DNA from: Malacoraja senta
Taxonomy: Eukaryota
Direction of reading: 5' to 3'
Length of the DNA: 64,000 bases
Assembly: GCA_038087875.1 (NCBI GenBank)
Contig: CM075988.1
Coordinates: forward strand, 11,224,001-11,288,000
The notes below the pieces were generated by a model. It worked only from the letters and a program-made list of their open reading frames with translations, was not told where the DNA came from and did not search any database. The translations under genes and the position numbers were made by a program. This document shows positions 1-64,000 of this stretch, piece by piece. The stretch's first letter is position 1; every line of letters starts with the position of its first letter.

Positions 1-394
1 CCTATAAAAAATATCCATGAATGGAATTACTGAACCGATAGTTACTGAAAGGCTGCAGCCTACTTCAATACTATTGCTTCTCAAGTGTGTTGGGGTACTC
101 TTGATCTTTAACAAAATATAATAACTTCCCCTTCAGGGCAAATAAAATAATGATGTAATGGCAAAAGCATGTCCCAGTTGCCACAACAGCAGAAATATAA
201 GAGCAGGAACTGCTTGAGCAGGTCTAGTGAGGTAATCTTGTACGCGCTGACACTCTCATTTAACGTCATCAGCGGATGGTTATTTATTCTATGAAATCAT
301 ATTTCGAGGCCTGCTACCGTGAATAGGATTGCTCACTTAAATCTGTTGGCTTTGCACTCTTGGTTTCTGGCTAGCTTGTCTCATACCAAAGCAC

Positions 395-1608
395 TGAGGT
401 CTGACTGTGGGTGCTGTCTGTACGGAGTTTGTACGTTCTCCCTGAGTCCGTGTGGGCTTTCTCTGGCTGCTCCAGTTTCCTGCCACGCTCCAAAGAAGTA
501 CAGGTTTGCAGGTTTATTGGCCTCAGTAAGATTGTGAATTGTCCTTAGTGTGTAGCGTAGTGTTGGTGTATAATAATAATAATAATAATACATTTTATTT
601 GTGGGCGCCTTTCAAGAGTCTCAAGGACACCTTACAGAATTTAACAAGTAAAAAACATATAATCGGAGTAAAATAAATTATAAAGACATCACCAATACAC
701 AAATTAAAGACAGAATTCGATCCAAAGACAAAAAAATCAGAAACACAATGTGAAGAGAGAGCAGCGGCAGCTAAACCGCGCCAGCGTACACTCTCCCTTC
801 CGACAGCCATCTTGGACACAGACTAAATAGTCACTTACACACAAAAATCACCCCCCCACAATGGTTACCACTGTGGGGGAAGGCACAATGTCCAGTCCCC
901 ATCCCCAGTTCTCCCAAAGTCAGGCCTATTGAGGCCTCCGCTATTGCCTCTACGGAGGCCCGATGTTCCTGGCCGTTCACGCCGGGTGCTGTTGCCCCGG
1001 CGTCGGGAGAGTCCTCTCAGCGACTGGGCCACCTGGAACGGCCGCATTCCTTACCGGAGACCGCGGCTTCCGAAGCCGACAAGGCTGCGCCGGTTTGGAG
1101 CTCCCAGGCTCCCGATGTTGAAGTCGGCGCCGCCCGCTCCTCTTCGCAGACCCGCAACCCGGAGGTGTTGAACTCGGCGGTCACAGCTCACTGGAGCTCC
1201 AGCGCGTCGATCCAGCGCGGCGACCCAGGCAAGGCATCGCCCGCTCCGCTCCGCGATAGCGCTCCAGCGCTGTGCCGCCACCGAAGCCAAGGTGCTGGGC
1301 GGTCCCCGCCAGGAAACGGCGCTCCAGGCCCGCTGGTAGGCCACGAGGACGGGTCGACGGGGCAGCCCGGAGAAAAAGCTGCCTCACCGACCAGGTAGGG
1401 ACCTAGAAATATAGTTACCCCCTTCGCCCTACATTAAAAAGTCGATTTCTCCCACAAACAAAACACAGGACTCACTAGAACTACAAAAAAAAAGTGAATT
1501 AAACGGACGGCTGCTGTTTAGCAGCCGTTCCCCAAGATGGCTGGTCGGGATGGACTTGGTGGGCCAAACAGCCTTTTTCCAGAAGAGACTGTGTCTCTAA
1601 AGTCTAAA
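395..1608 (+). mobile_element. HE1-like SINE split into ~395-570 and ~1536-1608 by a nested insertion
   Basis: SINE body (GGTGCTGTCTGTACGGAGTTTGTACGTTCTCCC...) stops at GTGTA and resumes as CTGGTCGG...GTGGGCC...TCTCTAAAGTCTAAAC. Confidence 0.8.
571..1535 (-). mobile_element. GC-rich non-autonomous composite retroposon with L2-type 3' tail
   Basis: 571-640 closely matches the 3' end of the L2 LINE at 6494-6556 ((TAA)n-CATTTTATTT.TGGGCGCCTTTCA...CAAGGACACCTTACAGA). It has a CpG-rich body, a hairpin core at 846-888 and a 9-bp-stem terminal hairpin at 1507-1528. Confidence 0.75.
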
Positions 1609-1659
1609 CATAACATAAGAAATGTTATGTGATAAGAGTAACATTTTGGAGGACCAAGA

Positions 1660-2012
1660 ACCAAGAGGCTGCATATAGAGCATTGCATTCAGTTCTGGGC
1701 ACAATGTTATAGGGAAGAAATTGTAAAGTTGGAAATGGTACAGAGAACACTTACCAGGATGTTGCTAGAGGTGTACAAAATTATGAGAGGAATAGATCTT
1801 GAGGGGCAACATTTTAATTCAGAGGGTGGTGGGTGGATGGCACGAGCTGCCATGGGAGGAAGTTGAGGCTGGTACATTTGAACGGGTACCAGGATAGGAA
1901 AGATTTAGAGGGATAGGGCCAAATGCAGACAGGCCGAACTACTCTAGATGGGACATGTTGGTTGGCATGGGTAAGTTGGGCCAAAGGGACGGCGTCCATG
2001 CTGTATGACTCT
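1660..2012 (+). mobile_element. Degraded CR1 (HER1-type) LINE 3' fragment
   Basis: CAGTTCTGG...CAGAG..TTACCAGGATGTTGC and 3' UTR GGGCCAAAGGG...CCATGCTGTATGACTCT. Confidence 0.65.
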
Positions 2013-3384
2013 ACATAGATTAGTCTTCAGCCATTCGGCCCCTTATGGTCATTCTGCTACTCAGTAGGATCATGGCTGATCTTTTAATTCACTGTCAGAC
2101 TCATGCACTAACCCATATTCTGTTAGATGTCACAAGGTTGGATTTTGTGGCCTTGATTTATTTACATTGGAAAGTATCGATGTGTAAATACACATGGCAT
2201 CCATTCACTGGTGAATTTGATACTAACGTCTCTACCGTGTGAAATATTGTTCATTAGGAGCTGTGTAAGTTGCAGCTTTCTTATTGGATTTGTATTCTCT
2301 GCCATAGGACTGGGGGCCATAAATTTAAATTTGTTCAGATGTGCAGAAATAATAATTCTCAGAAACAGAGTATCAAAACCTAAGCCACCACTACTGGCAC
2401 AACGCTCCCAGCATTCACTCTGTGTACAATAACTTGAATGGCATTTGTGTAGTTATAATATTTTTCACTGTTCATAGCCCTCATTTGTAAGTTTTATTGT
2501 CATTTTTGATTCTGGGATTTGTGGCTATCAAAGAACGTAATATGTTTTCATCATTGGAAATCAAAGAAGTGAATCGGAATGAAAGCACTTTGTAAATATC
2601 ACATTAGGAAATGAACTGTAACAGAGGTTCAATTATACACTGTACTTACTGTGTGTCTCTACAAGTGTCGACTATACATTTCTGCAATAAATCCTTCCAG
2701 TGCAATCAATTGAAAATGTGACACAAGGCTTTATTCCAGTGACAAGCTATAGATCCGGCTTTGATTGTCCAAATAGGTCTATTATAGTTTTGTAAAATCA
2801 AATTCAAATCGCTCCCTCAAGTACACTTCCAGACCCGAGCGCCACCAGCAAGCCTTTGATTTATGCTGAGCTATAAATCAATAAGGAGCTACAGTAATGG
2901 AAATACAGAAGGGCTTAACTCCCTGACTGTCCAGAATTGCTCTTGGACTTGACTAAAGTGAAGGATGATAGGAGAATGGCGCAAGCAATTATTTTACGAT
3001 TGGAGCAGTGGACAAGTGTAAGAAATGTAAATGTGAGTTTCCAGCGTTTTTTCTGAATTGCAATATCTTTTCCTACCATTATGTGCTCCTTCTCGGAGTA
3101 TGTGTATGATGCAATTCCCTACCTTCTGCACTTTCAACAGAAGCGGACGAGTGCAAAGTGTTCAATTTTCCTCTGAGAAGCATCACCTTCAACAAATCAG
3201 TCGGCCAAATTTAGTCTGTCTTCATGCAGAGTGCAAATTAATTAGCAGTGTCTTCAGCCCTGATAAAGACTGAAGGCGTTCTTCGCCATATCCTGTCACG
3301 CTAAATGGGATAGATTGAGAAGAGATACAGCAATCAAAACCAGGTAATCTTGCAACCTCCGACTTAAGAGTTGGAAATAGAATT

Positions 3385-3670
3385 TCAGTTTAGTTTTTAG
3401 TTTAGAGATACAGCGTGGAAACAGGCCCTTTGGCCCACTGAGTCTGCACCAGTGATCCCCGCACACTAACACTATCCGACGCACACTAGGGACAATTTTA
3501 CCAAAGCCAATTAGCCTACAAACCTGTAGGTCTTTAGAATGTGGGAGGAAACTGGAGCTCCAGGAGAAAACCCACTCAGGTCACAGGGAGAACGTACAGT
3601 TTCCATAGAGACAGGATCGAACCCAGGTCTTTGGCGCTGTAACGCAGCAACTGTACCACTGCACCACCAT
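3385..3670 (-). mobile_element. HE1-like tRNA-derived SINE
   Basis: On the minus strand: tRNA-like head (GGTGGTGCAGTGGTA...GGGTTCGATCC), conserved body and (CTAAA)n tail. Confidence 0.85.
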
Positions 3671-4267
3671 GACACACCGTAAAGTGTAAGAATTTTATGC
3701 AATAATAATTTCCATCTGAGGTACTGCATGTGCCCTTACCATCTAGGTGGTGATCCTAAATTAGTTCAGTAGGGAATTAGTTCAGTAGGGAATGTTTGAT
3801 TGAATGAAAGATAAAGCATGAGATTAAGCCCTTCAGCCCATCAAGCCTATGGCAACCAGAAGAAACCCACGCGGGCACAGGGAGAATGTGCAAACTCCAC
3901 ACAGACAGGGTCAGGGTCAAACCCGGGTCTCTGTCCCTGTAAGGCAGCAGGATTACCTGGTTCACCACTGTGCTGCCCTTAATTGTTCAAAATATATATC
4001 AGGACAGCAGGATGTGTAGAACAAACGGCTGCAGTTCTTAGACTCTGAGAGGAAAGGATGGTGGAACTGAAGGAGAGGCGGTGGTAGGTGGAGAGGGGGG
4101 GGAGGAAAAGATCCAGTGATGGGGAGAGTGTATAGGGAGGGGAGAAAAATGTATCGAGGAGATAGGGTCTTGGGGGGGAGTGGGTGTGGTGGGAAGAAGG
4201 CGTTGTGAGGGAGGACTAGAATAGATAGGAGGAAAGAGAAAGGGACAGTTGGGGTGCGTGTTATTTG

Positions 4268-4885
4268 GGCGTAGATTGGGCAGTCGTTTCACTGAACACT
4301 TTCGCTCAGTCTGCCTGGACCTATTTGATCTCCCAGTTGCTAAACCCTTCCCATTCCCACACTGACCTTTCTGTCATGGGCCGCCTCCATTGTCAGAGTG
4401 AGGCTAAATGCAAATTGGAGGAACAGCATCTCATATTTCACTCGGTCAGTTTACAACCCAGTGGTATGATATATTGATTTCCCTAACTTCAAGCAACCCC
4501 TGCATTCCCATCCCTTCCCCTCCCGAGTCGCACCAGCTTCTTGTTCTCACCTAGCCCACGTCTAACGGTGGCCTGTTTCCTTTATCATCATTACTTTTTT
4601 GCATATCCATCATTCATTTGCATATCCATCATCCCCACCCCCTATCAGTCTGAAGAAGGGTTTCGGCCCGAAACGTTACCTATTTCCTTTGCTCCATAGA
4701 TGCTGCTGCACCCGCTGAGTTTCTCCAGCATTTTTGTGTACCATTCATTTATTCTATATCTCTCTACATCACCATCTATATCTCTCAGTTTGAAGAAGGG
4801 TCTTGATCCAAAACATCACCCATTCCTTCTCTCCAGAGATGCTGCCTGTCCCGCTGAGTTACCCCAGCATTTTGTGGCTATGTTC
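4268..4885 (+). mobile_element. Penelope-like element 3' remnant (GIY-YIG C-terminus, 3' UTR, hammerhead-bearing repeats)
   Basis: Frameshifted translation RLGSRFTEHFRSV...LPVA...HSHTDLSVMG.LHCQSEAKCKLEEQHLIF...LQPSGM..DF.NFK resembles the PLE endonuclease C-terminus. Hammerhead-like cores follow at 4650 and ~4790. Confidence 0.8.
4647..4680 (+). ncRNA. Minimal type I hammerhead ribozyme motif (PLE-associated)
   Basis: CTGAAGA-A-GGGT TTCG GCCC-GAAAC-GTT: CUGAnGA box, stem II, GAAA box, palindromic ACGT stem III, NUH triplet. Confidence 0.65.
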
Positions 4886-5109
4886 GGTGGGCCGAAGGCT
4901 TTAGTTCCACACAATTTCTAAACAAATCTAAGATGCTCTCTGTATCGCTGTTTTGCTCCAGCGCGTTTTGTCTACCCCTCTGACACTGCCTGATTTCCTC
5001 AGTTCCTCCAGTTGCTCCTTTTAAAATATTTTACAAGAGTTTAAATATTTGTGTCCATTGCGCAGAACGTCAAAAAAAAAGGGGATAAACACAATTATTA
5101 GAAAGCTTG

Positions 5110-5300
5110 TGTAAGAAGGAACTGCGGATGACGGTTTAAACCAAAGATAAACACAAAAGGCTGGAGTAACTCAATGGGTCAGGCAGCATCTCCGGAGAAA
5201 ATGAATGAATAGGTGACATTTTGGGTCGAGACCCTTCTTCAGACTGAGAGACAGGGGAAAGGGAAACGAGAGATATAGACGGTGATAGAGCGGGATAAAT
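5110..5300 (-). mobile_element. PLE terminal-repeat fragment with decayed hammerhead motif
   Basis: Reverse complement reads CAGTCTGAAGAAGGGTCTCGACCCAAAATGTCACC...GATGCTGCCTGACCC..TGAGTTACTCCAGC. Confidence 0.7.
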
Positions 5301-5742
5301 GAATGAAAGCTTACTTTGCTCATTGGAGCTATTCCCGGACAAAATGCCATGTTGTCATACAGATTGTTAACACAAATAGTTTGTTTCAGTGCAGTACTGA
5401 AGGAATATTGTATTGTCAAACTGTTATATTTAAGTCAAGAGATTAAACCATCTTGAGAGTTATTTGTAACTTCCCACAGTCAATAGATCTGTCAAAACCA
5501 GACAATAAACTGTTTTATGTAACTTAACTAGAGCTGTTTGAGCAATTTGACTACTGACACGTTACAAGCGATTACGCTTCAATTCGAGAGCTATGAATTG
5601 AACCCAAGGATATCCTGAATTTTTAAAAGGAGCAATATACAAATGTTTTACTCTTTCCAAGGCTGAATATTCAATGATAATACGTCAACAAATGAGAAAG
5701 TATTTAATAGAGCACAGAGAATCTAAAATGTTTGAGGCATTT

Positions 5743-5995
5743 TAGAAACATAGAAACATCAAAACATGGAAAATAGATGCAGGATTAGGCCATTCGGCCC
5801 TTCCAGCCAGCACTGCCATTCAATATGATCACGGTTGATCATTCAAAACCAGTATCCCATTCCTGCTTTCTCCCCATATCCCTTGATTCCGTTAGCCCTC
5901 AGTGCTATACCTAACTTTCTCTTGAAAACATCCAGTGAATTCGTCCCCAGTGCCTTCTGTGGCAGAGAATTCCACAGATCCACAACTCTGGGTGA
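5743..5995 (-). mobile_element. CR1 LINE 3' fragment
   Basis: Reverse complement has GTGGAATTCTCTGCC (WNSLP), the CR1 3' UTR and a (TTCTATGT)n tail. Confidence 0.8.
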
Positions 5996-6094
5996 AAAGC
6001 TTAGATTGCTTTATTGCTTATTTAGAATGCGTTATTGTTAACTGAATTACCTTTACAACACCTTAATAATATAAATCTTAATTACCTTTACCAC

Positions 6095-7160
6095 CTTGAT
6101 GCCTCGGTTAGATGGTAGTAGCTACAGGGAGAGGTTGGACAGACTTGGATTGTTTGCTCTAGAAGACTGCAGGTTGCGGGGAAACCTCATAGAATTTTTT
6201 TAAATTATGAAAGCATAGATATGGCAGACAGTAAGAACCTTTTGCCAAGGATGTACAATCTAATTCTAGAGGGCATCAGCTTTAAGGTAAGTGGGGCAAA
6301 GTTTACAGGATGTTATTTTTACATAGAGGGTGAGTGCCTGGAGCACATTGCCAGGGGTGGTGGTTGAAGCAGATACAATAATGGCATTTAAGAGACTTGT
6401 GGATGGGCAAGTGGATATGTAGGGAACGGTGGGATATATATGATGTGCAGGCAGATAAGAGTTGTTGGCATTAGGATCAGCACAAACATGGTAATAATAA
6501 TAATAATGCATTTTATTTATGGGCGCCTTTCAGAACACTCAAGGACACCTTACAGATAAAACAAGCAAATTACAAATATATAAATCAAATGAAACAAAAA
6601 CAACATATCCATGAATTTGATAGAAAGTGGAGTTACGTGGGATAGGCCAGTCTGAATAGGTGAGTTTTGAGGGAGGTATTAAAGGTGGGGAGAGGCTCTA
6701 TGGTACGGATGGATAGTGGGAGAGAGTTCCAGAGGCAACGGGCAGAACGGCTGAAGGCTCCAAACCCCATCGTGGACAGGCGGGCAGATGGAGTGGAGAG
6801 CAGGGAGGAAGAAGAGGATCGGAGAGTTCGGGATGGAGTGTAAGGGTGAAGGAGTTCAGAGAGGTATGGAGGAGCGAGATTGAGGAGGGCTTTGAAATTG
6901 AGGAGGAGAATCTTAAAATCAATGCGGTATTGGACAGGGAGCCAGTGCAGTTATTTGAGGATGGGAGTGATGTGTTCAGTGGATGGGGCTCTGGTGATAA
7001 TACAGGCAGCTGAGTTGTGGACCAATTGGAGTTTATGGATGGACTTGTGGGGTAAACCAGAGAGGAGAGAGTTACAATAATCAATACGGGAGGTGACGAG
7101 GGCAGTGCTGAATGGTAGGCTGAAGGGCCTGTTCTTGTGCTGTACTGTTCTATGTCCTAA
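6095..7160 (+). mobile_element. CR1 (HER1-type) 3' fragment interrupted by an L2 insertion
   Basis: AGCTACAGGGAGAGGTTGGACAGACTTGGATTG... runs to 6493; the tail resumes at 7112 (GGCTGAAGGGCCTGTTCTTGTGCTGTACTGTTCTATGT). Confidence 0.7.
6494..7111 (-). mobile_element. L2-clade LINE, 5'-truncated
   Basis: Minus-strand translation [17 protein letters not shown]...LQLVHNSAA...HITPILK*LHWLPVQYRIDFKILLL..KAL...APPYLSELL is the typical L2 ORF2 C-terminus. (TTA)n tail; ATGGTA repeated at 6488-6493 and 7112-7117. Confidence 0.9.
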
Positions 7161-7279
7161 TTACAAGTATATAATGTACTCTGAAACAGAAGTTTGTAGT
7201 TATAAAATAATTACTGAAAGGTAACCAGAGGTGATCTTGGACATTATTCTACATGTCCAACAAGGAGACTTACTGTTTA

Positions 7280-7556
7280 AGAAAGAACTGCAGTTGCAGG
7301 AAAAATTGAAGGTGGACATCAAAATGCAGGAGAAACTCAGCGGGGGAGGCAGCATTTATGGAGGGAAGGAATTGGCAATGTTTCGAGTCGAGACCCTTCT
7401 TTCGACTGATGTCGGGGGAGGGGCGGGGGTCAACGGGTAAATGAAAGGAGGTAGGCGGAGACAGTAGGACTTGTGGGAGAACTGGGAAGGGTTGGGGAAG
7501 GAGGGAGAAAGCAAGGGCTATCTAAAATTAGAGAAGTCAATGTTCGTACCGCTGGT
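7280..7556 (-). mobile_element. Penelope-like 3' end fragment
   Basis: Reverse complement encodes ..SGTNIDFSNFR* (same C-terminus as 4268-4490), followed by a degenerate hammerhead repeat. Confidence 0.7.
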
Positions 7557-8091
7557 GACTGGTCTTGAACAGCCTAATGAATAATATTAACTGAAATAAT
7601 AGTACACTCAGGAAAATGTGGCAATAACAAAAATAGCAAAAAATATGGGGAGAAGGCAGGAAAATGGGATTGAGAGGGAAAAATAGATCAGCCATGATTG
7701 AACAGTGGAGTTGACTTGATAGGCCAAATGGCCTAATTCTGCTCCTATGACTTTCATGACATATATATTTGTGATCCTTAATGATTTGCTGGTGAACAGT
7801 CTTCTCGAGCAACTTGCTGTCTGCTTCGAAGGTACTTGCACTGCTCTGCCAGGTAACAGGTTTCAGGGCTTTGACCCAGCACCAATGAAGAAACTGAAAT
7901 ATATTTCTGATAAGCAATTTTGGCAGGTTGTCATAGCTTGTGTAAAGTCCTAGAAATTGTCACGGAACAATATTTGTGGAGAACCTATAATGCATGCCAT
8001 ATAACTTGAAATGTTCCCAAACATCAGTTGTTCTTCCCTTTGTGGCTGAGGGTGCAGGTTTAGGAACAGTTGTCAAAAAACCTTTTAAGGT

Positions 8092-8292
8092 TGTACACAA
8101 AGAGCTGGAGTAACTCACTGAGTCAGGCAGCATCTCGGGAGAACACGGATTGGTGATATTTCAGGTCATGACCCTTCTTCAGACCCGACACGAAACATTG
8201 CCTAACTGTGTTCGCGAGAGATTCTGCCTGACCCGCTGAGTTACTCCAGTACTTTGTGTCCCTTTTTGTAATGCAGCGTCTGCAGTTCCTTG
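8092..8292. mobile_element. Fold-back pair of PLE terminal repeats
   Basis: A minus copy (CTGGAGTAACTCA...CCCTTCTTCAGAC) is joined to a plus copy (CGAAAC...CTGAGTTACTCCAG). Confidence 0.7.
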
Positions 8293-8594
8293 TTTCTAAA
8301 CCTTATAAAATTGTCGCACTGGTTCTTGCAGGTGGCATACACTGTGAATGGAGGGAGTGACTTAGCGAGGGGACGAATAGGGCTGTTTTGGTTTATGTTG
8401 CACAGAAGTGTTATTGAAGATGCCCTTGTCCAAGTGCTGGGGGGGATCTCCATCATACCCCTGACTCTAGCTTCACTGCTCTGCAGTGGGAAAAGGATGA
8501 AGAGCACCACAGAATATCCTGTTGTAATCTATTTCAACCGCACTATTTTATATGTGATTCATTTAAAGATATGGTCAATTGTAAAGATCGAAAG

Positions 8595-8960
8595 ACATCG
8601 GAACAGAATTAAGCCATCCGGCAGTCTTCTCTGCCATTCAATCATGGCTGATATATTTTTCTCTCTCAACCCTATCCTGCCTTCTCCCCATAACATTTAA
8701 CACCCTTACTAATCAACAACCTATCAATCTTTGCTTTTAAAATCCCCAATGACTTGGCCTCCAATGAATTCCACAGATTCACCACCATCTGGTTAAAGAA
8801 ATTTTTCGTCATCTACATTCAAAAGGTATGTCCATTTATTCAGAGGCTGTACCCTCTGGTTCTGGACTCTCCCACTACTGGAAACATCCTCTCCACATCC
8901 AGTGTATCTAGATCCTCCATTATTCGGTAGATTTAAGTGAGATATCCCCTCATCCTGCTC
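8595..8960 (-). mobile_element. CR1 LINE 3' fragment
   Basis: Reverse complement has GGATGTTTCCAGTAGTGGGAGAGTCCAGAACCAGAGGG...GGTGGTGAATCTGTGGAATTC. Confidence 0.75.
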
Positions 8961-10236
8961 CCATTGTCCCCTCTGAATGTTTCAGATGGGCAATTCAAAT
9001 ATGATAATAGCAATGCCACCAAAGTTTAAGGAGTGATGATTGGACTTCCTTGTTGTAAATAGTCATTGGTTGTTATCCGTGTGGTGTGAATGTTATTTGC
9101 CGCATACAGCTCATGTTGAACTGCTGACCAGCACTTGCTGCTCATGGTCACGGACTGATCATTAGCTGGGGAATAATGGCTGGAACTAAACACTGCAATT
9201 ATCACAAAATTCCTCCACTTCTGACCTGATGACTTCTTAATAAAGCAGTTGGAAATAATTTGACCTCAGACTGCCCTAAGGGACTTCTGCAATGTGTGCT
9301 GGTGCAGAGATAATTGGCTTAAAACAACCACAAGCATCACCCTTTATGTGTAGTGATGACTTTAACTGGTCAAGCCCACTGATTCTCCTTAGTGTTACTG
9401 AGCTACTTTGAAGCTGCTCGATCAATGCTCCCTTCATAAAACTAATGGTCACTCACACCACCACCCTGGAATTCAGCTGTTGTCCACCTCTGCATGAAGC
9501 CTAATAGGATTTTGATTGAAACCAAGGTAGCAATTCAAAAGACTCTCGGAAACAACCATCAGGCTATTGAACACTACAAACTCAACTAAACTATGAACCA
9601 CATTGGTTGCACTCGCAGCTTCTTGCTTTGTTTTGCTTTGCATTGCATTGCTATTTATTGAACATTGTTTTCCATTGTTTGGATATTATATCATCTATGG
9701 AGTACTGTGCTTACGAACTTGTTGTGCTGCTGCTAGTAAGAAGTTAATTGTAGAAATAAAGAACTGCAGATGCTGGTTAATACGCAAAAGGACACAAAGT
9801 GCTGGAGTAACTCAGCAGATCAGCATCTCTGGAAACCTTGGATAAATGATGTCACCTATCCATGTTCTCCAAAAAAATTAAATGTTCTGTTTTGGTGCAT
9901 ACGACAATACAACACCCTTAACCATTTAAAAATATATCGGTAGCAGCTTCATTAGTTCATATTCTTGATTAAATTATGGAACTTTCATCATCAGTTGCGT
10001 ATGCTGGATGGACCATTTCTGCTCCGGAGTCAAAAGTTTAGGGTTCAGATTTTATTTCAGGGACTTGAACAGACTAGAATGCAGTATTGAGGGACTTTCT
10101 GCAGGGTTAAAAGAAATTCACTTTAATTTTTCAGTTTGACATAAAACGTCTCATAGTACTTTTTCGAGAAAGATCATGTCAGATAGCCATAGGACCTCAA
10201 AGAGGATTACTTGTGACCTACATAACCTATGACCCT

Positions 10237-10545
10237 GGGGGCGGCAGCGGTAGAGTTGCTGCCTTACAGCATCAGAGACCCGGGTTTGATCCTGACTACG
10301 TGTGTGGTCTGTATGGGATTTGGATGTGCTCCCCATGACCACGTGGGTTTTCTCTGGGTGCTCCGGTGTCCTCCCACACTCCTAAGACATAGAGGTTTAT
10401 AGGTTTTAATTGGCTTTGGTAAAATTGTAAATTGTCCCTAGTGTGTTGGATTGTGTTAGTGTACGGGGTGTTCACTGGTTGGCGCGGACTCAGTGAGCTG
10501 AAGGGCCTGTTTCCGCGCTATATCTCTAAAGTCTAAAGTAAAGTG
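10237..10545 (+). mobile_element. HE1-like SINE, near full length
   Basis: GCAGCGGTAGAGTTGCTGCCTTACAGC...CCGGGTTTGATCC head and GAAGGGCCTGTTTCCGCGCT.TATCTCTAAAGTCTAAAG tail. Confidence 0.85.
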
Positions 10546-12321
10546 TACAGATCAGAAACATGCCATCCTTTTTTTTCCCCCATGATTCGAAATTCCAAGA
10601 TGTTACGTATTTGACATTGTATGGACTACATATTGAAGCCTTTTTAAAACTCGTATAAATTATGCCTACTACATTACCATTGCCTGCTCATTGAAAAAAA
10701 AAAACATTAGGTTCACTTAATGAAAAGCTACTGATTTGAAATCCATGCAGACTGCACATTATCATTTTTCATTCTTAAATATATATATTTTTCTATTCTA
10801 TCCTATAGAAGGGATTTGAACATTTTCTTCACGTGACGTTAAACCACAAGTCTATGATTCCCTGAGAATGTTCTATCCTACTTAAAAATAGATATTATGT
10901 TAACAATCTGTCATTTTTCCAGCATTGCACATTTTTCAAACAAATTATTAAAGATATACTGTGTTATTTCTTCCCTGAATTCATTTAGGATTGTGCATAG
11001 ATACAATCACTCTAGATCAGAAGGTTTATCCACTTTGAGAGAGATTAGTTTATTTAATTTTTTTTTTTTCCATTTTAAATGCACTTAACTCATTACTCAT
11101 CTCATCATCCAAGATCATGTCCACCTATTCTGGTAAATAGCAATATAATGGTTTAATAAATCTGCCATCTTCCTCTTGTTATCTGTGTTATTGCCCTGCC
11201 CATTTCTCAATAAAACTATTATCAAACCAGACATTTTATTGTTTGGTCTGCAAAATGTTTTTCTTTAACTTCATGCTTTGTGTTCCAAATGATGTTTCTT
11301 TTTTTTTTTCTGACTTTCCCCTCATTCCTGGTCGAGACCATATATAGGCCAAGTATATTTTTGGTCAAGAATCATTACTGTGCCATGTGGAACCCCTCAA
11401 GTATGATGTCATGTCATTAATCCTGCACTGTGTTGTTTCATAGTTTGATGTGGAACTTGCCAAACTTGGTTTAACACTCGGAAAGAAAGCCACAGCAAGA
11501 AAATGCTGCCCTGACACTTTAAGCTAACTATAATTTAATAAGGTACTTAATAAAATGAATCACTTAATAAATGCACAAGCATGAATTTCTCACCAGCTAC
11601 TGAAGAGGCAGAGGTTTTCTCTGGCACTCATGTTAATATGAACCACAAACTAATTTCCATTACCTTGGAGAGAGAAATACCCAGACAACTCGGGATAATT
11701 GATCTCTTTTGTTTTAAAATAAAATAGTTTCTATTATAGATAGACACAAAAAGCTGGAGTAACTCAGCCGGACAGGCAGCATCTCTGGAGAGAACCAATG
11801 GGTGACATTTCAGGTCGAGACCATGTTCCTTCCGACGCAGTTTCAATAATAGTTTCATTATATCATTACAACATTATAGTAGAATAGTTTCATCCATGAG
11901 TTCAGAGTAGCATCTTGCAACTAAGATTTGTTTTGTGTGCAATCTTTTCTGTAACCCATTCATAAGAAGAAAGTCTCCTTTGCATCTTAGAGTTTCTGTA
12001 GGACAATCTTGCATGTTTGTTTTCAAACTACTGATCTAAATTAGAACATCTGTTGCAAGTACAACGTTTTAGACGATAATTCCTCATAATGGCGTGAATG
12101 TTTAATTCATAGAAAGTTGAGAAAGGAGATAGGAAATAGTCTTCCTAGGTAGTAGGACATTTGCACAGATAAAAAGGAATCTATAATCAAAGAGTGGTTG
12201 ATAATGAAAGAAAAATTGGAAGACTGAAATTAAAATTGCAAAGGCACAACAAGCAACATCTGTGGAAAGAGAAATTGAGTTAACATTTCAAGTGCAAGTC
12301 TCTGATAATGCTTGATGCTTT

Positions 12322-13254
12322 AAAAGTAACATTAGCAAATTTGCTGATGACACAAAGCTGGGTGGCAGTGTGAACTGTGAGGAGGATGCTATGAGGATGC
12401 AGGGTGACTTGGACAGGTTGGGTGAGTGGGCAGATACATGGCAGTTGCTGTTTAATGTGGATAAATATGAGGTTATCCACTTTGGTGGCAAAAACAGGAA
12501 GGCAGATTATGATCTGAATGGTGTCAAATAGGGAAAAGGGGAAGTACAACGAGACCTGGGGGTCCTTGTTCATCAGTCACTGAAAGTAAGCATGCAGGTA
12601 CAGCAGGCAGTGAAGAAAGCTAATGGTATGTTGGCCTTCAGAACAAGAGGAGATGAGTATAGGAGCAAAGAGGTCCTGCAATTGTACAGGGCCCTAGTGA
12701 GACCACATCTGGAGTATTATGTACAGTTTTGGTCTCCAAATTTGAGGAAGGATATTCTTGCTATTGGGGGAGTGCAGCGTAGGTTCACAAGGTTAATTCC
12801 CGGGATAGCGGGACTGTCATATGTTGATAGAATGGAGCGGCTGGGCTTGTATACTCTGGAATTTAGAAGGATGAGAAGGGATCTTATTGAAACATATAAG
12901 ATTATAAAGGGATTGGACATGCTAGTGGCAGGAAACATGTTCTCGATGTTGGGGGAGTCCAGAACCAGGGGCCACAGTTTAAGAATAAGGGGTAGGCCAT
13001 TTAGAACGGAGATAAGAAAAAAACCTTTTCACCCAGGAAATTGTGAATCTGTGGAATTCTCTGCCTCTGAAGGCAGTGGAGGCCAATTCTCTGGATACTT
13101 TCAAGAGAGAGTTCGATAGAGCTCTTAAAGATAGCGGAGTCAAGGTGAGAAGGCAGAAACGGGGTACTAATTGTGGATGATCAGCCATGAATGGCGGTGG
13201 TGGCTCAAAGGGCCGAATGGCCTACTCCTGCACCTATTGTCTATTGTCTATTGA
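12322..13254 (+). mobile_element. CR1 LINE, 5'-truncated (RT C-terminal half plus 3' UTR)
   Basis: ISKFADDTKLGG motif at ~12330; ORF 12592-13119 (LYRALVRPHLEY.VQFWSP...VQRRFTRLIPG...TRGHSL); (CTATTGT)n tail; frameshifted. Confidence 0.95.
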
Positions 13255-14158
13255 TCCTGAATGGACAAATGAGGGGTTCCTTTCCCAAAACTAGATCTGA
13301 TAAACTTTCCAGACACCAAATTAAAAAAAAACAAACCCATCCCATTTAGATTTTCACTGAGGATGATTTTTCAACATTCAATGAGCTTATATAATGATCC
13401 TCAAATTTCTGAGCTATTCATTTTATTTCTGTGCCGTTACCGCTCTTAAATCTATCCATGACTTCCTGCCATTCACTCAGAGCAAACCCTGAGATGAAAA
13501 ATGGCAGCAAATAATTAATGTCCACAAGCATGTCAACATGTCCTCATGTTCATAAGAATGATGTCCTCTATGCAAACGTGAGTGTCTCGATATGACGACC
13601 AAGACGAAAAGGAGTGAATCACCCTAGACGCTAGCAGCCTTTTGAATCCTCTGCAGAGTCCCTGTTACTACCTCAGATAACATTTGGTTAAAGTTAGAAA
13701 CATCTTAGGATGAGATGGCCTCCAGTGAATATTCAACGGGTCAACAATAAGATCTCTATCTTGATATCAATGTCATGAGCTAGAGCCAGTTCCAGGCACC
13801 TTGTAACTTGAGGCCCCATCCCTGGGAAACTCTGACAAACACATAATCAATGATATTTAAATAAATATTAGAATTAAATTACTTAAAACTGAAAACAATT
13901 AAAAATTTGAGGCAAAATATGTTAAATGAAAACACCTGAAAATGTAATTAGAAAGAAAAATCTGGCCGCTTATATCTCGTGCTTACATTTCCCCCTGGGT
14001 CCTCGACTTCAGTGCATTCTGGTGTAAGGCTGAGATTTGGACGTGAAACGGATCTGGGCTCTCTCTTCAGCCCACGACTATTTTGCTCAGCAATGAACAC
14101 TGGCATCTGAGCTTCAGAACATCTTGATCTTCCACCTTTGATCAAGCGTGTATAGATT

Positions 14159-14308
14159 ACCCATGGAGGTGACCTCCTCTTCTGGCCTCACTTGTGTTGT
14201 CGGAGGACTTGTGGTGCTGAGGCATAATGGGCTGATGGCTGGCCCTCCCCTCACACCACAAGCCATCAGCCAACACAAGTTAGACCAGGAGAGGTCACCT
14301 CCATGGGT
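14159..14308. repeat. ~150-bp imperfect palindrome (MITE-like fold-back)
   Basis: ACCCATGGAGGTGACCTC at 14159 is the exact reverse complement of GAGGTCACCTCCATGGGT ending at 14308. Pairing continues inward (CTTGTGTTG/CAACACAAG; CTTGTGGTG/CACCACAAG). Confidence 0.85.
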
Positions 14309-15657
14309 TCTACAAATTCAATTAAGGCACCGAGGACAATGCTGTTTATAACTTCTATATTTCCAGTGCAGCTGATGAGAAATTAGTAATCAAAGATCGA
14401 TACCTTCAACACCTGCTTATTCCTGCACAGACTGCTGATGTGCATAAAGAGCGGAAAGTGTCCAGTTGTTTGTTTTTTTAGTGTGAGCGATGGTGTCAGT
14501 TTATGTTTCCATGGTGATAACCAAGCACTCAAGCAAACTAATTACATTTGCCAGTGAAATCACAGTAAGCATCCAGGATCCTTTGCAAAGTCCTAAGACT
14601 GACCTTCAGTCTTCAGTTAGTAAGGTTTCCTGACAAATACTCATTCTTTCCTAACCCCTATTCTCCTCTCACCATCTCCCACCACCTCTCCTCCTCTCAC
14701 TTCTGTCAATTATAACTTTAAGTGAACTATGAAATTAATGTTTCAGTGAAATGCACAGACTGATAAGGTGCTATTCTAATTCATTCCTAAAAATGAGCAC
14801 ATTTTCTTCTACCAGTGTTCACCCCTCTCCACTTCATTTGACCATACGGATATGGAAGACCTGAATATTACTGGTCTGAATATAAAAGGAATTCCTGCAA
14901 TAATTCCTGAATGTTGGATGACACGAAGGTTGTGGCACCGTGGTGCAGTTGGTAGAGCCACTGCCTCACGGCGCCAGAGACCTGAGTTCAATCCTCGGGT
15001 GCTGTATCTGTGGAGTTTGCATATTCTGGATGTCTGTCGTCGGAAACAATTATAAAATTACCAGAAACAAAATAAAAGAGCAAACTTGTAAATTATGGAC
15101 GCTGTTTTAAAACAAATAACTAAAGCAAATTTAAACAAATAAAGCTAAACAAATGGTAAACATTTTAAAGAATGGAAGTCCTATGCCTTTCTTCTCTTAA
15201 CTCCAACTATTCTGTGGTGTTTGCATGTTCTCCCTGTGACCATGTGGGTTTTCTCCGGGTGCACTGGTTTCTTACCACAAGCGATGATGGTCAGCGGGGG
15301 CTGAAGGGTCTATTAATCTGTCATTCACTTAAAACTTTGACTTCAACTGATGAAAAGCAACTTAAGGAATTTGATATGGACAGGTACATGGATAGGAAAC
15401 GTTTAGAGATATATAGGCCAAACGCAGGCAGGTGAGACTGGTATAGATAGGGCACCTTGGTTGGCATGGGCAATGTGGATAGAAGAACATGTTTCCATGC
15501 TGTATGACCCTATTGAAAGCAGTAGGATTGCAGATTCCACACCAGTTCTAAGGTCATATGATTTCTGAAACCTTATTTCCAAAACTATGTGAAGATAGTT
15601 TCTCAGCAAGAAAGAACACATTATTGGGATTTGTGTGAAATCCACTGGTGAAATATG

Positions 15658-15962
15658 GGCTGCACAGTGGTGCATTTGGTGGAGCTGTTGTTTCATGGCT
15701 TCAGAGACGCGGATTCAATCCTGACTTTGGGCGCTGTCTGTGTGGAGTTTGCATGTTCTCCCTGTGATTGCATCTGTTTCCCACGGGTACTCCGCTTTTC
15801 TCTCACTACTCAAACATGTGTGGGTTTGTAATGGCCTCTGTAAATTGCTCCTAGTGTGGAGAGAGTGGATTGGAAAGTGGAATAACATAGTACTGGTGTC
15901 AACAGATGATCAATGGTCAGGAAGGACTCAGTGGGACAAAAAGCCTGTTTTGCATCTCATTT
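15658..15962 (+). mobile_element. Diverged HE1-like SINE
   Basis: tRNA-like head plus the GCTGTCTGTGTGGAGTTTGCATGTTCTCCCTGTGA body. Confidence 0.7.
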
Positions 15963-16004
15963 AGCATGTGCACAGTTCTCAGGTTTGCGAACATTTAATA
16001 CAAA

Positions 16005-17458
16005 CTAGACTAAGTGGGACCCGTTGGGAGGGCTGGTCCCCCAATGCAATATTCCACCTCCACCAATTCCAATATTGATGGCCAGTGGGGGGGGGCTTTC
16101 TGGAGCGCTAGTATGGGTATTGTGGGCTGACGGGACTGGTTTCCAGAGAGCTAGTATGGACATTGTGGGCCAAATGGATTCTTGGGCTGGCAACTCACTC
16201 ACGACTGGTGGGCTAGCAGTTGACTCACGGCTATTCCTTGAAATTCCATTTCAAACAGGGTGCAAGGCCACTAAATTCAAGTGCAGTTTCATGCCACCAA
16301 GCAGGGTGCAAGGCCAGCAAATTCAGGTGCAGTTTCATGCCACTTCAAGCAGGGTGCAAGGCCACCAAATGCTAGCGCTGTTTAATGCCATTTCAAGCAG
16401 GGTGCAAGGCCACCAAATTCAAGTTCAGTTTCATACCACTTCAAGCAGGGTGCAAGACAACCAAATTGAAGTACAGTTTCATACCATTTCAAGCAGGGTG
16501 CAAGGCCACCAAATTCAAGTGCAGTTTCATACCATTTCATGCAGGGTGCAAGGCCACCAAATTCAAATGCAGTTTCATACCATTTCATGCAGGGTGCAAG
16601 GCCACCACATTCAAATGCAGTTTCATACCATTTCAAGCAGGGTGAAACCACCATAAAACCACTATAAAACCACACAAAACACCACATAAACACCACACTC
16701 ACAGTTCAGTAGACATTCAGTGTGTTCAGTTGATTCACAGCTCAGACAGTCGTGACCTCTCCCTCCCCCATCTTGCAGAGACTAAGCCACCCACACTTCT
16801 GTGTTTTATAATCCCTCCTCCCTCCCACCGGAAGGGGCATGGCCTTCATGGCGTGATTGACAGGAGAGAGATTCTCAACATTTTTTTAAACACTAATAAC
16901 ACTTTTATTTTTCATTGATGGGAAGAATCCTCTGCACCTGATGAGCAGCGGGGGACTGAGTAAGATGGCCAAAAATCACAGCTGTACGTGGTAGGGTTTT
17001 ATCTAAAATCAACATACAATGCAAACAGGAAGTTGTCAAGTTTCCACCAACAACCATTTTTGCAGTGCAGCATTTCAAAGCAACCACATTTTCATTTTCA
17101 AACCACATTAAGGGCACTCACAGTAGAGTAGACATGTGTTCAGTGCTATTCATAGCTCAGAGTGACGTGACCCTCTCGCTTCCTCCATCTTGCAGGGACT
17201 GACTGAGGCACAACACTTCCGGGTTTTATAGTCCCTCCCCCCTCCCACCAGCAGGGCAGCGGAGAGAATCTCAAATTTTTAAAAACATTAATAACTCTTT
17301 CATTTTTCATTGATGGGAAAAATCCTTTTGTCCTGCGCAGCGGAGGGGGACTCTGAGTAAGATGGCCAAAAATCACTGCCGTAAGTGGCAACGTATTTTC
17401 TAAAATCATGAAACAGAAAAACAGGAAGTGGTCAAGATTTAACTTTTAGTAATAGAGA
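16005..17458 (-). mobile_element. Non-autonomous Helitron
   Basis: The minus strand starts A|TC (17458) and ends CTAG|T (16005), with no TSD: the canonical Helitron termini and A/T target. Contains a 48-bp array and a duplicated ~340-bp module. A second copy lies at ~58510-59472. Confidence 0.8.
16248..16642. repeat. 48-bp minisatellite (~8 copies) inside the Helitron
   Basis: Unit TCAAGCAGGGTGCAAGGCCACCAAATTCAAGTGCAGTTTCATACCATT; it explains the 16-aa periodic ORFs. Confidence 0.95.
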
Positions 17459-18754
17459 TGACAATGATTCTAATCAGAAGTGATGACATTTCCCAGCAAA
17501 ATCTGTACCACTGATTTCCAAGTTATATTGGAAATCAGGTTACTGAGGAAATATTTGAGCCACATTTAAAAAAAAATCATATTGGTTTAATACCACAAAT
17601 AGTACTCTGTTAATTCAGCAGAGCAAAAGATTTTTGAAGCAGAGACAAAGTGCTGGAGTAATTCAGCGGGTCGGGCAGCGTCCCAGGAAAACATGGATAG
17701 GTGACACTTTGGGTCGCGACCCTTCTTCAGAGATTTCTGATTTGCTCTTTGTCAGATTAATTTGCTTTCACTTATTTTCGATCTGCGAGATTTTAGCTCT
17801 TAGTAGGCTGGGTGTTGGTGAATTGTGTGGAGTAGGTTGCTTAGGTGATATTGCGCATTTCATGACAATGCAGGAAGGCTGCGTTTTAACTACATGAGAG
17901 ATCACTGAATATGTATAAGGCACAAATTTCATGGCCTATTTCCATTTACAGCCTGCAGGCGACTGAATGTATTTCGACTCTTAGCAATTCACTCTCAGTA
18001 GAATGAAAAGTATTGCAGATATCAATGAGAGAGAGCTTTATTGTCAGTTACAGCCCATATTTCCAGTTACAGTCCAACCTCTTGTGGGAGACTAAATATA
18101 TTTGGCTCCTAGCAAGTCTCAGTAGCAGAATGAAAAGTAATGCAGATATCAATGAGAGAGCATCATTGTCATCATACGATACTAAAGCTCCACGCTAGAC
18201 CTATCTCCTTAGAGTGAACTGTAGACCATTCAAAGCCAAGCACTAGTGCAATGGATATAACCAAACCATTTCTAATTCATTCCACATATAAGCGTTGCAT
18301 ATAATAGGAGATGGATGATATACGAGCATTCAAACCCAATAAAGCAAATGTGCTCTTTGCAATGTCCCTAAGGCTTATCTGATAACTGTAATCTACTATT
18401 CTCAATGTCTGTGACTTCCCTGTGGCCTTCAATATAGTGAACAACCTACCTGTCTCTGCTGTTTATATCATTGCTTTCTGCTTCTGTTTTAGTCTTTTAT
18501 TTGCAAGCAGATTACTTTGTTCAGGACTAAAACTCCCTTACCAACGCATCCACTTGGAGTGTCTTCATCTAAATGTAAGGAATATTCATAACTTGTTGAA
18601 AGGCTTCTGAGACCAATGGGAAATATTTAAATCAGTTATTCGGTGGAAGAATTTGATAACGTGAGGAGATAGCAGAGGAAATTGGCAAGGAGTCTCGCTG
18701 GGGCTACAAATATATTTTTATGAGAAGTTGGCTGGAGTGGTTTTCTTTTGAACA

Positions 18755-19075
18755 TTAGTTTAGTTTAGAGATGCAGAATGGAAACAGGCTCCTTGGCACA
18801 CTGAATCTACACCGACATTCACCCTCCTACACCAGCTCTATGTCATTCCACTTGCTCATTCACTCTCTCTACACGAGTGGCAATTTTTATGGTGACTAAA
18901 TAACCTACAAATCTGCACATTTTTCAGCTGTGGGAAGAAACTGGAGCACACAGAGAAAACCCACGTGGTCATAGGGAGAATGCGCAGATTCTACACAGAC
19001 AGCACCTGATGTCAGGATCAAACCCGGATCTCTGGCACAGTGAGGTAGCAACTCAACCAGTTGTACACTGTGCCA
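18755..19075 (-). mobile_element. Diverged HE1-like SINE
   Basis: (TTTAG)n-AGATGCAG..GGAAACAGGC tail and GGATCAAACCCGG B-box region on the minus strand. Confidence 0.75.
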
Positions 19076-19889
19076 TTTTTGAGGCTCAGTTAAGAATTAA
19101 TCAAAATATCCACACCTGAGAGGCCTGAATAAGATGAGCAGAAAGGACATATTAGCCTTTAGCAGCAAATCAAAATTTGGAGGATAGGATAAAATTAATA
19201 TGTTTTATTTCTAAGCATGAGAATGGTGCAACTCGCTTCAGAAAGAGTGGTAGAAGCAAAAACAAAATCATATTTTAAAAATATTTGGGTTGCCACAATG
19301 CACTGAAGCCTACAGGGGTGAGGATGGAAAGCTGGGGATGTGATGTTGGTCACAGTCATACAGCATGGCAACCCAATCGTAAACAAACAAAAGAAGAAAG
19401 GGAATAGACAGGCTGTTGGTGAGGCTGCCACTTATGGCGCCACCCGGTGGTCACCGGGTCACAATTTAAACTCCCATAGCACCACTAGCACATCCCACCT
19501 TGTGCAAAGAAAGGTGACGTTGGGCCTGTTGATGTACGATTCATGTAATTTGCACTGGTCCCACACTGCCCAGAAACTGTTCCATAACATCAGATATCTA
19601 CAGCTCTCCCTTGTTCACCATTGACTCAGCCAATGCTTTCATCTGCCCAATACCTGTCTCTGTATATTCGCACGTGCCACTGGGAGTAACTATGATGACA
19701 ATTTTTGCATTTCTGTTTTTAAACTCTTTTTAGGTTTCTAAAATCTGCAGGATCTCATCCTTTTCGCAATCCTTGTTGTTGCACTGATAGGGGCCGCAAA
19801 CTCTAAAACTGTCTGGAGAAGTGTCTCGATCCGAAACGTCACATATTTCTGTTCTCCAGAGATGCTGTCTGACCCGCTGAAATTCTCCA

Positions 19890-20500
19890 GCCGGGGATTC
19901 CCGTAGAGGAGCTCCGACCACCGGCCCGCGGCCCACATCATCCAGAAGCCGCGGACTGCGATGCTTCCAGCTGGCGTGGCGTCCGGAGCCTGGGATCCGT
20001 CGTTGGGGACCCCGGAGGAGAAGAGCTCCGACCGCCGGCCCGTGGCCTACTTCTAACCGCGGGCGCAGCGGGGACTTACCATTCGGAGCGGGATCCCTCG
20101 CCGGGGATCCCTGGAGAGGAGCTCTGACCGCCGGCCCTGCAGTCTGCGGTGCTTCTGGCTGCGGCGCGGCGGGGACTTTAGATCTTCAACCGCCAGCCTG
20201 CGGCCTACACCATCTTGAAGCCGTGGTCTCTGGTGGGGAAGCACCGATTCATGACTTACCTTGTCTGCACATCTGGATGCCCACAGGGTTGTGGTCCCGA
20301 CCATGGGGGAAAATGGAGGAGGACTGACCAAACTTTGTGCCTTCCACCACAGTGATGAATGCTGTGGTGGATGTTTGTGTCAAATTTTTATTGTGTATTG
20401 TGTGTTCTTTTTTTTTATTGTACCGCTGCTGGCAAGTTCATTTCACTGCACTTTATGTGCACGTGATGAATAAAATTGACTTGACTTGATTTAACTTGAC
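19890..20500 (+). mobile_element. GC-rich composite retroposon, 5'-truncated
   Basis: Reiterated GAGCTCCGACCGCCGGCCC units, hairpin core 20337-20378, tail ATTTCACTGCAC...GTGCACGTGATGAATAAA(TTGAC)n. Confidence 0.7.
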
Positions 20501-20845
20501 AGTGATATGTTGCCGATTCAGGATGGAGTGTGACATGGAGGAGAACCTGCAGATGGTTGTGCTTCCTGTTCTTTTTGTTGGTTGAGATTGAAGGTTTGCT
20601 TTAGCAGTTTACATCAGTACATTCTGCAGTTCGTACACCCTGCATCAAAGGTGCTTTTGAGATGGAGGACAACATTTATGTGCTATGCACTTAGAGGTGG
20701 TGCTAATCAAGTGAGTTATGTTGTCCTGGATTTTATCAGGTTTCTTGAGAATTGATGCAACTGTGCTTATCCAAGCAGGCAGGGGGTAATTAGTGGAACT
20801 CTTGAACTTTGCCCAGTTGACACAAAGATAGACAGACAGATAGAT

Positions 20846-20980
20846 AGTCTGAAGAAGAGTCTCAACCCGAAACGTCACCCATTCCTTTTCTTCAGTGATG
20901 CTGCCTGTCCAGCCGAGTTCCTCCAACATGTTGTGTCTATCTTCGGTTTAAACCAGCATCTGTAGTTCCTTCCTACACAT
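20846..20980 (+). mobile_element. PLE terminal repeat with hammerhead motif
   Basis: AGTCTGAAGAAGAGTCTCAACCCGAAACGTCACCC...GATGCTGCCTGTCC. Confidence 0.75.
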
Positions 20981-21754
20981 TTTGTCTGTGCCCAGTAGAT
21001 GTTGGAAACCATTTGTGAGTCAGGAGATGAGTCACTCCAGAGACATTTCTTTGGAGCTTCAGGATTTATGTGGCTGATCAAACTAAGTCAGTGTGGGTCA
21101 ATGTTCTTTCTCAAGGTGTTGACGTCGTGGGACTCAACGATGGGAATGTCATGGTAAAGAATAGCTGGTTAGAATGTGTCTCTGAAATAGTAATGACCTG
21201 GCACATTGTTACTGCAAATGTCACCTGCCATTCATCAGCTCCTGCCTTAATGTTGTCCCATTCATCAGCTCCTGCCTTAATGTTGTCCCATTCTTCCTGC
21301 ATGCTGGCAGGGACTACTTTATTTGCTATGAAGCTGTAAATAAAACTAAAGATTGTGCAGTCAACAGATTACTAGTTCTGATCTTGTGTTGGAATGAATA
21401 TCATTGATGAAAGACCTGATTACGGCTTGACCAAAGCTCTTGCAGCTATGTGCCAACCCTAGTTGATTCACCTCCAATAATTACAACTATATACCCTTGA
21501 GTTAACGTAACTCCTACTTGTGGTACAATTTGTCCCCAATTTCTGTGGTAGAATGCTGGCTTGGTGTCAAGGTTAGACACCAATTCTCCTCTGGAATTGA
21601 GCTACTTGTTCATATTTAGATGCAGGTTGTAATGAGTTGGACTTGTCCAAGTAAATCTCGGATGAGAATCAGTGACCAGGTTATTGGTGTTGAATTGTCA
21701 TTTAATAGTATTTTTAATTACTGGGCAGTAATTTCCCATAATAGATTAAACCTT

Positions 21755-22070
21755 GACCTAGAGTTAGATATAGCTCTTAGGGCTAATGGAATCAAAACAT
21801 ATGGGGAGAAAGCAGAAAAGGGGTATTGATTTTGGATGATCAGCCATGATCATATTGAATGGTAGTGTTGGCTCGAAGGGCCAAATGGCCTACTCCTGCA
21901 CCTAGTTTATATGTTTCTATGTTCCTATTGAGATTGACAGATTCTTGATTAGTAAGGGTATCAAAGGTGATGGGGAGAAGGCAGGAGAATAGGGTTGAGA
22001 GGGAAAGCTAAATCAACCATGAGTGAATGGCGTAGACTCGATGGGCCGAATGGCCAATTCTGCTCCAGTA
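21755..22070 (+). mobile_element. Two tandem CR1 3' tails
   Basis: Two successive ATGGGGAGAA.GCAG...CCATGA...GGGCC.AATGGCC units. Confidence 0.75.
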
Positions 22071-24106
22071 ATTTATTGGCCTGTTTTAAGGGAAGATGAA
22101 ATTGTTCCACATTGGTGGGAGAAATATTGATTCTGGACCTTCCATCATCAGGATATTGTTTGTATTCAGGGCTGTGTTCAGTGAACACAACCACTTCATG
22201 TTAACAAGTAGAATGAAATGAATGGTCGAAGACTGACTTCAGAAATCACTCCTGGGCAGGAAGCTTAGAACAATTATCCACTCCACTCTTCTGGCTGAAG
22301 ATGATTGGGATTTCTTGAAACTTTGGCACTTGGTTTGGACTTTGTGAAACAAAATAATGAAATTCTATCTCCAGAAATTACACTTGAATCCAGTGGTTTG
22401 TGTTTAATGTCTCTTTGAATCTAAAACTGCATTCAATGGACTTTGACAGAGGGACATTCCAACAAACACTTTATCTTTTTTTGTAAACCAGCTTCTGCAG
22501 TTCCTCGTATCCTTATGAGGAATGGGTGTGCTCTCTCCTTGTAGAAGACAAGGTGAACTCACTTGTGGATCTGCTGTAGTGTAATTCCGTCTGCAGGATC
22601 ATCTCAAATAAACTCGCATCTGCCCTTGATGGCCATGACCAACAAGCACTGCTGTAACCATGTAAATGTGTACAATGAGGAAATGTGCAGCTGTTTTATT
22701 GTCATGGACAGAACTTTTATAAATCTATTTTCCCTTCTTTTATGATTTCAATGATTAAAGATGCCTAATTATGGTTCTATTATTATAGGTTGTTTTGCTT
22801 ATCAGCATACATTGGCATGTTATGACATTTTTGATCTCTGAACCATATAAATTTGCACACAAACCAGGTGTGTGAACAAAAAAAATGTAATTTGGTTGTC
22901 AATCTTTGAGATGGGTTTGCAATTATTAGAAAATTGACTCAAATGAATTCAAAGAGAGCAAATCAATTTGTCAACTTGGACAAATTGCACCTTTATATCT
23001 GATCTCAGACGTTTCACACTCTTGTGCACAGACAAGCTCAGAATGTCTGAGTTGACTGTAATTTTCTCTGGCCCAACAGAGATGTGCCAGATGATACAGA
23101 TATGCTGCAAAATGCAAACTTCAATGTTTAGAATGATTTGTGTATCTGTGTGCCACTTAGAAAGTCTCATGAAAGCACTTGTATTCAACATTCATTTGGT
23201 AGGGTGTGTGGTGAGGAGGGGTGAAAGTAAAAGGATTTCCAAAGAAAGTCTTCCCTTCGAAAGTATAAAGAGAATTTTTTTTTAAATGTCTATGCCTGAA
23301 GCTGTCACCCTTTCAAATACAAGAAATATTTGATCGGAGAAGGTAAAGATAAAAATATAATTTGGGTTTCAGCACCAGTAATATAGTTCTAGGATCTTTA
23401 ATACAGATAAACCAGAATAGATACATTCATGTACTGGAAACATTGGCAAAGAGAAGCATTTGTAGACTTCCACTTTCTATTTCTTGTTGTGGCAATCAAG
23501 TATCTCGATTTGGAAACTCGTGAGTTTTAGTTGCAGTAGCCAATGTTTAGAGAGTCCTCTGTTCCAAATCAAGGAGATGCTTGAAGATAGGTTTACCTGA
23601 CTCAATCTATCTTGAGATGCAGAACTTCCTGAGAAATAGAAAGAGTATGTTATTTGGACTTCTGTGTCTACTCCGGCATTCAATTTTGCTGCCGTGCATC
23701 TACTTACACTAACCCCACATCCCTTGGTATTGATGTTTGTCCTGAATATGTTCAGTGACTGAGCTAACACAGACTTTTAGCACAGAGAATTTAAATTATT
23801 TACGAATCTCTGGGTGAAGAAAGTGTTCTCCATTCCTGCCCTGAATGGTTGACACTGTGAATCCTGTATCTCATGATCAAGCCAGAGGAATCATCACCCC
23901 TGCACTGACCTTGTGAAACCCCAAGAAATATATAGCAGTTTCAATAAAATCAATCTATTTATCATAAAACCTAGATAGGCGTCGGTCTGTCTGCTTAATC
24001 TCTTCTCTTGAGACAACCACTCCATCACAGGAATCAATCTCATCAATCTGAGTTACATTCCTATCATAAGTGCCTCTTTCAGTAGGGAGACCAGACATGT
24101 TCGCAA

Positions 24107-24405
24107 CATTAAGTGTTTCGACACGGTAGAGGCAGGAAAAATGTTCCCGATGTTGGGAGAGTCCAGAACCAGGGGCCACAGTTTAAGAATAAGGGGTAAG
24201 CCATTTAGAACGGAGATGAGGAAAAACGTTTTCACACAGAGAGTTGTGAATCTGTGGAATTCTCTGCCTCAGAAGGTAGTGGAGGCCAATTCTCTGGAGG
24301 CTTTCAAGAGGGATTTAGATAGATCTCTTAAAGTTAGAGGAGTGAAAGGATGTGGCGAGAAGGCAGGAATGGGGTACTCCTGCACCTATTTTCTATATTT
24401 CTATG
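24107..24405 (+). mobile_element. CR1 LINE 3' fragment
   Basis: ORF start MFPMLGESRTRGHSLRIRGKPFRTEMRKNVFTQRVVNLWNSLP. Confidence 0.9.
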
Positions 24406-25871
24406 TCACCATTCCAATTGTCTGCTTGTGTGTAAACCAGTCCCCATCTCCTTCTGTTAAATTATATTTAATATCTCCTGTGTGGCACCTAATCAAAGCC
24501 ATCAGAGAGTCCAAATATGCAACATAATTTCTGTTATTTCTGTTATTTCTGTTCCACTAGTCTAATTCCTTCATGAGGTTCCTGTAAACACCTCATGGGC
24601 TCTGCTTTGCTCCTTATATATATTTTTTTCCTGCACACTTCTCCAGTAATAGATAATGCACCTATTAAACCAGTCAATAGCATTGGCTACCAAAATTGGC
24701 TGTTTAATCTTGAAAGCTATAGGAAACCGAGCAGATCCAATGGTTGTGCTGTACAATCACATGAACTGAGACATAGGAGAATGGATTGAGGACTCCAAGA
24801 CTGAAAGATCTCCTCAAAATCAATTGTTTCCTCATTTGTACAATGAATAAACAAATGGGTTATTTAGCTTCCTCATTCCAGGAAAATAAATAAGAATTTA
24901 ACTGAGACAGCTTGTAAAATTCAGAAAATTTGAAAAGCGTAAAAAGGCTACACATGCTGGAAATCTGGTACAATTCTCAGCAGTTTTGGCAGCACTTGTC
25001 ATGGAAGTCTCGTGAAAGTTTAATTTGTTTTTCATTCTCACAAATACTGCCTGACATGATGTTTCAAGAATTTATTTTATTTTATTTTTATAGACTCCAG
25101 GCGAAAGCCCATATGTGTTTCTTTTACACTTTTTATTGCTCTCTTGAGTTAGCCTGTTGAAATTCCAGCTACTCCAGCATTTATAATATTTGGATGCAGA
25201 ATATAAGCTGTTTGCTTGGGAAAATGACGCTGAATAGATTTCCATGCAGTTAAAAAAATATCTAATGTTGGATTTTTCTTTTACTTTGTGGATCTGATCG
25301 ATTGGTCAATATCCTTGAAGGGGCATAAATGACTTCTGTACATGAATGTGTCTCTTGTGTAAGGATGACCTATATGTGTAATGTTTCCCTGTGTACTGAG
25401 GATCAATTCAACTTAGTCAATTCAATGTAACTCAGTGTTATCATAGTGTTAATTCTGGCCAAATTGGAGAGGCCAGGAGACTAAAATTGAGTAAAGGCTT
25501 CTGGGTTGCTAGGCCATTTGGTTAATTTAAATATGCCTTCTGCATAAATGGGACAAGCTGCAGAATGGTGCCAGTTTGTCTAGAGCCTAGATAAGAGTTG
25601 CATGAAGAGAATGGAACATCTGCAGTTTCTGAGAATTAGGTGTAAATTGCATGGAACAGATTGGATGAATGCAAACCAGACATTTGCAAACCAGACAAAA
25701 GCTTTGCAACATTGCATATAATGTTGTAAAGGTTTACTTTGCTAGATGTTGATTGGGTTCAGTGTTGAGCTTTGTCTGGGTTTCCTGACTATCAAGGCAC
25801 ATGTTGCATAATTCATCTCTTTTAAGTTGCATCTAGAAACTTCGTCAGATACATTGTATTAGTCACTGTAT

Positions 25872-26532
25872 TGTTGGGTTAGGGAAATATCTATCATGTA
25901 CTGTGTTAATCGATATCAGTTATTGCATTGTATAGAGACCACCCCCATGTGGTTCGGCCCCACAAGGTTTAAGGATATGGGGGAAGTCTTTTAGGACCGA
26001 GATAAGAAAAGCATTTTTTACACAGAGAGTGGTGAATCTGTGGAATTCTCTGCCAGAGAAGGTAGTTGAGGCCAGTTCATTGGCTATATTTAAGAGGGAG
26101 TTAGATGTGGCCCTTGTGGCTAAAGGGATCAGGGGGTATGGAGAGAAGGCAGGTACAGGATACTGAGTTGGATGATCAGCCATGATCATATTGAATGGCG
26201 GTGCAGGCTCAAAAGGGCCGAATGGCCTACTCCTGTACCTATTTTCTATGTTTCTAAGGTTCGGGGACCTATAAAAGGCCATTCCCACAAGGTCCTGTGT
26301 TGATCTTCTGGTAGAACACTTAGGACTGCGTGACCTTCTGGAGTGTCTCTGCTTGAACGAGGCTAGGAGGGCTTGGCCAGGCAGATACGAGGATCAAACC
26401 CGCGGTGGTTAGGTATAGTAGTGGGAACTGCAATTGTATTTTGTCAAAATACAGATTAGTTGCGCAAGTGCTTGACTCAGTGATTTTTGACTGAAACTAG
26501 ACTGGGGGGAAGCTTAGAATGAGCTATTTACA
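25872..26532 (+). mobile_element. Possible solo LTR interrupted by a CR1 fragment
   Basis: TG...CA ends, TATAAAA at ~26270, degenerate polyA-like AATACA. No matching TSD found. Confidence 0.35.
25964..26257 (+). mobile_element. CR1 LINE 3' fragment
   Basis: TQRVVNLWNSLP-coding sequence plus 3' UTR and TTCTATGTTTCTA tail; AAGGTT present on both sides. Confidence 0.85.
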
Positions 26533-26539
26533 ATAGTAG

Positions 26540-26801
26540 TTTAATTTAGTTTAGTTTAGAGATACAGGAGAGAAACAGGCCCTTTGTGCAACCAGGTCCG
26601 TGCTGACCAGCAAATACCATACACGAGGGGCAATTTACAATCTTTACCAAAGCCAATTAATCTACAAATGTGTATGTCTTTGCAGTGTGGGTGGAAATTG
26701 GAGCACCTGGGGAGTACATACAAACTCTGCACAGACAGCACCCGCAGTCAGGATCGGACCTGGGTCTCTGGTGCTGTAAGGCAGCAACTCTACCGCTGCC
26801 C
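26540..26801 (-). mobile_element. HE1-like SINE abutting the DIRS end
   Basis: (TTTAG)n tail; head GCAGCGGTAGAGTTGCTGCCTTACAGC on the minus strand. Confidence 0.8.
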
Positions 26802-27344
26802 CAGTAATAGTAAGATTAAACGAGAACTTACCAGTTTGAAGTTTGATCGTTATTTTATGAGGAGTTACGATGAGCGATTACGTGAAGAAGGCCGTCCCCA
26901 CGCGTGCGCGTCAATCTTCAAAGCAGCGGCGTGAAATCACAGATAACAGTTGTTGAACTAACATAGTAAGATTAAAGATGACTAGAACTTCCAGAAAGAT
27001 GGTTATGTTACGAGGGCCGGGAGCGGTGGGCACGTAATCGCTCATCGTAACTCCTCATGAAATAACGATCCAACTTCAAACTGGTAAGTTCTCGTTTAAT
27101 CTTACTATTTTACTTCGGAGTCACGTGAGTGACTACGTGAAGATTTTGAAGCTCTGTGATTTCATGCCGTGAGTCCACACAAGCACAACTGCATCAGTTG
27201 ACCACAGATAAAGGAAACATTCATAATGCATACAGACATGACATAGATTTAATACATGCTGATGCTGATAAATGAACAAATAATAATAATAAAAGTAACC
27301 CCTCTCATCCGAGGGGGAAAACTATGAAATAGAACCTAAAATAG

Positions 27345-28150
27345 AGTTGGCAAATGCCCCTGGTCTGGCAATGGGTTAAAATAAAATGTTTGGAAACCTC
27401 GTATGTTAGACCATCCTGCAGTCGGCAGGATGTGGTCCAGAGGACCATACATAACCCTTGCTGCTGATGTAGTAGCAGCCCTGGTAGAGTGAGATTAGAA
27501 ATTAGTATCTACTCCTGTATGAGCCAGAACCCCGTTTTAAGCAACTGGATGTGTTCTAAACTGATACCTTCTTTTGAGGTTATTAGTAACTAACTACATA
27601 GGTAGTATGAGAGCCTCTAAGGCTCTAGGTGACCTTGACGTAATGTTGTAAACGTGTGACCACACATAACCAAAGGTGCATGGGGTATGCAATGAGAACT
27701 AGTTTGAGACCTGACACCCCTGGGCTACCCTGCGTAAATAAATCGTAAACATGACATATTATATAAGTAGGTATAACCATCCTGTCCAGTCGCAATTTAT
27801 ATAATGACTGGACCCGTTGTGCTGAGAACAGCACCAATGGGATACCTTATGAGCCCCAAGCCCAAGGTAGGGATATAGCTGGAGCCCCCTGGCGAAGCAG
27901 TGTCAACACAATGTCAACATCCCATACTCCGTGTACTTGGGTCTGGGAGAACATGTGTAAAAATATCCTTAATAAACTAGAATCAGAGGGCGAGACCCAA
28001 CAGAGCTGGGTCCCGCTCGCTGCAGCATATATGATGAGAAAGCACGTTGAGCACAGTTAATGGGACTATAACTTAATTTATTGTCAAGGGCCCATAGAAA
28101 ATGAACTCTAAGACGTCGGTGTCTGTGCCGTATTATATGTAACACTATGC
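27345..28150 (-). pseudogene. DIRS tyrosine recombinase remnant
   Basis: Minus-strand peptides LSYSPIN.A..AFS, PRPKY..WDVDIVL, LFSAQRVQSL, LCVV..L..Y and HSTRAATTS...IL..AGWSN...FQTFY (R...HxxR...W...Y), with stops and frameshifts. Confidence 0.85.
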
Positions 28151-28347
28151 ATTAACTGTTATCATGCCCCGTCCAGATACATTCCAAATGACTTCTGAGA
28201 TCCCTGTGAATGCCTTAAAGATCTTTAAAGAAATCAGTTTGTTAGTAACGAAGTAGCATATACTGAAAATCTATGTTGCAAATGTGAGTTTAAATTAATT
28301 ATGAACCGACATCCTCCATCTTTTACAATAAAACAGGCAACGCCTGC

Positions 28348-28704
28348 CATAATTCCGTGCCTGCCTTAAATCACAACTCTGGCCAGATTCGCGAGCCTGT
28401 CTCGAGAGGTGATCCTGACCATAATACTGAGGCTGCCTTGAAAGGCTACTCCGGCCATAATTCTGAGCCTGCATCGAAAGACAACTGGTCAATTCCCGAG
28501 CTTGTCTCGGAAGACAATCCTGGCCGTAATACTGAGCCTGCCTCGAAAGACAACTCTGGCCATAATTCCGAGCTTGTTTCGTAAGGCAATCCTGGCCATA
28601 ACACTGAGCCTGCCTCGAAAGACAACTCTGGCCATAATTCCGAGCTTGCTCTGTAAGGCAATCCTGGCCATAACACTGAGCCTGCCTCGAAAGACAACTC
28701 TGGC
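28348..28704. repeat. 36-bp tandem array (~10 units) with 72-bp A/B higher-order period
   Basis: A = CATAATTCCGAGCTTGTTTCGTAAGGCAATCCTGGC, B = CATAACACTGAGCCTGCCTCGAAAGACAACTCTGGC; unit starts at 28525, 28561, 28597, 28633 and 28669. Confidence 0.95.
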
Positions 28705-30841
28705 CCCAAATCCAAGCCAAGCTTGGTACCCTTGTACTGTGCAATAACAACCCAATCTCATACTATCATTATCATTTGTACAAAAACCAATTTAAATATT
28801 ACCAACTTGTAAATGGTCTACTTACCCCATGTTTCGGAAGAAACAGACCCACCTACCTCCATGGTTACCGGTAGTCTATGGTAAACCCAACGGCCCCTGA
28901 TGTGGGTTCTATTCCCGTCCTTGATTGGAGAGTAGGAATGGTAGTGTATGTGGATTCCATTTCCTGAGACCGGCTTGGACTTTGGCCTCTGCGCAGCTTT
29001 CAAGCTGCCACCAGATTCAGTGAACTGCTTACTGCCCATGAGGCGTGGGGTGTGTCGTCGCCGATACGATGAAGCTTTCTTCGTTGGTAGTACCTTAATC
29101 AGCCCGACACCTTTAGCTTCCTCATCCAGGTATACCTGTTGGATAAGTCGTACCTGAAGAGAAGATTCGGCGGCTGGTTTCATTTCCTCCAATGTCACCC
29201 CTGATAGCGCTGTTCACGGCCGGCACTTGTAGCGTGAGGGCAAACTCTGGCCCCTTCCAGGTTTTCTGCCCACAGCAGTAACCCTTTCGTTTGCGAGTAT
29301 TTCCTTAGAGCCATATGCATGTGCTCCTGTATGTTCCACAGACATACTTTGAATTTGAAGTCAGTTACATACTGACCACTCGCACTCCCCTCCACAGAGA
29401 CGGAGATTCGTAGACAGCCCTGAGAACAGGTGCTGCAGCAGGCCTCTGAGGATACCTGCATCTGACTCAGTTTAAAACTGGCCTCTTACGCTCTCCTCCT
29501 CAGAGAGGGAGACATCAAGCAGCCCTGACACAGATGCTGCTGCCACGGGTTCTCCATAATACCCGGGCTCAGATAGCTCCCTTCTTCGGAACACATCTCT
29601 TTGGAGCAACCTCTCTCCAGATGGGTCAGTCTTCGAAACACACTGCCCATAGAAGGGGGAGAGTCCTCCTGGCCCGAATCCTCGGAGTCCAGGGCCCTGA
29701 CAGACTTTTAGTGGCTTTTTCTCCCCTGCGGGGTAGCCAAGGTGCTCTCTGCCGGCACCAAGTCTGTAGCTGCTGGCTCTACCACCAGTGACTCGAAAAA
29801 GGCGAATTTTGACCGACGGCCGCTACCCGCACTTCCGCGATATCCGTAGCGGGTTCCCCACGGTCCGTGGCCGGGCTTCCCCGAGGTCGTGACCGGGATT
29901 CCCTGCCGTCCGTGACTGGGCTCCCCGCGGTCCTAAAGCCCCGTGGCCCGTCCGGACTTCGCCCCGAATCCAGCAGGCAAGCTCTGGAAGGAGCTTCCTG
30001 CAACACAAAACACAAATCCTAGAAATTAACTTTTAAACTTACCTTTAGGTTTAAACTTACCGCTGGCAGGCTGCAGCGCGCCTACTAGTGTAGCGTTGCG
30101 CAACGCGACAGACGTAATGACGCGCACGCGTGGGGACGGCCTTCTTCGCGTAGTTACTCACGTGAATCCGAAGTAAAATAGCTTGAGTAGATTTCTGCTC
30201 TGTCTTCCCCATCCCCACATTCAATCAATGATGCTGAATTTCTTTTTGAACTCCGCCCGAAAATTCCCGAAAATTACCCAACTTTAGTCGCCTATCTCCT
30301 TTTTCTGCTGGTCACGCCCACTTGCAAGCTAGAGAACTGAGCCGGATTATGGGCAGGAATTACATATAATGAAAAAGCATCAAGGTTTGCAATGACTTTA
30401 CATATTTAGTGAGCCTTGGATACCAGTGATGCCATATTGAGAGTCAAGCAAGCTACCATCTATCCTCAATCATATCCATGCCATAATGTAACAGAAATGC
30501 CAAGAATATCACAATCTATACTGACCAAAGAAAAAATATTTTCACTGTTTATGTGAAGTGACAATTAATTATGATATGCCTATGAGGTTAATTGTGTTAT
30601 TTCCTTCAGTAACCCCATGAGAAATATGTTGCAATCACAAACTTTTTGAGGAAAATAAAATGTCTGGAAAATAATAGATTGGATAATTTATACATGAATT
30701 CAAGCATTACCAAAAGTTGTGATTGTCGGGCTTAATTTGTATATGCAAAAAAATGTGTTAATTGCACACACAAAATAGTGCTGGACAACATCTTTTTAGT
30801 TCTCTTACAGTTCTCTACCAGTAATTCAAACAATTCCCATA

Positions 30842-31140
30842 GGCGGCATGGTGGCGCAGCAGTAGAGTTCCTGCCTTACAGTCCTGACAGCACCAGTGAC
30901 CCGGGTTCGATCCCGACTACGGTGCTGCCTGTTCGGAGTTTTACATTCTCCCTGTGACCGCGTGGGTTTTCTCTGAGATCTTCAGTTTCCTCCCGCACTC
31001 CAAGGACAGGTTTGTAGGTTAATTGGCTTGGTATAAATGTAAATTGTCCCTAATGTGTAGGATAGTGTCAATGCGTGGGATTCGATGGTCAGTGCGGTCG
31101 AAGGACGGAATGATCTGTTCTCACGCTGTATCTCTAAAAC
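30842..31140 (+). mobile_element. HE1-like SINE, full length
   Basis: GGCGGCATGGTGGCGCAGCAGTAG A-box region, GGTTCGATCCC B-box, GCTGTATCTCTAAA end. Confidence 0.9.
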
Positions 31141-31907
31141 CTCCATATAATCGCCCTTGTATTTTCATATTGCCTGAAATAACTGTTCAGGTCTATCGAT
31201 AGTGTCATTGTCAACCTTTGTAAATTAAGGTTGACTTTAGGCAATGCTTAGAATTAATCTAATGTGTATTGATTTACTATATTTTCTGTACAATCCTTGA
31301 GGGCAAGGGTGTTTATATGTCAAATTGAGTTATGCTCATTGAGAACATTTAATTATATGTCAAAGGCAATTTTAATTGCTTCATTTATTGATATAGTCAA
31401 GTGTTATGTGCTATAATGTGTCGGCCTTTTTCAGAAAGATGCATGAGAAAGTATTCAGAGGTGAAACACAGAGGCCTTAAGGTAAGAACTACAGTTCACA
31501 TCATTGGACTTCTTAACAGAAGTTAAGGCCGAGGTTCATGTCTGTAAATAGATAATGGAGATGAAAGCAATTTATTTAATTTAAAACAACATAAATGAAA
31601 AAAAAACCCAATATTAACAGGTCTCATTTGAGTTTTATTCACATTTTCTGTGTTTCACCAGGAGTATAGGATATCAGAACCAGGCTCGATTGAAGTACTT
31701 TGTTCTTCAGCTGGATATTTATTTGAACTCTGCTTAACACTACAAACATGAACATAGGAGATGTTTGATACCTAAGATGATGATGGTTCCTGAATTATTG
31801 GAACAAGGTAGAGTTTATAATCAGCCAGCTATGAATGAAAAGACAAAAGGAAAGATGGGCTGTGTTTCACCTTCCACATTGCCCTGACATTCAATTCAAA
31901 AAACCAC

Positions 31908-32645
31908 CAGGGGTGCCGAACGATTGGCAGCCCCGCCAACAGTCTGTTTTTTAGTCTTTTAATTTTTTTTGGTGTTTTATAAGTTTGTGTAAATGTTCTC
32001 CGGTTTGTTTTATGTGGGGTGAGGGGGGGGGGAGGGGAAACTTATTTTTTTGTTTCTTATCTTGCCAGAGACGCGATGTTTCCAGGTCGCGTCTCCGGTC
32101 ACTTTGTGGCCTATCATCGATGGGCCTGGAGGCCTCTTCGGACTGACCTTGCGCCCCACCGCGGGGCACGGACTTAATATCGGAGCAGATACCTTGCCTG
32201 TGATCGTGGCCTGCGGACTTACCATCAAGAGCTCGCACTCTCGGGAGATGCTAGTCGGGAACTCCCACGAACGCAGAGGCTCGACCAGCCCCGACACGGC
32301 GTTCGATCGCCCGGCGCGTTGGAGCTGACATCACCCCGATGCAGGAGCTGGATCGCCCCGATCCGGAGGGCCCAAAACGCCACCGGCTACGAGAGTGAAA
32401 ATTGTCCTGTCTACGGAGGGCTCGAGGCCCCCGACCGCAGGAGAGCAAAGGGAAGAGATTGAACTTTTTTTTGCCTTCCGTCACAGTGAGGAATGTGGAG
32501 TCTCTGGGGTGGATGTTTATGTTCAAATGTGTTTTGTGTTTTGTGTTTCTTTTTGATTGACTTGGCAAATGAAATTCCTCGTATGTTGCAAAACATACTT
32601 GGCTAATAAAGTATTATTGTGATTGTGATTGTGATTGTGATTGAT
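31908..32645 (+). mobile_element. GC-rich composite retroposon, apparently full length
   Basis: Head GGTGCC..TGGCAGCC..CCAACAG.CTGT, T-tract, CpG-rich body, hairpin core 32472-32522, tail AAATTCCTCGTATG...CATACTTGGCTAATAAAG(ATTGTG)n. Confidence 0.75.
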
Positions 32646-32793
32646 TATGGCTGATCTCTTATCCAGAAATTAAATTGCATAATTTTGTATCTTCAATGTC
32701 ATGTGATTGAAAATAGATTTTTCCTAAAATGAATACATAAACAACCAATTCTGGGTCATTTTGCGTCACTTCAGAAATGTGATTTGACACGAT

Positions 32794-33237
32794 GGGCAGC
32801 ACGGTGGAGCAGCAGTAGAGTTGCTACCTTACGGCCCTTACAGTGCCAGAGACCAGGGTTCGATCCCGACGATGGGTTCTTGTCTGTAGGGAGTTTGTAC
32901 GTTCTCCCTGTGACCGCATTTTACATTTGGGTGAAATAATTTAGCTAGAGATACAGCGTGGAAACAGGCCCTTTGGCCCACTGAGACCAGCGATCCCCGC
33001 ATATTAACACTATCCTACACACACTTGGGACAATTTTTACATTTATACCAAGTCAATTAACATACAAACATGTGGGTCATTGGAGTGTGAGAGGAAACCG
33101 AAGATCTCAGAGAAAACCCATGCGGTTACGGGGAGAATGTACAAACTCCGTACAGACAAGCACCTGTAGTCGGGATCGAACCCGGGTCTCTGGTGCTGTA
33201 AGCGCTGTAAGGCAGCAACTCCACCGCTGTGCCACCA
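32794..33237. mobile_element. SINE 5' fragment (+, 32794-32917) and full SINE (-, 32938-33237)
   Basis: HE1-like heads in both orientations. Confidence 0.85.
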
Positions 33238-33843
33238 TACTGAACACAGGTTCCCAAGGTGGTAGGAATTGAACTATAAATGCTTTGTAAATTGATATTC
33301 TAAAATGTATTCATCTGAGATCTCTTGGAAACGTAATTAGCAATGAGCCAATCCTGCTGCATGCTAACTGATAGAGAACCATCAGTTGATGCAGTACAGC
33401 GGTCAGTATATTCCTGCTTTGCATGTCGTAATGAGCTGGAGGATCTGGTTTCTGAACACCATCTTTTAATTACAGAAGTAACACTACTCAGCCATAAAGG
33501 AACACAAAGTTTCAATGGAATTCACCTGCTGGCTATTATTTCTAAAGCCAGTAGCAACTGTTCAGCAGCAATGCCGTTATTCATTACATCGCCAATCTCT
33601 CACTCTTCAAACCAATCTGTTCAACAATTTCCAAATAGCTGGTATAAAATTAAAGATGGATCAAAAGGTTGTAATAGTCCATATTTTGTTCAATCAATTG
33701 CTCTTGATTACTTTCAAGGGCTGCCAATGTAGTTATAAGCTGAAGAAGCCAAGATGAACAATGGGTTTGTTTGTGAAAAGCTTTGGAATATTTTGGGCAA
33801 GAGCAGACTATCGGAGTACAATGTATTGCAAGCTCACTTACTT

Positions 33844-34140
33844 GTTTAGTTTAGTATGGTTTAGAGATACTGCGCGGAAACAGGCCCTTCAGCTCTCCGA
33901 GTCCGCGCCGACCAGCGATCCCCGCATATTAACACTATCCTACACACAGTCGGGACAATTTTCACATTTTCCAAGCTAATTTTACCTACATATCTGTACG
34001 TCTTTGGGTGTGGGAGGAAACCGAAGATCTCGGAGAAAACCCACGCAGGTCAAGGGGAGAACGTACAAACAGAGAGCAACCGTAGTCGGGATCGAACCCT
34101 GATCTCCAGTAAGGCAGCAACTCTACCGCTGCGCCACCAT
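33844..34140 (-). mobile_element. HE1-like SINE
   Basis: Reverse complement head ATGGTGGCGCAGCGGTAGAGTTGCTGCCTTAC; (CTAAA)n tail. Confidence 0.88.
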
Positions 34141-37100
34141 GACGCATTGTCTTGTGAACGGGATTGTGGTGGACTATTAATTGTTAAAGGTGTCATTCTG
34201 GGTTATGCACCATTTAGCATTGAGAGGAGGCAGATTGAACAATTCAGACACATCCTTCAAAGCCTGGGCAAGGGGGGGAATAGCCCAGATAAAGGATTAC
34301 ATAGACTTTTATTTTCTGAGCACGACAGATTCCAAACACAATTTTACTGAGAATACCTCTGGTTGACTGTTATTTCTGGGAAATCATGCCAATTAGAAAA
34401 TTGGATTGTGCACTTCAGAGCAAATAAACAATTTAAACTACTTTTTTTTCCTGGCACAATAAGCTCACTGAATGATGTAAAAATGTACACAACTCTTGTT
34501 CCAACGTATTGATGTATATTATAGCTTAAACCTTCACATAATGACCAGTGTGGGATAGCTCAGTTAAACAGAGTACAGCGTGAAACCTCCTTGTTCAACT
34601 CAAGATTTAATGGTATATTCTTTATACATTAGGAGACCTTAAATGTCACCTTTGGGACTGATTGAGGACTGCTCAGAAACCTAGTAAAGTACACATTGTA
34701 TGCTTATTTGGTCGGGTGGGCAGGCAGTCCAGGATTAAAGGGCGTAGCTTGAAGTTGAAAAGAGCAACGTTTAAAGGAGATGTGTGAGAAAAGAGTTTTA
34801 TACATGTTGGAGGATGCAGATAGGTTTGTGATGTTCAAGAAGCTTTTTAATTGGCACACGGATATGTAGGGAATGGCGGGATATGGATTATGTACAGGCA
34901 GATATGATTAGTTTATCTTGGCATCATATTCAGCACAGATATTGTGGATTGCAGGGCCTGTTCCTGTGCTGTACTTTTCCATAATCCTGTGTTCTAATGT
35001 GCAAATCATCTCACTCTTCCATGTCATTGAAAACCTCCCACTGATGGTCTTCATCATAGTGTTCTGGAAGTGTATGGATTCATGTGGTAATTCTGTGCCA
35101 CACCAACTACCTACATTTCATAAAGCCACACAGTACTGCAACAATTCAGCAGATCAAGCAGATAATGTGGTTAGATGACATTTCAGGTTAGGACTCTTAT
35201 TCAGACCCTTATTTTTGAGTCTGAAGAGGAGTCCTGACGTGAAACATCACTCATGCATGTTCTCCAGGAATGCTGCCTGACCCACTGAGCTGCTCCAGTG
35301 CGTTATTTGGTTCTCTTTTTTTTGTAAACCAGCAGCTGCAGTTCCTTGTGTCTACCTAGATCTCATACCAGACTAGAGGCCATTCATGCTTGATGTCTTT
35401 CCTTGGCCTGTCTCGTGAGCAATATTACTTACATACATGGCTTTAAAAGTCATTACAGACCTGTGTGAAATTCTATGACATGGCCTTTGAGTTTGTCCAT
35501 GCACCTTCAAGGGATGACATCTTTCTCTGATTGCCGTGTGGGCGATGCTTGGATGCACGTTTCCAATGCAAAGTACCTCAAACCTGGTGCTAACTTATTT
35601 TGATACATTTTAAGAGAGCACTGAACCCATGTGGTATTGCAACAAAAAGAGATGTAATCCAAACTCTAAACAAATATCTTTATCGAGAACTGTTTCTTTG
35701 GAAGCTTGATATCAAATCATGGAGTCTGTACTTTTAACATGGGATCTGTGCTCGTGAAAAACGTGCTATCTCAAAATGTTCTAATTTCCAGAGAGGCATT
35801 AATATCAGTCAGTCTGCAGAACAGATTAGATAATTTTCTATAGCTCTGGTACGTTATGTGCAGTGGTCATTCTAAATAATCATTTTGGCCGAGGTAAAAT
35901 TTCATGGCATATTTATTTTAAAAGTCTGAGCAAAGCTGAGAGTTGTCTGGTTGTACAAACGTTCTGGCTGATCCGTGTTTCACTTTAATGGTGTGCCGTT
36001 GACAGAAAAGGTCATTGGTAATTGCAAACAGCTGCAAGACTGCAGATTCAACTTCTCACATCAATGAGGAAGAAGACTTTATTTGGACAGGTGGGTGATG
36101 GATGGGCATGCCAATCACCAGTTAAGCTATGGGGAGACTCTTCAACCTATCAATTGTAAGATGACGTGTGAGGTTTTAAATGGGACTGACAGCATCAATG
36201 CAGTCAATTGTATGGTCAAGCGACCAACTATTCTCTGCGGCCATTAATTCTCCAAAGTTGCAACTGCTGGAGATTCATCTGAACTCTCCAAAAAAAAAGG
36301 TGGATCTCAGTTATGTCCCAGCTCAACATGCAATGGGAATTCTGCAATTCAAAGGATATTCACCAGAAACCTCCCCCATTTCTCACAATGGAAGTTTTCA
36401 TTTAATTCTGGAGGGGATGACAGGGGTAGAGTCCTCACAGTTCTGTGTGGGAGCATTAGGGTCCACCATGTACAACATTCAACATATGGTAGTCAGGGTT
36501 GAACCCGGGTCTCTGGCACTGTAAGGAGTTGAAGAAATAACTGGAGGACAGTTTCTCTTCAATGCTCAGTCTATATTTAACCTGTAACCTTCAACATTCA
36601 ATTGGTTACCCTTTTGAGGCATGTGGGATCATGCTGGGTATAAAGTGGCTCTTGCATTTCCTACATTACACTACATGAAATGCGAAATCCATTGGGTGCC
36701 TTGAGCTCTTGAACCGATTTATTTACCTGCAGATCAGTCTTCCATTCTCAGCAAATAACGGGAAATATTCTAGCATCCAAGGTTTCTTGTGTCAATTGAA
36801 TATATTAGTTCATTTCAGAGGGAATAACCTAAAGATGAGATGGTGCTGAAGTTCCTCTCACACTGTGTGGGAGTATTAGAATTCACCAGAACCAGCGTTC
36901 TACATATTTAAGTGGCATGTTAGTTCTTACACTGTAATTTTTGTCCTTCAGCACAGCAAGGGGCTGTTGTACTGATATGAGGAGAGCATCAGATAGCCAG
37001 TATCAGCTTTCAGCATGGGCATTAACCTTGAATCAAGCAGCACCTCGAATTCCCTTGAAGGAGACTATTGAAACGTCTTTAATCTGTTTGCATTTTAAAT

Positions 37101-37639
37101 TTAAGACCGAATGCTACCATGCTGCAGTTCTTAAAGGAGTGTGCATTGTAGAATCGAATTTCACAATTTCTTCTTGGATCTGAAAAGAAAACGGGAAACG
37201 ATGACTAATAATATCCTTACTTCATTTTTCAATACAAACATACAATTAATTTGCAGGAGAAGTTATATTGATATGGGTCGGAAGGAACTGCAGATACTAT
37301 CAAAGGTAAACATAAAATGTTGGGGTAACTCACTGGGTCAGGCAGCATCTCCGGAGAAAAGGAATAGGTAGCGTTCGAGTCAGAACCCTTCTTCGGACTG
37401 GAGAAGGGTTCTGACCTGAAACGTCACCTATTCCTTTTCTCCAGATACAGTATATTGAAGTGGATTGTGTTGGTGTTCCCTCTCACAGAACTGCTGCCTG
37501 TGGTCCGAGAAGCGCATGTATTTGGAACAGATGTAGAGAGTGTAGGGATGAAGCTCAGTTATGATCAGGCTATGACCAGCATCGTGGACAGACCTAGCTG
37601 CCGATAGAGGCACAAGGAACTCCACTTGCTGGAATCTTG

Positions 37640-37990
37640 TGTGGAAAGGCCTAGACAGAGGGGATAAGGAGAGGATGTTTCCAGTAGTGAGCGAGTCTAG
37701 GACCAGAGGGCACACCCTCAGAATAAAAGGACGTACCTTTAAAATTGCAATGAGGAGAAGTTTCTTCAACCAGAGGGTGGTGAATCTGTCCAACTCATTG
37801 CCACAGGCGGCTGTGGAGGCCAAGTCATTGGGTATTTTAAAATGGAAATTGATGGTTACTTGATTAGTGACAGTGTCAAAGGTTACAGAAGAAGGCAACA
37901 GAATAGGGTTGAGAGGGAAACATAAATCAGCCATGATCGAATGGTGGAGCAAACTCGATGGGCTGAATGCTCTAATTCTGCTCCTATGTC
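37640..37990 (+). mobile_element. CR1 LINE 3' fragment
   Basis: KGLDRGDKERMFPVVSESRTRGHTLRIKGR...NQRVVNL.NSLP. Confidence 0.85.
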
Positions 37991-38167
37991 TTGGTGCTGT
38001 AGTATCTCGTTGGGTAAGGCAGTATCTCTAGAGGATATGGTTAGGTGACTTTTTGGATCAAAACGTGTGTGATGAAGAGTGCCAACCCGAAACATCACCT
38101 ATCCATGTGTATTCTGAAGAAAGGCCCCAACATGAAAGGTTGCCTATTCATGTCCTTCAGAGACTAG

Positions 38168-38460
38168 TGGACAGCACGGTGGCACAGTAGTAGAAACGCT
38201 CCCTGACAACAGCAGAGACCTGGGTTCGATCCTGACGAAGGGTGTGTCTGTATGGAGTTTGTACATAATGTTTTTCCCAGGTGCTCCAGTTTTCTCCCAC
38301 ATTCCGAAAACGTACAGGTTTGTAGGGTGATTGGCTTTGGTAAAAATTGTAAATTTTCTCTGGTGTGCAGGATAGTGCTCGTGTATGTGGATTGCTGGCC
38401 GGTGTGTAATCGGTAGGCCGAAGAGCCTGTTTCCGGGGCTGTATCTCTTAACTAGACTAA
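38168..38460 (+). mobile_element. HE1-like SINE nested in a PLE terminal repeat
   Basis: The host repeat CTGAAGAA...CTATTCATGTCCTTCAGAGA (38114-38163) resumes GATGCTGCCTGACCCGCTGAG at 38461. Confidence 0.8.
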
Positions 38461-39134
38461 GATGCTGCCTGACCCGCTGAGTTATTCCAGCACTCTGTGT
38501 TCCATCTACTCATATATTGTTGAAGGATGGCAAAGGTGAAGCTGGAACCTCTTCCTCTGCCAAAGATTTTAAGTGTTTTAATGTTCTTCTATTTATTGGG
38601 ATGTAAAAATCATTACATTACAATTCAAGTATTTTTAAAAAAACAAGAAAAATAAGGTTAGTTCCAAACACATACAATCTTTGAACTAATTAAAAACTAA
38701 AAGTAAATAATATTGAAGTTACACAAGGTCACAGGTGGTCGAGCTGCTGCCTAAGGGCTCCAGTGACTTGGGTTTAATCCTTGCCTCTGGTGTTATCTGT
38801 TTGCATGTTCTCGCTGCAGTTGCCCCAGTTTCTCATGCATCCCAAACACTTGCAGTTCAGTGGGTTAACTGTGAGTATAAATTGCCTGGGGTGAGTGGTA
38901 TAATTGGTGGGAGTTAATGGACGTGGGGAGAATAAGTTGGGAGAAGTGTAGGATTAGTGTTATTGGATGCTTGATGTTGGCCCACTCTCCAGGATCTGCT
39001 TCTAAAATCCATGACTCGTTGATTCTATAAGAATGTTTTTTTTTGCCTGTCTATATTTTTGCCCTACAATCACCATTGAAGTGATTGGAGTCTTGGTTTC
39101 TGTACAGTTTGTTTGGCACCAGGCTTCCTTGTGG

Positions 39135-39430
39135 TTTTAGACTTTAGACTTTAGAGATACAGCACAAAAACAGGCCCTTCAGCCAACCAAGTCCGTGCCA
39201 ACCAGCGATCACCCCGCACACTAACACAATCCTACACAAGAGGGACAATTTACAATTTTACCCAAGCTAATTAAATGACAAACCTGTACGGCTTTGGAGT
39301 GTGGGTGGAATCCGGATCACCCAGGGAAAACCCACGCAGTCACAGGGAGAACTGACAAACTCCGTACACACAGCACCTGTAGTCAACCCGGGTCTCTGGC
39401 GCTGTCCAGCAGCTGCGCCATTGTGCCACC
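39135..39430 (-). mobile_element. HE1-like SINE
   Basis: (TTTAGAC)n tail and conserved body on the minus strand. Confidence 0.85.
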
Positions 39431-39944
39431 CTGGTTCTGTTGTTAGATTTCATGAAGCTACTTGCTGAAGTGAATGACAGAGCACAGCTGCAAATGGAAG
39501 TCCAAGAAGTCAGTTTGACCATTGAACTCTGGTGGTACCAATTGGAACTGCTGAGCAGACTTGGCGTAATTCATCCCATTGTGTCGATTTCACCTAGCCT
39601 TCTGATTTATTTGGGCCTGATGTGTATCACTCTGCCTATGTTACAATGAGCCAGTAATTAATTCTCACAATCTCTGCATAAATCGTGTTGAGGAATTTTA
39701 AGCAAGCGACAAAAAAAAATCCTTATTCTTTGGTGGCTGAGGATGAGAAATGTCATAACAGCTGATAATTCTGTGCTGTACCCTGCGTATGTTCACATCC
39801 ATTGTAGGGAGAGTCCATTGATAAAATGAGGCTCAATCTCTAGTGATTGATCAGAGTTTCAGGCAAAACTCCACCAACCATATATTATTATAATTGTAGC
39901 TTCCCATTTGATTTAAGACTAAGATTTGCATAAAACTCACACAT

Positions 39945-40225
39945 TCACACTCTCTCTCATTTTCATTCCCTTTCTCTCATTCCTATTCTCTCCCTCATTC
40001 GTTCTCTCTCTCTCTCCCTCTCTCTCCCTCTCTCCCACTCTCTCCCTCTCTCTCCCTCTCTTTCCCTCTTTCCCTCTCTCTCCCTCTCTCTCCCTCTCTC
40101 TCCATCTCATCCACTCTCTCCCTCTCTCTGTCTCATCCACTCTCTCCCTCTCTCTACCTCTCTCTCTCTCTCCCTCTCTCTCCCTCTCTCCCCATCTCTC
40201 CCCCTCTTCCATCTATCTCACTCTC
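39945..40225. repeat. CT/CCCT polypyrimidine microsatellite
   Basis: ~280 bp of (CT)n/(CCCTCT)n. Confidence 0.95.
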
Positions 40226-40751
40226 TCAATCATTCTTGCTCTTCCTCTTTTTATCTTCTGCAGTGCCTAGGTTTCCTTACAGCAAAATTGTGACATATTA
40301 TTTCTAGGATGGAGAGGACAAGTTGACCCTTACTGTGCAGCTGCCCAAACCTTCTGCAGCATTGCTGCACTTGCTGTCTATTAATGATTATTAAACTATT
40401 AACTTCATCCACATCTACTCAAATGATAAGCATTTGTTATTTTGCTGTGGTTCATTGGTGTGTAATTATTCCCCATCTGGGAAATCTGAATTTCCACTGA
40501 TTTCAGTGGAGATTGGCAATGTATACACCTCTCCCCTGTGCCCATTCTGCTGAGAGATTTGGAGTATTCCCTATTACAACTGAAAACATTTGTTGAGTTA
40601 TACTTGGTTGCAGAGTTGATTCTTCAATAATGCACTGAATGCCTATTCATGGAAAATTGATTGAGATCAATTTAATGGTTAGATGACTCCGTCAGTCTCT
40701 CAATGCTTGAAATACGCAAATTGTCTTTATTATGCAAGTAGACAGAAGGGT

Positions 40752-40885
40752 AGACTGAAGAAGGGTCTCACCCCGAAACGTCACCCATTGCTTCTTTCCA
40801 GAGATGCTGCCTGTCCCGCTGAGTTACTCCTGCTTTATGTGCCTTTCTTCGGTTTAAACCAGCATCTGTAGTTCCTTCCTCCACA
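40752..40885 (+). mobile_element. PLE terminal repeat with hammerhead motif
   Basis: CTGAAGAAGGGTCTCACCCCGAAACGTCACCC...GAGATGCTGCCTGTCCCGCTGAGTTACTCC. Confidence 0.75.
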
Positions 40886-43544
40886 TTCATTATTGAGTGT
40901 TGAATACGACTTACCATGAATCTTGTCTTGGCCCTGTTTATATTCATTGAATTAGCTTTGCTTTGTTGGTTAACGTCCTCCTGTCATTGTCGTTGTCATT
41001 TAGGGAGGCATGAAATGCCACTAATTCCCCTCCCATCCTTGTTTGCTTTGATGCAAAGTGTGAGGTGATGGGAGTTGAGCAAGGTGCAGGGGGCTTCTCA
41101 TTCACACCCACTTATGATGCTTGCTTCAAGTAATCGGTACCTTCATCAATTATAACACACACCCAGCAGCCCTCTTCATGCTCAGTTTGCTTTCATCCCA
41201 GTAATCTATATTAATACCCTTTCTCATCTGTTTCAATTGTGGTGTCTGAGTTGCTTATATTATCTGTGCTGCGATATCCCTCTCTTGTCTATTTTCTGGC
41301 CCGCTATCAGTCTTGGCTTAATTTCAGACTTTGATGGATCTCAAATATTCTGCAGTGGACTGTTATCTGTTGCAGTGATGGTCTGATGTATGTTTTTGAG
41401 GTGTGTGATGCTTCGGGGAATAATTTTATTCCTGTTCCATGCAGCATTTGTAGTTTAACATTTGCCCGTCTGATTCCGTGTCCAGATTGAACAGCATCTC
41501 GCTGTTGTATAGGAGTCTGGAGGAGACTGAACGAGAAGCTAGCAACAACTTAAATATAATTCAGAGAATGTTGGAAACACTCTGCTGTCCAGGAAATATC
41601 TGAGGAGAGAGACACAGAGTTACTCTTTTAGAATAAGAAACAAATGAACTGCTGATGCTGGTTTACAAAAAAAGACACAGTGCTGGCATAACTCAGTGGG
41701 TCAGGCAGCATCCTTGGAGAACATGGAAAGGTGACATTTCGGCATCTATCCATGCTATTTCTCTCTCTCTCTCGCTCGCTTTCCCTCTCTCCCTCTCTCT
41801 CTCTCTCTCTCTCTGACTCATTTTTGCTCTCTCTCTCTCACTCATTCTCGTTCTCTCTCTTTGTCCCTGACACAAAATGTCACCTATCCATGTCTCCAGA
41901 GATGCTGCGTGACACGTTGAGCTACTCCAGCAATTTGTTTCTTTTGCTGTTCTAGATCTTCCTTTGTTGTACTCTCAATTGCATTTGGTGCCCTGTGATG
42001 AGGGATATACAGCATGTTCCTGATGGTCACGGACATTGAGCTGAATGGTACAAGGCTTCAACCTTTGGAGATGCATGTTCATTGAGGTTGCCATCTGCTT
42101 TTACAGCCAGTGTGAGCCGTGCGAAGAAAAACTAATTGGACCCTGAAGAAGATCCTACTTTCTGAGAAAATGTATCGAATGCTTGTAAATGACCCGGTAG
42201 CAGTGCTTTATGAAAATTAATAATGAAGTCATTGCTTAGCAACTGGATGTTTGATATTTCAGAAGCGGTTCCTAATTTTCCTAATGTTTTTTCAGAATTT
42301 TATTGGAGACATTGATATCCAAGATTATTCAATTTCAATTTGTTGTGCACGTGTTCTTATTAAATAAATTGTTGCAGAATAATAGTGCAGGTTATTATAA
42401 ATTTGTTTGTAGGAATACAATAAAATTACAATGCATGAATCCAAAAGGAAGTATCCTTGGCGGAATGCAACGTCAAAAGATTGCAAGTTGTTGGAGTTGT
42501 CATCCATTAGCAATCTTGTCCTGTCCTTGTTGCAAACCCTTGTATAATAAGCATTCAGTTATCATAGGCATGTTAATGTTGTTTCTGTTTTCATTCCTTA
42601 TTAATCACTTTGTGGGAGCGCTCACAGCAGCGACTTGTCTCAACATGTAGCTGCCTTCATTATTAATAATTCCTCTTGATTTCGTTCTCACGAGGGTTCC
42701 AGCTCCCAATCTGTCCTAATCTGTCATGGCATTGACTTCAATTCCTTGGGGTCTACTTGGCCATAAGCAGCATGCATCAAACAATGGTGTATTGCCATTT
42801 ATCCTAGTTTTTGTTCAGGCAGGCAAGGTTAAAATCACAGCCAAAAGGTGAGAGAATTATGCTTATTTTTTGGTTAAGCATTGATGTTGAATTACATTTG
42901 CTGATGGATTACTTAGCACATTTGAATGTTCCTCTTTCGCACACCCCATCCTGCAAAGCTTATTGAATCATTAAAAATGAATTTCACCCCACTTTGTACT
43001 TGCAAATCTGGAATCAAGTGAAATCTAGTGAAATCTTTTCATTTGTTTTTTTATGTGGTATGTTAATCATTCAAAAAGTTAAATGGCAAAACAAATGGGA
43101 TGTTGAATTAGATTTGGTTGGGACTCACATTTTATGGTTGTAAAGAGAGCAGCAGCATCAGCCTTCTCCATTATTTCCCCCTCAAGCTTATGGAAACTTC
43201 TGGAGTAAGTACATGCTGGGAAATGCTATAGTTCTGAAGTTGGTGCCATTGCATTCCCAATTCCTTCACTCAGTGTGTCTGGTTAAACATTCATCTGCAT
43301 GGTACTTTATTTGTACTTTATGAAGATCCATTATTTCTTGCAAAGAATGTAATTGCATTGAAATATAACCAGATGCTTCCAGCCTGAAGTCACATAGTGG
43401 TAATGACATCAGCCAATTATGGGATGATGCAATTATGCACACTGTTCCTTTCGAACATTATTCTTAAGTGGCCTTGCCTTGAAGCATTCTCAGAATGACT
43501 ATGTTTTAATAGCGTGATCTCACAGTTTAGGTTCCTTAGTTAAT

Positions 43545-43775
43545 TCATCGGCGTTGGATGATTTGACTGCCCCGACCACGGGAGAACAAGAGGAAGAAGT
43601 TTGCCTTCCATCACAGTGAGGAATGTGGAATCCACTGTGGTGGATGTTTATGTTAACTTTGATGTGGTTGTGCGTCTTGTTGCTTTTCACTTAGTATGGC
43701 TGTATGGTAACTCAAATGTCACTGTACCTTAACTGCTGTATGTGACAATAAACTGACCTTGAAACCTTGAACCTT
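43545..43775 (+). mobile_element. 3' fragment of the GC-rich composite retroposon
   Basis: Core TGCCTTCCATCACAG...CTGTGGTGGATGTTTATG at 43602-43653; tail TCACTGTACC...TGTGACAATAAA(CCTTGAA)n. Confidence 0.7.
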
Positions 43776-44844
43776 GGTTCCCTGAATTGACTGCATTGCC
43801 TCCAATTTCCTCTCCTCTCAGCCGTCACACCACACAGGTTGCCTCAGGACTCTTGCCCAGATGCCTGGGCTCTGGCCCCTCCAACTCCCACAATAGGTCT
43901 CTGCATTGCAGTGACAGAGGATGCAATGAAAGCACAGAGGGCGAACAGTGGACCCTGGTAGCGGGCTATAACCAATGCCAAATCAACAGGTCAATGGGCA
44001 AACTGATCAGGCCACACAGCATATCTGAAACACTGACCACCTCTGGTGCCAAAGCACACCTGGGCAGTGTTCACCAGAATATTATTCATAAACCAATGAT
44101 CTGATGTGAACAAGGTCATAAAGAGCAGATATCCAGCCTTGAAACAGGCACTTCTGCCCACCTAGTCTGTGTCAACCACCAACAACCTGTTTACATTAAT
44201 CCTGCATCGATCCCTTTTATTCTCCCCACATTCTTATCAATTCCCCTGCCCAAATCCCAACAGCTTCTCCCAATCAACTTCACACCAGGGAACATTTATG
44301 GTGGTCAGATAACTTAGCAATCTGCCAGGTTAATTGGCTACTGTAACTTTCTCATTGTGTGTAGTTGGGATGTGGGAAGTAAATGAAGCATCCAAATGAA
44401 ATCCAGCCTCCTATGCTCCAAATAACTAGTCCCAGATGATAGCTCGAGCTAGTTTGTAAATTGCTCTTTGGAAATCAGTCAAAGAAAATTAAAAAAATGT
44501 TCAGGGAATTTTACACTGAAAAAGATGTTGAATTCATGAAACAGTTTAAATATTTTAATATTTCAGGCTTAAAACAAGTAATGATTAGAATTTACACAAA
44601 CTTAGTATAAAGAAAGTAAAAATAACAATACGTTTGTCAATGGAACTCCTTAATAGCCAGTTTAGTTGATAGTCATTTGGAGGATGCTTGGATGACATTG
44701 TCAATGTAGACACACACCGCACATTCTATTGTTGAAATGCAGTGGGATATGAGTTATTGTTCCTTTAATGGAACATTACCTAACCATGTGCCTTCATGAA
44801 TTTTCCTGGAAACTACTTTATTTTGAGTAGATTTTAAAATTAAT

Positions 44845-45310
44845 TTAGATTCAAGATGCAAGATTCAATTTAATAGTCACATGTACCTATTAAGGCACAG
44901 TGAAATTTAAGTTACCATACAGCTATACTAGGTGAGAAAAACAGCAATACACACATCCACATAAAATAAAATTTAACATAAACATCCACCACATTCCTCA
45001 CTGTGATGGATGGCAATAAGTCATCTTCCTCCTTTGTTCATCCGTGGTGGTCAGGGCTGAACCCTCCGCACTTGCCGTTGCCGACGGTCCACTGTTCAAG
45101 CCCTCTCATCGGGATGATTGAAACTCCGATGTCGGGACGGATTGGAACACTCCGTATAGCATAGAGCTCCTGACTCGGCCGCTTCTTACCGGAGACCACT
45201 GCTTTACGGTGTTAAAATCCACAGGCCCTGCGGTCGGAGCTCCTACACTGGCGATCCTCGGCAAAAGATCCCAGGCTCCGCGATGGTAAGTCCGTGCCAC
45301 ACCCGCGGTA
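44845..45310 (-). mobile_element. GC-rich composite retroposon, 5'-truncated
   Basis: Reverse complement shows GGACTTACCATCGCGGAGC, GAGCTCCGACCGC, the hairpin core (44975-45016) and an AAATTTCACTGTGCC...TGTGACTATTAAA tail. Confidence 0.7.
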
Positions 45311-47324
45311 TGTACTAAGATCAGAAGATCTTAAAATGTGGGAACTGGTAACATTTAAATTAATTTCTTCCAGTGGAACCTGCTCCCTCGACTGGTAGTA
45401 AATGATATTTATGTGTAATAATAACAGTAACAAATCCTTTATTCCCCACACGAGCAAGGAGAGTATTGAACACCTTTCATAAAGAGATGACCTTAAGATG
45501 TTGGACTACATTTTGACACATTGGTTGACCTTTTGAACGGATTGAAGGTGGCAACATAACTCTCAGAATAACATTGGTGTTATGTTGTACGTACATGCAA
45601 TTTGACTCTTGGACATCAAACATAGATGAGAAATTCAACCAGCTTTATTTATTCCCAGGGCAGGTGACAGCTTCTGGTAGAGGTTTGTTGGTTTTGCACA
45701 CTGATACATAGATTAGTTAATGGTGCCACAATCCACATTTTCTACCAACATGGACATAGGTCTGATTTTACTTAGGTGTGGCTCTGAAGCAATTTATCTC
45801 AATTATTTTTTGCTCTTATTCCCATATACACTGCAAACAGTTCATTTAATAATAAGAATGCCACATGAAGCACACTCTGTGCTGTATATCCAATAGGATT
45901 TGGTCAAAATGATGGTGCGGTCTGGCCCATATCAATCCTATGTTTGTCCATGATAAGTATGTATTAAAATGCAAAATGGGGGAATTATATAAATTACACA
46001 CTTAACAGGATTACTGAGGTAAGCTATCAAATAAATAGCTTTTGTAAAGGTTACTGTAACTGGAAGCATTCATAAAGGCCATAGTTTGGGGACAGCATGA
46101 TAACTTCCTACGAAACAGGTCAGCAGCTTTCAGCACTTATTATAGGAGAGCGCATTCACTCCATTTGAAATGTCTCAATTAAAATGAATAATTAACTTCA
46201 ACAGGACATTTGCAGTGGGATTAACTGTCTCATTTGACAACATTTAAATATAGTTGTCAGATTGAAATAATTCCATGTTACCAGTAATATATTCTACATC
46301 CTCCATGCTTGTATTTTCAGTGAATATTTTCTTTCACTTTTTGTGGTAGGGAGAGGAGAAAGGAAAATGATTTCTCCGAGATATTCCAGCCTCATGCATT
46401 TATTCAGGAATATTCAAGGTTGAAAGTTTCTGTATTTTATCACTAGCTTATGCAATATTCATAATATTGACATTTTTTAATGCTTGTAAAATGATGCTGA
46501 AATAGTTTGTGAATGTTGGCCAAATATTTCAACCTGAATGTAACTGTTCAGGAATTCTCGTTACTTCTTAAATTTATTAATGGAGTTCGGTTGATTTTCT
46601 TCAGTATTAGAACGGTCTGGATTCTGTGGAGACTTACTTGGAAGCTGCTAAAAGGATGTATGGTTCTGCCAATGACGTAATCCACAGATGATATACAGAA
46701 ATATACATGACTAACTGGGACCATTTCTTCCCCAAAGTATGGAATATACATTGTGCATGTTTTCATACCCAAGGTCCCAAGAAGTAGATAGACGCAAAAA
46801 GCTAGAGTAATTCAGCGGGACAGGCAGCATCTCTGGATAGAAGGAATGGGTGATGTTTTGGGTCAAGACCCTTCTCAGAAGTTGGATCAGAAGTTGGTTA
46901 CATAACCCTTTGGGTCCGGTTTATAATTTAGATTTCAATTTCTTGCCCATTCCTCGTATGCATTAACTCTCTAAATATTAAAATATTCTGCCATGCTTGA
47001 TCTTGCATATACTAACAATTGAGTGATGGTGGTCTTTGCAAAGATTCACAACCTCGGGACTGAGGAAATGTTCCCCTCATTCATTCCAAAGTAAACATTT
47101 TTTTATTTTATTTTGGCACTCTGACCTTTAAATGCTACTTTCCAGCATTGTTCATTTCAGCAGAAAGTTCTATATAGTTTTATAGCTCTTAAAACTAGTT
47201 ATGCTTTTCTAACATCACCCCAGTATCTCCTTCATCTTTGAACACAATTTACCTGTATTATCTGCGGCACAGGAAACAGCAGATGTAGGTATCTGGACAA
47301 TGAAAAGGAAAGCCTCTGGAAGAC

Positions 47325-47775
47325 CTCTGTACGGTGTTTGTACGTTCTTGGTGTGACCACGTGGGTTTTCTCCAGGTGCTCCAGTTTCCTCCCACATTTC
47401 AAAGTCGTGCAGATTTGTAGGTTAATTGGGTTCCGTAAATTGTTGGATGCAAGATCTACTATCACATATTACAATCGCTCCACACTTTTAAATCTCTACT
47501 CCTACAGCAACATTTCTTACTTTGACTATGATTCCCTTATCTTGTATCTATACGCTGTCAATGGCTCGATCATAATCATGTTTTGAGTTTCCGCTGACTG
47601 GTTAGCACGCAACAAAAGCTTTTCACTGTACCTCAGTACACGTGACAATAAACTAATCTGAAACTGAACTGAAAACAGGGATAATACAGAATTAGTGCAT
47701 GGGCGATCAATGGTCGGTGCGGACTCGAGGGGTGAAGGGTCTGTTTCCACGCTGCATCTCTAAGCTAAACTAAAC
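47325..47775 (+). mobile_element. HE1-like SINE interrupted by a LINE-type 3' fragment (~47450-47672)
   Basis: SINE body breaks at GTAAATTGT and resumes at ~47680; the insert ends TTCACTGTACCTCAGTACACGTGACAATAAACT...(CTGAA)n. Confidence 0.7.
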
Positions 47776-48957
47776 TCAGAGGGTCAGGCAGCATGTGTAG
47801 GAAGGAACTGGAGATGCTGGTTTAAATCGAAGATAGACACAAAATGCTGGAATAACTCAGCGGGACAGCATCTCTGGAGAGAAGGAATGGGTGACGTTTC
47901 GGGTCGAGACCCTTCTTTAGTCACCCATTCTTTCTCTCCAGAGATGCTGCCTGTCCCGCTGAGTTACTCCAGCTTTTTCGGTCAGGCAGCATCTGTGGAG
48001 GAAATAGACTGTTGACATTTCAGAATGAGACCTTTCATCTGGACTGAGAGGGGACATTACCAGTATAAAAACATGGGGGAGAGTTGGGGGGTGGGCAGGA
48101 GCTGACATTGTTGACAAGCGATGAATTGTTATCCACAATATTTTTGACCAATTTAAACTAAATTATTTCTTCATTTTTCCCCTTGAAAGGTTGTAGTTGA
48201 AGTGTGATTCTTTAGGAGAGCGGTTTGAATTTTTGATGTCAAACATTAAAAAAAATTAAATACTTTTTCTTGGCTTCTCGACATGGAGTTTTTTCAATCA
48301 CGAGTGTAGAATCAAGAAGTATCCCGACCCAAAATGTGTCACCTGTCATGAGATGCTGCCTGACCCACTGTTACTCCAGCTCTTTGTATCCTTTTTTAAA
48401 CATTACATTGATTGTTAATTTATTTTTAATTATAAGGTGTTGCGAACCAGGAATATTCAGCCCCAAATGTATACTCTATACTTTCCCAACCTTCCCAGCT
48501 TATTGACTTAGAAATGTCAAAAAAATGAATAAACTGCTTGAACAAAATAGGGCCAAATAGATGTGTAGTTGGTCCATTAATAATGAAACATACGATCGTA
48601 AACAATGGTATAATCAAGATGCTTAAATTAACCTGAGGCGCGTGTCATTTTAGCTTTACTGCAATAAATTGATGTTTTGAATGCTAATTTTACAATGAAA
48701 CCCATTTATCATAATTGGTTCTAAGTACCAGCATTTTTGCTGTGTGGGTAATTCACATTGAAAGCAGGAACTTGAACTCAGAAATTGTTCCTTTAAATTG
48801 GAAAATTACAAAGGTACCATCATTACTTCTGAAAGGTGAGTCAGAGAAACCAGGAAATCTTAAACCTGTTGATCCAACATCTGTTATGGGGAAGTAATTG
48901 TAATTTATAATGAAACGTTGAGTCATTGAACACTTAGAAAAATTGGAACTGTTCAGA

Positions 48958-50781
48958 TAGGTTGCTATTGAGGGAGTGCAGCGTAGGTTCACGAGGTTAA
49001 TCCCCGGGATGGCGGGACTGTCATATGAGGAAAGATTGGAAAGACTGGGCTTGTATGCACTGGAATTTAGAAGGATGAGAGGATGATCTTATAGAAACAT
49101 ATAAAATTATAAAAGGACTGGACAAGCTAGATGCAGGAAAAATGTTCCCAATAACCATATAACCATATAACAATTACAGCACGGAAACAGGCCATCTCGA
49201 CCCTTCTAGTCCGTGCCGAACACGTATTCTCCCCTAGTCCCATATACCTGCGCTCAGACCATAACCCTCCATTCCTTTCTCGTCCATATAACTATCCAAT
49301 TCATTTTTAAATGATAAAAACGAACCTGCCTCCACAATCTTCACTGGAAGCTCATTCCACACAGCCACCACTGAGTAAAGAAGTTCCCCCTCATGTTACC
49401 CCTAAACCTCTGTCCCTTAATTCTCAAGTCATGTCCCCTTGTTTGAATCTTCCCTACTTTCAGTGGGAAAAGCTTATCCACGTCAGCTCTGTCTATCCCT
49501 CTCATCATTTTAAAGACCTATATCAAGTCCCCCCTTAACCTTCTGCGCTCCAAAGAATAAAGCCCTAACTTGTTCAACCTTTCTTTGTAACTTAGTTGCT
49601 GAAACCCAGGCAACATTCTAGTAAATCTCCTCTGTACTCTCTCTATTTTGTTGACATCCTTCCTATAAATAGGCGACCAAAATTGTACACCATACTCCAG
49701 AATTGGCCTCACCAATGCCTTGTACAATTTTAACATTACATCCCAACTTCTATACTCAATGCTCTGATTTATAAAAGCCAGCACACCAAAAGCTTTCTTT
49801 ACCACCCTATCTACATGAGATTCCACTTTCAGGGAACTGTGCACAGTTATTCCAAGATCCCTCTGCTCACCTGCATTCTTCAATTCCCTACCATCTACCA
49901 TGTACGTCCTATTTTGATTTGTCCTGCCAAGATGTAGCACCTCACACTTATCAGCATTAAACTCCATCTGCCATCCGACATAAATCTCTCTGTAGACTTT
50001 GAAAATCTACTTCATTATCCACAGCCCCACCTATCTTAGTATCATCTGCATACTTACTAATCCAATTGACCACACCATCATCCAGATCATTGATGTACAT
50101 GACAAACAACAGTGGGCCCAACACAGATCCCTGTGGCACCCCACTAGTCACTGGCCTCCAACCTGACAAACAACCATCCACCATTACTCTCTGGCATCTC
50201 CCATTCAGCCACTGTTGAATCCATCTTGCTACTCCACCATTAATACCCAACCATTGAACCATCTTAAGCAACCTTCCGTGAGGAACCTTGTCAAAGGCCT
50301 TACTGAAGTCCATATATACAACATCCACGGCTTTACCCTCATCAATTTCCCGAGTAACCTCTTCAAAAAATTCAAGAAGATTAGTCAAACATGACCTTCC
50401 AGGCACAAATCCATGTTGACTGTTCCTAATCAGACCCTGTTTATCCAGATGCTTATATATATTATCTCTTGTTGGGGGAGTCCAGAACCAGGGGCCACAG
50501 TCTAAGAATAAAGGGGAGGCCATTTAAAAATGAGATGAGAAAAAAACGTTTTCACCCAGAGAGTTGTGAATTTGTGGAATTCTCTGCCTCAGAAAGCAGT
50601 GGAGGCCAATTCACTGGATGAATTTAAAAGAGAGTTAGATAGAGCTCTTGGGGCTAGTGGAATCAAGGGATATGGGAAGAAGACAGGCACAGGTTACTGA
50701 TTGTGGATGATCAGCCATGATCACAATGAAGGGCTGAATGGCCTCCTTCTGCAACTATTTTCTATGTTTCTATGTGTCTAT
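48958..50781 (+). mobile_element. CR1 LINE 3' portion split by a nested antisense CR1
   Basis: GAGGGAGTGCAGCGTAGGTTCAC...AATGTTCCCAAT (49152) resumes as GTTGGGGGAGTCCAGAACC (50471); (TTCTATGT)n tail. Confidence 0.92.
49152..50469 (-). mobile_element. CR1 (HER1-type) LINE, 5'-truncated, RT domain nearly intact
   Basis: ORFs 49957-50469 (QHGF...SCLTNL...YMDFSKAFDKV...GVPQGSVLGPLLF...YADDTK) and 49518-49967 are separated by a short frameshifting deletion. Tail GGCCTGTTTCCGTGCTGTA(ATATGGTT)n. Confidence 0.95.
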
Positions 50782-50994
50782 GAGAGCTAATGTGCATTTG
50801 TCATGGGTGGGTCATGCACAATAAATGTAATTGATTTTTTGAGGAATGGAGAATAAAACTAACAGATAGGAATATAGAAGTCCATATATGTTACATAGAT
50901 CTAGTATATATGGATTCCACAAGGCATTCATTAAGATTGAATAAAATAAATTGTTTGTTTAAAATTAGTGTTCATGCAATTCTAAGTAGGTCAG

Positions 50995-51310
50995 AGAGTC
51001 ATTGTCAAACAGCAGGAAATAGGTGCTTCGCCCCAACTTGTCCTTGCCGACGAAGATTCCCCATTTAAGCTAGTCCCATTTGCTTGCATTTGGCCCACAT
51101 GCCTCTAAGCCTTTCCTATCCATGTACCTGTCCACGTGCCTCTGAAATGTTATCATTGTACCTGCCTCAGCTGCCTCCTTGGCAGCTCATTCAATATCTC
51201 CACCCCCCTCTGAATGAAAAAGTTGCCCCTTAGATTCTTGTTAAATCTCTCCCCTCTCACCTTAAACCTAGGTCCTGAGGCTCTTGACTCCCCAATCCTG
51301 GATAAAAGAC
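50995..51310 (-). mobile_element. CR1 (HER1-type) 3' fragment
   Basis: Reverse complement has GGTTTAAGGTGAGAGGGGAGAGATTTAA...GGTACATGGATAGGAAAGG. Confidence 0.75.
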
Positions 51311-52464
51311 GCGTTTAGGTGCTTGATTATGAAATTGGTTTGGACAATAGCAGACAAACAAATATAAATTAATCTTCTATAATTAAAGGTAATAAATGTG
51401 TAATGCAGCATATTCAATTTTACTTCTGAAATTCAGTTCCACTGGCTTCAAGACAATGGGATTTGAGAAGTAGTGTTTAATACAGACACATTATTATCCA
51501 CCACATTTACCCCACATGAGAGACACATATTTCTATGCAGAGTCGGACAAATAGGTAAACAGTGGACTAATGGAATGACTAATAAAAATATGCTGAGGTG
51601 TTAATTATTCACAATATTTATTAATGGAAAGCAGCTCAATAAAGGCAAGCTTGTGCAAATTCACAAAATACACTAAGATTGTGTCATTACAATTTATCTA
51701 GATGGAAGTACAAATTCACGGTGAAATTGGTTCATTAAACAAATAGCAAAGGCATGGCATTATCTCACAATGAAGCTAAACACAAAATATAGCAGTTTCA
51801 CAGATGAACAGTTTGTTCTGTGAACTTAAGGAAACACAATGTAAGTAGTCAGTGAGCTATCCTGTAAATAAACTTCATGCTCATTTGAAGATATGTTTGC
51901 TTTGTCTTAATGCATGTTGAAGACATTGTGGTGCTCTTAATTATCAGAAACAATGTAAACATACATGCACTTTGTTAATGTGCAGCACAACTTTGCTCAT
52001 TCCGATTTGACCAAGGTAAGGTACTATTTCTGTTATGAAACACATTTCTTTCCAAGTATTAAGATTTAACTGGCTTAACACAAAAGAATGTGAAAGCACA
52101 ATATTGTGCACCAATCAACAGATTTTTGAAAAATATCTGATCACTCAACCCATTTGTGTAACTTCTGCATTGGTAACATGTATGTATATATGGCCAGAGC
52201 CATCAGGGTCATCATATGCTGCACTTGCCCTGACACTGCAAGCAGAATTGCATTGCAGAGATGAGGTCAGGCAATAGCAGAGGCTTTGCAAACTGAAATA
52301 GACTTTAACTGGAGGGTTGAGGTCAATTGCATGAAAGTGACCTAGTGTGATTAGGTCTACTTGGAGGAATCCAAGGTTTTTCTAGGCAGGTCCTATTTGT
52401 TTGGTCGCACTCACTGCCACCTCTCTGCCAACCCTTTGGCTTTCCAACTTTGGCATTAATAGCG

Positions 52465-52830
52465 CCATAGAGACACACTGCAGGGAAACGGGTCCTCAGC
52501 CTAACGTACATGCCAACCAAGATGCTAGTTCTACCTGCCCACATTTGGCCCATATCCCTCTAAACCTTTCTTATCCATGTAGCTATCTAAATTCCTTTCA
52601 AATTATGTTTTAGTACCTGCTTCAACTACCTCATTTGGCAGCATGTTCCCTATACCCACCACCTTCTGAATGGAAAAAGTTCCTGTTAAGTTCATGTTCA
52701 AGTTCAAGTTCACATTTATTGAATTAAATCATTCCCTTCTCACCTTAAACTTATGTCTTATGGTTCTTGAGGCCCCTATTCTGGGTGAAAGACTGTACCA
52801 TTACTGTACAGTCACCCTGTCTATTCCACT
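52465..52830 (-). mobile_element. CR1 (HER1-type) 3' fragment
   Basis: Same 3' UTR pattern as 50995-51310. Confidence 0.7.
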
Positions 52831-52923
52831 CATTGCATTCCTAATACCACGACCACACTCTCCCACACACATATAACATCATGCCCCAAATGCTTCTTCC
52901 TTCCAATCATCTCCTAAATCTTT

Positions 52924-53059
52924 TTTCTTCTTGCGTATGGCGTGCACAGCCTAAAGTTGTAAGACAACTTGTTCTGTTTGATCTTCTGTTTGTGCATGCC
53001 AGGTTGATTGCATTTGTTGAAACAGGGTGGACCACGTGAAGGTTGGAATCTCCCACCCC
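52924..53059 (-). mobile_element. Short TSD-flanked retroposon with HDV-like ribozyme head (Ingi/Vingi-like non-autonomous element)
   Basis: TSD CTAAATCTTT at 52914-52923 and 53060-53069; 3' end CCATACGCAAGAAGAAA; 5' end folds as an HDV-like double pseudoknot. Confidence 0.8.
53006..53059 (-). ncRNA. HDV-like self-cleaving ribozyme motif (minimal P4)
   Basis: P1 GGGGUGG/CCACCCU with G1-U wobble; P2 GAUUCCA/UGCAAUC (one mismatch); P3 ACC/GGU; L3 UUCACGU; J4/2 C-A-A-A. Confidence 0.72.
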
Positions 53060-53094
53060 CTAAATCTTTCTGATAGTCAGGTTAATGCTCTCCA

Positions 53095-53275
53095 GTGGCG
53101 CATCTGCAAAATGATGGCTTAGTGCTAATCTGTGGGGTCATGGTCCAGGGGTAAGCAGGAGAAGGTGTCTGAGATCTGGTGCATGACCTCAATGCAGTAG
53201 AGGTCAGCTCATCAGACTACCACGGCAACTCCCTTGTCGGCGGGTTTGATGATAATATTGGGGTTGCTGCAGAGT
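53095..53275 (-). pseudogene. Penelope-like RT N-terminal fragment
   Basis: Minus translation LCSNPNIIIKPADKGVAVVV**ADLY...QISD...PLDHDPT contains the PLE 'DKG' motif, with stops. Confidence 0.75.
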
Positions 53276-53614
53276 AACTATCTTCTAATGCTCTCCACAA
53301 TCAGCTCTCCCACAGCAACAACAGGTCATCTTTCCGACCAGATTACCTAATATTCCCTTTCAAAATGTTAATGTGTCACATTTGCTGATTTCCCCTTTAT
53401 CTACACTATTAGCTTTCAGACATGTTTTTTTTCTTTCACAAAATCATGTTAAATCTGCCGAATAAAATCATAATTTTCAAAGTGCCCGACAGCTCTCTTG
53501 AGCATGAGTTCCAACATTCCAACTTCTAGTTTCTGTACAGAAAGAGGCAATATATTCTTGCCACCTTCTGACTTGCTGGGCTTGTTCCAGAATGAAGGTG
53601 GTCCAGGAGATTTT

Positions 53615-53925
53615 TTGTTTAGTTTAGAGATACTGCACGGAAACAGGCCCTTCGGCCCATCGAGTCAGCACCGACCAGCGATACCCGCACACTAACACTA
53701 TCCTACACACTAGGAACAATTTACATTTACCATTACACCAAGCCAATTAACCTACAAACCTGTACGTCTTTGGGATGTGGGAGGAAACCGAAGATCTCAG
53801 AGAAAACCCACGTGGTCACGGGGAGAATGTACAAACTTCATAGGGACAGCACCCGCAGTCAGAATTGGACCCGGGTCTGTGGTGCTGTGAGGCAGCTTCT
53901 CTACTGCTGCACCACCATGCCGCCC
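53615..53925 (-). mobile_element. HE1-like SINE
   Basis: Reverse complement head GGGCGGCATGGTGGTGCAGCAGTAGAG; typical tail. Confidence 0.88.
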
Positions 53926-56624
53926 TTTATTTGGCAGCCTTTAACATTCTTGTTTTCTCCAGTTCTTTTTACTCTTCTTGGCCATATTATAAATCTCTTC
54001 TTTCTGCTTGATGCCCTTTTAATCTCTTCTGCCAACCACAGATGGATGATGTTTGCCATGGAGAATTCATCTTTCATTGATAATCACAAAATATTGATTT
54101 AAGTGATAAGATTAATTTGCCAGTAAATCAATTTTTCAACCTAGTTCAGCCAACTTCCTGATAGTATGTACTTAACTTCCCCTTTGCAAGTCCATGATTT
54201 GAGTTTCCAACATCAATGCTTCACTCTAAAACCTAATATAATTGTTTTTATCATATCACGATCAATTCTCCTTGGATAATTTTTTACTGGATGACTATAA
54301 ACTAACTTGGTCTCATTAGATGTCATGATCCAAAATCTCCCGATAATTTTATGGTTATATGACATATTGAATCAGATGCTTTTCCGTGAAGCAAAAGCAC
54401 CAGCTGACAGAAATTCTTAAAGGAGAATTTGGACGATACATGCATAGGAAATGTTGACAGGGATATGGGCCAAACGCTGGCAAATGGAACTAGCTTTGAT
54501 GTGTAATATTGGTCGTCATTGACAAGATGGCCCGAATCTTGTCATTGAGATCAGCCATGATCACAATGAATGGCGGTGCTGGCTCGGGGCCGAATGGTCT
54601 CCTGCACCTATTTTCTATGTTTCTATGCCTGTTTTTGTGCTGCATGACTGTGACTCGATGACCTACTTGGCATTGCATTAACCTTTTTTTAAAACTAAAG
54701 ATTCATTTTATTAAATCTTAATTATTGCCTTCTGGAAGTCCATATACATTACATCTATGTAACCTATAAGGACTTCCAGTCCTATATTCCTGTCTGTTAG
54801 TTTTTATTCTTCATTCCTCAAAAATATAATTACATTTATTGTGCATGACCCACCCATTACAAATGCATATTAGCTCTCTAATCAGTCTCAATTCCTTCAA
54901 TGAATGTTTGGGAATAGTCAGTATGGTTGTCACTGCAGTAGCGTTACTCTTTACAGTTTGATTGATTCATTCCACAAATCTTGGTGAGGAGCTGTTCGTA
55001 TTGTGCTAAGTTGAGTAATGTTGAAAGGCCTTCCGACACTGTTGACCCATCTAACATGTGTGTTATCTGATCAGTCCCATCTCTCATCACAGAGCCCGCT
55101 TGAAAATATGTTTTCCCAATACTGTGGATATGTAATTTTGAAGCCCCCAAGTGGGATTGTAATACCTGGTTAATATGCACAGCAGTCCAGAGCTGATGGT
55201 TTGCCATCTGTGTGCATTAAATCTACCTGTACTGAACTCATAATAGGCAAGCCTTGTTGTAGTAAGTAGATTTTCTGCTTTCTGGTTTTGAGGAAATGTT
55301 TTCCTCAAGTGTCAAGCTGTTAGCTTTCAGCCAGTGTTGTTAGGCCCAGCACCAAGTCATTCTAAGACACAGGATTAATAACTGGAAAGAAAGAAGTTGA
55401 AAAATCTCACCTTGGTTCATATCAATAACCATTTGAAAATTGAAAAACCGGAATACTGCAAAATTCACAGACGTTCTCTCAGTTTCTGATGTGTGAATAT
55501 TAAGAGGCAGGTGTACTGTGCTCCACCTTTAATACTAAAGTAGATTATTTGTTAGAATAGAAAGAAATAATTTAACTGGCAGCTCTGATTCACACTCAGT
55601 GCTATGGGAACAGATCAGGGAAAGATTGAACTATAATGAAAACCACATGGTTGTATTCAAAACAAGTTTGTCCATGACTGTAATCATGTTCAACTATCCC
55701 AAGGTATAATTGCATTTAGCATTGTGTCTTGGCTTCAGTTATTCCAATACAAATGGCACCTCAGAACTTGTAGTCATAACTTTGAGCACTCATTTGCACA
55801 AATCATATACAAATTCTACTTAATGTCCTCATATTCTCATCAACTCACCCCAGATCCTACCACTAAGTACAGACTGGGAGCCCATCTTTAGAATACAGGA
55901 GAAAACTGGAGCACCCAGAGGAGACCCACGCAATCATAGGGAAGATGTACAAACTCCACATAAACAGCACTGGAAGCCAGAGATGTGGGAATTTTGAGGC
56001 ATAAGGCCTACTTGTTGAATCACAGTGCCAGCACTACACCTCTGACCCGAAATCCATGTCTAATAGAGGAACCTTGAACTACAGAAGATCAGCCATGTAT
56101 TTGTTTTGCCAGGTTTTGTCCTGCCTTCACCTCTCTTTCCACTTTCTCCCCCTCCTCCCTTGCCCATCTTAATCAATCTGAGGAATGGTCCCAACCTGAA
56201 ACGTTGCCCATCTACCATCTATAGAGATGATACCTGACCACTGAGTTACTCCAGCAATTTGATTGTTTGTCAAGCAGCATCTGCAGTTCCCTGTGTTTGC
56301 TTTGTTTTGCTTTGATGGACAATAACCTTCATAATTTAGATTATTGTCTGACAAAATGTCTGTAGAATGTAATGTTCATGGTGTTTAGCTGTCAACAGTT
56401 TGGCAGGATTTCTTGCACAAGAAAGAATTTCATTGTCATGTCTGGGATAAGGAAACATTCTCGATCCCCATGATTCTTGAATTGTTCCTGAACTGAGTAA
56501 CAAGCTCAGCCATTCCAAACTCTAGCTGAGGCAATTACATAATGGTGGACTGAGGACATGTGTAGACCAGTCTGGGGTAAGGCAATTCATGATAAACAAT
56601 GAACCAAGGTAAGATGTTTAACTT

Positions 56625-56832
56625 GTTTAGGAAGGAAGTGCAATTGCTGGTATAAACCGAAGATAGACAAAAAATGCTGGAGCAACTCAGCGGGACAGGC
56701 AGCATCTCTGGAGAGAAGGAATGGGTGACGTTTCGGGTCTGAAAAAGGGTCTCAACCCGAAACAATCGCCCATTCCTTCACTCCAGAGATGCTGCCTGTC
56801 CCCCTGAGTTACTCCAGCATTTTGAGTCTAGC
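56625..56832. mobile_element. Fold-back pair of PLE terminal repeats
   Basis: The minus copy ends GTGACGTTTCGGGTC and the plus copy starts GTCTGAAAAAGGGTCTCAACCCGAAAC; the arms are ~75-bp near-perfect inverted repeats. Confidence 0.8.
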
Positions 56833-57509
56833 TAAGATGTTTAATTTATTTGCTTCTCTTGAAACACGTTTTTGAACCAGATGGGTTTTTAACAACAGTC
56901 CAGTTGTTGTATGATGCCCATTACTGATGCTAGATTGGAAATTGCAGATTAAATTTATTAATTAAATCAACTTGCAATTGTCATGGTGGTGTTTGAACTC
57001 ATGAACTGGATCATTAGTTCAGGAATTTAGACATTAGTGTAGCTACTTAACCACTATGGTGCTGTAGCAATTGTCCTTATTGCATAAACATGATCATAGA
57101 AGCCAGAGGTACTATACCAGGTGAGAGGGTATTTGTTTGGATCTCGTTCTTTGCGATTCTTGGCAAATGTCAGGATTTAATTACATCTTAAATCATGACA
57201 AAGAACATATCATTTAGCCAGCATAGTTCCACTAATAACTCTGACATTTAATTAGAGGATTTTGGCCCATTTATTTTAATACTGAATTTGGTTGGCTTTT
57301 AATTAGCTAGCTGCGAGCCAGTGACAAGAAATAAACTATTGAAAATAGGAGAATTAACTGGATATTGCATGAGATATTCAATATGTAAACCAAACAATTG
57401 AATGCGTTAAAGATGACCACTTCATAGTAAATCTCACGATTTTCATCTCATTATTTCGGCCGTCAATAGTTGTAACTTGAGCGATGTCCATCTCTGTCAT
57501 AAAAAAGTA

Positions 57510-57923
57510 CAGGTCTACCACTCTATTTTCCAGCAAGTGGTGGTCCGGCACCTTCTTGAATCTGGGCACAATTACGAGAGTGTGCTTGAAGTCCCCCAGA
57601 AAATCTGGCGCCTAGCCCTGTTGAAGTGGCTGAACTCAACCCCATCGGAACCTCTGTGGCCAGACTTCCAATCGATGGGTCGAATTTTCCCCCTGCTGCC
57701 GGGATCCTGGAACTCCGACCCGGATGGAGTCAGCAAATCCGACTCCATAGCCGACCTCCGAGGTTGACTTTGCGGGCCGTATCTCGGCCCCTCGGTGGCC
57801 CAGGCGGACTGTTCCGGTACCGTTCGACTGCTCACGGAGGTCGTGACCACTGTTGGTCTGGCAAAATGGATGAACCAGAAAGATTATGGAACCAAGGATG
57901 CTGGAAAATTGGTAGCGGACCTG
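57510..57923. mobile_element. Non-autonomous Tc1/mariner (pogo/Tigger-like) DNA transposon
   Basis: TA|CAGGTC...ATTTTCCAGCA at the left end and TGCTGGAAAAT...GACCTG|TA at the right: imperfect TIRs with TA duplication. CpG-rich interior. Confidence 0.6.
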
Positions 57924-58509
57924 TATGAGAATATAAGAAATAATATCTGAGGAGAATAATTTTTGAATTAGAAATTCGCCATGTTAAACTCAGAATATTT
58001 TCCCAGAGATGTCTTATCACATACAAAGCTGAAACATGAAGAAATAAACAAGAAGAATTTTCTTATCAATGTTTGTTGTGTTAGTTTCCTGCAGTACAAC
58101 ATATTGTAGAAATAAACTGGAAAACATTTCTTTTTTTAAATCCATGTGTGATTTAGTCAAGAATGAGGTGTTAGCCATCAGTTTGAACAGATTGATGTTG
58201 GCGTCAACGTGGCAGCTTAAATATGGTTGCAGCAAGAACGTAAATAGTTTGGTTGCATAGAAATAAAAGTGCAAAATCATGAATTAAATATGAATAAAAA
58301 ACATAAGCTGCTTTAAAAATAGAGTTTTTAAGGTTGTCACTTTGATTTAAACTGTAATTTTTATTTGAATTTTGCAATTCCACTGTTGAATGTGTCTAGT
58401 GAGGCCGCTGATGTTGATGTTAAGAAGTAACTGATGTTCCTTCACCTTTGAGAGCAGCAGTCTAAGCCCTGATGGTTAAATCAAAACATACTACCATTGA
58501 TACTACATA

Positions 58510-59472
58510 CAAATGGTTGGTGGTGGTTGGTTTGAAATAAAGCACAGCAAATGGTTGGTGGTGGTTGGTTTGAAATGGCAACTGATTAAAAGTCTAAACT
58601 TGACAACTTCCTGTTTGCACTGTATAATGATTTTAGATAAAACGCTACCACTTATGGCTGTGATTTTTGCCCATCTTACTAAGTCCCCCTCTGCTCATCA
58701 GGTGCAGAGAATTCTTCCCATCAATGAAAAATAAAAGTGTTATTAGTGTTTAAAAAATGTTGAGAATCTCTCTCCTGTCAATCACGCCACGAAGGCCACG
58801 CCCCTTCTGGTGGGAGGGGGGGGGATTATAAAACCCAGAAGTGTGGGTGTGGTTCAGTCTCTGCAAGATGAGGGAGGGAGAGGTCACAATTCTGTCTGAG
58901 CTGTGAATCAACTGAAGCCGTGAATCAACTGAACTGTGAGTGTGGTGCTTAAGTGGTGTTTAAGTGGTGTTTTGTATGGTTTTCTGGTGGTTTGACCCTG
59001 CTTGAAATGGGATGAAACGGCATTTGAATGTGGTGGCCTTGCACCCTGCATGAAATTGTATGAAACTGTATTTGAATTTGGTGGCCTTGCACCCTGCTTG
59101 AAATGGTATGAAACTGCACTTGAATTTCGTTGCTTGCACCCTGCTTGAAGTGGTAGGAAACTGCACCTGAATTTGGTGGCCTTGCATCCTGCTTGAAATG
59201 GTAGGAAACTGCATTTGATTTTTGTGGCCTTGCACCCTGCTTGAAATGGAATTTCAAGGAATATCCGTGAGTCAACTGCCAGCCCACCAGCCCACAATGT
59301 CCATACTAGCCCTCTGAAATCCAGTCCCTTCAGCCCACAACACCCATACTAGTGCTCCAGAAAGACCCACCCCCCCAACACGCACACACACTGGCCAGCA
59401 ATATTGGAATTGGTGGAGAGGTGGAATATTGCGTTGGGGGACCAGCCCTCCCGTGTGAACCACTTAATCTAT
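58510..59472 (+). mobile_element. Non-autonomous Helitron, second shorter copy
   Basis: Reverse complement of ~16005-17080, including the 48-bp array (58995-59247, ~5 units). 3' end CACTTAATCTAT versus CACTTAGTCTAG in the first copy. Confidence 0.75.
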
Positions 59473-60182
59473 TGACATTATAAAGAGAGGACGGGGGTGG
59501 GGAGTAAAGTTTATCGATCGGTCTGTAATTTGTTTGTGTTATACGCAGATATAATGCGTCAGATTGTACTTGAACCGGCTCAAGTACTTGTGGTCACCAC
59601 TGTGCTTGCCCTGTAGCCATTGTAACAGTTACAGCCGCATGGTTCCTCAGGCCTTGCAGGTATTGCTGCCCTCATCTTTTGACATGGCACAAGGTTCTGC
59701 AACCAGTTACTGATCCACAGGCGGTAGATAGAAATCAGGGACATTGAAAAGAATGCCTGGCATTGATTTAATTATTTATATAAAATTAAAAACAAATTTT
59801 TTCAACATACATTGCCTGACATCTGAATTAAAAACATAAATATTTAGTTAAGATAAAGTTTCAATGAAAATATAATTTATTCAGTCAGCATCCTGTTTAA
59901 ATGAACAGGGCCACATGAGATGAATTTGCCACGACTGGAAAAATGATGTAGGCCCAGATACAATGTGTTTCCAGTCCTCAGAAGAATGCTGAGTCCAGGG
60001 GAGGAGAAGGACATCAGATGCTCCCAAATTTAACCCATTGCACTCCATGCTACAGCACGCTAATGGAACTGCAGAATTTCAGAATGCGCTGCGGACCATT
60101 CACCGGCTATTGGCACGATTCAACCCAATAAGTTGAAGCAGCAATAAGTTGAAGCAGATGTTTTGAAATTCCATAATTTCCC

Positions 60183-60482
60183 AGTTTAGTTTAGTTTAGA
60201 GATACAGCGTGGAAACAGGCCCTTCGGCCCATTGAGTCTGCATTGACCAGCGATCACCCGTACGCTAACACTATCCTACACACGAGGGACAATTTACATT
60301 TTTTATCAAACCCAAATTAACCTACAAGCCTGAACACCTTTGGAATGTGGGAGGAAACTGGAGCACCCAGAGAAAACCCACGCAGTCACGGGAAGAACGT
60401 ACCAATTCCACACAGACCGCACCCATAGTCAGGATCGAACTCTGGTCTCTGGCTCTGTGAGGCAGCAACTCTACTGCTGTGC
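60183..60482 (-). mobile_element. HE1-like SINE
   Basis: (GTTTA)n-GAGATACAGCGTGGAAACAGGCCCTTCGGCCC tail. Confidence 0.88.
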
Positions 60483-62429
60483 TAACGTCCCAGGTTAGTT
60501 GTGGCAGAGTTTTTGTTGGGGACAATCTTAACCAATTTTCACTCATATTTGCAACAGTTCAAGATTAGATTGAAGCATTAAAATTCTGAAGGCTTTTCAG
60601 CTGTACCTCACAAGATTGTGATCTTAATCACAAAGAAGGACATGCACTCAAAGGAATACTGCCACCTGCAGGTTGTCCTCCACATCACACTGCACTGGAC
60701 TTTGAAGTGCAATGCTGTGCCTTCATTGCCATTGAGGCTAAAACCTGGAAATCCCCACCAAACAGTATATTGGGGTGGGAGCACCTTCACCAGAAAGGTA
60801 GCAGTGGTACAAGAGGCAAATCACAAACACCTTCTCAAAGCTAACTGGGAATAGAACAAAATTTCAGCCATGTCGACATTTGTACAAGAAGAGAGAAATC
60901 ATGAATCCATATTGATATGAAAATAGATGCACCTACTTCCAATTTTTTACATTCTCCAAGTAACCAATCAGATTTCCCTTAGATTATCCAATTTCTTCCC
61001 AAATCCCAAGATATGTCCGTCGGTTGGTAAATTTAACTCTAAATGGGTGTTGGGAAAATTAAGGGGAAGTTAGCTGGCATGTGAGAGATTGGGGTTACAA
61101 GGAAATAACAAAGGAAATCCATTGCCTTGAGATGGCTCGATAGGCCAAATGGACCCCTTTATCAGGAAATATGACAGTTATATGAACAAAAATTAGAGGT
61201 GCTGAAACTTGGATATAAAAATGTATATCCCACTGTTGCATTTACTCCACAGATTTTTTGTCAAATCAGCTTTAAAAATAGGATATAAAATTATATACCA
61301 GCTGCAAAATGTGCACTCTATTTAAACAGTGCACTGTTGTACACTATATTTTGATCATCTGAGACAATTTATTGATTCTATTAATTATCCAAGGCTATAG
61401 CCAGTCACGCCTCAGAGAAGACAGTACAGGTTTGGGTGAGAACAGTAGCTTTTGTTTTGTGTCCAAGAAATGTGAATTCAGAAGAAAAACTAAAGGAAAT
61501 TTATTTTGCTGTGAATATCTGTAAATTGTGACTAGTGATTCACATCATGTGGATTTGCTCAAACCAAATTAGATAACTCGGATAGGAATATCACACCTGC
61601 CGTGAACAATTTAGAGACAGGAAGAGTCCTTGGTTTGAAAACAAAATATGTTAGTCTAATTGTTAAATAAACCGCACAGAAGTTACTCAGTTCCACTCGT
61701 GGATAAATTAATCAGAATTGTCAGACTTACTGAAGAAAAGAGGGAGAAAGACAGCAGGGAGCGGTAGACCAGTTGCCTTAAAATCAGCAGGAGGGAAATG
61801 TTTCAATCTACTATTAAAGCAGATGTAACAGGGCACTTCGAAAACAATAGTAGGAGCCAATATGAATTTATGAAAATAAATTTGTGTTTGACAAATCTGT
61901 TAGTGTGCCTTGAGGTTACAAAATAGATAAGGGTAAACCAGCTTATGATGCCACACAAGACATTATTAAACCAAATTAAAGCCAACAAACAGGATTGAGG
62001 ATTGGTTTAAAGAGAGAATAAATGAATCAATTTGGGCTGAGAGGCCGTGACTAGTACAGTGATGCTGTGAATAGCAAACTGTCCACAATCTAAATAAATC
62101 ATTTGGATTCAAGTACGAAATGAAGTGATTTATTTAAATTGATTTTTTTGTTGTTGATTTTGCTTCTGTTTACTGGGCGTTGCAATAAAGCTTGACCTGT
62201 TAATTGCTTGACTGTGGTTTAGTATCTAAGTGCTGGTCTGTTGAAGTGGAATTGGAGTGCAGAAGCGCTTTGTTTCCCTCCACGCAACATTCACGGAGCC
62301 ATGGAGTTAATCGGCACAGGAACAAGACTTTCAATCCTTAAGTTGCACATCTCATGACATCGCAGGCTGAGCCATGCATCTTTCATTCAACGATGGCTGT
62401 AATCCTTGGTGGAAGAACTACAAACTCCA

Positions 62430-62782
62430 TTGTTCATAAGGTCATAAGGAATAGGAGTAGAATTAGGATTTTCGGCCCTTCTCTGCCTCTACTCTGCCAT
62501 TCAATCATGGCTGATCTATCTCTCCACCCTAACCCCATTCTCCTGCCTTCTCCCCCTAACCTCTGTCACCTGTACTAATTAAGAATCTATCTATTTCTGC
62601 CTTAAAAATATCCACTGGCTTGGCCTCTACAGCCTTCTGTGACAAATAATTCCACAGTCACCACCCTCTGAATAAAGACATTTCTCCTCATCTTCCTAAA
62701 AGAATGTCCTTTAATTCTATGACCTCTAGTTCTAGACTCTCCCACTAATTGAAACATCTTATCCATATCCACTCTATCCAAT
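62430..62782 (-). mobile_element. CR1 LINE 3' fragment
   Basis: Reverse complement has GATGTTTC..TTAGTGGGAGAGTCTAGAACTAGAGGTCATAG and the CR1 3' UTR. Confidence 0.75.
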
Positions 62783-63579
62783 TATTAACTTACAAGTAAA
62801 TGAAGAACACTTCTTGCAATGTTTTGAAAAGGGTATTTAATTTAAATCTGCCATGTTATATCAACGTCCTGCAAACAGCATCTGCTAGTTTCACTTTTCA
62901 ACGGGAAATTAGTCACTGAATTTCCTTTCATTGATCACAGTCTTTTCTTTTTAGCAGATGTTGCATTTGGCAAGAACTAGTCCATCGAGTAATCCATACT
63001 GGACAGGAGCATTCATAGGGCAGGAGCCAGATCATCGTGGGAGGAGGGTAGCTTCAGTGCAATAAGCCTCCCGCCACCGTCCCTTCCAAGGAAACTTTTG
63101 CTGTGGACTTTGTGGGCCGAAGGGCCTGTTTCCACACTGTATCTCTACAGTAAACTATTGCGGTTGCCATGGAAAGAAGTTAAAGCAATCTACAGCAAGG
63201 AAACAGCCATTTGGCTCAATTCACTCATGTCAACTCAGTGGGCACCCTTCTTTATTCATCACCAAGACTTGGGCCTTTTTTCCTGGCCAATTCAAGTTCT
63301 CATCTAGACAATGCTGTCAGTAACCCAGCTTCAACCCTTCTCTCCATCAATGCGCTATGGTGCTTCTGTGAAGAAAGTGCTTTTCATATCCCCAATAAAT
63401 CTTTTCACCCTTCCCCCAAATCTTTCTTGGTCAGCATTGATGAGTTGGGCCAAATGGACTGTTTCCATGCTGCACATCTCTATGACTTCTAATTACCTCT
63501 AATTAATTAGAGTTACCTCTAATGTTTCTATGTCTGATGTAGGGAAACATTTCCTGCAGTCAACCTTAACTATACCCAA

Positions 63580-63872
63580 TCGTAGAGTTGCTCCCTTAGA
63601 GCACCAGAGACCCGGGTTTGATCCTGATGACAGGTGTTGTCTGGACAAGTTTGTACTTCCGCTCTGTGACCACATGGATTTTCTCCAGGTGCTCTGGTTT
63701 CCCCCCACACTCCGAAGACGTACAGGTCTGTAGGTTAATTGGCTTCTGTAAATTGTCCCTTGTGTGTAGGATAGTGTTCGTGTTAGTGTACAGAAATTGT
63801 TGGTCTGTGCAGAATCGGTTGGATGAAGGGCCTGTTTCCACGTTGTATCTCTAAAGTAAACTAAAGTAAACA
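63580..63872 (+). mobile_element. HE1-like SINE
   Basis: GTAGAGTTGCT...CCAGAGACCCGGGTTTGATCC head; GTATCTCTAAAGTAAACTAAAG tail. Confidence 0.85.
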
Positions 63873-64000
63873 CTGTACATAAGACTCTTTAAGTCTTATG
63901 GTTCTATCTATGCTGCAAAAACACTGCAGCGGCAAATTCTGCACCGATGTCCAGACAAGAACCTTCTCTCCAGAGATGCTCCCTGTCCTTCTGAGTTACT

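Follow-up and report, generated by a model that had tools for sequence, protein, structure and literature searches.

A GC-rich, non-coding retroposon family in a fish genome combines a constant body and hairpin with different LINE-type tails

The stretch of DNA that we analysed (the window, 64,000 nucleotides) contains several GC-rich elements that share a hairpin-bearing core and end in different tails, which raises the question of whether a free core has joined unrelated parts or a single family has exchanged its 3' ends. Five elements and one head-only fragment had been predicted here, each with its place and strand, and all six were recovered:

571..1541, minus strand: E1, a full-length copy of about 970 nt inside a SINE of about 300 bp, its 5' end between 1536 and 1542
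19385..19445, minus strand: H, a head-only fragment with T-tract, 70% identical over 70 nt to the head of E3 (z 10.3) and carrying the head motif
19890..20500, plus strand: E2, 5'-truncated, with core (20338-20371), tail A (20437-20474) and (CTTGA)n
31908..32645, plus strand: E3, full-length, with head (31908-31945), T-tract, G-tract (32016-32038), body, decayed core (32472-32511), tail B (32572-32610) and (ATTGTG)n
43545..43775, plus strand: E4, 5'-truncated, with core (43602-43642) and tail A (43718-43752)
44845..45310, minus strand: E5, 5'-truncated, with body, core (44985-45015) and tail A (44869-44904)

E1 is divided as follows:

1497..1541, minus strand: head hairpin, which folds (z -4.4) and resembles the heads of E3 (z 3.7) and H (z 4.1)
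1411..1496, minus strand: T-tract, then G-tract, read from the sequence
886..1400, minus strand: GC-rich, CpG-rich body (68% GC, CpG observed/expected 0.93)
853..885, minus strand: core hairpin with a 12-bp stem, by motif and folding; a depth peak in all four runs mapped
735..815, minus strand: post-core module, which starts CCAAGATGGC and resembles skate ORF1-less L2 and Rex1 consensi at their 5' ends
571..661, minus strand: L2-type tail (stem-loop, AATAAA, (TTA)n), 85% identical over 88 nt to 6492-6578 (z 14.4)

A 23-nt core motif, derived from these same copies, occurs five times in the window against 0.02 expected. Homology was tested independently of that motif by BLAST between copies and by shuffle z-scores. 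BLAST joins E4 to E5 (E=9e-32), E3 to E4 (9e-16), E2 to E3 (1e-13), E1 to E5 (9e-6) and E1 to E2 (2.5e-5). With the core removed, the bodies are still alike in nine of ten pairs (shuffle z 3.1-9.8), the sole pair below significance being E1 against the 57-nt body of E4 (z 1.3), and E2 and E5 align over 487 nt at 62% identity. Identity between copies is 60-75%, and there are lineage-specific variants. The original prediction held that the copies share a core just 5' of the tail; the core is indeed common to all, but the likeness extends through the bodies, and the core-to-tail spacing, 59-82 nt in E2-E5, does not hold for E1, where 192 nt precede the L2-homologous part. The heads of E1, E3 and H are alike in all three pairs by shuffle z, and the order of hairpin head, T-tract, G-tract and body described for the two longest copies is borne out, E1 1411-1496 being colinear with E3 31946-32045. 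E1-E5 are copies of one abundant non-coding, non-autonomous retroposon family in which the GC-rich body and hairpin are constant and the tails differ. Its architecture is that of a common head, body and core with an exchanged 3' end, rather than a free core joining unrelated parts.

All five copies terminate in a stem-loop, an A-rich signal and a microsatellite, and three of the five (E2, E4 and E5) are 5'-truncated with the tail still present. Dispersed copies, intact microsatellite-ended 3' ends and 5' truncation are hallmarks of target-primed reverse transcription; no target duplication was seen at the E1 insertion. CpG observed/expected is 0.8-1.0 in the copies against 0.40 for the window. 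TRF found no tandem arrays in the bodies; the interior of E2, and clearly that of E2 only, contains three units of about 100-115 nt (at 19909, 20023 and 20119). H could geometrically be an inverted 5' piece of E2, the intervening 445 nt containing just 79 nt of known repeat. As for coding capacity, no Pfam family was found at cut-off, a further search gave 0 of 563 candidates, and we reject a protein origin of the body, the only coding signals being an antisense ORF in another copy, judged spurious, and one hit attributable to chance. A ribozyme or other known RNA identity is also rejected, since Rfam gave no relevant match. Viral contigs contained neither the core motif nor the tail patterns (0 matches each). 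A single metagenome match to the core motif lies in bacterial coding sequence, shows no similarity beyond the motif and was dismissed as chance. Words from some part of E3 occur in 23 of 24 listed sequencing-run rows, nine of them, from six studies, at a share of 0.21-0.43; no RNA datasets were among the matches listed. We found no description of the family in the literature searched, the coverage of which largely excludes subscription papers and Repbase Reports.

Three tail types had been proposed, and three are present: the L2-type tail in E1, tail A in E2, E4 and E5, and tail B in E3. Two further features of the window bear on where they come from:

6492..7130, minus strand: 3' end of an APE+RT LINE (ORF2 C-terminus and a core-free 3' UTR of about 140 nt), from which the E1 tail was taken
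47444..47672, plus strand: solo tail A (tail at 47622) without core or body, alike to the 3' parts of E2, E4 and E5 (z 4.6-6.1)

At E<=1e-10 the LINE at 6492, which from a motif we take to be L2, has 519 relatives, the best of them 71-72% identical; reverse transcriptase and endonuclease domains are present in many. An L2 protein search gave three candidates, none of them confirmed. The predicted match of one tail to this LINE, at about 6494, holds for E1, whose 3' part resembles the LINE (z 14.4) but none of the corresponding parts of E2-E5 (0 of 4, z -1.4 to 0.6). Upstream of the solo tail A lie roughly 170 nt that are AT-rich, unrelated and without any other match in the window, and the solo copy is probably a 5'-truncated LINE 3' UTR. 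Sharing with a LINE is direct for E1 (6492-6578) and, for tail A, only by way of the non-coding solo copy; tail B has no partner. Tails A and B may be of Rex1/Babar type, and no Rex1 coding remnant occurs in the window. The 3' parts of E2 and E3 are alike (z 3.7), so that the two tails may be forms of one clade's tail. Given at least three different borrowed tails, the family seems to be mobilised by more than one kind of LINE.

The head of the family looks LINE-derived, from a Rex1/L2 5' end, judging by short stretches of sequence: the likeness, read by eye, spans about 20 nt and links such 5' ends with the E1 module and with the heads of E3 and H. All 11 listed of the 35 rows matching TGGCGCCG are Rex1 5' ends. 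The pattern GG[CT]GCC-N4-8-TGGCNGCC, again read by eye, is exact in five of the 11 Rex1 rows listed and has one mismatch in three more. The head motif, written after both sets had been inspected, occurs in the window in E3 and H only, against 0.01 expected; E1's own head does not match it. Among the skate rows listed, 2 of 5 for L2 and 10 of 17 for Rex1 start with (A)AGATGG or AAATGG, as the E1 module likewise does, and the E3 and H heads do not have the AAGA of the LINE start.

Such a head could also mean that all copies are bipartite forms left by internal deletion of a single LINE not seen here. Head, tracts, repeats and hairpin would all belong to the long 5' UTR of that LINE, tails A and B would be its subfamilies, and only E1 would be a true swap. 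The resemblance to Rex1/L2 5' ends and the similar layout of tails A and B are consistent with this, as are the three units of about 110 nt in E2, given that some ORF1-less CR1-group LINEs have repeated subunits of 100-500 bp near the 5' UTR, according to PMC13343379. However, about 1,000 consensi, skate and stingray included, were covered over their first 400 nt: five core or body words have no match there, and TGCCTTCC has six matches, in none of which the core follows. In the Rex1 rows read, moreover, the head runs directly into coding-like sequence, with neither G-tract nor body. Nor does the core behave as an ordinary part of a LINE UTR as far as we looked: it is absent from the 3' UTR of the LINE copy at 6492, from the roughly 170 nt that precede the solo copy of tail A, and from published CR1-group consensi, about 1,000 of them covered over their first 400 nt. 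We consider a single source LINE unlikely.

The core hairpin itself folds in four of five copies (z -2.1 to -3.4), the exception being E3 (z +1.6), in which nine of ten pairs are still possible, two of them G-U, with one mismatch. A compensatory change had been claimed for the stem. The C-G versus A-U difference is present, but it concerns only one of ten pairs and was reached by 90 of 500 shuffles. An iron-responsive element, suggested by the CAGUG loop, was rejected by eye, the upper stem being unpaired. It is possible, though a little short of likely, that the hairpin is a cis signal required with any tail; otherwise it may simply be the slowest-decaying, CpG-free part.

Does the combination seen in E1 exist beyond this one locus? 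E1 is a single block within its host SINE, the halves of which stop at about 1536 and restart at 570 with about 5 nt lost, and two contigs from other loci cease to match E1 at 1541 and 1542. With a second LINE-type head 3' of the core, its 3' half looks, from the sequence, like a bipartite L2. Contigs from four sequencing runs with three organism codes were mapped onto E1, giving 6,030, 11,506, 5,198 and 261 contigs per run, of which 1,212, 2,064, 238 and 5 were at least 99% like E1. Some bridge the modules: head to body (runs X1 and X2), body through core to module (X18), core to module (X2, at depth 121, and X18, a second organism) and module to tail (X1 and X2); no one-piece contig from core to L2 tail was among those listed. 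Because thousands of diverged contigs map to E1, some of them bridging modules, E1 represents a multi-copy subfamily and is no one-off chimera. The expectation that core-tail combinations are multi-copy is therefore borne out for E1, which recurs in other loci and organisms, and core with tail B was seen once, in E3. Summed X1 depths are 15,000-190,000, against 3.5-7 for single-locus contigs, and are not copy numbers. In organism C there is no E1 coverage at 1460-1531 and thin coverage at 1136-1171, which is not read as evidence of absence. Among the ends listed, 18 loose ends at 733 enter the L2 tail stem directly (10 of 11 nt), which would be a variant with a shorter spacer, and joints of 636/648 to 743, from module to L2 tail without spacer, have flanks of just 28-30 nt and are a hint.

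It is quite improbable, in our judgement, that E1 instead consists of a core-family copy and, independent of it, a short bipartite L2 that often inserted or recombined behind it, so that the cross-clade swap would be adjacency only. The post-core module does begin with a LINE-type start of its own, depth dips at the linker (812-847) in X1 and X2, and a contig of another locus covering 619-824 stops matching at 824, short of the core, with 92-102 unmatched letters in the core's place. Yet the T- and G-tracts of the head dip equally, core-module bridges occur in two organisms, and E1 lies as one block in its host SINE with no remnant of tail A or B behind the core. Least credible of all are chimeras like the MINEs of Magnaporthe, in which every insertion would join an abundant host non-coding RNA anew to the 3' end of a LINE through a template switch, giving copies that do not propagate themselves. 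The layout recalls WEIRD-MGL chimeras with site-specific switches, and junctions here cluster behind the hairpin, but MINEs are 33 mostly one-off chimeras according to PMC2104539, and the 60-75% likeness, the lineage-specific variants, the short tails of fixed length rather than random LINE pieces and the lack of an Rfam match fit many propagating subfamilies of a large diverged family, not one host gene.

We return to a high-copy, non-autonomous family of a fish genome, probably a cartilaginous one judging by its SINEs, with a LINE-type head, constant body and hairpin, and swapped tails, which we regard as the probable explanation. Its 5' unit would combine a head that was once the 5' end of a CR1-group LINE lacking ORF1 (Rex1 or L2) with T- and G-tracts, a loosely repeated GC-rich body and the hairpin. 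RNA polymerase II would initiate at the head, and the RNA would end at the borrowed tail, with its stem-loop, AATAAA and microsatellite. The matching LINE would supply its ORF2 protein, which would bind this tail and insert a copy by target-primed reverse transcription, which would account for the 5'-truncated copies. New tails would be acquired in the U-rich linker directly 3' of the hairpin; a reverse transcriptase that begins on LINE RNA and jumps to family RNA is the most likely means, and successful joins would then multiply as subfamilies; in E1 the acquired piece would be an entire short L2 derivative, 5' end and tail. We infer the promoter, the template switch, the role of the hairpin and the partner LINEs of tails A and B. 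In a bolder version, which we offer tentatively and think rather doubtful, rays or skates would carry tens of thousands of copies of a passenger superfamily that is driven by Pol II and takes its start from a Rex1/L2 5' end. Its hairpin would be both a tail-independent mobilisation signal and a fixed docking point for new tails, so that the machineries of L2 and Rex1 would each have moved one and the same RNA body. The strategy would resemble that of CORE-SINEs but lack a Pol III head, and the bipartite derivatives would come from CR1-group clades that have not been listed as sources of such forms.

Tail swapping as a hitchhiker strategy is already known. If our reading is true, a large share of the 'unknown' GC-rich repeat in this fish lineage would be one structured retroposon family, and the tail exchange of Pol III SINEs would extend to a LINE-headed, probably Pol II element. 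One body with three tails would be a natural experiment on the RNA choice of LINE proteins and on the persistence of conserved middle domains, and the copies would scatter CpG-rich, promoter-like DNA. L2 and Rex1 would also join the clades that yield ORF-less bipartite derivatives, of which Kojima 2018 (PMC5786205) has four others.

The original classification as a non-tRNA, composite, non-coding retroposon with different 3' ends, one of them from the LINE at 6492, stands. So does the lack of an A and B box pair at the heads of E1, E3 and H, though loose A-like and B-like matches occur inside E1, and the box patterns are weak (control SINE copies gave a B box in one of two and an A box in neither). 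No tRNA genes were found. On this weak box test the family does not have the head of a SINE proper (tRNA, 5S or 7SL with Pol III boxes), and it does have a LINE-shared 3' tail. The proposed likeness to SVA fails on the microsatellite tails, the lack of target duplications and the lack of a TRF tandem array. SVA and LAVA of primates are composite and non-coding with a GC-rich, repeat-containing body, are made of Alu-like, VNTR and SINE-R/L1 parts flanked by target duplications, differ from each other in their 3' part, and use L1 and poly(A); the tails here are instead stem-loop and microsatellite tails of CR1-group type, and the comparison implies no homology.

The proposed parallel with CORE-SINEs also gives way, since the apparently LINE-derived head puts the family nearer to bipartite non-autonomous LINEs. 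CORE-, V- and Deu-SINEs do share the plan of a conserved middle with tails of different LINEs (L2, L3/CR1, RTE), but as described in Ohshima 2013 (PMC3747384), and compared by description, they have tRNA or 5S heads, none of which was found here. BuceSINE and ManaSINE2 of birds resemble E1: behind a GC-rich 5' part that is not of Pol III type they have a bipartite LINE tail made of a 5' UTR piece and a 3' UTR. According to Suh et al. 2016 (PMC4844689), their AviRTE tail is constant and their heads vary, whereas here the 5' unit is constant, the tails vary and the partner is L2-type, not RTE. The bipartite non-autonomous LINEs (RTESINE, WALLSI3, MAR4, RIME, NARTc) have a LINE 5' end and 3' tail, encode no protein, are thought to be Pol II-transcribed and include a case of tail exchange (ERE4B), and Kojima 2018 (PMC5786205) sources ORF-less forms from RTE, Ingi, Vingi and R2 only. 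Our family is likewise without coding capacity. Unlike those elements, it has Rex1/L2-looking parts with a 400-500-nt GC-rich body and hairpin between them; its two ends do not come from one LINE with nothing between, body and core words being absent from the first 400 nt of the consensi, although the 3' half of E1 alone (571-815) may have both its parts from one LINE.

The five copies of the GC-rich modular retroposon family (E1 to E5) and the head-only fragment (H) were confirmed in place, as the original prediction had them:

571-1541, minus strand: E1
19890-20500, plus strand: E2
31908-32645, plus strand: E3
43545-43775, plus strand: E4
44845-45310, minus strand: E5
19385-19445, minus strand: H, head fragment

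The surrounding DNA, which we presume to come from a cartilaginous fish, is repeat-rich vertebrate DNA, intergenic or intronic, with many copies of a ~300-bp SINE that we take to be HE1-like and with CR1-like and L2-like LINE pieces. The core motif had exactly five matches in the window against 0.02 expected, although this count is not independent, the motif having been derived from E1-E5 themselves; BLAST linked the five elements independently (E 2.5e-5 to 9e-32). Stripped of the core, the bodies were alike in nine of ten pairs (z 3.1-9.8) and the heads in three of three (z 3.7-10.3), and the family's common unit is therefore a head, a T-tract, a G-tract, a GC-rich body and the hairpin. All five elements do have the core in common, as predicted, but homology is not confined to it. 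Body GC is 57-68%, and body CpG observed/expected is 0.81-1.02, whereas the window as a whole stands at 0.40 and three SINE copies at 0.61-0.65. E2 holds three loose internal units of about 110 nt each; TRF found no tandem array in the family bodies. The family is real, abundant and modular, and we found no description of it in the literature, though Repbase and Dfam may hold one.

A hairpin fold was obtained for four of the cores, those of E1, E2, E4 and E5 (z -2.1 to -3.4); the E3 core gave none (z +1.6). In the five-row core alignment, 97.5% of 40 cells were paired, against 38-61% with slid partners. The anticipated compensatory change is present, with one stem pair C-G in E1 and A-U in three others, but it does not amount to proof of covariation, as 90 of 500 shuffles matched it. 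The core is almost CpG-free, and slower decay could therefore account for part of its conservation.

The tails differ as expected: L2-type in E1, tail A in E2, E4 and E5, and tail B in E3 only, each a stem-loop fold followed by an AATAAA-like word and a microsatellite. The 3' part of E1 resembled none of the four others (0/4). Over its last 90 nt, E1 shares 85% identity with 6492-6578. That segment is the 3' end of a LINE, which we assume from a motif to be L2 and which has a frame resembling fish APE+RT proteins at their C-terminus (519 matches at E<=1e-10, best 71-72%). The core is absent from the ~140-nt 3' UTR of this LINE. A solo tail A at 47622-47653, preceded by unrelated sequence, looks as a truncated LINE 3' UTR would. 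The Rex1 label of tails A and B is our assumption; the tails matched nothing in viral contigs, and the window showed no Rex1 coding remnant. A Rex1 origin is nonetheless plausible because PMC13343379 reports Rex1 coverage to be highest in rays, among other groups.

Other repeats were seen in the window. CR1-like LINE remnants lie at 49520-50520 (minus) and 12532-13119 (plus), one with an RT domain (E=4e-21). The layout at 26806-30180 (minus) is DIRS-like, a label we presume. Inverted repeats lie at 26806-26884/27031-27109 (97%) and at 30118-30180, and inside the element are minisatellites of 36/72 bp (28335-28718) and 22 bp (29843-29933); its frames are broken, and two ORFs had no Pfam match. 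Two copies of one element lie on opposite strands at 16010-17420 and 58600-59450. Each holds a 48-bp minisatellite (at 16246-16644 and 58995-59249, respectively), and they have an end motif in common that recurs at 16962, 17359 and near 58665. The truncated 5' end of E2 adjoins one copy of a short palindromic (hairpin) repeat family (47794-47978, 56624-56834, 19811-19891 and about 20 more). A CpG-rich stretch at 57600-57950, possibly a promoter or other repeat, has no BLAST kinship to the family.

Heads were compared with the first 400 nt of about 1,000 CR1-group consensi (PMC13343379 supplement). Of 35 rows with TGGCGCCG, all 11 that were listed are Rex1 5' ends; by eye, five of these contain GG[CT]GCC-N4-8-TGGCNGCC exactly and three with one mismatch, a T-rich tract coming next in every case. 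In the window this motif, written after both sets had been viewed, occurs only in the E3 and H heads (0.01 expected), and the match to Rex1 starts is short. H equals lamprey PetMar_Rex1-1 at 17 of 22 positions, with differences confined to the 5-nt spacer; AAGA is missing from the E3 and H heads. Little skate consensi among the rows listed start with (A)AGATGG or AAATGG in 2/5 L2 and 10/17 Rex1, and the TISU/YY1 element, which acts at the start of both transcription and translation, has AAGAUGG at its centre (PMC2518114). Searches of the elements for a Pol III head, a tRNA or an Rfam family found nothing, in line with the predicted non-tRNA character, and neither was a protein origin of the family found. 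It is unlikely that the family derives, in bipartite form, from a single unseen LINE whose 5' UTR carries repeats; subunits of such a kind are described in section 15 of PMC13343379. Body and core words were found in none of the first 400 nt of the consensi in its supplement.

Directly after the core, at 815, E1 continues with CCAAGATGGC, CTCTCT and a T-rich run. This start is most like LeuEri_L2-1 among the rows listed, and the E1 3' half therefore looks like an L2 5' end fused to an L2 tail. That E1 is two adjacent elements is improbable. It interrupts a SINE whose halves stop near 1536 and restart at 570; about 5 nt are missing, and no target duplication is present. A perfect 12-nt inverted repeat (1532-1543/804-815), a YY1/TISU-like word, joins the E1 5' end and the post-core module; because it overlaps the SINE junction, the 5' copy may be junction microhomology or head part. 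From the module's ATG to the tail runs a hydrophobic frame of ~70 codons (598-810, minus), possibly chance in T-rich DNA; hydrophobic N-termini also start L2 relatives of the 6492 element.

Contigs from four public runs were matched to 560-1620 at 80% likeness, giving 6,030, 11,506, 5,198 and 261 matches, most <99% alike. The core bin was a depth peak in all four runs, and in organism A every E1 module was covered, far more deeply than contigs of a single locus. Among the 32 pieces listed, beyond which lie 23,017 more, head and body are bridged by record 8 of run X1 and record 24 of X2; body, core and post-core module by record 9 of X18 (organism D); core and module by record 19 of X2; and module and L2 tail by record 1 of X1 and record 17 of X2 (27 differences). 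The last two, probably one other locus, cease matching at 824. Eighteen loose ends at 733 continue straight into the L2 tail stem and are a shorter-spacer variant, and majority letters at 851 and 867 bring the E1-type core closer to E2-E5. An unrelated contig carries a spurious antisense ORF from another copy with the E3 body and core start, uninformative on the tail. The predicted multi-copy core-tail combinations are thus supported for the L2-tailed E1 type, by module bridges and thousands of contigs, with no single piece among the 32 spanning core to tail. That the copies are MINE-like one-off chimeras (cf. PMC2104539) is most improbable.

We consider it fairly likely that the family is a non-autonomous retroposon. 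Pol II would start at its LINE-type head, and whichever LINE protein recognises the borrowed tail would copy the RNA in trans. L2/CR1-type proteins recognise tails strictly. New tails, probably gained by template switching, would be joined on within the U-rich linker that follows the hairpin, and the joined forms would then spread as subfamilies.

Tail swapping is common to this family and the CORE-, V- and Deu-SINEs, whose defining head test it fails (PMC3747384). It resembles bipartite non-autonomous LINEs, but has a long middle part; in the list of Kojima 2018 their sources are limited to RTE, Ingi, Vingi and R2. The SVA-like label proposed earlier stands as an analogy in design and not beyond. 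The family also resembles BuceSINE and ManaSINE2, which have GC-rich heads, but unlike them it varies its tail and not its head.

What the first reader, a model, noticed from the sequence alone, without database searches (positions are those of the whole stretch)
52914..53069. A ~135-bp retroposon whose 5' end is an HDV-like self-cleaving ribozyme
Seen: the minus strand from 53059 reads GGGGUGG-GA-GAUUCCA-ACC-UUCACGU-GGU-CCACCCU-GUUUCAA-C-AAA-UGCAAUC. This maps in order onto the HDV double pseudoknot: 7-bp P1 opening with the G-U wobble, P2 with one C-C mismatch, 3-bp P3, L3, a G available for a 1-bp P1.1, a vestigial P4, and a C at the catalytic J4/2 position. The predicted cleavage site falls at the element boundary, directly against a 10-bp TSD (CTAAATCTTT on both sides; the boundary is ambiguous by 1 nt in the C run). 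The 3' end is CATACGC(AAG)n. There is no tRNA/5S/7SL head and no ORF. Known: HDV-like ribozymes process the 5' ends of R2, RTE and L1Tc/Ingi retrotransposons, and the P3-L3 sequence resembles the L1Tc Pr77 ACCTCAACGTGGT. Inference: this is a promoter-less SINE-like family, likely an internally deleted Ingi/Vingi-type LINE, that cuts itself out of host read-through transcripts. CAAA (for CGAA) and the P2 mismatch may be post-insertion decay.
Basis: partly seen in the sequence, partly recalled or inferred. Interest (0 to 1): 0.88.

Follow-up and report, generated by a model that had tools for sequence, protein, structure and literature searches.

The report
Ribozyme-headed short retroposon of an RTE-like LINE
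This is one copy of a very abundant 135-base mobile element whose first 54 bases fold like a stripped-down hepatitis-delta-type self-cutting RNA, apparently inherited from the larger jumping gene that copies it.

Summary
Window 52924-53059 (minus strand) is a TSD-flanked, (AAG)n-tailed, ORF-less retroposon. Its family has thousands of copies in this 1.94-Gb genome, and their 5' ends sit at the same G.

The first 54 nt fit the HDV double pseudoknot. Three results support the fold:
- Fixed-end shuffles almost never fit it.
- Undecayed copies give an HDV ribozyme model as their best, though sub-threshold, Rfam hit.
- Two further elements in the genome carry the same architecture with different, still complementary P1 and P2 helices. 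In the three-way alignment 9 of 18 pairs change on both sides and 96% of cells pair.

The two further elements are a 215-nt sister retroposon with a short P4, and a LINE with endonuclease and reverse-transcriptase domains and a long P4. The LINE ends in CATTCGC(AAG)n and the window's family in CATACGC(AAG)n.

The P2 mismatch is private to the window copy. CAAA is a subfamily state.

Self-cleavage itself is untested. PolyA RNA reads cross the predicted site and show no pile-up of ends there.

Verdict: a new member of a known kind, notable for its natural P4-less ribozyme.

The parts
53060..53069 (-). 5' copy of the target-site duplication (AAAGATTTAG on the minus strand)
   Evidence: the same 10-mer recurs at 52914-52923
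53006..53059 (-). 54-nt HDV-like ribozyme module without P4 (element positions 1-54; predicted cleavage 5' of G at 53059)
53053..53059 (-). P1 5' strand GGGGUGG (positions 1-7)
   Evidence: pairs with 53024-53030; 4 of 7 P1 pairs change on both sides among the three lineages
53044..53050 (-). P2 5' strand (positions 10-16). This copy reads GAUUCCA; the family reads GAUUGCA, so C at 53046 is a private change
   Evidence: (w53046 G>C in 114/120 and 171/174 reads)
53031..53043 (-). P3 (ACC/GGU) with the 7-nt loop L3 UUCACGU; C22 at 53038 is the proposed P1.1 partner of G37
   Evidence: P3 and the C22-G37 pair are invariant in 15 of 15 aligned rows
53024..53030 (-). P1 3' strand CCACCCU (positions 30-36). 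Position 32 is A in the young subfamily and G in the older, larger one; both pair with U5
53017..53023 (-). G37 (P1.1) plus a 6-nt linker that stands where the relatives have P4
   Evidence: alignments A1 and A2; one search aligns 5 nt against 20 model positions of P4
53013..53016 (-). J4/2: C44 (proposed catalytic C) followed by AAA here; GAA or UAA in other subfamilies
   Evidence: C aligned to the C of the model's CUAA
53006..53012 (-). P2 3' strand UGCAAUC (positions 48-54)
   Evidence: 5 of 7 P2 pairs change on both sides among the lineages
52940..53005 (-). 3' body: an outer stem (about 53000-52992 with 52947-52939) enclosing the hairpin AAGUUGU-CUU-ACAACUU (52970-52954)
   Evidence: -23.6 kcal/mol, z = -3.0, 1 of 200 shuffles folds as well
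52924..52939 (-). 3' terminus CATACGC followed by the tail AAGAAGAAA; the terminus is shared with the sister family (CAAACGC) and the LINE (CATTCGC)
52914..52923 (-). 3' copy of the target-site duplication

Best explanation
The stretch is one slightly damaged copy of a non-autonomous non-LTR retroposon, here called family 1. It has three parts: a 54-nt HDV-like ribozyme lacking P4, a 70-nt stem-loop body, and the terminus CATACGC(AAG)n.

Proposed cycle:
1. A source copy is transcribed as part of a longer host or neighbouring transcript. This step is inferred.
2. The 5' module folds into the nested double pseudoknot and cleaves just 5' of G1, which sets the invariant 5' end. The fold is shown by comparison; the catalysis is inferred.
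3. The reverse transcriptase of an RTE-like LINE in the same genome copies the RNA by target-primed reverse transcription, giving 8-14-bp TSDs. That LINE carries a homologous ribozyme with a long P4 and ends in CATTCGC(AAG)n. The shared ends and the TSDs are shown; the partnership is inferred.

A 215-nt sister retroposon (family 2) has the same plan with a 5-bp P4. The ribozyme module of family 1 most likely descends from an RTE-lineage 5' end by loss of P4 and of the whole interior.
For: Family and ends:
- Searches show thousands of copies, 5' ends at G1, TSDs and (AAG)n tails.

Fold against chance:
- 3/200,000 and 5/100,000 shuffles fit the descriptor.
- the same geometry (J1/2 = 2, P2 = 7, L3 = 7) fits family 1, family 2 and the LINE, with 0/50,000 shuffles for each of the latter two.

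Rfam:
- Undecayed copies L009 and L023 have RF02682 (HDV-F-prausnitzii) as their best hit of 4227 families: 15.9 bits, E 0.68, full model, aligned exactly from G1 to C54.
- Family 2 copies reach 36.7, 34.2 and 32.1 bits.
- The LINE 5' end has RF00094 (HDV ribozyme) as its best hit at 17.0 bits.

Covariation:
- A1: 98.7% of 223 cells pair and 7 of 23 pairs change on both sides.
- A2: 96.3% of 270 cells pair and 9 of 18 pairs change on both sides, 4 in P1 and 5 in P2. Slid controls give 32-45% paired and 0-3 such pairs.
- P3 and the C22-G37 pair are invariant.

Within the family:
- The only common changes in helices keep the pair: U5.G32 to U5-A32, and C31 to U opposite G6.

Partner LINE:
- Ribozyme followed by EN and RT.
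- 3' end CATTCGC(AAG)n with 913 hits against a control of 5; 74 of the 100 listed rows read ATTCGC.

Precedents seen in passages:
- The L1Tc ribozyme works with a one-pair P1.1 (PMC3185411).
- Minimal HDV-like ribozymes lack P4 (bioRxiv 10.1101/2023.06.13.544163).
Against: No cleavage has been measured.

Every Rfam score is below its family's gathering score (44 or 50 bits). The window copy and subfamily-2 copy L039 give no HDV hit at E <= 10, so only 2 of 4 family-1 copies tested do.

In polyA RNA-seq of a related coded organism:
- 148 reads run on across the predicted cleavage site into varied upstream sequence, against 223 (189 + 34) across the 3' end.
- The table of places where many molecules begin or end is empty.
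- Both strands are covered.
This gives no positive sign of cleavage in vivo. Orientation, 5'-truncated copies and hidden rows confound the ratio.

The covariation rests on only three lineages and on rows I chose. The number of pairs with double changes is reached by 129/500 (A1) and 70/500 (A2) column shuffles.

P4 is absent and P1.1 is a single pair, which could weaken or abolish activity.

Family 1 shares only about 13 terminal nt with the LINE at the 3' end.

No uninterrupted full-length LINE ORF was seen among the 46 of 123,279 candidates scored.
Confidence: 0.78

Rival explanations
1. The 5' module is a structural relic of the LINE's ribozyme that no longer cleaves once P4 is lost. On this reading the constant 5' end comes from something else: an internal promoter that starts transcription at G1 (the dual promoter-ribozyme role reported for L1Tc Pr77), or a structural need of the reverse transcriptase complex.
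For: - One search shows many polyA reads crossing the site and no pile-up of ends at G1.
- P4 is absent and P1.1 is one pair.
- Rfam scores for family 1 are low (15.9 bits).
- PMC3185411 (abstract and passages) describes a 5' module that is both promoter and ribozyme.
Against: - The helices stayed complementary in every successful lineage, including the youngest, where U.G became U-A.
- The C at J4/2 and the G37-C22 pair are kept.
- P4-less HDV-like ribozymes are reported as a natural class (bioRxiv 10.1101/2023.06.13.544163, passages).
- No A/B-box or small-RNA head is detected.
Confidence: 0.14
2. One reading: an internally deleted Ingi/Vingi-type LINE.
For: - The general idea of both LINE ends without the interior fits the layout.
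- I made no RT phylogeny, so the clade is not formally fixed. By my recollection Vingi also lacks RNase H.
Against: - Relatives of the LINE are 990-1050-aa single EN+RT proteins on 3.2-3.6-kb contigs.
- In the copy read, the frame runs into the (AAG)n tail, so there is almost no 3' UTR.
- The tail is a trinucleotide repeat, not poly(A).
- These are RTE hallmarks as I recall them from Malik and Eickbush 1998, which I did not see. HDV-like ribozymes are on record for RTEs (PMC6765202, passages).
- At the 3' end only about 13 nt are shared, so this is not a recent simple deletion product.
Confidence: 0.04
3. The HDV-like pairing is a chance property of a G-rich SINE head.
For: The nested part alone folds no better than shuffles (z = -0.2 for L009 and +0.16 for the window copy).
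Against: -: shuffles almost never fit the full topology.
- three sequence-divergent lineages keep all helices.
- HDV models are the best Rfam hits for all three.
Confidence: 0.02

Closest known systems
HDV-like ribozymes at the 5' ends of non-LTR retrotransposons (R2, RTE, baggins, L1Tc)
   Same: - Nested double pseudoknot at the very 5' end.
- Cleavage predicted just upstream of nucleotide 1, freeing the element from a co-transcript.
- A partner LINE of RTE-like build.
Sources: PMC6765202 passages; PMC3185411 abstract and passages; PMC3774820 abstract. Ruminski et al. 2011 and Webb et al. 2009 are not held and are recalled only.
   Different: - Here the best-studied copy type has no P4 at all and is 54 nt long.
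- The host is a vertebrate-type genome.
- No activity has been measured.
Non-autonomous derivatives that keep the LINE's ribozyme: R2 SIDEs in Drosophila; NARTc, RIME and SIDER in trypanosomatids
   Same: - Short ORF-less elements with the parent's 5' ribozyme and 3' recognition end, copied in trans.
Sources: PMC3414825 abstract; PMC4035085 abstract and passages; PMC6765202 passages.
   Different: - SIDEs insert site-specifically in 28S rDNA, whereas these copies are dispersed with varied TSDs.
- NARTc and SIDER share long, near-identical ends with L1Tc/ingi. This family shares about 70% of the first 39 nt and only about 13 nt at the 3' end with the LINE found.
- Its P1 and P2 helices are rewritten.
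Minimal (P4-less) HDV-like ribozymes from metagenomes, and theta ribozymes of gut phages
   Same: The same core without the P4 domain. Sources: bioRxiv 10.1101/2023.06.13.544163, passages; PMC10879173, search listing only.
   Different: - Those come from microbial or phage sequence and flank tRNAs.
- This one heads a eukaryotic retroposon and has P4-bearing relatives in the same genome.
RTE-derived SINEs
   Same: Short elements mobilised by RTE-clade LINEs and ending in the LINE's short repeat tail. This is recalled from Malik and Eickbush 1998, which I did not see.
   Different: Classical SINEs have a Pol III head (tRNA, 5S or 7SL). None is detected here; a ribozyme stands in its place.
Schistosome SINE-like elements with hammerhead ribozymes
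   Same: A short non-autonomous retroposon carrying a self-cleaving RNA (PMC6765202 passages).
   Different: A different ribozyme class, reported there as Pol III transcribed and working on tandem multimers.

Membership tests
HDV-like (delta) self-cleaving ribozymes | Nested double-pseudoknot order: P1-J1/2-P2-P3-L3-P3'-P1'-P1.1-(P4)-J4/2-P2' | tested here: met
   descriptor; alignments. P1 has 7 bp, P2 7 bp, P3 3 bp and L3 7 nt in all three lineages. P4 is absent in family 1, 5 bp in family 2 and long in the LINE.
HDV-like (delta) self-cleaving ribozymes | Helices supported by compensatory changes | tested here: met
   9 of 18 pairs change on both sides and 96.3% of 270 cells pair, against 32-45% in slid controls. 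Caveats: only three lineages, rows chosen by me, and 70/500 shuffles reach the pair count.
HDV-like (delta) self-cleaving ribozymes | G at +1 closing P1 (G.U wobble in HDV, as I recall) with the cleavage site at the 5' edge of the domain | tested here: met
   G1.U36 in 13 of 15 rows. G1 coincides with the family's 5' boundary. Cleavage itself was not tested.
HDV-like (delta) self-cleaving ribozymes | Unpaired C in J4/2 just before the P2 3' strand (the catalytic C) | tested here: met
   C44 is nearly invariant in A2. One search aligns it to the C of the model's CUAA. About 7% of reads carry T there, which is CpG decay.
HDV-like (delta) self-cleaving ribozymes | Match to a curated covariance model at its gathering score | tested here: not met
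   Best scores are 15.9 bits (family 1), 36.7 bits (family 2) and 17.0 bits (LINE) against cut-offs of 44 and 50. There is no hit at all for the window copy or L039. These models do not encode the P2 pseudoknot.
HDV-like (delta) self-cleaving ribozymes | [quoted passage not shown] | not testable with these tools
   The RNA reads give no positive sign and cannot decide.
LINE-dependent non-autonomous retroposon (SINE in the broad sense) | Dispersed copies with variable TSDs, a 3' repeat tail and no ORF | tested here: met
LINE-dependent non-autonomous retroposon (SINE in the broad sense) | 3' end shared with an autonomous LINE of the same genome | tested here: met
   CATACGC(AAG)n against CATTCGC(AAG)n. 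Only about 13 nt plus the tail are shared. Longer sharing was sought and not found.
SINE in the strict sense | Pol III head derived from tRNA, 5S or 7SL RNA | tested here: not met
   No such Rfam match at E <= 10 on the window copy or L009.
RTE clade (for the partner LINE) | Single ORF of about 1000 aa with APE then RT, element of about 3.2 kb, very short 3' UTR, short-repeat tail (definition recalled) | tested here: inconclusive
   The architecture fits. No phylogeny with reference clades was made, and the copies read are broken.
   The tail is (AAG)n, not poly(A), and no RNase H family is listed among 120 relatives. RT grouping was not tested.

The most novel reading that the evidence does not exclude
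A vertebrate-type genome holds a natural deletion series of one HDV-like ribozyme: long P4 in an RTE-like LINE, a 5-bp P4 in a 215-nt retroposon, and no P4 in a 135-nt retroposon. The P4-less 54-nt form is catalytically active. It has driven the largest and most recent amplification, with thousands of copies, some 96-100% alike. That would make it the first minimal HDV-like ribozyme with a clear job in a eukaryote, and a SINE type whose head is a ribozyme rather than a Pol III promoter.
Probability: 0.55. Interest if true: 0.72.

Novelty: new member of a known kind. Interest (0 to 1): 0.6.

Why it matters
Ribozyme-processed LINEs and their short parasites are known from insects and trypanosomes. 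My four searches of the held literature found no paper that joins self-cleaving ribozymes with cartilaginous-fish or other vertebrate SINE families. Dfam and Repbase could not be searched.

If the 54-nt form cleaves, it would matter in three ways:
- It shows that the P4-less 'minimal' HDV-like ribozymes, so far described from metagenomes and phages, also arise and work in animal genomes.
- It gives a ready-made comparative series for asking what P4 contributes.
- It shows how a promoter-less 135-nt RNA can out-multiply its LINE simply by cutting itself out of host transcripts.

Thousands of potential self-cleavage sites inside host transcripts could also affect mRNA stability.

Tried and rejected
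Searches for a LINE sharing long ends with family 1 used exact patterns with 'not' letters. All returned only SINE variants:
- 8 hits.
- 61 hits, mostly a second subfamily with CTAA.
- 122 hits.
- 42 heterogeneous hits.
- 1 hit.
- 79 hits.
- 6 hits.

Leads that went nowhere:
- The class reading AGGCCCTTTAGG proved to be a MITE inserted into the SINE.
- L050, a ribozyme fragment joined to a CR1/L2-like ORF2, is most simply a nested insertion. Its LINE part is broken, and no 3' end was recovered.

Patterns for a third ribozyme lineage:
- Searches gave counts equal to their controls.
- Only succeeded.

A possible within-family compensatory variant (P1' reading CTTCCCT, 5 copies) turned out to be unrelated decayed copies with no change at position 5.

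Rfam:
- Nothing in the whole window at gathering scores.
- No HDV hit for the window copy or L039.

Sequencing runs: no RNA holder listed. Only the added raw-read run X24 could be laid.

Earlier findings of this scan: nothing relevant.

Papers not held: Ruminski 2011 and Webb 2009.

ORF scan around the element: nothing coding.

Full report
**1. The observation**

Read on the minus strand, the window holds the 10-mer AAAGATTTAG at 53069-53060 and again at 52923-52914. Between the two lies a 136-nt element. It begins GGGGTGGGAG at 53059 and ends CATACGC plus AAGAAGAAA at 52939-52924.

There is no ORF of note around it. There is no Rfam match to tRNA, 5S, 7SL or any other small-RNA head at E <= 10, and nothing in the whole window at gathering scores.

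**2. It is a large, partly young family with a fixed 5' end**

- A DNA search of the window's own 1.94-Gb assembly gave 2715 first-look candidates. The 40 that were scored are 96-100% identical, and 35 of the 40 start at query position 1.
- Exhaustive pattern counts give 286 exact hits for a 28-mer of the young form (control 0).
- They give 2,820 exact hits for the older form, which has G instead of A at element position 32 (control 0).
- A further 324 hits belong to forms with other 3' bodies.
- In the 29 other loci I read, by eye, a flank repeat of 8-14 bp in about 27. It ends within 0-2 nt of the first G, and the tail is (AAG)n. L006 and L013 are one duplicated locus.
- Runs from six coded organisms hold the sequence. 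In the four runs laid, the homology breaks exactly at 53059 and at 52925/6 (loose ends).

**3. What is private to the window copy**

- The C that makes the C-C mismatch in P2 is G in 27 of 29 other copies. It is G in 114/120 and 171/174 RNA reads. In the family, therefore, P2 is a perfect 7-bp helix.
- The A after the J4/2 C (CAAA) is shared by 19 of the 29 nearest copies. That sample is biased towards the window copy.
- In the laid runs the same position reads G in about half to 72% of depth and T in 17-26%. A whole subfamily has CTAA.
- Position 45 is thus free to vary among lineages that amplified. It is not merely decay.

**4. The fold**

- With the 5' end fixed, a loose HDV descriptor is met by 3 of 200,000 mononucleotide shuffles and 5 of 100,000 dinucleotide shuffles. 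The descriptor asks for a 7-bp P1, a 3-bp Watson-Crick P3, an L3 of 6-9 nt, one P1.1 pair, a P2 of at least 5 bp, and a C four nt before the P2 3' strand. I wrote it after seeing the sequence.
- Ordinary nested folding recovers P1 and P3 but is no better than shuffles (z = -0.2). That is expected for a pseudoknot in a G-rich stretch.
- The 3' body does fold better than shuffles (z = -3.0).
- On undecayed copies L009 and L023, the best hit of all 4227 Rfam families is the HDV-type model RF02682. The score is 15.9 bits with E 0.68, against a cut-off of 44.
- That hit matches the full model and is aligned from G1 to C54, with 5 nt standing where the model has 20 positions of P4.
- The window copy and subfamily-2 copy L039 give no such hit.

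**5. Relatives that test the fold**

*Family 2.* Searching the genome with RF02682 gave five sub-threshold hits of 36.7 to 25.9 bits; 62 of 82,112 candidates were scored.
- All five belong to a second short retroposon of about 215 nt, with TSDs and the terminus CAAACGC(AAG)n. It has 147 exact hits to its core.
- Its head has the same plan with other helices: P1 GGGGCUC/GAGCCCU, P2 GUUGUCG/CGACAAC, P3 ACC/GGU, a 5-bp P4, and CGAA before P2'.

*The LINE.* A pattern keeping only the P3-L3 core and excluding both families' P1' letters gave 32 hits against a control of 8. Of these, 19 form a third lineage.
- These are 5' ends of a LINE: P1 GGGAGAG/CUCUCCU, P2 GUCGGCA/UGCCGAU, a long P4, and C-AGA or C-GGA before P2'.
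- The head is followed by an ORF with Exo_endo_phos_2 (43.8 bits) and RVT_1 (106 bits).
- The best Rfam hit of this 5' end is the HDV ribozyme model RF00094 itself, at 17.0 bits against a cut-off of 50.

**6. Covariation**

- In alignment A1 (6 family-1 and 5 family-2 rows), 98.7% of 223 cells pair and 7 of 23 pairs change on both sides. Slid controls give 29-43% paired and 0-1 such pairs.
- In alignment A2 (6 family-1, 4 family-2 and 5 LINE rows), 96.3% of 270 cells pair and 9 of 18 pairs change on both sides. Four of these are in P1 and five in P2. Slid controls give 32-45% paired and 0-3 such pairs.
- Pair 5-32 occurs as CG, GC, UA and UG. P3 and the C22-G37 pair never vary.

Caveats:
- These are three lineages, so few independent events.
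- I left out visibly damaged copies. From family 2: L072 (from A2 only) and L073-L076. From the LINE: L083, L084, L088, L090, L094 and L095.
- None of 500 column shuffles reach the observed share of paired cells or the covariation score. But 129/500 (A1) and 70/500 (A2) reach the number of pairs with double changes.

The same descriptor geometry fits all three lineages, with 0 of 50,000 shuffles for family 2 and for the LINE.

**7. The partner**

- One LINE copy was followed to its end. It finishes ...CATTCGG(AAG)3, and the reading frame runs into the tail.
- Genome-wide, the 3' end ...TTTGGTTTATGTTTC + 6 nt + AAGAAG has 913 hits at up to 2 mismatches (control 5). Of the 100 rows listed, 74 read ATTCGC; most of the rest are CpG-decay forms.
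- So the LINE ends CATTCGC(AAG)n, family 1 CATACGC(AAG)n and family 2 CAAACGC(AAG)n.
- Relatives of its RT are single proteins of 990-1050 aa with endonuclease and RT families on contigs of 3.2-3.6 kb. No RNase H family appears among the 120 listed.
- This is the RTE build as I recall its definition, and HDV-like ribozymes are on record for RTEs (PMC6765202, passages). I made no phylogeny, so the clade is inferred.
- Family 1 matches the LINE at about 27 of the first 39 positions, and the differences in P1 and P2 are compensatory. At the 3' end only about 13 nt are shared. It is therefore an old offshoot, not a fresh internal deletion.
- Among the 46 of 123,279 candidates scored with a related protein, no uninterrupted full-length ORF was seen.

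**8. Is it cut in cells?**

Only one raw RNA run could be laid: X24, polyA, paired, from coded organism F, with about 6% of the run read.
- 611 reads lay on the element, and 609 of them run on into other sequence.
- 148 continue upstream of G1 into varied sequence, against 189 + 34 beyond the tail.
- No place is flagged where many molecules begin or end.
- Both directions are covered: depth about 110-130 and 150-260.

Copies are therefore passengers in longer transcripts in both orientations, and uncleaved or antisense junctions are common. The smaller number at the 5' junction could reflect cleavage of sense copies. It could equally reflect 5'-truncated copies or rows that were not shown. I count this as no support, and as weak evidence against efficient cleavage.

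**9. Reading**

*Shown:*
- The retroposon family, its fixed 5' end, its TSDs and tail.
- The HDV-like architecture conserved through compensatory change in three lineages.
- A LINE with the same head and the same 3' terminus.

*Inferred:*
- Self-cleavage at G1.
- Dependence on read-through transcription.
- Mobilisation by this LINE.
- RTE membership.

*Precedents I saw in print:*
- A one-pair P1.1 in the active L1Tc ribozyme (PMC3185411, passages).
- P4-less natural HDV-like ribozymes (bioRxiv 10.1101/2023.06.13.544163, passages).
- Ribozyme-bearing non-autonomous derivatives of R2 and of L1Tc/ingi (PMC3414825 abstract; PMC4035085 abstract and passages).

*Novelty:* Four literature searches found no paper joining self-cleaving ribozymes with cartilaginous-fish or vertebrate SINE families. 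Repeat databases could not be consulted. I file it as a new member of a known kind. The P4-less head in a eukaryotic, recently amplified retroposon is its unusual trait.

Noticed in passing
G000 loci L077-L080, L072-L076 (e.g. L077:31-250): A second ribozyme-headed short retroposon of about 215 nt, with a 5-bp P4, TSDs and the terminus CAAACGC(AAG)n. Its core has 147 exact hits. A shorter variant (L080) ends AAATGC(AAG)n.
   Followed up: yes
L084:58 onward, L086, L087; 5' ends in L083, L085, L088-L095: An RTE-like LINE with an 89-nt HDV-like ribozyme head and the terminus CATTCGC(AAG)n. All copies read are broken by stops or insertions, and several 5' ends are off by 1-5 nt.
   Followed up: yes
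L069 (reverse strand) and L070; rows reading TAAAGGGCCT: A MITE-like element with terminal inverted repeats (GGGCCTGTCCCAC...) has inserted repeatedly at the TTA inside the SINE's CTTTAGG. At least 7 of the 100 rows listed show it.
   Followed up: partly
rows such as G000:C1:146317344: A deletion subfamily of family 1 in which CGAATGCA is followed directly by CAATCAAATAA. The P2 3' strand could still pair, with a 2-nt bulge.
   Followed up: no
L050 (G000:C4:42398716-42401750) and L071: Ribozyme positions 1-50 are joined to the middle of a CR1/L2-like ORF2 (DWAMFRDSSKDLNEY...). This is probably a nested insertion. The same abundant LINE family lies near L075.
   Followed up: partly
loci L061-L068 (small contigs): One subfamily-2 copy with identical flanks recurs on many small contigs, so it sits inside a larger duplicated or satellite-like repeat.
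   Followed up: no
window 16250-16695 and 58940-59300; 39932-40233 and 41733-41886: 48-bp tandem arrays occur in inverted orientation about 42 kb apart (93-94% complementary), together with arrays of 8-10-bp period.
   Followed up: no
window, e.g. 4649-4879, 11737-11822, 47826-47984, 56660-56829: Several other dispersed SINE-like families with 9-11 copies each occupy the 64-kb window (families D3, D5, D8, D9). The window is repeat-rich, non-coding DNA.
   Followed up: no
rows reading TAAAGTTG plus two varied letters: Many copies appear to begin at the same internal point (CAACTTTAGG...), just 3' of the hairpin loop. This may be a preferred 5'-truncation point of reverse transcription.
   Followed up: no
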